Assembly (NCBI RefSeq): GCF_004010195.1
Contig: NC_057754.1
Location: 392,918 to 456,917 of the forward strand
DNA from: Chiloscyllium plagiosum
Taxonomy: Eukaryota
Direction of reading: 5' to 3'
Length of the DNA: 64,000 nucleotides
A program made the position numbers and the translations under genes. Below are positions 1 through 64,000 of this stretch, in pieces (within the stretch, counting starts at the first letter, position 1; the number at the start of each line of letters is the position of its first letter). The notes beneath the pieces were generated by a model. The model ran no database searches, was not told the origin of the DNA, and worked only from the letters and a program-made list of their open reading frames with translations.

Positions 1-370
1 AAATTTCCCCTCTCCTCCCCCCACCCCCATGCCAGATCTAACCCTCCGACTCAGCTCTGCCTTTTGACCTGACCTACCTGTTCATCTTCCTTCCTACTTG
101 GCCACTCCACACTTCCCATCAACCTGTCACAATCACATCCTACCTTCGCCACCAATTGCCCTTCCAAATACCTTTCCCCTAGACTACCCCTCCATTTATT
201 TCTCAGCCCCCTTCCCCCTCCCCCCTCTCCCTCTCCAGTCCTGACAAAGGGTTAAGCCCGAAACGTTGATTCTCTTGTTCCTCAGATGCTGCCTAACCTG
301 CTATGCTTTTTCCAGCGCCACATTTTATTGGCAGTGACTACTCCAGCAGTTGTAGTCCTCACTGTCTCCT
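1..370 (+). mobile_element. Penelope-like element 3' end / pseudo-LTR with degenerate hammerhead motif
   Basis: C-rich tract, then CTGACAAAGGGTTAAGCCCGAAACGTT (241-267) and the family tail ...GATGCTGCC...TTTTCCAGC...GTCCTCACT, shared with copies at 1719, 44128, 56934 and 58012. Confidence 0.7.
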
Positions 371-419
371 AGCCTCAGTTTAGACTCCCATCTGAAGAAC
401 TGCCATTTAGTTGAGAACT

Positions 420-915
420 CCAAACATCTGACCTGGAGAAGGTGCACAGGAAATAGACAAAAATGATACCTGGATCTAAGAAGGTTAAATTATGACAGCA
501 GTTTTTAGAAACTAGGCTTACATTCCTTTGAATTCAGAAGATAAAAGAGTGATTTAAATAAGTAGTTTAAACTGCTCAAAAAGATTTGAAAAATTAGATG
601 GACAGAAACTATTTTCTTTAATGGGGAAATCAAGATCATGGGGATGTTCATTTTAAAATTACAGATAGGCAGTTCAAGAATGAAATCACAAAGGATTGTA
701 AAAATCTTGACCTCTCTCTCTCTCTCTCTGAAGACTCAATGGATGCTCAGGATCAAGTGCAGCTTTCAAGACTGAAATTGATTGACTTTTAGTGGAAAAG
801 GATATCAAGGGATATGGAACAAATGTGGGTAAATGGAGTCCAGATACCAATTAGATGTGATCTAATTGAAAGGTGGACCTGACTCACAGGGCTGAATAGC
901 TACTCGTGTTCCTCT
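420..915 (+). mobile_element. Old CR1 LINE 3' fragment
   Basis: Decayed RT C-terminus (LEKVHRK...MIPG) and CR1-type 3' UTR motif gggctgaatagctactc. Confidence 0.6.
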
Positions 916-1817
916 GAATAGTTTAGCTGGACCATAAGACAGGAAGAAAGTTTTCAACTTGCTATTAGAGAAAAAAAAGAGGATTGAAAGGAGTCCCTCA
1001 CTGCAGCAACAATCCAATCTGACAACTCAATTGCACATTCATACAAGACCATAAGAGCAACTCCAGAAAACACTATTCACAAAGAATTACACATATTGAA
1101 AAAATGTATTTGTTTCAGCCAATTCCTAAGTCATCTCCTCTACCAAATCTACTCTGCCTTGTCCCTGGCATCACCCTAACTCAACCATGCCTGAGAACAG
1201 AGATCAATTCCTTTACTAGACTATGGACCAGACAGCAATGACTAAAACCATCAGATCACCCAAGGAGTCTGCTGCAGGATCCCCTCAATTTTGCCTGATT
1301 GCAGACCTCAAAACAAATATATTTATTAAACGTGGAAGAGTCACAGCTTCATACAAAATAGTTTCACTGAGAAGCCCACTGAGGCTCATTCCACCTCAAA
1401 AGGCAATATCCCCCACCCTTATGGGAGCTAATCAATTTTCCATTTCTCTCTCACACATGCCTACAAGTCAGCAACACGTCACCCCCACAATCAAGATTTC
1501 CTAGGTTTAGAGTAAAATAAGTGACACATTCCAGGGGAAAGTTACTGCCTGTAGCCTGAAGATTGCCAGTACGTAAGGATCTGCTCTTTAATGCACTCAG
1601 TCAGTTCACAGCTCTGTGACTCTTCTCCCTCCCTTGGCTTAGATCGAGGAAGCCTAGCAGCCATTCTGTATATCTGAGAATAGAGAAGACCATTCAGCAC
1701 AGTTAAGCTTAGTTCTATGAGGAGAAAGTGAGGTCTGCAGATGCTGGAGATCAGAGCTGGAAATGTGTTGCTGGAAAAACGCAGCAGGTCAGACAGCATC
1801 CAGGGAACAGGAGAATC

Positions 1818-1845
1818 GACGTTTCGGGCATAAGCCCTTCTTCAG
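1818..1845 (-). ncRNA. Minimal type I hammerhead ribozyme motif (family A)
   Basis: Minus strand reads CUGAAGA-A-GGGC-UUAU-GCCC-GAAA-C-GUC: intact core with palindromic ACGU stem III. Confidence 0.75.
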
Positions 1846-1879
1846 GAATGAGGAAAGTTTGTCAAACTTTCCTCATTCC

Positions 1880-2379
1880 NNNNNNNNNNNNNNNNNNNNN
1901 NNNNNNNNNNNNNNNNNNNNNNNNNNNNNNNNNNNNNNNNNNNNNNNNNNNNNNNNNNNNNNNNNNNNNNNNNNNNNNNNNNNNNNNNNNNNNNNNNNNN
2001 NNNNNNNNNNNNNNNNNNNNNNNNNNNNNNNNNNNNNNNNNNNNNNNNNNNNNNNNNNNNNNNNNNNNNNNNNNNNNNNNNNNNNNNNNNNNNNNNNNNN
2101 NNNNNNNNNNNNNNNNNNNNNNNNNNNNNNNNNNNNNNNNNNNNNNNNNNNNNNNNNNNNNNNNNNNNNNNNNNNNNNNNNNNNNNNNNNNNNNNNNNNN
2201 NNNNNNNNNNNNNNNNNNNNNNNNNNNNNNNNNNNNNNNNNNNNNNNNNNNNNNNNNNNNNNNNNNNNNNNNNNNNNNNNNNNNNNNNNNNNNNNNNNNN
2301 NNNNNNNNNNNNNNNNNNNNNNNNNNNNNNNNNNNNNNNNNNNNNNNNNNNNNNNNNNNNNNNNNNNNNNNNNNNNNNN
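1880..2379. other. Assembly gap (500 N)
   Basis: Run of N. Confidence 1.
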
Positions 2380-2769
2380 TGTCTCGAACGTATGTGGGGG
2401 GTTCCTGGACTAGGGGGGATAGGACAGTGTCGAGGTAGGTAGGGATGAGTTCAGTGGGGCAGGAGCATGCTGAGACAATGGGTCGGCCAGGGTGGTCAGG
2501 CTTGTGGATCTTGGGAAGGAGGTAGAACCAGGCAGTGCGGGGTTCCCGGACTATGAGGTTGGAAGCTGTGGGTGGGAGATCTCCTGAGGTGATGAGGTTC
2601 TGTATGGTCTGGGAGATGATGGTTTGGTGATGGGAGGTGGGGTCATGGTCGAGGGGGCGATAGGAAGAGGTGTCCTCGAGTTGGCGTTTGGCTTCAGCGG
2701 TATAGAGGTCAGTGCGCCAGACTATCACTGCGCCCCCTTTATCTGCTGGCTTGATGGTAAAACTGGGAA

Positions 2770-3600
2770 ATGGCCTTGCCCTATCCAGACAACTGGGCAC
2801 TAGCCCCAGCTAGGCATTGGCTTTATCCAGACAACTGGGCACTGACCCCAACTTGGCAACAGCTCCATCCACACAACATGGTACTGACCCCACTGCACAT
2901 TGACTCTGGCCACACAGCTGGACACTGGACTCTTCAATGCATCGAGACATCAGATATTGGCCCTGTCAACATATCTAACACTGGACATAATCCCTTCAAT
3001 ACACTGGGCTTCGAACATTGGCTCCTTCAATACATCTGAGCAATAGCTCCAGGACCAAGTACAACTGACATTGACCTTTTCAATACAACCAGCATTGGAC
3101 AATGGCCCTTTCAAAACAAGTGATCTTGTAAATACTACAGACAATGGTTACTGACTATTTCAATACAACCCTCACTGGGCACTGACCTTTTCAATATAAC
3201 TGGCACTTGACTTTTAAATACACCTAACACTGAACATTAGCTATCTCCATACAACCAGCATTGGAAATCTCCCTTTCAATAAAACTAGCATTGCCTTTTT
3301 AAATACAACCAGCATAGGACACTGGAATTCTCAATACAGTTGGGCACTGGTCTTTTTTAATACAGTTGGTGCTGGGTCTTGACCTTTTCAACACAATCAG
3401 AACTGGCCTTTTCAACACAACCAGAACTGGCCTTTTTAATACAAAAAGCAATAGTCACTGACCATTTCAGTACAACCATCACTGGGCCTCGGCCTTTTTA
3501 AGACAATTATCACTGGACCACAGCCAATTAATAATAAACAGAACTGAACTTTTTAATATAACTGGCACTGGCAACTGGCATTTTCAACATAACTAGGGAT
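2770..3600. repeat. Degenerate minisatellite (about 30-40 bp unit)
   Basis: Recurrent CAATACAAC(C/T)(A/G)GCA(C/T)TGG...CCTTTT units; near-identical pair TATCCAGACAACTGGGCACT at ~2782 and ~2824. Confidence 0.7.
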
Positions 3601-4509
3601 GGGTTGGCCAAAGCAAAGGGTGCACGTATGATAATGCTCATGTATTTTTAACTTCACCTTGGATTAGAGAAAACAGGAAGTCCAAGAATTACACACTGGA
3701 GACGACATTTCATTTTAGGTCAACACAACCCCATAATGTACTTTTTTGACACATTGTTCATATGTGTAAATGAGATTTGGGAGCAATGGGGAAGGGGGAG
3801 AACCTGAAGAGACAAAAATGGAGAAAGAACATAGGTGCCCTGAGTTCTGCAACTGAGACGCTGTCTGGGGGGTAAAACTAGACACCCTGAACTGGACAGA
3901 ATGTAATTAATATGCCAGAATCCCCACTCTCTATTGGAAAGTATGCTATTTGGTGAGACTGAAATCGAGCTTGACTGAGATGCCAACCATAGCTGAACAG
4001 GCTGCTAAAAATCAATGTTTAGCCTCATGTGATATAGAGAAAGGCAGCATATAGTCTGCGATCGGACAGCCTGGAGAAGCTCAGATGATGTCAACTGGGG
4101 GTGATATCAGTTTAGTGCTTGCGTCTGTTAATAATCTTACTCTCAATGGAGGAAGGGCTCTTTGTCCAGCGTCAAGAAGGCAAGACAGCAATGAACAAGC
4201 AGTGTTCCATGGGATCTTTCCATTCTTGGAAAGTTGACCAATGAGATTTGGACACATTCTTAACAGGAACTGAAGGGAATGTCATCTTCAGGAATCACCT
4301 CATGACTATTTCCACCGTACCAATTTTAATTCTGCTCTTAAATCCCCTGCTCCTGCTCCTCCTCCTCCTCCTCCTGAAACCATTGGCTCTTTACCAAGGT
4401 GCCAGCTGGGCTCCTGACACACCATCAACCATGGGGGGCATTATAGCCAAACCCTGTTCACATTACACATTAAACCAGTTTGGCAGAAAGACAGTAACAG
4501 GGATCAGAG

Positions 4510-4717
4510 TAGATAGATTAGATTAGATTACATTAGATTAGATTACATTACAGTGTGGAAACAGGCCCTTCGGCCCAACAAGTCCACACCGACCCGCCGA
4601 GGAAACCCACGCAGATACGGGGAGAACGTGCAAACTCCACACAGTCAGTCGCCTGAGGTGGGAATTGAACCCGGGTCTCTGGCAGCAGTGCTAACCACTG
4701 TGCCACCGTGCCGCCCA
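4510..4717 (-). mobile_element. HE1-type tRNA-derived SINE (internally deleted)
   Basis: Minus strand GGGCGGCACGGTGGCACAGTGGTTAGCACTGC (A box), GGTTCAATTCC (B box) and (TAATC)n tail. Confidence 0.85.
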
Positions 4718-5883
4718 CGGTCAGTGGGGTCAGTGAGGTCAATTGTAAAAACCTTGTTGACACCCTCACCCTGTCCCAGATGAGACCAAAAACCCCAGCA
4801 GAGACCAAGGAATGGATCTGGTCTTGTATTGGCGGAGGCAGCAGCAGCCTTGAAGGGGAGCATGGAAAAGCAAGGGAGCCATGAGGAAAACAAAGACTCA
4901 GAAATGAAGGGCAAGAACAAACCACACAATGCACTGAGCATTTCCCTAACTCGCATACCTTTATTCACAGCACTCCCACACCCCACTTCCCCATCCCCCC
5001 TCATATTCCAGCCACAATGAAATCTCCTGGGAAAGGCCAAGAAGAAACCCTTAAGTGAGGGGGAGGGGTGTCTCAGGAGCACTGGGTTAGAAGTACAGGG
5101 TGAGAAGAGTGAATCAGGATTGCACCAGGATTCAGTATGGTACTTATCCTGCAATGATTGCTGCCATGTTGCCTGTAATTGCTATTGTCCTATTTTTAAA
5201 GCTTCACATCAGAAATCTCTTGTAAATAGAGCTGAAGAGAGGGAATTTACTGGGGCAGACCAAAGTGTATGACTTCTTTAAAAAAATGCTGGCTCTCAGG
5301 AGCACTGTGCTTGGATCATTTGATGTGGCTTGCTGGGTGGGGATTTAGGATGCTGAAGTGCAGTGAAGGAATCAGGACTGATGTGATTCCCTGCCCCCAC
5401 TTTCACCCACCCACACACATACGCACACACACACACACTGCCTGTGAGTTCAGACAGACTGAAGAGGCAGCAGAAGGTCTTTTGTCTGAGACTTGACAAA
5501 GAGCCACTACAGACAGCCTGCCCACGTAGGCCACCAAGTCAGCTGGTCTCTCTTAAAGAGACAAGCCACTGTAATGCAGGAAGCTAATAGGGGATTGTTT
5601 CCCCCAACTTTTTCTCAAAGCAACCATCTGGTGTGGTTTTGTGTTACCCAACTTGGGGGTAGCCCAATTTAATTTTTTCTTCATCACCACCCCAATCTTC
5701 TTGCGACCTGTGCAAGGTTAGTTGAACTAAGAAAATTGAGTTAAAAAGCCAATCAGCTGTGATCTGATTGACAACAAACTCCTGTTCTGTAATCAGCCAG
5801 AATACTGTCAAGCTGAATTAAGACAAAGATGTTAAGACAAAGATGGGCAAAAATTCTCTCTCTCAGAAGGCAGATATTCCAAA

Positions 5884-8800
5884 AGACCATAAGATATAGG
5901 AGTAGAATTAGGCCATTTGGCCCATAAAGTCTGCTCCATCATTCGATCACGGCTGATAAGTTTCTCAACCCCATTCTCCTGCCTTCTCCCTGTAAGCTTC
6001 TAAAAGGTCATTCATTCTCTCTGAAGCTCGTGTCTCCTACTGGAGGAAACATCTTCTCCACATTCTTTCTATCAGTATTCTGGAAGTTTCAATGAAAACC
6101 CTCCCATCCTTCTAAATTCCATTGAGTACAGACCCAGAGTCCTCAAATGCTCCTCATATGACAAGCCCTTCATCCCCACGATAATTTTTTAAATCTCCTC
6201 TGGATCCCCTACAAGGCTAACACAACCTTAAGTCCATAAAACCATAAGACATAGGAGCAGAACGTAGGCCATTCAGCCCAGCAAGCCTGCTCTGCCATTC
6301 AATCATGGCTGATAAGTTTCTCAATTCCATTCTCGTGCTTTCTTCCTATAACCCTTGATCCCCTTGATACTCAAGAACCTATTTTTCTCAGTCTTAAATA
6401 TACTCACACAGCCTCCACAGCCTTCTGTGGCAATAAATTCCATAGATTCACCAATCTCTGGCTGAAGACGTTTCTCCTGATCTCCATTCTAAAAGGAATT
6501 ATTCTAAGGCTGTGCCCTTGGGTCCTAGTCTCTCCTAGCAATGGAAACATTTTCCTAACATTTACTCTGTCCAGGCCATTTAGAATTCTGTATGTTTCAA
6601 ATAGATCCCCCCCCACCTCATCCTTCTAAACTCCATCGAATATAGACTCAGAGTCCTCAAATGTTCCTCATATGTTAAGCTTTTCATTCCTGGGACCATT
6701 CTCGTGAACCTCCTCTGAACACGCTTCAGGGCCAGTACACGCTTCCTGAGATATGGGGCCCAAACATGCGCACAATACTCCAAATGTGGTCTGACCAGAG
6801 CCTTATAGAGCATCAGAAATACATTTCTACTTTTATACTCAAGCACTCTCAAAATAAATGCCATCATTGCATTTGCCTCTTAACTTCTGATTCAACCTGC
6901 AAGTTTACCTTGAGAGAATTCTGGACTAGAACTACCAAGTCTCTTTGCACTTCAGACTTCTGAATTTTCTCCCCATTTAGAAAATTGTTCATGTCTCTAT
7001 TCTTCCTACCAAAGTGCATGATCTCACACTTTCCATCTGCCACTTGCCCACTCTCCTAACCTGTCCAAATCCTTCTGCAGCCTCCCTGCTTCCTCAATGC
7101 TACCTGTACTTCCACCTATCTTTGAATCATCTGCAAACGTAACCAGAATGCCCTCAGTTCCTTCATAAAAAGTTGTGGTCCTAACACTGAGCCTTGTGGA
7201 ACAACACTTGTCACTGGCTACCATCCTGAGAACAATCCTTTTATCCCCACTCTCTGCTTTCTGCCAGACAGCCAAGTTTCCATCCGTGCTTGCCTCGAAC
7301 ACCATGGGCGCTTATCTTACTCAGTAGCCACCTGTGCGGTACTTTGTCAAAGGCCTTCTTGAAGTCCAGGTAGATAATATCCATTGGCTCTCCTTGGTCT
7401 AACCTGTTTGTTACTTCCTCAAAGAATTTTAGCAGATTTATCAGGCATGACCTCCCCATGAATGAAACCATGCTGACTTTGCCCGATTTTACCATATACT
7501 TCCAAGTATTCAGAAATCTCATCCTTCACAATGGATGAGATTTCTCCCTCAGATAAGGAGCCCAAAATGGTCACAAATGTGGTCTTGACCAGAGTTTTAT
7601 GCAGTCTCAGCGGTACACTCCTGTTCTTGTATTCTAACCCTCTCAAAATGAATGCTCACATTGTATTTGCCTTCCTAAGTGCCACTGAATCTGCATGTTA
7701 GAACTGAGATGAGGAGGAATTTCTTCAGCCAAAGGATGGTTAATTTATAGAACTCATTGCTACAGAAGGCTTGGGAGATCAAGTCATTGAGTGTATTTAA
7801 GACAGAAATAAATAGATTCTTGATTAGTAAGGGATCTAGGGTTATGGGGAAAAGGGAAGAGAATAGATTTTAGAAATATATACGCCAGGATCGAATGACA
7901 GAGCAGATTTGATGGGCCAAATGACCTTATTCTGCTCCTATATCTTATGGCCTGACACTAACCTTAAGAGAATCCTGATCTAGGACTTCTATATTCCTTT
8001 TTGCTTCAGATTTACAAAGTCTTTCCCCATTTAGAAAACAGTCTACATCTCTATTCTTCTGTCTAAAATGCATAACTTTCCCACATTGTATTCCATCTGC
8101 TACTTTTTTATCCATTCTCCCAGCCAGCCCTCCTCACCTTCTCAATAATACCTGTCCCTCCACCTTATCATCGTATTATCTGGCAAACTGAGCAACAATG
8201 TCCTCAGCATCTTCGTCCAGGTTGTTAATGTATAACTTGAAGAGTTGTGAACCCAGCACTGTACCCTGCGGAATTCACTCATCACCAGGCTGCCATACTG
8301 AAAGAGACTCCTTTATCCCCACTTTCTGCTTTCTGCCAGTCAGCCAATCTTCTATTCAGGTCAATACCTTACCTCTATAGCCACGGGCTCTTATCTTATT
8401 TAGCAGCCTCCTGTGACGGCATCTTGTCAAAGTTCTTTTGGAAATCAAAATAGATCACATCCATTGGCTTTCGTTCATCTAATTTGCTCATTACACCCTC
8501 AAAGAGTCCTAACAGATTTGTCAGGCATGACCTCCCCTTGAAGAAGGCATGCTGAATCAGCCCTACTTTATCATGCACCTCCAAATACCCCGCAATCTCA
8601 TTCTTAATAATGGACTCTAAAAACTTACCAATGATCAAGTTCAGGCTAACCGACCTATCATTTCCAATTTTCTGCCCCCTCCCTTCTTAAACATGGGCAT
8701 TAGATAAGCCATTTTTCAGCCCTCTGGACTCTCCCTGACTCTCGTGATTCCTGGAAAACCACCAGCAATATCTCCATCATCTCCTCAGTTATCTCCTCCA

Positions 8801-8960
8801 GAAATTTGGGGTGTCATCCATCTGGTCCCAGTGATTTATTCAACTGTTGATTTTTCAGCTTCCCTTGCACTGTCTCCTTAATGACAGCCACGACCCTCAC
8901 CTCTGACCCCTGACTTTCTTGAAGTTCTGATAAGCTACTGCTGTGTTCCATTGTGAACTC
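5884..8960 (-). mobile_element. Cluster of nested, truncated CR1 LINEs (includes a + strand CR1 tail at ~7700-7950)
   Basis: ORF2 fragments GRSCLINLLKFFEEV...DIIYLDFKKAFDKVPH, FADDSKIGG and LYKALVRPHLEYC; (CTTATG)-type tails at ~5890 and ~6235. Confidence 0.88.
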
Positions 8961-10127
8961 TCTTCCTCAAAAGGTAGTGAAAGCAGAGTCTTTGAATATT
9001 GATTCTTGATAAGTAAGGGGGTAGTGGAAGGTTATCGGGTGTAGGTGTGAATGTGGAGTAATCAAATCAGCTGAATGGCGGAACATGCTCGAATGGCCTA
9101 TTTCTCCTCCTAAGATGAAATGTATGAAAGTGAATCTTAACTAGTGCCACAGTTAACTACTGTCCCTTTCAGTACCTCAATGAGGAACATGCGGGAGAGA
9201 GCATCAAATTCGCACTCTCACCAAATGAATGTGCTGCATTTTTACAGCCACTTTCAAAAGGAATAAAAAAATGGATTGCCACAGTTTCCTGATCCCACTT
9301 GAAGGGCAAGGTCATGGGTACATCTGCACAAAAGAAGGATTACACCTTATAATAATGCTCCCTGAAAGTAAGTAACTAATAGCCTCATCTCATGGTCAAG
9401 CAACCTGATAAGGTATCAGAGAGAAATCTTTTTCAAAATGAGGGATCTCACTTACTTATCAATGTAGTCCGCTTAGTCAGCCAGTGATCCTTGTAGCTTC
9501 GGACTCCAATGGGAACAGGAGAACCTGTAGATAAGCACCAATGAATTTAATCCTGAGGAATCCAATATCTGACTGATCAAACAACCAAAACATGTCCATT
9601 TTGTCTTCTTAAGTTTTCTTTCTAATTCATATTATACAGTATTGGCCTCCAGTCCCCACCATCTCCTATGCAGACTTAGAGTGTTCCTCCAATGAAGAAT
9701 ATCTGAGTTCCAGGTCTTTCATTACAACTAAAATAGAAATTAAACAGCACTAGCTGCAAATAATATCGTAGTTGAACAACTAAAAATTGCATTTATGTAG
9801 CAACTTTCATCTAGGAAATATCCCTAGGTGCTTCATGATAATGTGATCAAAAGCCAACAGTAAACATGGGAGCTACTAGACCTAAAAGCATGGTCCAAGA
9901 TTTTGATTTTAAGTAGTGACGTGAAGAGATTAAGAGAGTCCAAAAGGTTTAAGAGAGGAATTCCAATTGGTGCTGATTATCATGCTGCAAATTGTGTTGT
10001 AGAGCCTCAATAGTGGGACAGTATAACTACAATATGACTTGCAGTTTCCATTATAAATGTGGTCATAGGATTTCAACAGGAAAGTTCACAGAAACAGAGC
10101 AAGGACAGAAGATAATGTAATGCATTA

Positions 10128-10636
10128 TTGGATGCTTTGGAGAGGGAGCAGAGAAGGTTTACAAGGATGTTGCCTGGTATGGAAGGTGCGAGCTATGAAG
10201 AGAGGTTGAATAGGTTAGGTTTATTTTCATTAGAAAAAAGGAGATTGAGGTGGGACCTGATTGAGGTTTACAAAATCATGAAGGGTATAGACAAGGTGGA
10301 TAGAGACAAGCTTTTTCCCAGGGTGAAGGATTCAATAACGAGAGGTCACACTTTCATGGTGAGAGGTGGAAAGTTTAAGGGGGATACACGTGGCAAGTAC
10401 TTCACACAGAGGGTGGGGGGCGTTTGGAACGTGTTGCCAGCAGAGATGGTAGAGGCAGGCACAGTAGATTAATTTAAGATGCATCTGGATAGATGCATGA
10501 GTAGGTAGGGAGCAGAGGGAAACAGATGCTTAGGAATTGACCAACTGGTTTAGACAGTACATTTGGATCGGCTCAGGCTTGGAGGGTCGAAGGACCTGTT
10601 CCTGGGTTGTAAATTTTCTTTATCCTTTGTTCTTTG
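10128..10636 (+). mobile_element. CR1 LINE 3' end
   Basis: [37 protein letters not shown]; 3' UTR followed by TTCTTTG-like tail. Confidence 0.88.
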
Positions 10637-10949
10637 GTAGATAGCAAGATATCAACATAACTGGAGATAAATTAAAATGTTATACTGTTTTGATATTCTG
10701 CTTACCATCTTTTGGTACATTCATTTCTGGTGTCCTGTGATCTTTCTTAATCTGTTAAAACAAATAAAATTCACATTTAGACAGGTCCTTTCTAAGTGAA
10801 ATGCCACAAAGCACTTTTCACACAACAGATTACTTTTACGGTGTAATCTAACACAACAGTTAATTTAAACACATAGTTCCAGAAATAGCAAATGAATTTA
10901 ATATGGTTTAGCTATTTGGGTTGAGAGTCAGGAATGTTGACCAGAAACT

Positions 10950-11610
10950 TATCAGGCCAAGTCATAGAGATACTGTGGCTACAAGATCAGGTCAGAGTTT
11001 AGGAATTCAGTAGCAAGTAACTCACCACCATATACCACTTGCAAGTCAGGACTACGAGGGAATACTCCTCACTGGCCTCGAAAAGTGCAGCTCCAACATT
11101 AGTCAAAATGTTTGACAACATTCAGCACAAAGCAACTCACTTGACTAACACACCCACAAACATTCACCAACACTTCCTGCCACTATTGATGCTCAGTGGC
11201 AGCAGTGTCTACCAGCTACAAGATGCACAGCTACAACTCATCAAGGCTGCTTGAACAACACCTTCCAAACCATGATCACTACCATGCAGAAGAAAAGGCA
11301 GCAGATACATATAATCCACCTCCAAGTCACTCACATCATGACTTAGAAAAATATTGACGCTCAGTCAAAATTCTAGCTCTCACTAATATAACTGTGGGTC
11401 TACCTACACATGGACTGCAGTAGTTCAAGAATGCATCTCAGCACTAACTATTCCAGTCTGGATTAGAGCGGTGCTGGAAAAGCACAGCAGGTCAGGCAGC
11501 ATCCTAGAAGCAGGAAAATCAATGTTTCGGGCAAAAGCCCTTCATCAGGAACTAACTATTCCAGGGCTAATGCTCGCCAATAAATACTGGCATAACCAGT
11601 GAAGCCCATG
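10950..11610 (+). mobile_element. Old LINE 3' fragment (CR1/L2 group, different family)
   Basis: Decayed QVR-x-x-EYSSLA...AAPT...DNIQHKA; homologous fragments at ~34130-34990 (+) and ~52070-56400 (-). Confidence 0.55.
11457..11550 (-). mobile_element. Short hammerhead-bearing Penelope-derived insertion with 14-bp TSD
   Basis: TSD ACTAACTATTCCAG at 11443-11456 and 11551-11564; minus strand CTGATGAAGGGCTTTTGCCCGAAACATT. Confidence 0.8.
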
Positions 11611-11677
11611 AATATTGCATGTCAATTTTCAGTAGTTACATGCTCTATTTCAGATAAAACGTCATATCAACAAAGTT

Positions 11678-11977
11678 TAGATTAGATTACCTACGGTGTG
11701 GAAACAGGCCCTTCGGCCCAACAAGTCCACACCGACCCTCTGAAGAGTAACCCTTTTCCCTCTGACTAACGCATCTAACCTCTGGGCAATTTAGCATGGC
11801 TGATTCACCTGACCTGCACATCTTTGGACTGTGGGAGGAAACCAGAGCACCCGGAGGAAACCCACACAGACATGAGGAGAATGTGCAAACTCCACACAGT
11901 CGCCCAAGGCTGAAATTGAACCTGGGATCCTGCTGCTGTGAGGCAGCAGTGCTAACTACTGAACCACCGTGCCGCCC
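11678..11977 (-). mobile_element. HE1-type SINE
   Basis: tRNA-like head, body shared with other copies, (TAATC)n tail. Confidence 0.85.
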
Positions 11978-12239
11978 CTTAAGTCAATGGTCATTATCGT
12001 CTTTCGAACTGTTCACACTATGTTTTCCTTTCTCACTGGCATTTTAAATTACCTGCTTCTCCATTTTGAAACCTGTTTTGTCCGCTTATTCTTCAGGGTA
12101 AATGGTGAATGAAAGTGATTTAAACAAATTGTGACTCTTGTTCCTCTGTATTTTTTTTTTACATTTTTTGTTCACTGAACTCTTACTGCACTTGGTTAAT
12201 ATTATATAGTTTTTAAAAGGGCTCTATTTTTTATTCAAT

Positions 12240-15200
12240 TGTTAGACGCCTTGCTGATTTTGCATTTTTAAATTTTATTCTTTTATCATTTTGGTTTGGA
12301 ACTGGGAACTGTGAGCCAAAGATGAGTTTTGGACTGTGGCTAACAGGCTTGTGTTAAAAGGAAAACAAACTAAATTGGCTTTTATTTATTCATTAACTGC
12401 AGGTTGGTTCCTAATCAAAAGATTCTGCAGATGTTTCATCACCAGAGAAGAGCATTATGTTTAAACTGATAGCAGAAGTTGGCTATCAACAAGATCAGTA
12501 CCTGGGAATTGGTTCCAGTAAGTCTGGATAAGATCTTATGCTCAAGCAGATGGCAGATGTTGAATGGTAACAGGGTTCTCCTGAAGATGGACAGTGTTTC
12601 AGGAAATGGTCAGAGTAAATGGATTTTGGACTGTGTTTTATGAGAGAAAAGGAATCTAGCTATTGATGCTACAGCATGAAAATTTGAAATCTCCGTAACC
12701 TCCCATAAACAGCTCTTGAAAGCTCAGAGAATAGAAAACTAAAGTTTCTGTATTATTGTCTTTATCTAAGTATAAAGGTGATTCTGAATGACATCTTCAG
12801 AAAATCAACCAAGAAATCATCATATAGGCCTGTGGAACAATGCATTATGGAAACCACTTAAATAATCTGGCCAGTTTTGTTATTTTCTTTTATTTATCCC
12901 TTAACTGTGTTTGTTTCTGTCCATCTTTTGTGTTAATGGAGGTGAAACAAAGGCTTTTGGGTCTATAGCATAGGCCAGTTAGATTTGGCATTTATGTTCT
13001 GCTGAAGTTACTATATTGTTAATAAATTTGAGATTTTGGAGAAAATTTGTAGCTCAGGTTGTGGATCAAGTTGTAAAGTTGCTTTCTGAAATTTTGGTAA
13101 ATGGGGTCCAAATTGATATATTTGTTGATGGAGTTCTGGTTTGAATGCCAGGCCGCTTGGAATTCCCCTGTGTGTCTTTATTTAGCCTGTCCCAGGATGG
13201 ATGTATTGTCCCAGTCGAACTGGTGTCCCTCTTCGTCTGTGTGTGTGGATACCAGTGATAGTTGGTCATATCTTTAGGTGGCTAGTTGATGCTCATGTAT
13301 CCTGGTGGATAGCTTCCTGCCCGTTTGTCCAATGTAACGTTTGTTGCAATCCTTGCAGGGTATTTTCTATATGACATTCATTCTACTGGTTTTTGGTAAC
13401 AGGGTACTTTAAATTCATCAAGAGCTGTTTCAGTGTGGTGGTAGGTTTGTGAGCTACCACGGTGCCTAGGGACCGGAGAAGTCTGGTCGTCATCTCCGAG
13501 ATGTCTTTGGTGTATAGCAGGGTGGCTAGAATCTCTGGGTGCGTTGTGTCTTATTGTTTGGGTCAGTTATGCAGGAATTGGCAGACTGCGCTTATTGGGT
13601 GCCTGTTATTCCTGAATACGGTGCATAGGTGTTTTTTCTCGGCTTCTCATAGTTCCTGGGTCTTGCGGCTTGTTTAAATAATGTCCTCAAGGAGCTCTGT
13701 TTGTGGGTGTTCGGGTAATTGCTCCTGTAGTTGAGTACCTGGTCAGTGTGTGGCTTTCCTATACAGGCTGGTCTGCAGCTCTCCATTGGCTTTACATTCA
13801 TCCTGGGACAATACATCTGTCCTGGGACAGGCTAAACAAAGACACGCATGGGAATTCCTGGAGGCCTGACATTCAAACCAGAACTCCATCAACAAACATA
13901 TAGATTTGAACCCCATTTACCAACCTCTCAGAAACAGAACGGGAAATGATATCACCTTGATGTATGTTTGCTCGCTGAGCTGGAAGGTTTGTTTTCAGAC
14001 GTTTCGTCAACATACTAGATAACATCATGACTGAGCCTCTGGATGAAGCACTGGTGGTATGGTTCGCTTTCTATTTATGTGTTTAGGTTTCCTTGCATTG
14101 GTGATGTCATTTCCTATGGTGATTCCATTTCCTGTTCTTTTTCTCAGGGATGGTAAATGGGATCCAAGTCAATGTGTTTGTTGATAGAATTCCAGTTGGA
14201 ATATCTTGCTTCTAGGAATTCTCGTACATGTCTCTGTTTGGCTTGTCCTAGAATGGATGTGTTGTCCCAGTCAAAGTGGTGTCTTTCCTCATTTGTATGT
14301 AAAGATACTAGTGGGAGTGGGTCATGTCTTTTTGTGGCTAGTTGATGTTCATGCATCCTGGTGGCTAGTTTTCTGCCTGTTTTGTTACTGTTCTTGCAAG
14401 GTATTTTGTAAATGACAATAGTTTTGCTTGTTGTCTGTATAGGATCTTTCAAGTTCATTAGCTGTCGTCTTAGTGTGTTGGTGGGTTTGTGGGCTATTAT
14501 GATGCCAAGAGGTCTGAGTAGCCTGGCATTCATTTCTGAGACGTCTTTGATGTAGGGGAGAGTGGCTAGGGTTTCTGGAATGTTTTGTCTGCTTGTTTGA
14601 GTTTGTTGCTGAGAAATCAGCAGACTGTGTTCAATGGCACCCGTTTTTTTTTAATACACTGTATAGGTGATTTTCCTCTGCTCTTCGTAGATCCTCTGTG
14701 CTGCAGTGTGAGGTGGCTCATTGAAATAATGTTTTAATGCAGCTTCGTTTGTGGGCGTTGGGATAACTGCTTCTGCAGTTCAGTATTTGCTCTGTATGTG
14801 TTGTTTTCCTGTAGACACTAGTTTGAAGTTTCTTATTGGCTGTTTGCTCTACTGCGACATCTAGGAATGGCAGTTTGTTGTTGTTTTCCTCCTCTTTTGT
14901 GAATTTTATGCCAGTAAGGGTATTATGATGGTCTTGAACGTTTCCTGTAATTTGTTTTGTTTAGTGATGACAAAGATGTCATCCATGTAGCGGACCCAAA
15001 GTTTGGGTTGGATGGTTGGCAGAGTTGTTTGTTCCAGTCTCTGCATTACTGCCTCTGCTAAGATCCTACCACAATAAACCGAGACTGATAAATAGTAAGT
15101 GGGACAGAACACCAGAGGCTCACTGGTGATGTTACCTAGCATGGTGATGAAACGTCTGAGAACAAATCTTCGACATTCTATCAGCTCAGCGAGCAAATTG

Positions 15201-15409
15201 ACAACCTGTTAATAAATTGCTAAGTCTTTTATTTAAGATACAAACTAGTGTCTGGAATTTATTATTCATAGTCTGGGATTGGTTATTCAAAAGTCTGGTT
15301 AGGAACCACTAGGGTCAATTTTGAGGCATCTCAATTTAATTTTATTGTGTTACAAACATAGAGGTAGAAAGGCTGATTTGGATTGGTTGTCTGTCTCCAT
15401 GACATAACA
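12240..15409 (+). mobile_element. Solo LTR (about 1 kb) interrupted by a Penelope composite
   Basis: Termini TGTTA...TAACA; 4-bp TSD CAAT at 12236-12239 and 15410-15413; internal AATAAA; no PBS or internal coding region seen. Confidence 0.7.
13029..15206 (-). mobile_element. Penelope-like composite (RT C-terminus plus GIY-YIG, partial tandem and inverted pseudo-LTR)
   Basis: ORF pieces WVRYMDDIFVI, KPHTDQVLNYRSNYP and VIYKIPCK...KTGRKLATRMHEH...ILGQAKQRHVREFLEA; 12-bp TSD TGTTAATAAATT at 13017-13028 and 15207-15218. Confidence 0.88.
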
Positions 15410-15424
15410 CAATGGATACTATTA

Positions 15425-15739
15425 CAGGTATCCGAAATTCTGAAATCCAAAAAGCTCCGAAATATTTTTCATAGAGTGTGGAACGTTATTTTGGCATGCA
15501 ATCAGGTGACCTAACCCCACACCCACTCAAACCACATCAATCAGATGTGACATGGCAGCGTGGCCCAGCACTGGCAGGCGTCAATTGTGTCTCAGCACTC
15601 ATACTATTCACATGTGCATCTGCTGTTAGGTAATTTTTAAAATTTCATTGTGAAAATGTCGTTTATTCCAAAATCTGAAAAATTCCGAATTCCAAAAACA
15701 ATTGGCCCCAAGGATTTCAGATAAAGGATTGTGTACCTG
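15425..15739. mobile_element. Tc1/mariner (MER46/Tigger-like) MITE
   Basis: TA|CAGGT...ACCTG|TA termini; subterminal ATCCGAAA-type repeats; end ...CCCAAGGATTTCAGATAAAGGAT resembles MER46/Tigger4 (recalled, not searched). Confidence 0.7.
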
Positions 15740-17302
15740 TACCTGTACCACCATTTCTGAATCTAATTGATCATGGTATTGAAGGCGGCTTCTAGATTTA
15801 AACCCTGAATAGTAAAGATAGAGGGAGGTGGCATTAAAAAGGTGAGCATTAATGCAGAAATGAAACTAACACAGGCACCATGGGCGAAATGGCTTCCTTC
15901 TGTGGCAGATTCATTTCTGTATCTTCCAGCAACAGTTACATTTCTTTCAGAACATTAACAATCAAGAATAAACAAATGTTACAGGCCTTTTTATTGCCCC
16001 TCTTATAGCCAATCTCCCAGCACCACATCCATTGGTTTGAAGTCAATGTGCGCTCTTCAGACATTAGTTTACGTCTCTGATGATACTGCATGTTGTTCCT
16101 GTGCTTACTAGTTCCCGTTTTGCATTGCATTTGCTTTCTTAATTGGCAATGAAAACCAAATGTGAGGCTAATCACTTCTTTGCTGACACTGTCAGGTGCA
16201 ATTTGTGTCAAAGCTTTCATGTTCCATGTTTGCAATCATCATTGGTTCCCCTGCTGCCCTATTCTCCCAAACCCTCTCCCAATCTCTACAAAAATTCCAA
16301 CTCAAGGCCCTGCCCAGGACATTCTTGCCATCCAGCTCTAATTGGAGTTAAACAGAGATACCAGAGCATTGCTGGATTTGCGCTGTAGATCAACAGAGGG
16401 AGGAACATTGCAACTAAATCAACAAGAAAGCCAATGATGTTAGTGAAGGCAGATTTCAGTTATCCACTCAGGAGATGGAGAAACCCAAGTCTGGAACAGG
16501 GATCACGAGATTCTCCGTGGACCTTTCTTGTTGTGTTCATAATTGCAACACCTCTCACACTCACTGCAATTCTTTATAAGATGAGGTGATATTGTGTTGG
16601 GGAGAAAGAGAGGGATGAGAAGACATAATCCAAGAAAGATGAGACATCTGGAAAAATATATTTAATGTAAGCACGAATCAGGATTTGATGTGAGGAAACT
16701 CGTATGTTCAAAGGAATCTCAATTCAGAAAAAAAGTGCTCAGTATTTTTGGGATGATAAGGTTCAGAAAGGGAGGTACAGACATAAGATGAGTGTGTTTC
16801 TCATTCCCAACACTGACCTGAGGAAGTAAGCACCAGATGAATATCTAAAATTCCCAATACTGAGGACATCCTTTACACCAGATGACTCAGCCCATTGTAG
16901 CGACAAAACATTTGTGATGCTAGCTATTGCTGCAAACCACATTAAACCATACTCAATTCACTGACCAATAAAGGCAAACATACAAAACGTCTTCTTTACT
17001 AGCCTCGATTTGTATGAGTGGGGAAGGGTAAGGGAGGAAGGGGCAGGGAAGTGGGTGTTGTGGAGATGGAGAAGGGGAAGCAAGGAGTGGTAGGAGGGAG
17101 AGAAGGGACAGAATGAGGGAGGTAGAAAGTGGGTCGATGGAAGGCAAAAAAAGAGATGCCATCAGCAGGTGGTCTGATTTTGACAAGTTTGTGATAGGTG
17201 TTACTGTGCAGAAGCTTCAGCATGAAAAGCTCAACAGAAAATGGAACCAAAGAAAGCTGAACAGTGCCACCTGGCTGTTATCAAGGAGACTGTTTCAAAT
17301 CA

Positions 17303-18032
17303 AGTCATGGAGTCATAGAGATGCACAGCACAGAAAAAGACCCTTCCATTCAACTTGTCCATGCTGACCAGATATCTAAATAAATCTAGTCCCGTTTGCC
17401 AGCAGTTGGTCCATATCTCTTTAAATCCTTCCTATTCATATGTCTATCCAGATGTCTTTTAAATGTTGTAATTGTACCAGCTTCCATCACTTCCTTTGGC
17501 AGCTCATTCCAGATGCGCACCACCTTCTGCATGAAAAAGTTGTCCCTTAGGTCCCTTTTAAATCTTTTTTCTCTCACCGTAAATTTATGCCTCTAGTTTT
17601 GGATTCCCCTACCTTTAGGAAAAGACCTTGACGACTCAGTCTAGCCATGCCCCTCATGATTTTATAAACCTCTGTAAGGTCACCACTCAGCCTCTGACGC
17701 TCCAGAGAAAATAACCCCAGCCTGTTTAGCATCTCCCTATAGCTCAAACCCTCCAATCCTGACAACATCTTTGTAAATCTTTTCTGAATCCTTTCAAGTT
17801 CCACAACATCCTCCCTATAGCAGAAAGACCAGAATTGAACAGAGTATTCCGATGCTGGTCAAACCAATGTCCTCTACATGACCTCCCAACTCCTATACTC
17901 AATGCAATGACCAATACAGGCAAGCATAAAAAACATCTTTACTATCCTGTCTACCTGCGATTCCACTTTCAAAGAACTATGAACCTGCACTCCAAGGTCT
18001 CTTTGTTCAGTAATACTCCCAGAAACTTACCA
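17303..18032 (-). mobile_element. CR1 LINE 3' end
   Basis: [33 protein letters not shown] and NFFMQKVVRIWNELP; (CTCTATGA)n tail. Confidence 0.88.
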
Positions 18033-18815
18033 ATAGTCATACAAGTGAATAAATCTGGTGACTATCCCACAATATAAAGAAATAGATTAAATGTTGGCAA
18101 TGTTACACTCTCTCTCTCACTCACTCCCTCAAATATGTTCGTATTTTCAATAATATTAGAAACCTATGATTACATTACTTCCAATAAAATTAACACTAGC
18201 ATGTAACAATGAGACAGAAGAAAATGTGATTGCCCTTCTTAGAGCAGAGAGTGTGAAGGGGAGGTTTAATTGAAGCATTCAAAATCAGGAAGAGGTCTAA
18301 TACAAAGGAAGATATTGTTTCCAGGGCAGAAAGGTTAGTAACCAGAGAGACCAAAGCTAAAGAGAATCAGCAAAAGAACAAAAGGGACAACATAGGAAGA
18401 GGGGTAAGCCATTCAGCTCTTCAAGGCTGTGCTGTCTTTCAATAAGATCATAGCTGATCATCCACTTCAATAACTCTTTCCCTTTATATTTCCTATATTT
18501 TTAAATCTATCTCTACTTTAAACAGAGCCAATAACTGAGGTTCTACAGCCCTCAAGATTATAGTTTACCAAACATTCACCACCTTCTGAGTAAATCAGAA
18601 TTTGTGTATTTCAGTTCTAAGTGGTGTTCCCCTTACTTTCAAAATTGCTTTGGACTCCCCAACCAGTGGAAATATCTTACCAGCATCTATCCTAATCATT
18701 TATGTAATTTTTAAGTTTCAATGAGATCACCTTTCATTCTTCAAAACTCTAGAAAATACAGGTCCTCTCTTCATAGGACAGTCATGTCACCCCAAGAAGA
18801 AGTCTGGTGAACCTT

Positions 18816-19910
18816 TAACATACATACAAACACAGGTGGTTGACAGGGCCCTTAGCCAGGTCTGACCCATCTCCCATATTTGGCCTCACCCTCTCTCTTC
18901 CCTTCCACAAAAGCGATAGGATTCCCCTTGTTCTCACCTACCATCCAACCAGCATCCACTCTATAAGATCTTCAGCAACCATTTCCCCCATCTCCACAGG
19001 GATGCCACCAGCAGACATATATTCCCCTCCCCTCCCTTGTCAGCCTTCCAAAGGGACCATTCACTCTGGGACACCTGGTCCACTCTTCTTCACTCCCAAC
19101 ACTCCCCTCAGCCCACAGCATCTTCCCCTGCAATTGCAGAAGGTGTAACATCTGCCTATTTACTTCCTCCCTCCTGAGTATCCAAGGCCTCAAAAACACC
19201 TTCCAGGTGAAGCAGCACTTTACCTGCTCTTCACTCAATCTAGTCTACTGTACTCGTTGCTCACAATGTTGTCTCCTTTACACTGGGGAAACAAAGCGCA
19301 GACTGGGTGATCGCTTTACAGAACTCCTATGTACTGTCCACAAAAATGACCCTGAGCTTCCAGTTGCCTGCCACTTCAACACACCACCATGTTTCCTGGC
19401 TAGCATTTCTGTCTCAGGCTTGCTGCAATGAAGTTCAGCGCAAACTGGAAGAACAGCACCTATTTTCCACTTGGGGCCTCTGCAGGCTTCTGGACTCAAT
19501 ATTGAGTTCAACAATTTTAGGGCTGGAGCACCTTCCTCCCCTGTGCTGACCCCAACCCTCACATACCAGGCCTTGACATCAAATGGCCTGCTACCACACA
19601 CAACCCATTGCTAGCTACTAATAGTCCCCATTCTCCCACCCTGACCTTTATCCACTCCTTTGTCAGTCCAACTGTTTTTCTCTCTCTTTGGGCTCTATCT
19701 CCACCTATCATTTCCTCCTCTCCCACCTCCCCCAACTTCTGCATAAATATCAACAATTTCCTAGCTACAATCAGTTCTGAAGAAGAGTCACTGGAACCCG
19801 CAACATTGACTCTGCTTTCTCACCATGGACGCTGCCAGACTTGTTGAGTTTTTCTAGCAATTTCTATGTTTCATTTGGATTGTCAGCATCTGCAGTTCTT
19901 TCAGTTTTTT
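18816..19910 (+). mobile_element. 5'-truncated Penelope-like element (GIY-YIG endonuclease plus pseudo-LTR) inserted in an old CR1
   Basis: RIPLVLTYHP and FTCSSLNLVYC-x-RC-x2-C-x-LLYTGETKRRLGDRF...PVACHFN; 14-bp TSD GTCTGGTGAACCTT at 18802-18815 and 19911-19924; decayed hammerhead at ~19776. Confidence 0.88.
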
Positions 19911-20569
19911 GTCTGGTGAACCTTCATTACACTCTCCCTATGGCAATAATATCTTTCCTGAGGTACAGGGATCAACATGACTCATAGCACTCCAGGTGTA
20001 GCCTAATTACGCTCCTATACAATTAAAGCAAGAGTTCACTAATCCTCTTGCGATAAACATACCATGAACCTTCCTAATAACTTGTTGCACTTGCATGTAC
20101 GTCTTAGGTTACTCATCGTAAAGGACACCTGCGTCCCTTTGTACACACTACGATATCCAACCTGTTACCATTTAAGAAATACTCTATACATCAGCTTCTC
20201 CACTCAACATTGAAACCTCACTTTTTTCACACTATATTCCATCTGCCATGCTCTTACACACTAAATCTGTCCTAATCCTCTTGAAGCTGCTTTGCCTCCT
20301 CCTTATGGGCACACATTCCGACCTTATTTTGTGTCATCTGTGAACTTGAAATTATTACATTCTGTTACCAAATACAAATCACTGACATAGATTGAAGGCA
20401 TTTGGGGTCCTAGTACTGATCCTTGCAATACTCCCCCAGACAGAGTCTGCCAATGCAAGAATGACCCATTTTTAAAATTTGATTTGTTGTTATCTGGAAT
20501 GTGCTGCCCGACAGGGAGGTAGAAGCAGATTCAATAGAAAGTTTCAAAAGGTAATTGGATAAATTATGG

Positions 20570-23500
20570 AATCATAAACTCATACAGTATGAAACAACCC
20601 TTCGGTCCTTACAGTCCATGCTGACCAAAATCCCAAACTAAACTAGTCCTACCTGCCTGCACTTATCCCTCCAAATATTTCTTATTCATGTACTTATCCA
20701 AGTATCTTTTAAATGTTTTAACTGTACCCACATTCACCGCTTCCTCTGGAAGTTCATTCCACACACAAACCACTCTCTAGTAAAACAGTTATCTCTCATG
20801 TCTTTTTAAAATCTTTCTCCTCTCATCTTAAAAATATGTCCCCTGTTTTGTTTATTTTTGTAAACTTGTAAAATGTTAAATTTCTAATAAAAATATCTAT
20901 TAAAAAAAAGCCCCCTAGTCATAGAATCATACAGTCACAGAGATGTATAGCATGGAAACAGACCCTTCTGTCCAACCCATCCATGCCGACTAGATATCCC
21001 AACCCAATCTAGTCCCACGTGCCAACACCTGGCCCATATCTCTCCAAACCCCTCCTATTCATATACCCATCCAAATGCCTCTTAGTCTTGAAATTTCCCA
21101 CCAGGAAAGAGACAGCTAAACACCTCTTTAACCATCCTATCATATGTGATACAAACTTGAAAGAATCATGTACCTGAATTCCGAGGTCTCTGTTCTACAA
21201 CTCTGCCCAAGGCCTTACTTTTAATTGTATAAGTCTTGCCTTTGTTTATTTTATCAAAATACAATACCTCACATTTATCCAAATTAAACTCCGTTTGCCA
21301 CTCTTCAGACCATTGACCCAATTGATCAAGATCTCTTAGTAATAAAATCAGAAATTGCTGGAAAAGTTCAGCAGGTATACCAGCATCTGTGGAGAAAAAT
21401 CAGAACCTCAGAGTTTGTAACTTTCTTCACTATCCACTATATCACCCATCCTGGTGTCTTCTGCAAAAGTACTAACCATGCTTTCTATTTTCTTATCTAA
21501 ATCATTTAAATAAATGACAAACAAAAGTGGACTCAGCCTCAATCCCTATTGAACAATGCTGGTCACAGGTCTCCAGTCCAAGAAAACAACCCTCCACCAT
21601 CACTCTCTGACTCCTGCTATTAAGCCAATTTTGCATCCAATTGGCAAGCTCACTCTGAATCCCATGTGACTATCCCTCATCATTCGTTGCCTCTTCAAAT
21701 GCACACAAATCCGATCTTTCAGAATCACTTTGAACATCTTACACACCAGCAAAGTCAGACTCACAGGTATATTATTCCCAGACTTCTGCTTACATCTCTT
21801 CTTAAACAAAGGCACAACATTATCCACTCTTCAGTCATTCAGCATTTCACCTGTATTTATAGATGATACAAATATTCCACAATTTCCTCCCTAACTTCCC
21901 ACAAAATCCTGAGATATACTAGATCAGGTCCTGGAGATTTATCCACCTCTATATCTTCTAAGACCTCCAGCACTTCCTCTTTTGCATTGTGAACTGTTTT
22001 CAAAACATCAATATTTATTTTCCTGAGTTCTCTAGCCTCAGTTTCTTTCTCCACAGTAAAAATTGATGCAAAATATTCATTTAATATCTATCCCATCTCC
22101 TGAAGTTCAACACAAAGACGAGCTCTGTGATCTTTAAGGGGCCTTACTCTCTCTCCAGTTGCTGTCTTGCTCTTAATGTACTTGTAGAGTCTCTTTGGAT
22201 GATCCTTAACCTTATTTGCCAAGGCTATCTCATATCCTGTCTCTGCCTTCCTGATCTCCCTCTTAAGAATGCCCCGACACTTTTTATACTGATAAAGTGA
22301 TACTGATACTGGGAATGTATACTATACTCCAGATGCGGTCTCACCCTGCATAATGAAAGCATAACCTCCTTGGCTTTGTATTCAATTCCCCTCACAATAA
22401 AAGGTAACATTTGATTAGTTTTCCTGATTACTTGCTGCGCCTTTTGTGATTCATGGACTTGGACACTCCGATCCCTCTACATCTCAGAGCTCTGTAATAA
22501 CTCACCATTTAATTAATATACTTACTTTTATTCTTCCAGTCACAATGGACAATTTTACATTGTTTCACACTATAAACTCCATATGCTAGACCTTTGCCTA
22601 GTCACTTAAATAATATTCCCTTGTACATACTTACGTCATCTTCACAATGTACGGTGCTACCTATCTTTGTGTAATCAGCAAACTTAGCAATCTTACCTTC
22701 CACCCCTTCATTCAAATCATTTCTATGAATTCTAAATAGTTGAGGTCCCAGCGTTGATCTCTGTTATGCACTGCTCATAAGTTCTTGCCAACCAGGAAGT
22801 GACCCATTTATAACTACTCCATTTTCTATTAGCTAACTAGTCTTTTATCCATGCTAATATAGAATCATAAAATTTTACAGTACAGAAGGAGGTCATTTGA
22901 TCCACTGTGTCTGTAAAAGCTCCCAAAACAGCTCCCTAACTAGGCCTACTCTCCAGCCTAACTCTGTAGCCCTCTAACTTCATCACTTTCAAACATGTAT
23001 CCAACTCTCTTTGAAACTGCCAATGTAATCCACCTCCACCACTCTCCCAGGCAGTGCATTCCAAATTCTAACAACTCTCTGATTAAAGAAATTCTCTTCA
23101 TCTCACTCTTAGCTCCCTTGTTGACAATCTTGAAATTGTGACCCCTACTTACTGACGTACCAACTAGCAGAAACAGAATAGCCTTCTTTACCCTGTCAAA
23201 ATTGTTCGTAATTCTGAACACCTCAATTCTTAATCTTCTCTGCTCCAAGAAGAAAAAGCCCTATCTGTCCAATCATTCCTTGTATTGAAAATCCTTTATT
23301 CCTGGTATCATTCCAGTTAATCACCTTTAACTTTTCTCCAGGACTTTAACATCCTTACTTAAAAAAGGTACTGAGAACTGCACACAATACTCAAATGTGG
23401 TCTGACCAATAATTTGCAGAGGTGTAGCATCACTTCCTTCCTTTTATACTCAATGCTTCTATTTATAAACCCAAGAATCCTATTGCCTTCTTAACAACAG

Positions 23501-24660
23501 TTTCAACTTGCCTGACCATCTTCAGAGATTCATACACATGAACCCTGAGGTTCCTGTGCTGCTGTCGTCTCCTCAAAGTTGGACCATTGAACCTGTATAT
23601 GTCTCCATGTTCCTTCTACCAAAATGCGTTACTCCACATTTCTCTGCATCGAGATTCATCTGCCAGGTGTCTGTCCATTTGGCCAACTTATCAATGTCCC
23701 TCTCAAGTCACTCAGCATCATCCTCACAATTTAATATTCTCACTAGTTTAGTACATAAACAAATTTAGAGATTTTATCCTCAAAAGCCATCTCCATGTCG
23801 TTTATATAAATCAAAAGAAGCAAAGGTCCTAATACAAATTCCCTGGAACATCACTTTCAATTTGTTTGCAATCTGAGAAATGCCCATCTATACCTATCTG
23901 TTTCCTATCTTTCGGCCAACTTCTAATGCATGACGCCAAGAGCCTATCAATCCTGAACATTTCTAATTTGCTAACCAACAATCTTTGTGGCACAATATCA
24001 AATATTTTTCTTACCCTCTGCACCATGAACTTTTATTTTTCATATTAACCTTTTAAATGGGTGGCACAGTGGTTAACACTGCTGCCTCACAGCACCAGAG
24101 ACCCGGGTTCAATTCCCACCTCAGGCAACTGACTGTATGGAGTTTGCACATTCTCCCCGTGTCTGCGTGGGTTTCCTCCAGGTGCTCCGGTTTCCTCCCA
24201 CAGTCCAAAGATGTGCAGGACAGGTGAATTGGCTATGCTAAATTGCCCGTAGTGTTAGGTGAAGGAGTAAATGTAGGGGTATGGGTGGGTTGCACTTCGG
24301 CAGGTCGGTGTGGACTTGTTGGGCTGAAGGGCCTGTTTCCACACTGTAAGTAATCTAATCTAAAAAATGGCATCTTATCAAATGCCCATAAGCAGTTTCC
24401 TGATAACATGCTATCAGATTAACTGCCCTGTCAGTCCTTGTTTTTTCTCTTTCTTCCCTTTCTGAATAGGCATGTTACATTTGCTAAATTCCAGTCACTG
24501 GGACCGCTCAAGAATCTGAGAAATTTTGGAAAATGAGAAGCAGTGTCTCTCTGCAGCTGCCTCTTTTTTAACCTTAGGATGTTGACCATTCTGGCATGGG
24601 GACTTGTCAGCTTTTAATCCCTTACATTTTTCTAATATTTCTAATGTCAATGATTTAAAG
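20570..24660 (-). mobile_element. Stacked decayed CR1 fragments
   Basis: ORF2 pieces DKSPGPD-x-VY-x-RILWE, NVVPLFKK, VRPHLEY and FDIVP; several CR1 tails (~20575, ~20920, ~22860). Confidence 0.75.
24059..24362 (+). mobile_element. HE1-type SINE
   Basis: GGGTGGCACAGTGGTTAACACTGCTGCCTCACAGC...GGTTCAATTCC; tail TAATCTAATCTA. Confidence 0.88.
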
Positions 24661-24739
24661 TTCCTGACTCTCTTAGTCCCTTGGTTAGCCCTACACCTGT
24701 TATATACTTTGTGTTTTTGATGTGTTTGAGTTTGAATAG

Positions 24740-25105
24740 TGTCAGGGACGTGGTGGGTTTGAATGGTGTTGGAGATTCGATGGGTTTGGATGGTATCAGT
24801 GAGATGATGGATTTGGATGGTGATGGGGAGGCAATGGGTTTGCATAGTGATGTGGAGGTGATGGGTTTGGATGGTGATGGGGAGGTGATGGGTTTGGATG
24901 GTGACGGGGAGGTGAGGGGTTTGGATGGTGACGGGGAGGTGATGGGTTTGGATGGTGACGGGGAGGTGAGGGGTTTGGATGGTGACGGGGAGGTGAGGGG
25001 TTTGGATGGTGACGGGGAGGTGATGGGTTTTGAGGGGTTTGGATGGGGATGGGGATGGGGATAGGGAGGTGAGAGGTTTGGATGGGGATGAGGAGGTGAG
25101 GATTT
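24740..25105. repeat. 27-bp G-rich minisatellite
   Basis: Tandem GGGTTTGGATGGTGA(C/T)GGGGAGGTGA(T/G); near-perfect units at ~24860-25030, degenerate flanks. Confidence 0.9.
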
Positions 25106-25616
25106 GAAACCTGAATACAGGCTGAGGTGACTAGTTGCTGTCAGGGGCAACCATTTAACAGATGCTCTTAATAACTTAGGTGGCAACAAGATGGCTTCTT
25201 GATGCAAATAACATGACAAAATGGCTTCTAGGTTGCAAACTGACAATTCTGTGAAAGCTGCATAAAATGGTTTTTAAGTTACTCACTGCTAATTCTGCAA
25301 TAACTGCATAAGTGACTTACCACAGTCTGCTTCAATAAAGATTAGCAGACAATGTGCCCTTTAAAGCATAAAAATAAGTCAACAAGATAAGACATTACTG
25401 ACCATCCTAACTGACCTTCAAATGCAGGTGCAATAGCTCAGTGAGTGAGATAAGGATGGCCTGAGTGTTGGAAAATAAAGTTGGCTCCCAGGAAGTATCA
25501 TTGGACTAAGTAACTGTCATAGAGATGTACAACACAGAAACAGACCCTTTGGTCCAACTTGTTCATGCTGACCAGATATCCTAAATTAATCTAGTCCTAT
25601 TTAGAGTCATAGAGAT

Positions 25617-25833
25617 TTTCTTTGAGAAGATTTGTCGCTTGGATTGAGGTTCTGGATGTAGGTTTGCTCGCTGAGCTGGAAGATTCATTTGGGTTTGATG
25701 AAACCCAAACATATAAATAGAAAGCAGAAATTATCAGCAGTGCTTCGCCTGAGGCCCACTGAAGATGTTACCTAGTAGGGTGACGAAATGTCTGGAAATG
25801 AACCTTCCAGCTCAGCGATCAAACCTACATCCA
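25617..25833 (+). mobile_element. Fold-back Penelope pseudo-LTR insertion with hammerhead (family B)
   Basis: Inverted arms CTGGATGTAGGTTTGCTCGCTGAGCTGGAAG / CTTCCAGCTCAGCGATCAAACCTACATCCAG; flanked by duplicated AGAGTCATAGAGAT; core at 25759-25792. Confidence 0.8.
25756..25795 (+). ncRNA. Minimal type I hammerhead ribozyme motif (family B)
   Basis: CCA-CUGAAGA-U-GUUACC-UAGUAG-GGUGAC-GAAA-U-GUC-UGG; stem I CCA/UGG. Confidence 0.72.
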
Positions 25834-26188
25834 GAGTCATAGAGATGTACAGCACAGAAAGAGACCATTCAGCCCACCTCATCCATGCTGACCAGATATC
25901 CTAACACAATCTAGTCCCACCTGCCAGCACCTGGCCCATATCCCTCCAAACCCTTCCTATTCATATACCCATCCAAATGCCTTTTAAATGTTGCAATTAC
26001 ACCAGCCTCCACCACTTCCTCTGGCAGCTCATTCCATAAACGTATCACCCTCTGAGTGAAAAAGTTGCTCCTTAGGTCTCTTTTATATCTGTCCTCTCTC
26101 ACCCTAAACCTATGTTGGACTCCCCGACCCCAGGGAAAAGACTTTGTCTATTTGTCCTATCCATGCCCTTCATAATTTTATAAAGTCT

Positions 26189-26499
26189 GAGAGAAGATTT
26201 GTAGCTCGGGTGCTCGTTGTTCTGGTTCTGTTCGCCGAGCTGGGAATTTGTGTTGCAGACGTTTCGTGCCCTGTCTCGGTGACATCCTCAGTGCTTGGGT
26301 GCCTCCTGTGAAGCGCTTCTGTGATCTTTCCTCCGGCATTTGTAGTCCGGAAGCGGCAGATTCAAACCACTATAAATGCCGAAGGAAAGATCACAGAAGC
26401 GCTTCACAGGAGGCTCCCAAGCACTGAGGATGTCACCTCGACAGGGGACGAAACGTCTGCAACACAAATTCCCAGCTCGGCGAACAGAACCACATCAAC
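26189..26499. mobile_element. Fold-back Penelope pseudo-LTR (about 130-bp inverted arms) with a hammerhead on each strand, inserted in CR1
   Basis: Arms 26216-26346 and 26369-26499; interrupts the CR1 motif TAAA(C)CT|CTATAAGGTCACC; cores at 26255-26294 (-) and 26421-26460 (+). Confidence 0.85.
26421..26460 (+). ncRNA. Minimal type I hammerhead ribozyme motif (family B), intact core
   Basis: GCA-CUGAGGA-U-GUCACC-UCGACA-GGGGAC-GAAA-C-GUC-UGC; stem I GCA/UGC; palindromic ACGU stem III. Confidence 0.8.
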
Positions 26500-27442
26500 T
26501 CTATAAGGTCACCCCTCAGCCTCCGACGCTCCAGGGAAAACAGCCCCAGCCTGTTCAGCCTCTCCCTGTAGCTCAGATCCTCCAACCCTGGCAACATCTT
26601 TGTAAATCTTTTCTGAATCTATCAAGTTTCACAACATCTTTCTGATAGGAAGAAGACCAGAATTGCACGCAATATTCCAACAGTGGCCTAACCAATGTCC
26701 TGTACAGCCGCAACATGACCACCCAACTTCTGCACTCAATACGCTGACCAATAAAAGAAAGCATACCAAAAGCCTTCTTCACTATCCTACCCACCTGCGA
26801 CTCCACTTTCAAGGAGCTATGAACCTGCACTCCAAGGTCTCTTTGTTCAGCAACACTCCCGAAGACCTTACCATTAACTATATTACTCCTGCTAAGGTTT
26901 GCTTTCCCAAAATGCAGCACTTCACATTTAACTAAATTAAACTCCATCTGCCACTTCTCAGCCCACTGGCCCATCCGATCAAGATCCCGTTGTAATCTGA
27001 GGTAACCTTCTTCGCTGTCCACTACACCTCCAATTTTGGTGTCATCTGCAAACTTACTAACTGTACCTCTTATGCTCACATCCAAATTATTTATATAAAT
27101 GTCCAAAAGTAGAGGGCCCAGCACCGATCCTTGTGGCACTCTATTGGTCACAGGCCTCCAGTCTGAAAAGCAACCTTTCACCACCACCCTCTGTCTTCTA
27201 CCTTTGAGCCAGTTCTGTATCCGAATGGCTAGTTCTCCCTGTATTCCATGAGATGCAGCCTTGCTCACCAGTGTCCCATGGGGAACCTTGTCGAACGCCT
27301 TACTGAAGTCCAAATAGATCATCATGTCTACCGCTCTACCCTCATCAATCCTCTTTGTTACTTCCTTAAAAAATTCAATCAAGTTTGTGAGACATGGTTT
27401 CCCATGCATAAAGCCATGTTCACTATCCCTAGGCAGTACTTG

Positions 27443-30400
27443 TCATAGAGTCATAGAGATGTACAGCATGGAAACAGACCCTTCAGTCCAACCCGTCCAT
27501 GCCAACCAAATATCCTAACCCAATCTAGTCCCACCTGCCACCACCTGGCCCATATCCCTCCAAACCCTTCCTATTCATATATTCATCCAAATGCCTCTTA
27601 AATGTTGCAATTGTACCAGCCTCCATCACTTCCTCTGGCAGCTCATTCCATAAACGTATCACCTTCTGTGTGAAAAAGTTGCCCCGTAGGTCTCTTTTAT
27701 ATCTTTCCCCTCTCACCCTAAACCTATGCCCTCTAGTTTTGGACGCCCCGACCCCAGGGAAAAGACTTTGTCTATTTACCCTAACCATGCCCCTCATAAT
27801 TTTGTAAACCTCTATAAGGTCACCTCTCAGCCTCCGACGCTCCAGGGAAAACAGCCCCAGCCTGTTCAGCCTCTCCCTATAGCTCAAACCCTGGCAACAT
27901 CCTTGTAAATCTTTTCTGAACCCTTTCAAGTTTCACAACATCTTTCCGATAGGAAGGAGACCAGAATTGCACACAATATTCCAACAGAGGCCTAACCAAT
28001 GTCCTGTACAGCTGCAACATGACCTCCCAACTCCTGCACTCAATACTCTTGACCAATAAAAGAAAGCATACCAAACACCTCCTTCACTATCCTATCTACC
28101 CGTGACTCCACTTTCAAGGAGCTATGAACCTACACTCCAAGGTCTCTTTGTTCAGCAACACTCCCGAAGACCTTACCATTGAGTGTGTACGTCCTGCTAA
28201 GATTTGCTTTCCCAAAATGCAGCACCTCGCATTTATCTGAATTAAACTCCATCTGCCACTTCTCAGTCCATTGGCCCATCTGGTCCAGATCCTGCTGAAA
28301 TCTGAGATAACCCTCTTCGCTGTCCACTACACCTCCAATTTTGGTGTCATCTGCAAACTTACTAACTGTACTTCTTATGCTCGCATCCAAATCATTTATG
28401 TAAATGACAAAAAGTAGAGGACCCAGCACCAATCCTTGTGGCACTCCACTGGTCACAGGCCTCCAGTCTGAAAAACAACCGTCCACCATCACCCTCTGTG
28501 TTCTACCTTTGAGCCAGTTCTGTATCCAAATGGCTAGTTCTCCCTTTATTCCATGCGATCCAGCCTTGCTAACCAATCTCCCATGTGGAACCTTGTCAAA
28601 CGCCTTACTGAAGTCCATATAGATCACATCTACAGCTCTGCCCTCATCAATCCTCTTTGTTACTTCCTCAAAAAGCTCAGTTCAAGTTTGTGAGACGTGA
28701 TTTCCCACAGACAAAGCAATGTTGACTATTCCTAATCAGTCCGTGCCTTTCCAAATACATGTACATCCTGTCCCTCAAGATTCCCTCCAACAACATGCCC
28801 ACTACCAATGTCAGGCTCACTGGTCTACAGTTCCCTGGCTTGTCCTTACCACCTTTCTTAAACAGTGGCACCACGTTAGCCAACCTCCAGTCTTTCCACA
28901 CCTCACCTGTGACTATCGATAATACAAACATCTCAGCAAGAGGCCCAGCAATCACTTCTCTAGCTTCCCACAGAATTCTAGGGTACATCTGATCAGGTCC
29001 TGGGGATGTTTCCAACTTTATGCGTTTCAAGACATTCAGCACCTACTCCTCTGAAATATGGACATTTTTTCAAGATGTCACCATCTATTTTCCTACATTC
29101 TATATCTTCCATGTCCTTTTCCATCATAAATATAGATGTGAAATACTTGTTTTGTATCTGCCCCCTCTCCTGCAGCTCCACACAAAGGACGCCTTGCTGA
29201 TCTTTGAGGGGACCTATTCTCTACATAGTTACCCTTTTGTCCTTAATGTATTTGTAAAAACCCTTTGAATTCTCCTTAACTCTATTTGCCAAAGCTATTT
29301 CATGTCCCCTTTTTGCCCTCCTGATTTCTCTCTTCAGAACATTCCTACTGCCTTTACCCTCTTCTAAGGATTCACTCGATCTTTCCTGTCAATACTTGAC
29401 ATATGCTTCCTTCTTTTTCTTAACCAAACACTCAATTTCTTTAGTCATCCAGCATTCCCTATACCTCCTGGCCTTTCCTTTCACCCTAACAGAAATATAC
29501 TTTCTCTGGACTCTCATTATCTCATTTCTGAAGGCTTCCCATTTTCCAGCCATCTCTTTACCTGCGAACATCAGCCCCCAATCAGCTTTTGAAAGTTCTT
29601 GTCTAATAATGTCAAAATTGGCCTTCCTCCAGTTGAGAACTTTTAGATCTGGTCTATCCTTTTCCTATTTTAAAACTAATAGAATTATGGTCGCTGGCCC
29701 CAAAGTGCTCCCCCACTGACACCTCAGTCTCCTGCCCTGCCTTATTTCCCAAAAGTAGGTCAAGTTTTGCACCTTCTCTAGTAGGTACATCCACATACTG
29801 AACCAGAAAATTTTCTTGTATACACTTAAAAAATTCCTCTCCATCTAAACCCTTAACACTATGGAAGTCCCAGTCTATGTTTGGAAAGTTAAAATCCCCT
29901 ACCATAACCACCCTATTATTTTTACAGATAGCTGAGATCTCCTTACAAGTTTGTTTCTCAATTTTCCTCTGATTATTAGGAGGTATATAATACAATCCCA
30001 ATAATGTGACCATCCCTTTCTTATTTCTCAGTTCCACCCAAATAACTTCCCTGGATGTATTTCTGGGAATATCCTCCCTCAGTACAGCTGTAATGCTATC
30101 CCTTATCAAAAATGCCACTCCCCCTCCTCTCTTACCTCACTTTCTGTCCTTCCTGTAGCATTTGTACCCTGGAACATTAAACTGCCAGTCCTGTCCGTCC
30201 CTGAGCCATGCTTCTGTAATTGCTATGATATCCCAGTCCCATGTTCCTAACCATGCTCTGAGTTCATCTGCCTTCCCTGTTAGGCCTCTTGCATTGAAAT
30301 AAATGCACTTTAATTTATCAGTCCTACCTTATTCTCTGCTTTGTCCCTACTTGCCCTGACTGTTTGACTCACGTTTGTTCTCAACTATACCAGTCTCAGA

Positions 30401-32275
30401 CTAAAATCTTTCCTCACTATCTCCCTGGGTTCCCCCCCCCCATTTTAATAGTTTAAATCCTCTCATGCAGCACTACCAAATCTCCTTGCCAGTATATTAG
30501 TTCCCTTCCAATTTAGGTGCAATCTGTCCTTCTTGTACAGGTCACTTCTACCCCAAAAAAAGCTTTTAATGATCCAAAAATGTGAATCCTTCTCCCGTAT
30601 ACCAGCTCCTCAGCCATGCATTCATCTGCTCTATCTTCTTATTTCTGCCCTCAGTAGCTTGTAGCAACGGGAGTAATCCAGATAATACTGTTCTCGAGAA
30701 CCTCCTTTTTAAATTCCTGTCTAACTCTCTGTAATCATTTTCAGAATCTCAACCTATTCCCTTCTTATGTCGTTGGTTCCAATGTGTACAATGATCTCCT
30801 GCTGTTCCCTCTCACCCTTGAGAACATTCTGCACCCTCTCTGAGACATCCTTGATCCTAGCACCAGGGAAGCAACACACCATGCTGGTTTTTTGCTGCTG
30901 GCCACAGAAACGTCTGTCTGTACCTCGGACTAGAGAGTACCCTAACACAATCGATCACTTGGAACCCGACGCACCTCTGATTACAATAGAGCCAGTCTCA
31001 ATACCAGAAACTTGGCTGTTCGTGCTATGTTCCCCTGAGAATCCATCACCCCCTACATTTTCCAGAACAGCATATTGTTTGAAATGGGGATAGCCACAGA
31101 AGACTCCTGCACCACCTACCTACCTCTCTTACCTTTCCTGGAGTTAACCCATCTATGTGACTGTATCTAAGACTTTCCCCCCTTCCTGTCATCCATCAAT
31201 TCCCCTTGCTCTTGTAAATTCCTCATTGCCTCGAACAGCCTCTCCAACTGATCCATTCGATCTGATAGGATTCGCAACCAACAGCATTCATTGCAGATAA
31301 CCTGCAAATTCAGTAACCCGTAAACTCTCCCTAAACTCCCACATCCAACAAGAAGAACATATCAATGTGGGCAGCACGGTGGCTCAGTGGTTAGCACTGC
31401 TGCCTCACAGCACTAGGGTCCCAGGTTTGATTCCAGCCTCGGGCGACTGTGTGGAGTTTGCACATTTTCCCCGTGTCTGCGTGGGTTTTCTCCAGGTGTT
31501 CCAGTTTCCTCCCACAATCCAAAGATGTGCAAATCAGGTGAATTAGCCATGCTAAATTACCCATAGTGTTAGGTGCTTTAGTCAGAGGGGAAATGGGTCT
31601 GGGTGGGTTACTCTTCAGAGGGTCGGTAAGGACTGGTTGGGCCGAAGGGCCTGTTTCCACACTGTAGGGCATCTAATCTAATCTAGTAATGGCCATTTTT
31701 GCTTCTTTCAATCTACATACCCAGAAAATAGCACTGTCTTATTCCTCTACAAAACACTGCTCCAGATTAAATTAATACTTATGGCTTATATTTTAAGTTT
31801 AATCAAGAGACATAGCTCAATAAAACATATAATCAAGAAAGATCCCACTTTACTTACTACTATAGACTTATCTACTTTTGTGCTGTGACCTCGCCCAGAC
31901 AGGTTCCTCCAAGATCAGTTGTGAATTTCACAGTTTTTAATTTTCCCAGACATAGTCTGATGTCCAGTGATACATTAATTCAACAGCAAAGGCAGTAACT
32001 GCTAACTCTGTCAGTTAGCAATGTGAGTTTCTTTCTCTCTCCTGCACTGACCTCACAATGTGCTTCCTTTGTTTGTTCTTCTCCCTTTTAAACGGCTGTT
32101 GTTTTGACTATTTTTTTCTCCAAAGTTCCAAAACAATGCAACAGCATATAAAACAGTAATTGCTGCTCCTGGAATTCGAGGAAATCACCTCCAAACCCTA
32201 AAATACCTCAAAAAAGGAGCTACTGTTACAGCCAGAAATTTTTCCCGTCCTCCATCTTGGATTACTCAGAATCCT
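27443..32275 (-). mobile_element. Near-full-length CR1 LINE (5' UTR, ORF1 with esterase domain, ORF2 APE + RT; frameshifted)
   Basis: ORF1 VCCFPGARIKDV...IIVHIGTNDI (30754-30948); APE VMVGDFNFPNIDW...LDLLL...GASDHN (29654-30118); RT 28130-29042; 3' end 27525-28074; (CTCTATGA)n tail at ~27445. Confidence 0.93.
31369..31685 (+). mobile_element. HE1-type SINE inserted in CR1 ORF1
   Basis: GGGCAGCACGGTGGCTCAGTGGTTAGCACTGC, B box GGTTTGATTCC, tail CTAATCTAATCTA. Confidence 0.88.
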
Positions 32276-33630
32276 GTACCAGCATTTGGCCCATATCTCT
32301 CTAAACCCTTCCTATTCATATACCCTTCCAGATGTCTTTTAAATGTTGTAATTGTACCAGCCTTCACAACATCTTCTGGCAGCTCATTCCATGCATGCAC
32401 CACACTTCACAAGAAAAAGTTGCCTCTTAGGCACCTTTTAAATCTTTCCCCTCTTACCTAAACCTATGCCCTCTAGTTCTAGATTCTCCCACCCCAGGGA
32501 AAAGACCTTATCTTTTTACACTATCCATGCCTCCCATGATTTTATAAACCTCTATAAGGTCACCCCTTAGCTTCCTATACTCCAGGGACCATACATGAGT
32601 TTACTGAACCTTTTGCATTGGGGCATCCACTTGCATAGGTCTGAAACTCTTGGCATTGATCGCTATGCATTTGAGAAAATTCTGCCATTTCTGAAACAAA
32701 CCTAAACCAAATACTTTGATGAGAAACAGGTGATATGCCAACTAGGTTCCTGTATGAAACTGCTTCCTGTTGTGCTATACCCACCAGAGGTTAATGTTTT
32801 CAGCAACACAGGAGCAGAATCAAGCCTGTCAACTCCTCTAACCTGCTGAGCCATTCAAAATCATGACTTATTGTCCACCTTGATGCTATATTCCCAAGGG
32901 ATTCCTATATGCCTTGAAATCATGAGTAACTACAAATCTATCAATCTCTGTCTTGAAATCACCAAATGATGGAGCTTCCACAGACCTCCAAGAAAAAGAT
33001 TTCCAAAGATTTATCACCCTCTGAGTGAAGTTGGTCCTACTCATCTCACTCATAAATGGTCTGCCCCCTTACTATGACACTATCCCCTGTCTAGATACCA
33101 CAGCCAGGGAAAATATTATTTCTGCATTTACTCTGTCAATCTCTGTCAAGAATTTTGTAAGTTTCTAAGAGACTGCCTTGTTTCTCAAAATACCAGAGTG
33201 TACAGGAGCAAGTTCCTTAACAGGACAGTACCATCATCCCAGGGAAACACAGGATATCTTTCCATGGGCAAGGAGACTAGAATAGTACACAATACTCAGA
33301 AGTAGTCTCACATTGTAATTGTAGTAAGATACTTTTACTCCTATACTCAAATAACATTGTGATACAGGCCAATATACCTTTGTGTCTTCCTAATTGTTTC
33401 CTGCACCTGCATGTTAGCTTTCGTGACTTCATTTTCGACAAGTCCCTTTAGACATCCATACTTCCTAAATACGTATTTAAAAAATACATTGCATTTCTGT
33501 TTTCTCTACCAAAGTTGATAACCTCACCTTTTACCACATTATATTCCATTTGCCATATTCCTGTCCATTCACTGACCCTATCCAAAACCCCTTGAAACCT
33601 CTCTGCAGCCTCATCACAACTTTGATTCCC
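32276..33630 (-). mobile_element. Older CR1 fragments (32276-32590 continues the tail that starts at ~25516)
   Basis: CCAGCATTTGGCCCATATC... resumes the tail broken at 25603; LDRVSEW-x2-IWQMEYNV at 33448-33639. Confidence 0.7.
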
Positions 33631-35359
33631 TTGTGGCACTATTGCTAATTTATTAATCTAGAGAACAAAAAGATTTCTGTTTCTGTTTCAGATTTCCAGA
33701 GAACTGCAGATGCTGGAAATGTGAAACAGAATCAGAAATGTCAGGAGTACCTCAGTCGATCTGGCAGCATCTATGGAGAAAAAACAGACCCAACCTTTCA
33801 GGTCCAGTGACCCTTTTTCAGTACAAAGATAGCTTACTGAGGTTTTCTAGCAATTTCTGTTTTTGTATTAATGCAGAGACGCTGGTAATGTTGTGGGGAT
33901 TCGGGTTCAAATTCCCCTACAACAGATTGTAGTATTTGAATTCACTAAAAATCTGGAATAAAAAGCCCATGGTGAACATGAAACTGCTGTTGACTATCAG
34001 GAAAACCCAACTGTTTCATTCATGCCGTTTGGGAAAGGACAAAGTCAGCAGTCACATGACAACAGGTTATGGTCCAACAGATTTATTTAAATCACAAGCT
34101 TTCAGAATGCTGCTCATCATCTTATGATGGCACAACATTCAGCACCGTTCACAACTTCTCAGATATCCAAGCAGTCTGTGTTCAAAAGTATCAAGGCTCG
34201 GACAATGTCCAGAATTGGACTGTCAACTAGAAAGTAATATTCATGACACACAAGTGTAATAACAGAGAGTCTCACCATCAGCTCTTAATATTTTACCTAC
34301 ATTACAATTCTACATGCCCTTGCAACTACATTCAAAAGGGGTTATCACTGATCAGAAATTGAACCAGCCAGTTAAATACTGTGGCTAAAAGAGGATGCTA
34401 GAGATTAAGAATTCTGCAGAAAGTAACTGATGTCTCATTCTGTCCACCATCTACAGCTCACGAAGCAAAGAATACTCTTCCACTTGCCAGATGACTGTAA
34501 TTCCTACTACAGTCAAGAAGCTCAGCATCATGCAGGACAAGACAGCCCATTTGATTGGCAATCATTTACCATCTTTAACATGCACTTTCTTCACTATCAG
34601 AGCACAGTGGCATCAATAAGAACCATTTACAAGATATACTGTAGTAAATCACCAAGACTGCTTTCAACAGCAACTTACAGGCGATGCGATGTCAATCATC
34701 GAGAAGAACAAGGACAACAGACGCATGGGAACACCATGCATGTTTCCCTCTGAGACACACACCACCCTGACTTGGAACTGTATCTACATTTGGGGAACTA
34801 GAATGTCAACTATATTCATTATCACTGCGTGAAAATTCTGAAACTCCCTCACTAACAGCACTGAGTGTGCATCAACACCCAAAAGATTGCAAGTGGTTCA
34901 ATAAAGTAGATCAGTGTCATCTCCTCAGGAGCAATTTGGGAATTAGGAGCGGACGACAAATGTCTATCTTTCCAGTAACACTTGCTAACTATAAAAGAGT
35001 TTTTTTTTAATTTTTAAAAGATGGTTCAGGAGGATCAGATATCAGGACATGAGATTAGGCATGATAGAACTACTTAAAATAGCAAAACTATTAAAGCAAT
35101 CAAAGAAGATAATGCCCTTGGTCTCAACAGAATGAAATATATGAATTTTAAAAGTATCTCAAGAAGAAATATAGAAGCAATATTACACACAGAGAAGGTT
35201 GCAGTATAGAGTTAGATAGATAACAACATATTTAAGAAGGAATATAGTGCATAACATAGGAACTATCAAGCAGCTTAAATATTGATGGTGGGGAAAATAA
35301 TGAAATCCCTGCTAAAGAAAAAAGCAGGAAAGTGTCCAAAACAAGTTTTCAAAATGTCA

Positions 35360-37020
35360 GGTCTCATGTCAGGTAGCCAGGAAGGATCTGAAGAGAGAGC
35401 TAAGAGCAGCAAGGAGGGGACATGAAAAGCCCTTAGTTGGTAGGATTAGGGAAAAACCGAAGGCTTTCTATAGGTATGTCAGCAATAAAAGAATGACGAG
35501 GGTAGGAATAGGTCCAGTCAAGGAGAGTAGTGGGAAGTTGCGTGTGGAGGCTGAAGAGATTGGGGAGACACTGAATGAATACTTTCCGTCAGTATTCACA
35601 CAGGAACAGGACATTGTTGTCGATGTGANNNNNNNNNNNNNNNNNNNNNNNNNNNNNNNNNNNNNNNNNNNNNNNNNNNNNNNNNNNNNNNNNNNNNNNN
35701 NNNNNNNNNNNNNNNNNNNNNNNNNNNNNNNNNNNNNNNNNNNNNNNNNNNNNNNNNNNNNNNNNNNNNNNNNNNNNNNNNNNNNNNNNNNNNNNNNNNN
35801 NNNNNNNNNNNNNNNNNNNNNNNNNNNNNNNNNNNNNNNNNNNNNNNNNNNNNNNNNNNNNNNNNNNNNNNNNNNNNNNNNNNNNNNNNNNNNNNNNNNN
35901 NNNNNNNNNNNNNNNNNNNNNNNNNNNNNNNNNNNNNNNNNNNNNNNNNNNNNNNNNNNNNNNNNNNNNNNNNNNNNNNNNNNNNNNNNNNNNNNNNNNN
36001 NNNNNNNNNNNNNNNNNNNNNNNNNNNNNNNNNNNNNNNNNNNNNNNNNNNNNNNNNNNNNNNNNNNNNNNNNNNNNNNNNNNNNNNNNNNNNNNNNNNN
36101 NNNNNNNNNNNNNNNNNNNNNNNNNNNNNNNNNNNNNNNNNNNNNNNNNNNNNNNNNNNNNNNNNNNNNNNNNNNNNNNNNNNNNNNNNNNNNNNNNNNN
36201 NNNNNNNNNNNNNNNNNNNNNNNNNNNNNNNNNNNNNNNNNNNNNNNNNNNNNNNNNNNNNNNNNNNNNNNNNNNNNNNNNNNNNNNNNNNNNNNNNNNN
36301 NNNNNNNNNNNNNNNNNNNNNNNNNNNNNNNNNNNNNNNNNNNNNNNNNNNNNNNNNNNNNNNNNNNNNNNNNNNNNNNNNNNNNNNNNNNNNNNNNNNN
36401 NNNNNNNNNNNNNNNNNNNNNNNNNNNNNNNNNNNNNNNNNNNNNNNNNNNNNNNNNNNNNNNNNNNNNNNNNNNNNNNNNNNNNNNNNNNNNNNNNNNN
36501 NNNNNNNNNNNNNNNNNNNNNNNNNNNNNNNNNNNNNNNNNNNNNNNNNNNNNNNNNNNNNNNNGGTGCAGAGGAGTTTTACCAGGATGTTGCCTGGTAT
36601 GGTAGGAAGATCGTATGAGGAAAGGCTGAGGCACTTGGGGCTGTTTTCATTGGAGAAAAGAAGGTTTAGGGATGACTTGATAGAGGTGTACAAGATAATT
36701 GGGGTTTAGATAGCTTTGACCATGAGAACCTTTTTCCACGTATGGAGTCAGCTATTACGAGGGAGCATAGCTTTAAATTAAGGGGTGATAGGTATAGGAC
36801 AGATGTTAGGGGTAGATTCTTTACTCAGCGAGTCGTGAGTTCATGGAATGCCCTGCCAGTAGCAGTGGTGGACTCTCCCTCTTTATGGGCATTTAAACGG
36901 GCATTGGATAGGCATATGGAGGATAGTGGGTTAGTGTAGGTTAGGTGGGCTTGGATCGGCACAACATCGAGGGCCAAAGAGCCTGTACTGCGCTGTATTT
37001 TTCTATGTTCTATGTTCTAT
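35360..37020 (+). mobile_element. CR1 LINE spanning an assembly gap
   Basis: IGPVKESSGKL...LNEYFPSVFTQE before the gap; RFFTQRVVSSWNALP after it; (TTCTATG)n tail at 37001-37020. Confidence 0.88.
35629..36564. other. Assembly gap (936 N)
   Basis: Run of N. Confidence 1.
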
Positions 37021-37709
37021 TTGTTCAACCTTACTGAACTTTTTGAAGCGGTAACAAAGGGTAGACAAGGGTAATGAAATAAAGGTAATCTGTGTTTCTA
37101 AAAAGCCATTGAAACTGAAAATGTATATTGACAGATTTTTGTTTACCAAAGGTATGGGGCAATGATGGGATCAAGTTTCTGATCAACCGTGATCTCATTA
37201 AATGGTGATGCACACTCTTGGTTGCCACATAATTAAGATAAATGAACAAGGTTGAAGCATGTGAAATTGTGACAAGTAGCAGAAAGGATAGCAAGCAATG
37301 TAGAGGTAAAAGGTACCTATTCAGAATTACAGCTGACTCCCACAAAACCATTATTGTTTACAATACATATTAATGATTTAGACTTCCGAATCAAAAACAG
37401 TTTCTAAATTTGAGAATGATGTAGGAATTTGAATTCATTAAAGGAAAAGAACACAAACACTGTGGCTAATTTCTGGATGGATAGAATTGAAAAGTTGGTA
37501 TGTTACACTGAGCTTATTAGAGCACAGTTGGAATGCTATACTGTATACAGTTCAGGTCACCTTTTAATAAAAGAGTTACAGAAGCACTGGAAAAGATTTT
37601 AAAAATTGCATGGATGGTACTGGAACAAAAGGTGAAATCTTGAGGATGATAAACAGGCTAGATAAGCATTCTCATATAATGTCTATTGTAAATACCAGGA
37701 GTATTACAA

Positions 37710-39810
37710 ACAAAAGCAGAAACTGCTGCTGAAACTCAGTAGGTCTGGCAGCAGCTATGAGAAGAAAGCAGAGTTAACTTCTGAGTCCAGTGACTTTTCA
37801 TCAGAACTGAGAGCAGTGAGGAAAATGGTCTATTTATACTGAAGATGAGATTTGAGGGAGTGATTAGATTAGATTCCCTACAGTGTGGAACCCGGCCCTT
37901 CGGCCCAACAAGTTCACACCGACCCTCCGAAGAGCAACCCACCCAGACACATTCCCCTACATTTACTCCTAACACTATGGGCAATTTAGCTTAGCCAATT
38001 CACCTAACCTGCATATCTTTGGACTGTGGGAGGAAACCCACGCAGACACAGGGAGAATGTGCAAACTCGACACAGACAGTTGCCCGAGGTGGGAATTGAA
38101 CCCGGGTCCCTTGCACTGTGAGGCAGCAGTGCTAACCACTGAGCCACCGTGCTGTGGGAGGAGAGGTGAGCGGATACTTAGAGATGGAACCCAGAGAAAT
38201 AGAGATGTCAAAGGGATTATTGATAACAGGCTCGGACAGAGGGAATAAATGATAATGAGAGCTGACAGTAGCAGAGAAGGATTGGCTGTAATGGATCTGG
38301 GTCAACCCATCTCATGTATTTCAGTTCCCATCCCTTCTCTCCCCTCCTACAACAACAGCTTTCACATTTAAAGGATTATAAGCTGCCATTTCCACCACCT
38401 CCAGCAGGATTTTGCAACCTGACATATATTTCCTTCCCCTCCTATGTCAGCATTCTGCAGGGACTGTTCCCTCCAGGATATCCTAGTCCAATATTCCTCC
38501 AATCCCAACACCTTCGCACATCCCCAGAGAACCTTCTTACGCAATTGCAGAAAGTATGACTTGCCAATTTGCCTCTTCCCTCTTCACTATCCCAGACATA
38601 CCTTCCAGGTGCAGCAGCGATTTACTGCACTTCATTCAATCTAATCTACTGTATTCACTGTTGATAATGAGGTCTCCTCTACTCTGGAGAGACAGAATAA
38701 AGACTGGGTGATAACTTTGTAGAAAACCTACATTCTGTCTGCAAAAATGACCCCAAGCTTCCAGTTAAATACCACTTCAACACACCATCATGTTCCCATG
38801 CCAACATTTCTGTTGCAGGCATGCTGCAGTGTTCCAGTGATCGTCAGTGCAAGTTCGAAAACAGTATCTCATTTTCCGGTTGAGTTCCCTGCAGCCTCAG
38901 GGACTCAACAGTGAAGTCAAGAACTTTAGAGCCTATTTCTGCCCTTACATGTTTCTTGCCCAGCCCCACACCTTGATTCTGTCTTTACATGGGTTGCTTT
39001 CATCACAGCCTATCCATTCTTTCCTTTCTCTCAGTTCTCGTTATCCCTTATTCAGCTTCTCTTTTGTGCTGACATACTATCAATACTCTAATCCCCTCAA
39101 TCTGCCTACCACTTTCAAGTATCTCTCTCACTCTCTCTCTGGGGTCCATCTCCACGTATCTGCCCATTTCCCATAGAGTCATTCAGCATGAAAACTGACC
39201 CTTTGGTCCAACTTGTTCATGCCGACCAAGTTTCCCAAACTAAACTAGTCACATTTGACTGTGTTTGGCCCATATCCAAACCTTGGAGATAGTGAGGACT
39301 GCAGATGCTGGGAAGACAATTGATAAAACATGGAGCTGCAAAAAGCACAGCAGGTCAAGCAACATCATGATGAAGTCCTGATGAAAGGTCCTGCCCGAAA
39401 CATCGACTCTCCTACTCCTCTGATGCTGCTTGACCTGCTGTGCTTTTTCCAGTTTCACATTTTATTGCCCCATAGCTGAACCTTTCCTAATGAAGTACCT
39501 GTCCAAATGTCTTTTAAATGTTGTAACTGTACTTGTATGTACCACTTCCGCTGGCAGTTCATTCCACATATGCTCCACCCTCTATGTGAAAAAGTTGTCT
39601 CTCAGGTTCTCTTTAAATCTTTCTTTTTTCACTTTAAAAATATTCCCTATAGTTTTGAACTCCAGTACCCTAGGAAAAATTTTAGTTACTAAGAATCGAA
39701 ACGTTAACTGCTTTCTTTCTTCCCACAGATGCTGCCAGACCAGCTGAATTTCAAAAGCAATTTCTGTTTTTGTTTCAGATCTCCAGCATCCTCAGTTCTT
39801 TGTTTTATTT
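37710..39810 (+). mobile_element. Decayed Penelope-like element (inverted pseudo-LTR, GIY-YIG region) with nested SINE, CR1 tail and hammerhead mini-element
   Basis: 38300-38930 is homologous to 18900-19520; inverted pseudo-LTR at ~37710-37850; CR1 tail at ~39172-39680; hammerhead CTGATGAAAGGTCCTGCCCGAAACATC at 39378. Confidence 0.7.
37864..38155 (-). mobile_element. HE1-type SINE
   Basis: Same head, body and tail as the other copies. Confidence 0.85.
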
Positions 39811-40049
39811 AAGATCATTACAATTGTATTGAGGCACCTAAGAGATGGAGCATGCTGTACAGATCTCATTGCACTCTGTACTTTCCAAGCTAAAATGTTT
39901 TATAATGTATTTTTATAAATGTCATGCGTAAAGTACATCCGTGGGGTGGGAGTGTGGAGAAGCTGTCTCTCCTTTCCCAGCTGAAGAGTGGTCACAAATA
40001 AATCTTTGAAGTTATGAAAGGCTTTTTATAACAAAGTGAGGAAGGAACC

Positions 40050-40592
40050 AGGACGGGATGGGAAGCAGTCACGATTAGATCAAATGGGGGGGGGGGGGGG
40101 GGACAGAGGAGAAACTTCTTCGTCTGAAGAGCGGAATGTGGAACTCGCTCCTATAAGGAGGGGACAAAGCGAATCGTGTCGTACTCTTTAAAAGGGGACG
40201 CTGGTTAAACAAATGAGAGGGTGTTGGGGAGCTGCTATGGGGCAGAACCACTGGCCCAGAGCTAGTGGGCGGATTGGTCTGTTTCTGCACTGAAAATTCA
40301 TGGGGACAACGTCAGCAAAGCTCGATCCGACATTCAAAGCTAACCAGCCAGAAGTTTTGGATCATTCAGGACGAAGAGTCCTTCAGCTCAGTGAAAGACT
40401 GACTCCAGAGCCTCCTGAAGCTGCCAAGTGGTGACCGAATGCTCCAATTTACACAATTACCTGCCAATGTCCAACTTAGCGAATCCTCAGCTCCCAGCTG
40501 CTCCTGGGACCGAGCGGAAGGTGTAAAGGGACGGACCGGAAGAAGCAAAATTTGATTTCCGTCTGATTCTGAACAGCGCCGTCAGGAAAAAC
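40050..40592 (+). promoter_or_regulatory. NAA40 promoter / 5' UTR region (GC- and CpG-enriched)
   Basis: Local CpG enrichment directly upstream of the ATG; GC box GTGGGCGG (~40266), inverted CCAAT (ATTGG ~40273), ETS-like CGGAAG (~40515) and ACCGGAAG (40535-40542). Confidence 0.65.
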
Positions 40593-49591
<8,999 letters not shown>

Positions 49592-49772
49592 AAGATCAAC
49601 ATTGAGCCCCCATCTCCACCTCTCTAAAATTCCCCTTCCAAACAGATTCATCATACCATGTGAAAATGGAAACGGAGTTCAATGTACAAGCTATCACAGC
49701 ATGTAAATTGTTGGAGAAAGCTTTGTTTGAAAGATTTCTTTCCCAAACATCCACTTATCTATATGTACTGTG

Positions 49773-50082
49773 AATAAAACCCAGACACTCTCTGCCAGCC
49801 CCTACAACTCCATAGCTGGCCATTTGGAGCCAAATCTCTTTGCTGTTTACGAGCCAAATGACAGCACATTCTTCTAAATAGTAAAAGGGCTGTTTCCAAC
49901 TTTTTTTTTAAGAAGCAACTTATTTATATATAAAATTTTTAAAAAATAATTGTCAAGTCTGAGCAGAATATCGAACAGAAAAATACTGGAATTGTGGGAC
50001 TTTTCTAAAGTTCAATTTTTGAATAACACTTCAGCCAGTTTGAGGACATACTGTATATTATGTCTGTAATATATTTAATAAA
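49773..50082 (+). terminator. Candidate NAA40 polyadenylation signals
   Basis: AATAAA at 49773-49778 and 50077-50082; the distal one is followed by a GT/T-rich tract (cagttttgtttg). Confidence 0.55.
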
Positions 50083-51411
50083 ACAGTTTTGTTTGAATAT
50101 TTTCCATTTTTAATTCCCATACACACTTGCAATGAGAACTGCCTATGTAAACCTGTCACAGGGTAATAACACCCTGCTGTCTGGAGGTACTTAGCGTCTG
50201 ACGACCTTACATTGGTAGTGCCATTGTCCATGTGCAGGTAGAAATTTGTAATGGAATTAAGAGCAGAAATGTGGCATTAAAATAGGGTCTAATCTCCAAC
50301 TGGTCCAGTTATTCCTCTCACTCTTCTTCACCTGAAGTCTGCAATAGCTCCCCATTATCTCTTTTCTAGATTTTAATATAAATAGAAATGAATATGTCCT
50401 TCTACTAGTTTTATGTCCGGGTCTGATATCACTGGCACCAAATTGCAGATTAAATTACCAGGGGTTGTAATGATTATATGTGACCCAGAAAAAGTTTGAG
50501 TACTGTGAATGGGTCTGATGATTATCTGTTCAGTCAGCCGGTGCATGTCAACCTGGATATGGTTTTTAAAGTATTGTTGGGCTTTGTGTCTTTGTCATAG
50601 ACAACCAGAAACTGAAATCCAAACCACAAATTGTCCTTTATGTTGCAAACTTCCCTCTGATTATCTTTTCATTTTTGAATCATGTCTAACTCTACTTGTG
50701 CATATTAGGATTTGGTCCTCGAAACAGGATGCATCCAAACAAACTATTTGTACTATGGGGTTGTGGGCCTTGTTTTTAATATATTCAATAAATCTTTTTT
50801 ACTGTTTTTATTCTCTTTCATTTTGTTCCTTACCATTTCTTGCCTTTTGGTTTCATTTTTTTTTCCTGATAAAGGAAGCAGGTAGTTTTGTGTCTGTAAC
50901 AATTGATTTGTAGCAATTCTGTCACCTGCAAAGTGAAGAGCAGCATAACCTGATTCCACAGCAATAAGTGTTACGTTGAAGCATCAGGAGTCCAGGAAAA
51001 TGGCAGGTCCAGTCTTTTACCTGGACCTGTTGAGCTAGAACATCAGGAATGTTGCAAAGAGGGTTGAGGCATTCAGTCCTTAAGTTTTTTCCAAAAGCCA
51101 ATTAGATTGTGATTAGACTGTACCTGCAGTCCATGACCAACTCCTGCTCCCTATATCCAGTAGGGGACACAGTTGCGCTGTGTTCAACCCTTGTCAATGG
51201 AGAATGAGAGTTTATAGTTAGCACATTGAGATCAAAAGGCTGACAACTTCAGATTGTGGACAATTAAGGCTGACTACAAGTAGCTAGTTCACATTCATTT
51301 TTGTTGCCACACAGCAAGCACCAAGTAGGATACTACAGTAGAAAGATAAAATTATGTTTTGACAAGAACAGTTCAGCATTTATGGATTGGCCTAAACTGG
51401 TCAGCTACAGT

Positions 51412-51860
51412 GTAGAGGAGCTGGTGTTGGACTGGGGTGAACAAAGTTTATCAATCAATCACAACACCAGGTTATAGTCCAATAGGTTTATTTGGAAGCA
51501 CTAGCTTTCGGAGTTCATCCGGTAAGACCATAAGACATAATTTATAGCAAAAGATTACAGTTCCATGCAGTTGAAATGATATATTGAATGAAGATAGATT
51601 ATTGATAAGTCTTTCATCTTTTAGAATGGGTTGTGGGTTTTGGTTCATTAATATGTAATCCCCAGAACTACTTTTAAGTAACATTTTCAGCTCAGACAAT
51701 GAATATTATCATTTCAACTGCATGGCACTGTAATCTTTTGCTATAAATTGTGTCTTATGGTCCTACTTCACAACTACCTGATGAAGGAGCAGTGCTCTGA
51801 AAACTATTGCTTCCAAATAAACCTGTCAGATTATAATCTGGTGTTGTGTGATTTTTAACT
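51412..51860. mobile_element. Non-autonomous fold-back Penelope-derived element (family C) with hammerhead
   Basis: Inverted termini ACAACACCAGGTTATAGTCCAATAGGTTTATTTGGAAGCA / TGCTTCCAAATAAACCTG..ATTATAATCTGGTGTTGT; TSD TGGTCAGCTA(C/T)AGT at 51398-51411 and 51861-51874; core CTGATGA-A-GGAGC-AGT-GCTCT-GAAA at 51778. Confidence 0.75.
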
Positions 51861-51880
51861 TGGTCAGCTATAGTTCAGTG

Positions 51881-51965
51881 CTGAAAATGTGTTGCTGGAA
51901 AAGCGCAGCAGGTCAGGCAGCATCCAAGGAGCAGGAGAATTGACGTTTCGGGCATAAGCCCTTCT
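51881..51965 (-). mobile_element. 85-bp hammerhead-bearing insertion with 17-bp TSD
   Basis: TSD TCAGCTATAGTTCAGTG at 51864-51880 and 51966-51982; minus strand CTGAAGAAGGGCTTATGCCCGAAACGTC. Confidence 0.82.
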
Positions 51966-52069
51966 TCAGCTATAGTTCAGTGAGCAGCAACTCTCCTGAG
52001 TGAGATGTTGGTTCAAGTCACATTCCAGGACTTAGGTACATGATCCAGGCTGGATTACTAAGACAGTAT

Positions 52070-55000
52070 TTAAAAATTCTTTTGTGGATGTGGGTGTAGC
52101 TGGTCAGCATTTCCCATACCTAATTGCCCTGCAGAAGGTGGCATTTTTGAAGTACAGTTCTTGGAGTGCGAGAACATTCACTGCTGTTAGGAAGGGAGTT
52201 TTAGGACCATTGACCGTGAGGGAACAGCAATATATTTTGGATATTATTTGGTTTGGAGGAGAACGTAAAGGTGGTGTTCCCATGTATCTACAGCCCTCAT
52301 TGTTCTGAGAAAAGAGGTTGTGGGTTTGGAAAATGCTGTTGAGGGAAACTTGGTGAGTAGTTCTTGAGCGTCTTGTAGATGTTACACATTGCTACTGCTA
52401 TGCATCTGGTTGAAGTGAGTTAATATTGAAGGTGGATGGGTGCCAATCAAGTGGCTGCTTTGTCCTGATTAGTAGCAAGTCTCTTGACTGTATATTCATC
52501 TAGGCAAGTGGGGAGTGTTCCATCAAAGTTCTGTATTGTGCCTTTAGATGATGGGAGGCAGGAGGTGAGCTACTCAATGAAGAATTCCTAATCTCTGACC
52601 AACTGTTACAGCCACAGTGTATGTGTATATATATATATTGTTGAAGATGGTCATTGTGTGGAACTTGAGTGTGGATGTTACTTGCCACGTATCAGCTCCA
52701 GTCTGGATATTGTCTAGGTCTTGCTCTGTTTGGACATGGATTGTTTCAGTATCTGAAGAGTTCTGAATGGTGCTGAACACACAATCATCAGAAAACTTCT
52801 CAATTTCTGACTTTATGATGGACAGTCAGTCATTGATGAAGCAGTTGAAAAGGTGGACCTAGGTCACTACTGTAGAACTTAGTGATGTCATGGGACTGAT
52901 GATGACCTTTAACAACCATATCCTATTTTCCTTTGTGCTATATATGATTCTAATCATCGAGGAATTTCTTGCCTGATTCCTATTGACTCCAGTTTTGCTC
53001 TGGCTGCATGATGCCATATTAGCTCAAATGCTGCATTAAGATCAAAGGTATTCACACTCTCCTCACCTTTGGAATTCAACTCTTTTTTTCTATGAGTGAA
53101 CCAAGGCTATAATGAAGTCAGCAACAGAGTAACCAAATTGAGCATCAGTGAACAGGTTATTAATTTGCAAATATCATTAAATTGCACGGTCAACTACCCC
53201 TTCTGTTGCTTTACTGAATAGACAGTGCAGTAATTGGCTGAATTCGATTTGCCCTGTTTTGTTTTCTGTAAATACCTGGTCAGTTTTCCACATTTTCCAG
53301 CATATATGCCAATGTCAGTAACAGCTTGACCATAAGTGCAGCTTGTTTTGGAGAAAAAAACTATTGCAAGAATGATAGCTTTTGCAGTATCCAGTGCCTC
53401 TAGACATTTCCTGACACTATGTGGAATTGAGTGTAGTTAAGACAAAGATACATAGGTTCTTGATTAGTAACAAGATCAAGAGTTACAGGGAGAAGATACG
53501 AGAGGAGTTGAGAAATATATCAGCCATGGCAGAGCGGACTCAAAGGGCCAAATGGTTTAATTCTGTTTCCATGTCTTATGGACTTCTGGACCGAATTCTG
53601 AAGACTTGTATCTGTGAAGCAGTGGACCTCGGAAGGAGACAGCGATGGATCATCCATGTATAGTTCTGGCTGAAGATAAATACAAATTCTTCAGCCTTGC
53701 TGTATGCACTTGATGAGAATGAGGATATTTATGGCGCCTCCACCTCCAGTGAGTTAATTATCTGTCATCATTCATGACAATGTGTCCTTGTCACTGTTTG
53801 GTATTCAAATAGTCATCAGGTTGGTACCACGTTTTAGGTATGCCTGGTGCTGCTGTTGGGAAAGCCTGTTTGGAGAACAAATGTTGATCTCCTAGCTGGT
53901 TGGTAGTGATCGCATGGGGAGATGCCAAGCAATTGTGACTGAATATAATTCTGTTGCTGATGGCCAAAACACCTAGTAGATTGGAGGACTAGATTTGAGT
54001 TGCTAGATCTTTTTAGTGTCTTTGCCACTTAGAGTATAGAGTCATAGAGATATACAGCATGGAAACAGACCCTTCGGTCTAATCTGTCCATGCCGACCAG
54101 ATATCCCAACCCAATCTAGTCCCACCAACCAGCACCCAGCCCATATCCATCCAAACCCTTCCTATTCATATACCCATCCAAATGCCTCTTAAATGTTGCA
54201 ATTGTACCAGCCTCCATCCTCTAGCAGCTCATTCCATACATGTACCACCTTCTGCGTGAAAACGTTGCCCCTTAGTTCTCTTTTATATCTTTCCCCTCTC
54301 ACCCTAAACCTATACCCTCTAGTTCTGGACTCCCCGATCCCAGGGAAAAGACTTTGTCTATTTATCCTATCCGCCCCTCATAATTTTGTAAACCTTTATA
54401 AGGTCACCCCTCAACCTCCGGTGCTCCAGGGAAAACAGCCCCAGCCTGTTCAGCCTCTCCCTGTAACTCAAATCCTTCAACCCTGCCAACATTCTTTTGT
54501 AAATCTTTTCTGAACCCTTTCAAGTTTCACAACATCTTTCTGGTAGGAAGGAGACCAGAATTGCACGCAGTATTCCAACAGTGGCCTAACCAATGTCCTG
54601 TACAGCCGCAACATGACCTCCCAACTCCTGTACTCAATACTCTGACCAATAAAGGAAAGCATACCAAACGCCTTGTTCACTATCCTATCTACCTGCGACT
54701 CCACTTTCAAGGAGCTATTAGGACCTTACCATTAAGTGTATAAGTCCTGCTAAGATTTGCTTTCCCAAAATGCAGCACCTTGCATTTATCTGAATTAAAC
54801 TCCATTTGCCACTTCTCAGCCCATTGGCCCATCTGGTCCAGATCCTGTTGCAATCTGAGGTAACCCTCTTCGCTGGCCACTATACCTCCAATTTTGGTGT
54901 CATCTGCAAATTTACTAACTGTACCTCTTATGTTCGCATCCAAATCATTTATGTAAATGACAAAAAGTAGAGGACCCAGCACCGATCCTTGTGGCACTCC

Positions 55001-56400
55001 ACTGGTCACAGGCCTCCAGTCTGAAAAACAACCTTCCACCACCACCCTCTGTCTTATATCTTTGAGCCAGTTCTGTATCCAAATGGCTAGTTCTCCCTTT
55101 ATTCCATAAGATCTAACCTTGCTAATCAGTCTCCCATGGGGAACCTTGTCGAACACCTTACTGAAGTCCATATAGATCACATCTACTGCTCTGCCCTCAT
55201 CAATCCTCTTTGTTACTTCTTCAAAAAACTCAATCAAGTTTGTGAGACATGATTTTGGAAAGTCCTTGCATTTCCAAATACATGTACATCCTGTCCCTCA
55301 GGATTCCCTCCAACAACTTGCCCACCACTGAGGTCAGGCTCACCGGTCTATAGTTCCCTGGCTTGTCTTTACCGCCCTTCTTCAACAGCGGCACCACGTT
55401 TGCCAACCTCCAGTCTTCCGGCACCTCACCTGTGACTATCGATGATACAAATATCTCAGCAAGAGGCCCAGCAATCACTTCTCTAGCTTCCCACAGACTG
55501 GTAGTGCCACACACCATGAATGTTATCCTCACAGTGAAGACAGGACTTAATCTTATCAAGGACTGCACAGTGATCACTCTTACCAATACTATCATGAACA
55601 GATACACTTGGGGCAGGTAGATGAGGGCAATAAGTTTTTAACCTCTTGGTTCCCTCACCACCAGCTGCCGAGCCAGTCTAACGGAAATGTTCTTTAAGAC
55701 TTTGCCAGCTTAGCTGATCTTGGTCCTATTGCACCATCTTTTGTGACAGACATTGAAATTGGCCACCCAGAATACATTCAGTACCTTTGCCATTCTCAGT
55801 CCTTCCTCCAAGCAATGGTCAACAGGGAGGAGTATCAATTCATTAGCTGGGGGGTGGGGAGGGAGTTGTACGTGGTAATCAGCAGGAGGTTACCTTGCCA
55901 GCGTTTGACCAGAAACTATAAATCTTCATGGGGTTCAAAATCAACATTGAAGCTTCCAGGGCAACTACCTCCTGTGCCACAGTGCCTTCAACTCTGATAG
56001 GTCTATTCTACTAATGTGACAGCATATATTCAGGAATGCTGATGATGGTGTCTGAGACATTGTCTTTAAAGTATGATTCCAAAAGAATGACTGTACCAGA
56101 CTATTGCTTGTCTCGTCTAAGGTACATCTCCACTAATTTTGGCACAAGCCCCAGATATTGATTAGTACTATTTTACAGGGTCAACTGGGCTTGGTTTGTC
56201 ATGCTCATTTCCAGTGCCTAAGTTGATGCCAGGTGATCTATTCAGTTTTGATCCTTTCTTTAGGCTTTATACAACTGAGTGACTTACAGTTAAGCGTCAA
56301 CCACATTGCTGAAGCGTCTGAAATCACAAACAGATCCCAAATGAACCATCAATTTATGACAACTAGATCCTGGCTACAGATGAGTTTCCAGATGGGTTAC
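52070..56400 (-). mobile_element. Long decayed LINE (CR1/L2 group) with nested CR1s
   Basis: QDLDNIQTGADTWQV and MEHSPLA motifs; same family as ~10950-11610. Confidence 0.55.
54031..55496 (-). mobile_element. Young 5'-truncated CR1 LINE (same family as 27443-32275), with a small internal deletion at ~54718
   Basis: ORFs 54477-55607: PGNYRPVSLTSVVGKLLEGIL, YMDFSKVFDKVPH, GVPQGSVLGPLLF and KFADDTKIGG; (CTCTATGA)n tail. Confidence 0.92.
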
Positions 56401-56933
56401 CCCGCATTGTCAAGCTCCTGGATGAGGGGAGATGAACCCTTCTTTATTCATTCGCATCATCCAGTTAGTAGCAACAAGTTTAGTTTATGGTGCATTTTCT
56501 CTTTCTCTGCCCATTCTTGTGAATAATTATCATACCAAATAAATTTATTAAAAGAAGGCAATTTAATGACGTTTTCTTGAATGAACAAAATAAACATGTT
56601 TATTAATGACTAAATATGATAATAATAAAACAATATACATACATAGATTAGAAATGAGAAGTGGGTCCAAAATAACATTAATGTTAAGAGACAAACTGAT
56701 CTGTCTCAGTGGGTTATTGGGAAGTGTGGAACTGTGATAATTGAGCAGTCAATTTAGAGATATAACAGAAACTCTTATTCTCTCTCTTTCCTTCTGACTA
56801 ACTTGATGGCAAACTTGTAGCACTTTGTGCAGAATGTTCTTTACCTATGATGCAGGGGTTGACTAATGGATGTTTCTTCAAGTGTGACCTTCATAGTACA
56901 CTAGTACTTGAAACAGGCTAGTATACACAAGTA

Positions 56934-57134
56934 CTGAAAATGTGTTGCTGGAAAACCGCAGCAGGTCAGGCAGCATCCAAGGAACAGGAGAATCGACATT
57001 TCGGGCATAAGCCCTTCTTCAGGACTTATGCCCGAAACGTCGATTCTCCTGTTCCTTGGATGCTGCCTGACCTGCGCTTTTCCAGCAACACATTTTCAGC
57101 TCTGATCTCCAGCATCTGCAGTCCTCACTTTCTC
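56934..57134. mobile_element. 201-bp fold-back hammerhead-bearing insertion with 16-bp TSD
   Basis: TSD CTAGTATACACAAGTA at 56918-56933 and 57135-57150; inverted arms of about 75 bp; core at 56995-57022 (-). Confidence 0.85.
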
Positions 57135-58011
57135 CTAGTATACACAAGTATCTTAGTTCACTAGCACAAGAAGCTCAGAACAGGATTGAACTAGCTTTTA
57201 ATCCCTCATTCTTGTGTATTCTTGAAAAGTAAAGGCAAAAAGCATGTCTATTGCTCAGACCATTTTTTTCTCCCATCATATTCACTGAGAACTTTCTGGA
57301 GATTACAGTTTACATACATGAGGTTATTTACATACCTCCCTTTAACTACATCCTTTTGAAGGTTCCTTGACACTTCAGGTGTAATATTCTATGGTCACTT
57401 TCCAGATAGCCACTGAATTTACATCTGCAAGAGCTTTTGATACTCCTTTTTATATAAAAATACGATTAAAAATGAAGATGTTAGTACGTAATTCAGGATC
57501 CCTCTGTAATCATGACACCAGCTATGGCAGATATCCTTTCTTAAAGAGGATTCATGGAAATCCTGCCAATGTAGTATACTTACAACTTTCAAAAGGCATT
57601 CAATAAGGTGCCATACATGTTAACAGTCAAGTAAAGGACATTAGCATGGATAAGAACTGGTTTGTGGACAAGGACTAAGAATTAGAGAAAAATAGGGTGT
57701 TTTTAAGTTGGCAGGCTGCAATTAGTGGGATGTGGCAAGAATCAGTGGTGTGGGCTCAGCTATATACAATCTTTATTCATTACTTGGGTAAAGAGACAGA
57801 GTAACGTATATGCATTTACAGGATGCAAAGCTAAGTGGAAATGCAAGCTGTGGATGGAAAAGACTCAATTAAGTGACTGGGCAACACAATGGCAGAAGTA
57901 TGAGGTTATTTAGCTTAGTGATAAAAACAGAAACCCAGAATATTTTTTAAAAGATTGAAACTTGTGAATGTTCATGTTCAGAAAGACTTTAGTATGTAGT
58001 ATACTAATAGA

Positions 58012-58124
58012 GGAGAAAGTGAGGACTGCAGATGCTGGAGAAGAGCTTATGCCCGAAACGTCGATTCTCCTGTTCCTTGGATGCTGCCTGACCTGCTGCG
58101 CTTTTCCAGCAACACATTTTCAGC
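58012..58124 (+). mobile_element. Short family A insertion with 14-bp TSD and 5' inversion
   Basis: TSD AGTATACTAATAGA at 57998-58011 and 58125-58138; hammerhead core truncated (only GCTTATGCCCGAAACGTC remains). Confidence 0.8.
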
Positions 58125-60399
58125 AGTATACTAATAGAACCTTCCTACATCTAGTAGGTAGTATAACAAGCAATGAAGAGAGTAAATAGTAAATGGAAAA
58201 CAGCTGGCCTTTATTGTAAAGGGATCCAAGTACAAGAATTGGAGTCTTACAATTGTTGACCCCTGAATTTAAGGAAAGAAAGAGTTGTATTGGACAGAAA
58301 ATAGAATCAGCAAGTCTTCACCAGATTAGTCCCTGGCAAATGGGAGTTGTCCTTCAATAAAAGGCTGAATAAATTATGTTTTATCTTGCGTGTTAAACCA
58401 ATATTGCTACACACGCAATGAGTTACCAGTCTGGACTATCTCAGGCTGTGGGTGTCTGCACATATTGTCCCTGAAGCTACTCTCTCATTTTCTGTAAGGA
58501 CATTTATTCAATTCCTTATGCACTGTAACACTATTTACATCTGTACATTGCAGATTCTCAGTCTAGAATGACCATTCAAAGAGAGAGTTCTTACTTTACA
58601 AGACTAGAGAGCTGTCTTCTCTTTTATTGATGTTGGAGTCATGTGATCAGTTATCATCATGGTTTACATGAACCTCATTGTGCTTTACACTCATCTATAT
58701 TCTCTGGAATGTTTTAGAATGAGAAGCGATCTCTGAAGCATAAGATTCTAATGGGGTGAAAACTAAGTTATTGTTTCCCCTAATTGTAAATTCTAAAACA
58801 TGAGGGCAGAGTCTCAGGAAAAGAGGTCAATTATAAAGGACTAAAGTGAAGATAAGTTTCTTTATTCAAAAGGTTATGACTCTTCAGTTTCCATCATCTC
58901 TTTGTAGATGGAAGTCACTTATCTAGTTTCCTTTTCTGGGAACTTGACTATGAAAATTGAATGCTAGCCTGCATAATCATAATCAGATTTCAAAATAATT
59001 CCAGCGCTGTAAAGTGCTTCATCTGTCCAGTGCCCAGATCATAAGCCTGACTCTCCACTAGACTTTCCAGCAAAATGAACTGTAATTCTTTGATGCTGCT
59101 GATGTTTTTCATGCCAGGCGAAGGAAGATGAATCCAAGCATGGTTACATAGAAGTGTGCAATTCAGTCCCTCAAGCTTGCTCCATCATTTTAAATCATGG
59201 CTTATAATCTACCTCAAAGTTATTCTCCTCTGCTAACTCCATATCCTTTTTATCATAATTATCTAGAAATCTACTGATTTTTCTCGAATTTACTTAATCA
59301 CTGAATTTCAACAGCATCCAATGGTAGAGAATTCCAAAGATTCACCAGCTTCCAAATGAAGGTTTTCAGCCTTATCTTAGTTCTAAATGGTATGAATTAA
59401 ATTGGCTGAAAACTGGCATTTGTGATTCTGTGGCCCTCTGGACAAGGTCAAGATTAGTCATCCACTTGGCACTTCTGCCCGAAGATTATTTCAAATGTTT
59501 CAGCGGTATCGTTTTGTACTGACCTGCTGGGTGCTCCCATCATCGAGGTTGAAGATACTTCTGGTGTTTCTAAATGTTTGAAATTCCAGAGAACACAGGT
59601 TCTATCTCTTCAATCTCTCCTCGCAGGTCAATCCTACTATCCCACGAGTTAGATTAATGAATTTCCTCCTTGGTAAGCATGGAATACAAATCTAGTATGA
59701 TTGTACATTATGTAAGCTCTTTCATAAGTGTAATAAAAGCGACAACACTGCCAGCTATACAAAAATGCAAAAGTTTTATTTTTATTGAGCATCTTCAGCT
59801 CAGTGTATCAGCATTGTTCACCATTAGAAATGAGTTGTTTCATCCTCTTGAAGCTCTTTCTCCTATCTACTTGATGGTAGTTGATCTGAACCTCCAGTTT
59901 ATTCACTCCTATTTTCTTCATATCCTCCGATACGCTTACGCGAGGGAAGAAAAGACGACCCACTTCGGCCTGCAAAAATCTATCTTTGATCAGCTCCTAT
60001 TTGTCAATGTTACTCTGATAAGATTTCAGTGAATTTGTCTACAACTAGTTTTAGATTGGCAGGTCTACAGTCATCTAGTTTCTCTGTCCCTTTTTAAATA
60101 ACAGTGATACTTCCATTAACCAATTCTGAAGCACAATTCCTGAATTTAGAGATCTTTGCAAAATACTGACTATAACACATCTTGAACTTCTTCCTCGATC
60201 TCACTGGAGCTGGGATAGTTGACCCGAAGAAAATCTCCAAGGCTTAGAAGGATCCGCAAAACATATCAAATGGAAGTGCATGTGAAGGAAGCAAGAATGT
60301 CTGCATGCTGATGCTGAGGTCACAAACAGGAGGGCATTAAGTTTGTGACTTCACAGTGTGCAAAAACCAAACTGCCAGCTCACATCCTCCACCTTCACA

Positions 60400-60454
60400 A
60401 TGAAGATCCCTGCATTGTTTCTCATCGTCTTCCTCTTGCTTCTCCTATCAGTGG
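60400..60454 (+). CDS. SPINK-like exon 1 (signal peptide)
   Basis: cacaATGAAG...GTGG|gcaagt; MKIPALFLIVFLLLLLSV is a hydrophobic signal peptide; 55 coding nt, phase 1. Confidence 0.75.
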
Positions 60455-61887
60455 GCAAGTAAAATTCTTCTTGCCATTCCGTAATTCCTTTGATTTTCTA
60501 ATGCATCGATATCCAGGTAGCATATTGAGTCATGCCTTTCAGATACTTCAGGATCAAATCTAAATGAGATCTGCACACACCTTCTCATGGGAGTTACCTA
60601 ATGGCAATTGTGAGCCAGTTAATTTTCATTCCAATCCTCCCCTCAATACCATGAAGCAAAATTGCAAAGGATCCTGCCCGTCAAAGCAAGATATACTGGA
60701 AGCAGTCACAATATATTCAAAATTTGGAAGCAGCCCACCAATCCGACCTCTTCATGTGAACTGATGACCAGTGTGTGGGCAAGGTTTATTCCCACTGTCA
60801 TGGATAATGATTTCCTTAATGGGGCATCTGTATCTCTACTCGAGCATCAGGGTCTTAAGTGGCCATATTTGCAGGCTACACAGGCTCTGCAGTACTTCCA
60901 GCTTGTGTCATTCTCAATTGCAACAACTGAAAGTGTACTCTGCCACTGGGCCAGGTATGCTGCAAGCCAACATTTTGTTTTGACTGCAGCTAATGTGAAC
61001 TCTCAGTTTCAATATGGAAAATTAGTTCAGATACTAGTTCAGGTTAAATAAAAACAATCAGAGGAGGAGGATCACAACTAGAAATCGAAAACCACAATCC
61101 CAATTGTTTTAATGTTGTACTTAATGCTCCGAATTCACAGAATCCATACAGTATGGAAACAGGCTGTTTGGTCCAACAAGTCCACACCAACCCTCTGAAG
61201 AGCAACCCACTCAGATCAATTCCCCTACCTATTATCCTATATTTACCACTGACTAATGCACCTAACCTACACATCCCTGAATACGATGGACAATTTAGCA
61301 TGGCTAATTAGCCTGCACGTCTTTGGATTGTGGAAGGAAACCAGAGCACCTGGAGGAAACCCATGCAGACATTGTGTGGAGTTTGCACATTCACCCTATC
61401 ACCCAAGGTTGGAATCAAATCTGGGTCCCTGGCGCTGAGGCAGCAGTATGAACCACTATGCCATCCCACAGTTCCCTTCCACAATGTGAACTTGGCCAGT
61501 TCAAAGTAAAAGCAGGGCTGACAAACTGTGTAACTACTTCTAGTTACTAAATGAGCCTCTTAAAGATGCCTGCTCATGAGACACTTGTATTGTGATGCTC
61601 TATGTGTGTTCCTGTGCCTTTTATAATGATCTGTGGGTTTTTATTTTCAGAACACTCAAAAACTGCCAGTATTCATAACTTTTCCTGGCCAGTGAGTAAC
61701 TGAATTTAGTATTCCAATTGATTACTTTAGAAGAGACATTTAATAAGAAACATTTATTAATGTTGTTTATCTTATCTCTTCAGGCTGACTGTGACTACAC
61801 TACAATCTGTGTGAGGGAACTGCGCCCAGTCTGTGGCACAGATGGTCAAACTTACAAGAATCGGTGTGACCTGTGCAAGGAAATAAT
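60400..61887 (+). CDS. Secreted Kazal-type serine protease inhibitor (SPINK-like), exons 1-3; last exon not found in the window
   Basis: Exons 60400-60454 (55 nt, GC donor), 61651-61691 (41 nt) and 61784-61887 (104 nt) join in phases 1, 0, 2. Product: MKIPALFLIVFLLLLLSVEHSKTASIHNFSWPADCDYTTICVRELRPVCGTDGQTYKNRCDLCKEI, i.e. a signal peptide plus the Kazal signature C-x7-PVCGTDG-x-TY-x-N-x-C-x2-C. Confidence 0.85.
61138..61468 (-). mobile_element. HE1-type SINE in intron 1 of the SPINK-like gene
   Basis: Same body as the other copies. Confidence 0.8.
61651..61691 (+). CDS. SPINK-like exon 2
   Basis: ttattttcag|AACACTC...TGGCCA|gtgagt; open in phase 1 to 0: EHSKTASIHNFSWP. Confidence 0.75.
61784..61887 (+). 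CDS. SPINK-like exon 3 (Kazal domain core, Cys I-V)
   Basis: tctcttcag|GCTGAC...ATAAT|gtgagt; ADCDYTTICVRELRPVCGTDGQTYKNRCDLCKEI. Confidence 0.93.
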
Positions 61888-62118
61888 GTGAGTATATTTA
61901 TTTCCACCTCAGGACGATCTGTATTCTGATTAATAAAGGAATCTGAGTTTCACAAAGAAAATTAAGATGATTGAGAAACATTCCTTCACAATTATGAAGG
62001 ATGCAAGTGATCCACATGCAATCCTGAAGCAGCTTTGAGCAGACCTCAATACATACTTTCCAGCAAATTATTCAGACTGCAAATAATTAAACCATTCACT
62101 CAATTTGATTAAAGTCTT

Positions 62119-62280
62119 GAGGGACTACCATCTTTCAGATGAAATGTTAAACTGAGGCCTGTCCTCTCCCTGCAGGTTGACATAAAAAGTCAAGAGCAGA
62201 GAAATTCTCCCAAAGCATTGGATAATGTTGATCTCTCAACCAACACATCAGACTATCTAGGTTTTATCACACTGCTATTT
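62119..62280 (+). mobile_element. DeuSINE (SacSINE1/AmnSINE-like) Deu-domain fragment
   Basis: CCATCTTTCAGATGAAATGTTAAACTGAGGCC...CAGGTTGACATAAAA...AAGAGCAG...TTCTCCC...TCTCAACCAACA...TTATCACACTGCT. Confidence 0.7.
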
Positions 62281-63328
62281 AGAATGAATTAGATTTTATT
62301 GTCACATGTATTCAAGTACAGAAATATATGAGTACAGTGAAAAATGTACAATGTCACCATTCTCGGCACAACCTTAAGTGCAAAATCTTAGGTACAAAGT
62401 AGAAAAACAAAGAAACAAAGTTAAAAATTAAACATTCCAGTCCTTAGTATAAAGAAATAAAGTTAAAAGTTCAACAGTCTTTCTTGGCCATTCTGGGCTC
62501 GCACGTCCTACACGAGCTCAATCTCCTCTGCTTTCATCCACTCTCTGGGATATCTCGAGTTATTGCTCTTGCTGATGCTGCAAATGATGGGCAACCTCCC
62601 TCATTGTCGCATTGGGCTCACTCATCCTGCATTGGGCTTGATCTCCAACCGTCAAAGTCCTGATTCAGGTGCCCAGCTGCTGCCATGCACCGGACCTCTA
62701 GCCAACTGCCAAAGTCTCGATCTAGGCCTCAGGCAACACAGATTGTAACCTTACTGGCTTTAGAATTTGTTTGCTTCTTTCATGCCATCAGGATGTCCTA
62801 CATTGCTTCACAATCAATGGGTTACTTTTGAAAATGCAGTCAATATTACTACTTAAGTCTGTATTTTATCTAATGTGGCAAGCAGCAACACCACACAAAA
62901 ATAAAATTTTAAAAAAGTACAAAGAGTAGTATTTCTGTGATATCTTTTACAATTTCCACAAGTTCCAAATTACATTCAGTGATATCCCTCAAAAGGCAAT
63001 GTGATAATAACTGGATAGAAATACAAACATATATATGAATACGCAAAATAGGAGCAGAAGTATGCCACGTGGCCCCTCTAATCTGCTTCACCATTCAATA
63101 AGATAATGGTTGATGTAATTTCTCCATATTCTGCTTACTCTGAATAACCTTTCACCCCTTTGTCATGAATCAATCTACATTTGCCTTAAAAATATTCAAA
63201 GGAAAATAAAATCAGCCAATGTTCTTGACTTCACCAAGTGTGTGTGTCAGTGGCAAACAATACAAGAACAGAACAAAGCAATGCTGACCTTTTTCACTAG
63301 CAGCGAAGTCTGGTTGGAATATTAGCAT

Positions 63329-63653
63329 AGGCAGCATGGTGGCTCAGTGGTTAGCAGTGCTGCCTCACAGCACCAGGGACCCGGTTCGATTCCAGCCTCA
63401 GGCAACTGTCCGTGTGGAGTTTGCACATTCTCCCCATGTTTGCGCGGGTTTCCTCCATGTGCTCCGGTTTCCTCTCATAGTCCAAAGATGTGAAGGTTAG
63501 GTGAATTGGCCATGCTAAATTGCTCATAGTGCTAGGTGCATTAGTCGGGTAAATATAGAGTAGGGGAATGGGTCTGGCTGGGTGGGTTGCTCTTTGGAGG
63601 GTCGGTGTGGACTTGTTGGGCCAAATAGCCCGTTTCCATACTGCAGGTAATCT
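63329..63653 (+). mobile_element. HE1-type SINE (within a split CR1 tail, ~63030-63860)
   Basis: GGCAGCATGGTGGCTCAGTGGTTAGC, GGTTCGATTCC, tail GTAATCTA. Confidence 0.88.
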
Positions 63654-64000
63654 AAAAGAATAATGGAAAATCTTGATGCACAGATGGAATCTGTTTCAAT
63701 CACCTTTTGAGGAAGAGAGTTCCTCTGTGAGAAAAAAAATTCTCATGTCTCAAATGGGCAGCTCCTTATTTTAAATAGGCCCCACCTCTACATTCACCCA
63801 CAAGAGGAAACATTCTCTCCACATGCACTCTGGAAAGCCTCCTCAGGATCTTATATAGTTTTGGTATTAGTGGAGTGCTAAAAAATCATTTATGGGGGAG
63901 TTATTTGCCAGGAGAAACAGTGGTCAAGCCAGTCAATGGATAAAGACAAAGAGTTGCCACAGAAGTCAGAACACCTTGTGGATCAAAATTCATAGATGTG

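Follow-up and report, generated by a model that had tools for sequence, protein, structure and literature searches.

Minimal hammerhead ribozymes (min-HHRs) were described in 2014 as a class residing in the pseudo-LTRs (pLTRs) of metazoan Penelope-like elements (PLEs) (Cervera and De la Pena, PMC4209133). According to the accessible portions of that report, these min-HHRs are of type I without loop 3, carry a palindromic 15.2-16.2 segment, a single base between A9 and 10.1 and a G10.1-C11.1 pair, and occur as several consensus families per genome, mostly as solo truncated copies with some opposite-strand pairs. All of these features are common to the shark sequences analysed here. The same portions report low cleavage activity, name no shark (text and two supplement files) and contain no mapping of copy ends. 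They give ~9,000 matches in Xenopus tropicalis and ~4,000 in coelacanth, against ~200,000 core matches here (~20x the Xenopus number, the search descriptors being different). Stem I of the shark subfamilies A1 and A2 also differs, with only 2 bp and a U.U mismatch.

The Poseidon element PAc of Anolis carolinensis was assayed in vitro (Frangieh et al. 2024, PMC11167929), whereas the shark families are described here from sequence, folding models and RNA reads. In the available parts of that paper, the tail is accounted for by two adjacent reverse transcription start sites 3' of the hammerhead, uncut RNA serves as the main substrate, and, as here, RNA-seq ends at the cut site are absent. The hammerhead activity needs the element's protein, and the PAc ORF starts at stem II; in shark family B, an AUG is formed by A9-U-G10.1. 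The shark differs in that families A and D appear Neptune-type by their linker, and the pile-up of 5' ends at stem I in families A, C and D is unreported in those parts. PLE hammerheads are conserved, yet they are poor cleavers and dispensable for insertion in vitro.

The insertion units of EN+ PLEs (Craig et al. 2021, PMC8557442; Arkhipova et al. 2013, PMC3846280) have 5' truncation, an inverted pLTR, a one-sided 30-40 bp tail, and target-site duplications (TSDs) or microhomology joints in common with the shark copies. In contrast to those units, most copies here are cut down to 90-130 bp and pivot at the 5' edge of the hammerhead. Animal non-LTR retrozymes (bioRxiv 10.64898/2026.07.22.740005) also carry type I hammerheads related to PLE pLTRs, and one chondrichthyan has them. 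They are tandem arrays of at least 2 units, with a maximum of 14,255 in axolotl, whereas the window copies are solo or inverted. A tandem-repeat search of the window found no arrays of type I hammerhead units, the arrangement by which retrozymes are recognised. Our literature search, with subscription journals, Repbase and Dfam outside its coverage, found no report on PLE hammerheads of sharks or other elasmobranchs, nor on PLE transcription starts or a pile-up of 5' ends.

The window is the whole 64,000-nucleotide stretch of Chiloscyllium plagiosum DNA that was analysed. A preliminary description listed about 15 hammerhead motifs in it, and all 16 listed motifs were found, with offsets of 0-3 nt. 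The features are as follows.

241-267, plus: family A hammerhead (AGUC stem I variant), G8A, likely dead; in pLTR fragment 236-326
1818-1845, minus: family A1 hammerhead, core, stem II and ACGU fully intact, weak stem I (2 bp, U.U, A-U); in pLTR 1751-1865
2381-2791, minus: Penelope-like RT remnant (KPADKGG, PKIHK), sense to and upstream of the 1845 hammerhead across the N gap 1880-2379
11521-11548, minus: family A2 hammerhead, palindrome ACGU changed to ACAU; copy start at -2
13960-14647, minus: decayed hammerhead within a family B2 pLTR; a GIY-YIG remnant (ORF 14144-14650) lies upstream
15123-15156, plus: family B hammerhead, A6G
18967-19431, plus: GIY-YIG endonuclease remnant with CX4CX2C linker (apparently Neptune-type), upstream of a family D hammerhead
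19777-19807, plus: family D hammerhead, A13C and ACAU, likely dead
25759-25792, plus: family B2 hammerhead, palindrome AUGU; short inverted arm 25649-25690
26258-26291, minus: family B1 hammerhead, core and ACGU intact, C.C mismatch in stem II; left arm of fold-back pair 26220-26494
26424-26457, plus: family B1 hammerhead, fully intact; right arm of the same pair; an AUG is made up of A9, the inserted U and G10.1, and the translation it opens (first 11 letters not shown) matches a shark PLE protein in the N-terminal region
33700-33824, minus: decayed family D pLTR fragment outside the earlier list; start at -2
37708-37844, minus: decayed family D pLTR fragment outside the earlier list
39378-39404, plus: family A hammerhead (AGUC/GACU stem I), G10.1A and ACAU; inverted arm 39285-39366
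42448-42481, minus: family B2 hammerhead, ACAU
44131-44158, plus: family A hammerhead, ACAU; solo copy 44126-44216, start at -4, 15-bp TSD
45263-45787: family B2 pLTR 45631-45787 (plus) next to an inverted RT remnant 45263-45631 (minus); hammerhead 45709-45742 with U4A and G12A
48563-48592, plus: family D hammerhead, G12A and AUGU
51778-51806, plus: family C hammerhead, AGCU changed to AACU; inverted partner 51420-51627
51942-51969, minus: family A1 hammerhead with intact core; copy start at C3, stem I without its 5' strand; 16-bp TSD
56934-57136: family A1 fold-back pair; 56995-57022 minus (AUGU) joined to a tail-bearing plus arm starting at +8
58035-58124, plus: family A1 pLTR fragment, A6G; short inverted tail 58010-58047

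Beyond the earlier list, fragments bring the window to 25 pLTR pieces, plus those at 15123 and ~21349-21404. The motifs are far above chance expectation. The strict descriptor matched the window twice, against a mean of 0.03 (maximum 1) in 200 dinucleotide shuffles, and the relaxed descriptor matched 66 times in position-picked DNA totalling 1.386 Mb, where three Markov-3 controls of equal size gave 0, 0 and 2 matches.

The preliminary description was only partly confirmed on the family count, the palindrome and the core. Instead of three families (A, B and C) there are four, and the earlier family A is a mixture of A and D. The motifs at 19777 and 48563 form the fourth, older family D, with stem II GGGUC/GACCC, stem I AGUU/AACU and a median identity of 76%. 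The loop-less, palindromic helix III is ACGU in families A, B and D, as described, and AGCU in family C. The core (C3-U4-G5-A6-N7-G8-A9, G12-A13-A14-A15.1 and U16.1-H17) is kept between families while stem II differs, as claimed; it is present in the family types, in 11/16 listed window copies and in 207,945 genomic copies, and the other five listed copies (241, 15123, 19777, 45709 and 48563) are core-mutated as given above. Two of the 16 motifs are fully intact (1818-1845 minus and 26424-26457 plus). Another two keep the core and the palindrome with stem I lost or stem II mismatched (51942-51969 minus and 26258-26291 minus). In seven, the core is intact and the stem III palindrome is broken (11521-11548 minus, 25759, 39378, 42448-42481 minus, 44131, 51778 and 56995-57022 minus). 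The palindrome is unbroken in 6/16 listed copies.

The one extra base noted after A9 is present in 65/66 relaxed-descriptor matches, and every family has the G10.1-C11.1 pair in its main type. The covariation of stem II between families was borne out by the table of pair types, and stems I and III covary as well, in a sample of four to eight families that are not independent of descent. In stem II, pair 10.2/11.2 is G-C or U-A, and pair 10.3/11.3 is G-C, A-U or C-G. In stem I, pair 2.1/1.1 is C-G, A-U or U-A, and pair 2.2/1.2 is U-A, C-G or A-U. The stem III pair 15.2/16.2 is C-G or G-C.

The assignment to PLE pLTRs holds: the motifs are minimal type I hammerheads lying sense to, and downstream of, RT and GIY-YIG remnants. 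Upstream of family B copies, REFLE/YIGQT EN motifs were found at 180-360 nt in at least 13 loci, and the best match of the family B RT is a Chiloscyllium punctatum protein (85% identity, RVT_1). We provisionally place family B in the Penelope/Poseidon clade, which is recognised by a missing linker and by RT phylogeny with Poseidon, on the likeness of its EN motif and the AUG-at-stem-II layout common with PAc. Family A has Neptune-type EN motifs ~350-640 nt upstream of the copies in at least 8 loci. For family C, a GIY-YIG remnant lies 630-720 nt upstream across an N gap, at one locus only (L067). A CX4CX2C linker is present in the window ORF 18967-19431 and in locus L127. The CX2-5CxxC linker between RT and EN is a feature of the Neptune clade (PMC8557442), and families A and D are Neptune-type as judged by this linker. 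All PLE material recovered was fragmentary, with no intact full-length ORF between two direct pLTRs. Locus L106, with D motifs in tandem 3.3 kb apart, was considered as a full element and rejected; it has no open PLE frame and looks like a local duplication. Pfam recognised none of three short PLE fragments and called the RT and endonuclease of a neighbouring LINE instead.

The genome-wide descriptor search that had been proposed covered 3.56 Gb. It gave 207,945 core matches versus 514 for the reversed control, so the predicted very large ribozyme complement stands. Exact family patterns numbered 53,445 (A), 10,975 (B), 24,035 (C) and 372 (D), with 0 in controls. Core, stem II and palindrome are kept in ~160,000 copies (95% Poisson range ~125,000-200,000), and a stem I of at least 2 bp is retained in 55/66 sampled matches. 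Extrapolation from 431 pLTR fragments in 1.386 Mb gives ~one million. The earlier interpretation was thus supported in class, covariation and large complement, and its wording of one ribozyme per 4 kb was not; that figure includes decayed and truncated copies, and intact core plus stem II occurs ~48 times per Mb, or once per 21 kb. Rfam reported no hammerhead in the window even at E<=5. Therefore, Rfam-based annotation misses these motifs, as had been predicted of standard annotation, and single intronic copies can pass wrongly for host regulatory ribozymes. Rfam miRNA matches on the fold-back pairs were rejected as driven by hairpin shape.

Decay of the genomic copies was compared between the core and the downstream sequence. 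Non-CpG core changes in family A were 100/1250 versus 342/4125 downstream (p=0.77), and in family C 37/540 versus 191/2322 (p=0.33). CpG sites were changed at 19-45%. The core in families A and C decays at the rate of the neighbouring DNA; therefore, the genomic copies are not under selection, and by this comparison no selection on host copies was seen in either family. The family D core decays less (20/290 versus 137/1131, p=0.011), which may come from mixed subfamilies or alignment error.

The 3' ends of the copies fall at two positions ~35 nt apart, approximately +91/+126 (A1), +82-92/+127 (A2), +74/+113 (B1) and +90/+122 (C1). A 30-40 bp 3' tail and an inverted pLTR, both optional features of EN+ PLEs, are present. 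Head-to-head inverted (fold-back) pairs hold 209/431 copies and usually combine one short and one long 3' end. TSDs of 9-19 bp were found in 44/530 copies. The 5' ends pile up at -5..-1 in 115/398 A, C and D copies (12.9% per base at risk), compared with 16/398 in the seven bases around the cut site (0.65% per base at risk). Genome-wide, 121,032 A1 anchors gave 6,810 junctions at -3/-4, 777 at the cut site, 309 at +25 and 313 at +33. A sharp peak of 5' ends right at the cut site was rejected: the junction rate there (1.44%) is only ~twofold that nearby (0.73-0.74%), and 14/20 cut-site loci are fold-back joints. This twofold rate makes a small cleaved fraction possible.

We consider it very probable that the motifs are min-HHRs in the pLTRs of at least four PLE families, and that nearly all copies are short, neutrally decaying remnants, likely made from uncut RNA. 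The element's protein would prime reverse transcription at two tail sites just 3' of the hammerhead, for which the anole element sets an in vitro precedent. When priming occurs within the 5' pLTR, the cDNA would run off the 5' terminus of the RNA, which would lie a few bases before C3, and yield the 90-130 bp copies. Ribozyme cleavage, judging from the literature, would be slow, dimeric via the 4-nt palindrome and aided by the element's protein, and the ribozyme would matter to active master elements and not to host copies.

We lean towards the RNA 5' end being a capped transcription start. A single untemplated base between the target duplication and the A at -3 was G in 4/4 cases (p=0.004), two of which come from a batch picked for a non-C base at -4; the sole single extra base at another boundary was A. 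Though the sample is small, the extra G suggests a signature of cap copying, and so a capped, uncut, internally primed RNA. A further step, which we offer tentatively, is that the Neptune-type capped transcript starts at the first base of stem I, that a 90-130 nt cap-to-tail module is copied, and that the ribozyme is a cap-removing off-switch and not a template-making step. Under the capped-start reading, internal priming on this module would account for the ~one million fragments. Cleavage would then remove the cap and, in family B, also the start codon; the genomic junctions would be a record of which RNA form gets mobilised, and this would possibly be the largest hammerhead complement yet counted in one genome.

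The pile-up could instead reflect reverse transcriptase stalling or jumping, after stem I is unwound or at an upstream pyrimidine tract, with microhomology joining and no transcription start. We regard this as a real contender, although a somewhat doubtful one. The pile-up falls on the 5' strand of stem I, the 5' ends spread over -10..+12, and 18/30 TSD-resolved hot-zone A copies were joined by microhomology or without an extra base. Subfamily A2 has no cap-G excess at -4: among 100 listed bases counted by eye, G was 18, C 25, A 25 and native T 32, and among 20 extra A2 loci none was informative for a single extra base. However, family B, whose hammerhead fold is as strong or stronger, shows no pile-up at -3 (1/33); this absence also weighs against the preferred reading. 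The hazard upstream of -10 is again ~1% per base, the four single extra bases next to the -3 A are all G, and the microhomology joints at -3 have G at -4 in 4/8. In A1, A2 and D, the surroundings of the -3 A resemble an initiator (consensus YYANWYY).

It is unlikely that the short copies form a non-autonomous family of their own, SINE-like or retrozyme-like, that is copied from other short copies. The extrapolated fragment number, the fixed 5' and 3' ends and the TSDs would fit such a family, but the short copies share the sequence found at the ends of those long copies that extend into the ORF, and hammerhead arrays are absent from the window.

Among the data for the preferred reading of remnants from uncut RNA, reads of a poly(A) single-cell run cover the A1 and B1 pLTRs and span the cut site without any accumulation of ends there, in a library sampled at ~2% that cannot show starts or 5'-OH ends. 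The predicted hairpins of two window fold-back pairs are -249 and -144 kcal/mol, and such pairing of about half of the copies would mask the ribozyme. In 8/8 modelled cases, the dimer fold could form but would lie 5-16 kcal/mol above the predicted minimum for the dimer. A large pool of active ribozymes cutting host transcripts (introns, UTRs) as trans-dimers and affecting host RNA processing is very improbable: the ~160,000 copies with core, stem II and palindrome, the frequent stem I of at least 2 bp, the read coverage and the complementarity of the decay products ACAU and AUGU, by which decayed copies could still pair, speak for it, but the neutral core decay in A and C, the fold-back pairs with their predicted hairpins, the unfavourable modelled dimers, the absence of read ends at the cut site in this run, and an activity that the available portions of the published reports give as low (PMC4209133) or dependent on the element's protein (PMC11167929) speak against it.

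With >100,000 young copies of one family, the role of the PLE hammerhead becomes testable by junction counting. These counts indicate that hardly any of the inserted templates had been cut, and that stem I was the end point of many.

All 16 hammerhead motifs named in the preliminary description were found in the window. Two of them are fully intact:

1818-1845, minus strand, fully intact hammerhead
26424-26457, plus strand, fully intact hammerhead

In 2 of the 16, the core and the palindrome are retained, but stem I is lost or stem II is mismatched. The loop-less stem III palindrome is broken in 7 of the 16, mostly through CpG decay to ACAU or AUGU, and the catalytic core is changed in 5. The two decay products, ACAU (11521, 39378, 42448, 44131) and AUGU (25759, 48563, 56995), are fully complementary, which means that a paired stem III could still form between decayed copies. 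A strict descriptor gave 2 matches in the window against a mean of 0.03 in shuffles; a relaxed one gave 66 in 1.386 Mb, where Markov controls yielded 0, 0 and 2. These controls exclude a chance origin. An Rfam scan of the window reported zero hammerheads, which bears out the suspicion that standard annotation misses them.

The proposed division into three families was retained, except that a fourth family, D, was hidden within A:

19777, family D hammerhead
48563, family D hammerhead
33821, minus strand, family D hammerhead
37805, minus strand, family D hammerhead

Stem III had been described as ACGU throughout; family C carries AGCU instead. The expected covariation between families was verified in stems I, II and III, with the core and G10.1-C11.1 constant, and one extra base follows A9 in 65 of the 66 matches. 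Every sequence feature examined for the minimal hammerheads of Penelope-like elements (PLEs) is present in the motifs, and the four given in the available text of Cervera and De la Pena (PMC4209133) are all matched. By these testable features the motifs belong to this known class. Tandem retrozymes, as described in the accessible part of bioRxiv 2026.07.22.740005, were rejected, the window copies not being tandem. A candidate tandem PLE elsewhere in the genome (L106, C7:106658500-106668499) was also rejected: its two near-identical D motifs, separated by 3,255 bp, enclose no PLE frame and seem to stem from a local duplication. The literature searched yielded no paper on shark PLE hammerheads. 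The set stands out for its unusually high copy number and for a clue to the template that lends itself to testing.

That the genome carries a very large complement of hammerhead motifs was supported by a generic core pattern, which does not require a paired stem II and is non-palindromic in 3 of the 100 matches listed: it matched 207,945 times in the 3.56 Gb genome, against 514 for the reversed control. Exact family patterns matched 53,445 (A), 10,975 (B), 24,035 (C) and 372 (D) times, with 0 in the controls. Extrapolation from 140 position-picked regions (139 stretches and the window) gives about 160,000 copies per genome with core, stem II and palindrome, and about one million terminal-repeat fragments of every kind. 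Xenopus tropicalis has about 9,000 and coelacanth about 4,000 such motifs in the available text of PMC4209133, with a descriptor unlike the present one.

When the DNA upstream of each motif was translated, ends of Penelope-like ORFs appeared, oriented like the motif itself. At least 8 of 102 family A matches have Neptune-type endonuclease motifs ~350-640 nt upstream, at least 13 of 41 B matches have REFLE and YIGQT motifs at a distance of 180-360 nt, and 1 of 52 C matches has a GIY-YIG remnant upstream, across an N gap; the remaining copies are mostly too short for the ORF to be reached. The top database match of a family B reverse transcriptase comes from Chiloscyllium punctatum (85% identity), which marks the genome as shark-like. 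The window is repeat-rich, with LINE reverse transcriptase and endonuclease remnants beside those of PLEs:

2381-2791, minus strand, PLE reverse transcriptase remnant upstream of the 1845 motif
18967-19431, endonuclease remnant with CX4CX2C linker, upstream of the family D motif at 19777
26573-30136, 54707-55637 and 35316-36709, LINE fragments (reverse transcriptase and APE-type endonuclease, Pfam)

Several PLE insertions, including the fold-back pair at 26220-26494, sit in fragments of a LINE, which we take from its motifs to be CR1-like. A minisatellite (27-bp unit, ~13 copies) lies at 24730-25101. Each family has two 3' ends ~35 nt apart, head-to-head pairs hold 209 of 431 sampled copies (usually one arm tailed and the other tailless), and target-site duplications (TSDs) of 9-19 bp occur in 44 of 530 young copies. 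Paired 3' ends, inverted pairs and TSDs are the marks described for endonuclease-bearing PLE insertions in the available parts of PMC8557442 and PMC3846280.

Within families, non-CpG change in core and downstream sequence was 8.0% and 8.3% in A, and 6.9% and 8.2% in C; family D differs (6.9% versus 12.1%, p=0.011). Because the core in A and C changes at the downstream rate, selection worked on the master elements and left the inserted A and C copies free of it. Dimer cleavage by such variants is recounted in a review (PMC6765202) and PMC4209133, as far as their available texts go. In all 8 cases put through nearest-neighbour modelling, the double-hammerhead fold came out less stable than the dimer minimum, by 5-16 kcal/mol; a fold so disfavoured fits the low published activity.

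Were cleaved RNA the template, copies would begin at N1.1. Such copies are rare. With C3 as +1 and the base immediately before it as 0, 115 of 398 A, C and D copies have 5' ends at -5 to -1, and 16 of 398 within 7 bases round the cut site. Genome-wide A1 junction patterns (three non-native bases required before the A1 segment; 121,032 anchors) gave 777 junctions at the cut site, 309 at +25, 313 at +33 and 6,810 at -3/-4, the last from a separate anchor pooling two positions, so that its ratio to the others is only approximate. For A1 an alignment artefact was ruled out, because the sequence upstream of the pile-up is duplicated target or inverted arm. Of twenty cut-site loci, 14 proved to be fold-back joints; among the others, 3 were small internal lesions and 3 were plain junctions. 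In some copies (L349, L351, L363, L277) the first 6-12 bases of the copy itself occur a second time between the TSD and the start at -3, a pattern that two attempts at joining might leave.

The base at -3 is A in A1, A2 and D, in a context that resembles the initiator consensus. Among TSD-resolved copies, the single untemplated base at the -3 boundary was G in 4 of 4 instances (L260, L274, L326, L341; p=0.004), two of them from a batch of 40 selected for non-C at -4; the sole single extra base at other boundaries was A. Such a G is ascribed to cap copying in L1 and SVA insertions (PMC3287187, available text). Against a cap signal here stand the small number of cases, the way that batch was selected, and A2, where G was in no excess at -4 (18 of 68 non-native bases by visual count). 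A transcript starting at -3 and primed at internal tail sites, a priming described in the accessible text of PMC11167929, would give exactly these copies of 90-130 bp, and we lean slightly towards this start as their source. In D. virilis Penelope the terminal repeat contains an internal promoter without a TATA box, but there an intron separates start from hammerhead (PMC2377424, in the part available).

In one poly(A) single-cell run (X19), of which ~2% was read, 1,587 reads covered a stretch of A1 and 490 a stretch of B1. No position had many molecule ends in this run, a library type that reveals neither starts nor 5'-OH ends; 76 A1 reads carry loose sequence ahead of position -3, just as genomic copies do at that boundary. 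B1 depth is undiminished across the cut site. B1 reads (L055:1486-1581) are strand-biased ~9:1 at the hammerhead; the A1 ratio is ~1.6:1, a difference that hints at transcription driven by the element itself in family B.

Family B shows no pile-up of 5' ends (1 of 33). Several B1 copies, overlapping loci being left in the count, begin at about -147 to -150, which may be the family's own fixed 5' end. The family B hammerhead has an AUG made up of A9, the inserted U and G10.1, and the frame that this opens agrees with the N-terminal region of a PLE protein from shark (26430-26498, plus strand); cleavage would remove this putative start codon. The anole Poseidon element PAc shares this layout, its ORF starting at stem II.

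What the first reader, a model, noticed from the sequence alone, without database searches (positions are those of the whole stretch)
11443..58138. Ultra-short (85-200 bp) ribozyme-only mobile units with long TSDs: a candidate retrozyme-like non-autonomous family
Seen: five insertions made of little more than the family A hammerhead and its 3' flank, each bounded by a precise 14-17 bp direct duplication. They are 11457-11550 (14 bp), 44128-44222 (15 bp), 51881-51965 (17 bp), 56934-57134 (16 bp) and 58012-58124 (14 bp). In three of them one boundary falls within about 4 nt of the CUGAnGA core. None has tRNA A/B boxes, a poly(A) tail or coding sequence. Inference: they are either extreme 5' truncations of Penelope that preferentially stop at the structured ribozyme, or a dedicated non-autonomous family mobilised by Penelope RT/GIY-YIG, analogous to the non-LTR retrozymes described in other animals.
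Basis: partly seen in the sequence, partly recalled or inferred. Interest (0 to 1): 0.75.

Follow-up and report, generated by a model that had tools for sequence, protein, structure and literature searches.

The report
Penelope stubs ending at RNA cap
These five 85-201-base inserts are real but are stubs of a Penelope-type jumping gene, not a separate ribozyme-only element; they likely arise when the element's enzyme starts copying 95 or 130 bases from the capped front end of its own RNA and runs off it, which would show how this poorly understood class inserts.

Summary
All five inserts and their 14-17-bp duplications are exactly as stated. They are not a dedicated retrozyme family. The same sequence sits at both ends of an autonomous Neptune-type Penelope-like element (PLE). 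Short and long copies interleave on a tree, with no diagnostic mutation. Two of the five are head-to-head, one lacks an intact core, none is tandem, and ends avoid the cleavage site.

The ends are not random either. 3' ends fall at two sites about 35 nt apart, and 42 of 43 inverted inserts have one of each. Of 178 arms reaching position 16, 131 stop within 27 nt at the hammerhead's front edge. An initiator-like TCATTCC lies there, and 3,897 of 6,477 non-reference bases before its A are G, as expected from a copied cap.

Best model (inferred): internal priming on the RNA's 5' copy of the tail, run-off at the cap, one cDNA per nicked strand. No RNA start was observed directly, and one subfamily (A2) may start further upstream. 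The scan reported the same reading before on other pieces of this genome. Verdict: by-product of a known class, useful as a record of its mechanism.

The parts
11443..11456 (.). left target-site duplication, 14 bp (right copy 11551-11564)
11457..11550 (-). direct stub of an older subfamily (A2/A3-like), reference 4 to about 95-97; CUGAUGA core at 11548-11542; short 3' end (site 1)
44113..44127 (.). left duplication, 15 bp (right copy 44223-44237)
44128..44222 (+). direct stub, reference 3 to 97; core at 44131-44137; site 1 end
51864..51880 (.). left duplication, 17 bp (right copy 51966-51982, whose end supplies CTGA of the core by microhomology)
51881..51965 (-). direct stub of young subfamily A1, reference 10 to 94; site 1 end
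56918..56933 (.). left duplication, 16 bp (right copy 57135-57150)
56934..57024 (-). left arm of head-to-head insert, reference 4 to 94 (site 1 end), with core
57025..57134 (+). right arm, reference about 13-17 to 129 (site 2 end, carries the 35-nt tail), no core
57998..58011 (.). left duplication, 14 bp (right copy 58125-58138)
58012..58042 (-). left arm: tail only, reference 100 to 130 (site 2 end)
58043..58124 (+). right arm from about stem II to reference 95 (site 1 end); no intact CUGAnGA
1719..1850 (-). further A1 arm with hammerhead and full tail, used as the coordinate reference; followed by an inverted junction and an N gap
233..372 (+). older, longer arm of the same family with upstream 3'-UTR sequence and tail
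39282..39467 (.). older head-to-head insert of the same family, one tail end and one short end; no duplication above 7 bp found

Best explanation
The five inserts are stubs of an autonomous Neptune-type Penelope-like element, likely made afresh at each insertion when the element's enzyme primes on the 5' copy of its tail and runs off the capped start of its RNA. Shown: the hammerhead-plus-tail block lies before the ORF and again after the GIY-YIG domain; 3' ends fall at about 95 and about 130; inverted inserts carry one of each; 5' ends pile up at the hammerhead's front edge with an excess G before the A of TCATTCC. Inferred: that A is a polymerase II start 4 nt upstream of the core; the GIY-YIG nuclease nicks the two strands about 14-16 nt apart; each nick primes a cDNA, one at site 2 and one at site 1; the cDNAs reach the cap after 130 or 95 nt. 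They are then joined to the target (direct stub), to each other by short homologies (head-to-head insert), or, rarely, jump into the ORF start and copy to the cap again (mini-dimer). Hammerhead cleavage would play no part in forming them.
For: Parent element: block before the ORF start (L068, L171-L230) and after a GIY-YIG domain (L040; PF01541 E 3.5e-05) that has the CX4CxxC linker; RT PF00078 and a DKG motif in A2 copies. 3' ends: 88 of 105 duplication-defined ends lie at 92-102 or 126-135. 42 of 43 inverted inserts with a duplication of 10 bp or more have one long and one short end (p 5e-12 against 0.5); the 43rd reads 130/94. 5' ends: 131 of 178 arms that reach position 16 end between -10 and 16 (0.027 per nt, against 0.002-0.007 in all other bins); 49 of 80 young A1/A1b arms. 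Extra G: 3,897 of 6,477 exact matches with a non-C base at position 1 have G; expected 28-30% from genome composition and 38-47% from the opposite arm. Controls by hand count of the first 100 rows: 14 G at position 6; 36 G to 64 A at the cleavage site, against 60 G, 26 A, 14 T at position 1. None of 42 fetched loci continues into A1 upstream sequence. In 14 of 20 A1 mini-dimers the 3' unit starts at -5 to +4 while the ORF-side breakpoint varies from 63 to 301; 15 of 20 lie inside one duplication. Literature: two internal RT start sites bounding the tail, both strands cut and extended, uncleaved RNA as the main template (PMC11167929); pLTR holds the start site (PMC8557442); untemplated G as cap signature in L1 and SVA (PMC4859970).
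Against: No RNA start was seen. The one usable RNA run (X21, poly(A) single-cell, organism label A, not shown to be this species) gave reads on both strands with unrelated flanks and no pile-up of molecule ends. The 5' peak is 27 nt wide, many arms run 1-6 nt upstream of the A, and 16,821 exact matches keep the reference C. Some G's in inverted junctions can be read as templated by the other arm. In subfamily A2 the mini-dimer junctions cluster at -66 to -76 (9 of the 21 printed) rather than at +2, and A2 was not tested for an extra G. The initiator consensus YYANWYY is recalled and short. 22 of 257 arms were dropped as censored by N or record ends, and some low-identity arms belong to more distant families.
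Confidence: 0.7

Rival explanations
1. Priming occurs on the 3' copy of the tail and the reverse transcriptase stalls or falls off at the hammerhead (structure, bound protein, or a hairpin in the new cDNA): ordinary 5' truncation with a hot spot.
For: 5' truncation is typical of PLEs (PMC8557442). The peak coincides with the ribozyme and is 27 nt wide. 47 of 178 arms pass through it.
Against: A stall should fall on the 3' side of a stem (positions 26-40), but the peak is at -10 to 16. Stem II is 4 bp and the inserts fold no better than shuffles (z -0.7 to -1.3 for the inserts). Stalling does not predict the G excess at one position. ORF-linked 5' copies often stop at the same edge.
Confidence: 0.14
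2. A dedicated non-autonomous retrozyme- or SINE-like family: short copies are transcribed and re-mobilised in trans by the PLE protein.
For: No coding sequence, long duplications and very high copy number (257 arms in 1.39 Mb). A stub that starts at position 2 would hold any internal promoter and both start sites. PLE ends can act in trans (PMC3846280).
Against: 112 short and 40 long arms need 31 label changes on the tree against a shuffled mean of 34.6 (38 of 500 shuffles as low), two identical sets hold both kinds, and no column passes p 0.02 among 276 tests (only 80 columns, so power is limited). Inverted junctions differ from copy to copy. Purines before the cleavage site occur in 600 matches against 42,393 with C, G or T, so ends do not map there. 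In the Anolis element RNA downstream of the start sites is required (PMC11167929), and the stubs lack it.
Confidence: 0.08
3. The head-to-head forms arise by self-priming or fold-back on one strand or on an antisense template, as proposed for rotifer Penelope; direct stubs arise by deletion or recombination.
For: Proposed in PMC3846280. Some junctions look like fold-back on the GAA/TTC match (e.g. L110).
Against: It does not explain why both outer ends are the two RT start sites, one each, in 42 of 43 cases, nor an extra G on the sense strand. Exact 14-17-bp duplications around the direct stubs argue against later deletion.
Confidence: 0.08

Closest known systems
Insertion units of endonuclease-positive PLEs (Neptune type): pLTR, adjacent inverted 5'-truncated copy, 30-40-bp tail at one end, duplication (PMC8557442, PMC3846280; passages read)
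   Same: Same end sequence as the autonomous element, inverted arrangement, one-sided 35-nt tail, target-site duplication.
   Different: Here the whole insert is 85-201 bp with no ORF, and such stubs are the majority: 48 of 61 inverted inserts span 260 bp or less. The 5' ends are focused and carry an excess G, which the passages I read do not describe.
PAc (Poseidon of Anolis) in vitro mechanism (PMC11167929; main text read)
   Same: Two internal RT start sites bounding the tail, both strands nicked and extended, uncleaved RNA as template.
   Different: Different clade. The paper does not link the two start sites to the two nicks and does not report run-off stubs or a cap G in the text read.
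Minimal hammerheads of metazoan PLEs (PMC4209133; results and discussion read)
   Same: Type I core with an extra base between 9 and 10.1, palindromic ACGU in place of helix III, short helix I; mostly single, dispersed, thought to be truncated PLEs.
   Different: Helix II is only 4 bp here; this work gives a reason for the dispersed singles.
Non-LTR retrozymes (PMC7229834, passages; bioRxiv 10.64898/2026.07.22.740005, parts 1-3 of 5)
   Same: Non-coding, type I hammerhead, PLE-related, duplications longer than 4 bp.
   Different: Retrozymes are head-to-tail tandems of 150-450-bp units with at least two hammerheads, expressed as unit-length and circular RNA. These five are monomers or head-to-head and their ends ignore the cleavage site. 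The rare mini-dimers come closer.
L1 twin priming and the untemplated 5' G of full-length L1 and SVA (PMC4859970; passages)
   Same: Second nick primes a second cDNA and gives an inversion; G marks a copied cap.
   Different: Here both primings use fixed internal sites 35 nt apart near the RNA's 5' end, so the two arms overlap in sequence.

Membership tests
Non-LTR retrozyme | At least two consecutive head-to-tail units, each with a type I hammerhead | tested here: not met
   Three monomers and two head-to-head inserts; one lacks a core
Non-LTR retrozyme | Canonical hammerhead with about 6-bp helix I and loop contacts | tested here: not met
   Minimal motif; only the 4-bp stem II recurs in the folds; no Rfam hammerhead at E<=1
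Non-LTR retrozyme | Unit defined by self-cleavage | tested here: not met
   3 of 80 young arms start at 31-37; 600 purine against 42,393 C/G/T matches before position 34
Non-LTR retrozyme | Propagates as its own lineage | tested here: not met
   Short and long arms interleave, identical rows shared, no diagnostic column (80 columns only)
Non-LTR retrozyme | Unit-length linear and circular RNA | not testable with these tools
   Only a poly(A) single-cell run was usable; it cannot show small or circular RNA
Non-LTR retrozyme | Non-coding, duplication longer than 4 bp | tested here: met
EN+ PLE insertion (Neptune type) | Hammerhead-bearing repeat at both ends of an RT + C-terminal GIY-YIG ORF | tested here: met
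   RT and GIY-YIG were scored in different copies because full-length copies are gapped
EN+ PLE insertion (Neptune type) | CX2-5CxxC linker and two cysteines inside GIY-YIG; DKG motif | tested here: met
   L040 translation, L080; features as given in PMC8557442
EN+ PLE insertion (Neptune type) | 30-40-bp tail at one end; inverted truncated copy; duplication | tested here: met
   42 of 43 inverted inserts
EN+ PLE insertion (Neptune type) | RT falls in the Neptune rather than the Nematis clade | not tested
   No protein tree with reference elements was built; both clades have the linker
tRNA- or 7SL-derived SINE | A/B boxes and A-rich tail | tested here: not met

The most novel reading that the evidence does not exclude
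The run-off cDNA is a PLE counterpart of retroviral strong-stop DNA. Every insertion begins 95 or 130 nt from the cap, and long copies need a transfer to the repeat at the RNA's 3' end (cap to hammerhead cut site). Stubs are failed transfers. Mini-dimers are mis-transfers into the ORF start, which put two hammerheads 200-430 nt apart in one step and so seed non-LTR retrozymes.
Probability: 0.2. Interest if true: 0.78.

Novelty: new variant of a known kind. Interest (0 to 1): 0.45.

Why it matters
How PLEs make their inverted ends, one-sided tail and partial tandems is still open (PMC8557442, PMC11167929). These stubs give thousands of natural reaction products. They tie the two RT start sites to the two nicks, place the likely RNA start 4 nt before the hammerhead, and argue that cleavage is not needed for insertion. 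Each point can be tested in the existing in vitro system. Practically, dispersed 'monomer retrozymes' counted in vertebrate genomes may often be such dead-end stubs and not a family.

Tried and rejected
DNA search of G000 with the 85-nt insert found nothing because common words are skipped; uninformative. Rfam found no hammerhead; its microRNA hits are palindromes. The first Pfam scan hit nothing in four ORF pieces; correct frames scored. No RNA holder was listed. X22 laid 0 reads (no test). X21 showed copies embedded in other transcripts, on both strands; its loose ends at position 2 mirror the genomic boundary and are not evidence of a start site. An apparent bump of 5' ends at 31-37 (19 of 235) is mostly distant families and alignment drift, with 3 of 80 in young arms. 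Transfer between subfamilies was looked for: 7 matches of A2 upstream joined to an A1 hammerhead against 8,674 normal A2, and no clear switch among 51 long arms; this neither supports nor excludes transfer within one RNA. An excised-intron template was considered because the tail ends in a branch-point-like CTCAC, a pyrimidine run and TAG, and set aside: there is no GT donor at the 5' boundary. Literature searches for a cap G or template jump in Penelope gave 0 papers with 4 of 5 terms; searches gave no description of such stubs in their listings. Subscription papers (Arkhipova 2006, Schostak 2008, Lunse 2017) were not seen, nor were supplements (bioRxiv closed; Fig. S2 of PMC11167929 not opened), so prior description is not excluded.
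Full report
Observation. All five inserts and their duplications are at the stated coordinates: 94, 95, 85, 201 and 113 bp with exact repeats of 14, 15, 17, 16 and 14 bp. Only 7 of 1,936 random window pairs gave a repeat that long. I number positions on a real copy (window 1850 to 1719, minus strand): core CUGAAGA 6-12, stem II 14-25, GAAA 26-29, predicted cut after 33. The three direct inserts span 4-95, 3-97 and 10-94. The other two are head-to-head: 56934-57134 has arms 4-94 and about 15-129, and 58012-58124 has arms 100-130 and about 15-95 with no intact core. The motif has the traits published for minimal PLE hammerheads: an extra base after position 9 and a palindrome in place of helix III (PMC4209133).

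Parent element. A protein search with the RT fragment at window 2381-2761 gave 26,243 candidates, 150 scored. In the fetched loci the hammerhead-plus-tail block lies just before an ORF start and again after the ORF. In L040 it follows a GIY-YIG domain (PF01541) preceded by a CX4CxxC linker, the mark of Neptune and Nematis elements (PMC8557442). RT (PF00078) and DKG were scored in A2 copies. Full-length copies are mostly gapped, so RT and nuclease were not scored in one copy, and no clade tree was built. Earlier AI notes call the host a shark; I did not test that.

Sample. I fetched 140 stretches of 10 kb chosen by position (60 on the window's contig, 80 on nine large contigs). With the window this is 1,386,887 non-N bases holding 257 arms of the family, which group into 61 inverted pairs and 135 single arms. 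22 arms were censored by N or record ends, leaving 235.

3' ends. Of 105 ends fixed by a duplication, 39 lie at 92-102 and 49 at 126-135. These are the two ends of a 35-nt tail, as for the two internal RT start sites of the Anolis element (PMC11167929). Of 43 inverted inserts with a duplication of 10 bp or more, 42 have one long and one short end. The exception was mis-called and reads 130/94. Of the 18 pairs with a shorter or no duplication, 11 were long/short and 7 short/short by alignment ends. The long end is tight; the short end ranges from 40 to 102. Duplications peak at 14-15 bp.

5' ends. Of 178 arms that reach position 16, 131 end between -10 and 16, a rate of 0.027 per nt against 0.002-0.007 elsewhere. 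So the truncation is not random. It is not at the cleavage site: 3 of 80 young arms start at 31-37, and genome-wide 600 exact matches have a purine before position 34 against 42,393 with C, G or T. Positions 0 to 6 read TCATTCC, which fits the initiator consensus YYANWYY (recalled) with the A at position 2. Genome-wide, 16,821 exact matches keep the reference C before that A and 6,477 do not; 3,897 of the latter have G. Expected shares are 28-30% from genome composition and 38-47% from the opposite arm. At position 6 the share is 14 of the first 100 rows (hand count). None of 42 fetched loci of this kind continues into A1 upstream sequence, so they are ends and not a G-bearing subfamily. An untemplated G is the accepted sign of a copied cap in L1 and SVA (PMC4859970), and the PLE start site lies in the pLTR (PMC8557442). 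Against a single sharp start: the peak is broad, many arms extend 1-6 nt further, some G's may come from the other arm, and A2 junctions cluster near -72.

No separate family. For 154 arms covering the region (112 short, 40 long, 2 intermediate), short and long are mixed in every subfamily. The tree needs 31 label changes against 34.6 for shuffles, two identical sets hold both kinds, and no column passes p 0.02. The alignment has only 80 columns and the bootstrap had not settled, so a small short-only clade is not excluded. Junctions differ from insert to insert.

Mini-dimers. Searching the tail-ORF junction gave 670 (A1) and 687 (A2) exact matches. Most of the 60 loci fetched are not full length. 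They read hammerhead, tail, some tens to a few hundred nt of ORF start, then a second hammerhead-tail unit. In 14 of 20 A1 cases the second unit starts at -5 to +4, several with the extra G, while the ORF-side break varies from 63 to 301; 15 of 20 sit within one duplication. They look like independent template jumps after run-off. They are rare: ORF-start sequence was hit in 4 of the 141 sample records.

Mechanism. Shown: shared sequence with the autonomous element, two 3' sites, the one-of-each rule, the focused 5' end, the G excess, and the lack of a short-copy lineage. Inferred: a capped RNA starting at position 2; two nicks 14-16 nt apart; priming at 130 from one nick and at about 95 from the other, on the 5' copy of the tail; run-off at the cap; joining by short homologies, as in the CTGA shared by 51881 and its target. 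In 58012-58124 the site 2 arm stops at about 100, as if it met the site 1 priming on the same RNA. In 56934-57134 it passes through, which needs strand displacement or a second RNA. Whether long copies come from priming on the 3' copy, from a circle, or from transfer of the run-off cDNA is open; transfers between subfamilies are rare.

RNA. No holder was on record as RNA. One poly(A) single-cell run under another holder's species label gave reads on both strands with unrelated flanks and no pile-up of ends. This tests neither the start site nor circular RNA.

Comparison. Inverted pLTR, one-sided tail and dispersed single hammerheads are described for PLEs (PMC8557442, PMC3846280, PMC4209133). 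Retrozymes are defined as tandems and proposed to derive from pLTRs (PMC7229834; bioRxiv 10.64898/2026.07.22.740005). The five inserts fail four testable retrozyme features and meet the PLE ones. I found no description of the cap G or the one-of-each rule, but key subscription papers and supplements were not seen. I recorded my reading before looking; eight earlier notes of this scan on other pieces of the same genome then showed much the same reading, and two more describe two-unit stubs. They are unchecked and not independent support.

Papers seen: 10.64898/2026.07.22.740005 parts 1-3 of 5; PMC11167929 parts 1-2 of 4; PMC4209133 parts 1-2 of 4; passages only of PMC8557442, PMC7229834, PMC3846280 and PMC4859970; others as search listings.

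Verdict. Real, non-random, a by-product of a known class. New variant of a known kind; interest 0.45, for what it makes testable about PLE integration.

Noticed in passing
window 25603-25846: A second hammerhead family (core CUGAAGA...GUGACGAAA at 25759-25788) forms a head-to-head insert inside a 14-bp duplication (25603/25833), apparently with a longer tail on one arm only; it is interrupted near 25690.
   Followed up: partly
window 26184-26500: Head-to-head insert of a related family with hammerheads at 26291 (-) and 26424 (+) and a long central palindrome (the Rfam MIR6234 hit at 26301-26414); no duplication above 5 bp found.
   Followed up: partly
window 13956-15197 and 44537-45821: Longer Penelope copies of the second family with a GIY-YIG-like ORF piece at 14144-14650 (-) that looks Poseidon-like (recalled, no Pfam hit); 44537-45821 has an 11-bp duplication.
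   Followed up: partly
window 51765-51860: A third hammerhead family (CUGAUGAAGGAGCAG...GAAA at 51778-51802) ends just before the duplication of the 51881 insert.
   Followed up: no
L171-L230, tail-ORF junction: The tail ends in CTCAC, a pyrimidine run and TAG, like a 3' splice site, about 35 nt before the ATG; the ORF start holds TTCCTTGAAGAAG, close to the hammerhead's TTCCTGAAGAAG.
   Followed up: no
L216/L217 (G000:C1:38441793-38445107): Three A2 hammerhead-tail units head to tail with two different ORF-side junctions, the closest thing to a retrozyme array seen.
   Followed up: partly
L226 1517-2016: About ten tandem copies of a 34-bp piece of the ORF start inside an A2 mini-dimer.
   Followed up: no
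L258 1240-1650: A2 upstream sequence joined to an A1 hammerhead arm and then an A2 tail; 7 such junctions genome-wide.
   Followed up: partly
L014 7787-8364: Two separate head-to-head A1 inserts lie about 60 bp apart, each with its own duplication.
   Followed up: no
window 11674-11977, 24060-24363, 31370-31683, 37864-38154, 63330-63655: A dispersed repeat of about 300 bp, SINE-like in size; CR1-like LINE pieces at 17304-18035, 26499-29339 and 54036-55497 (names recalled).
   Followed up: no
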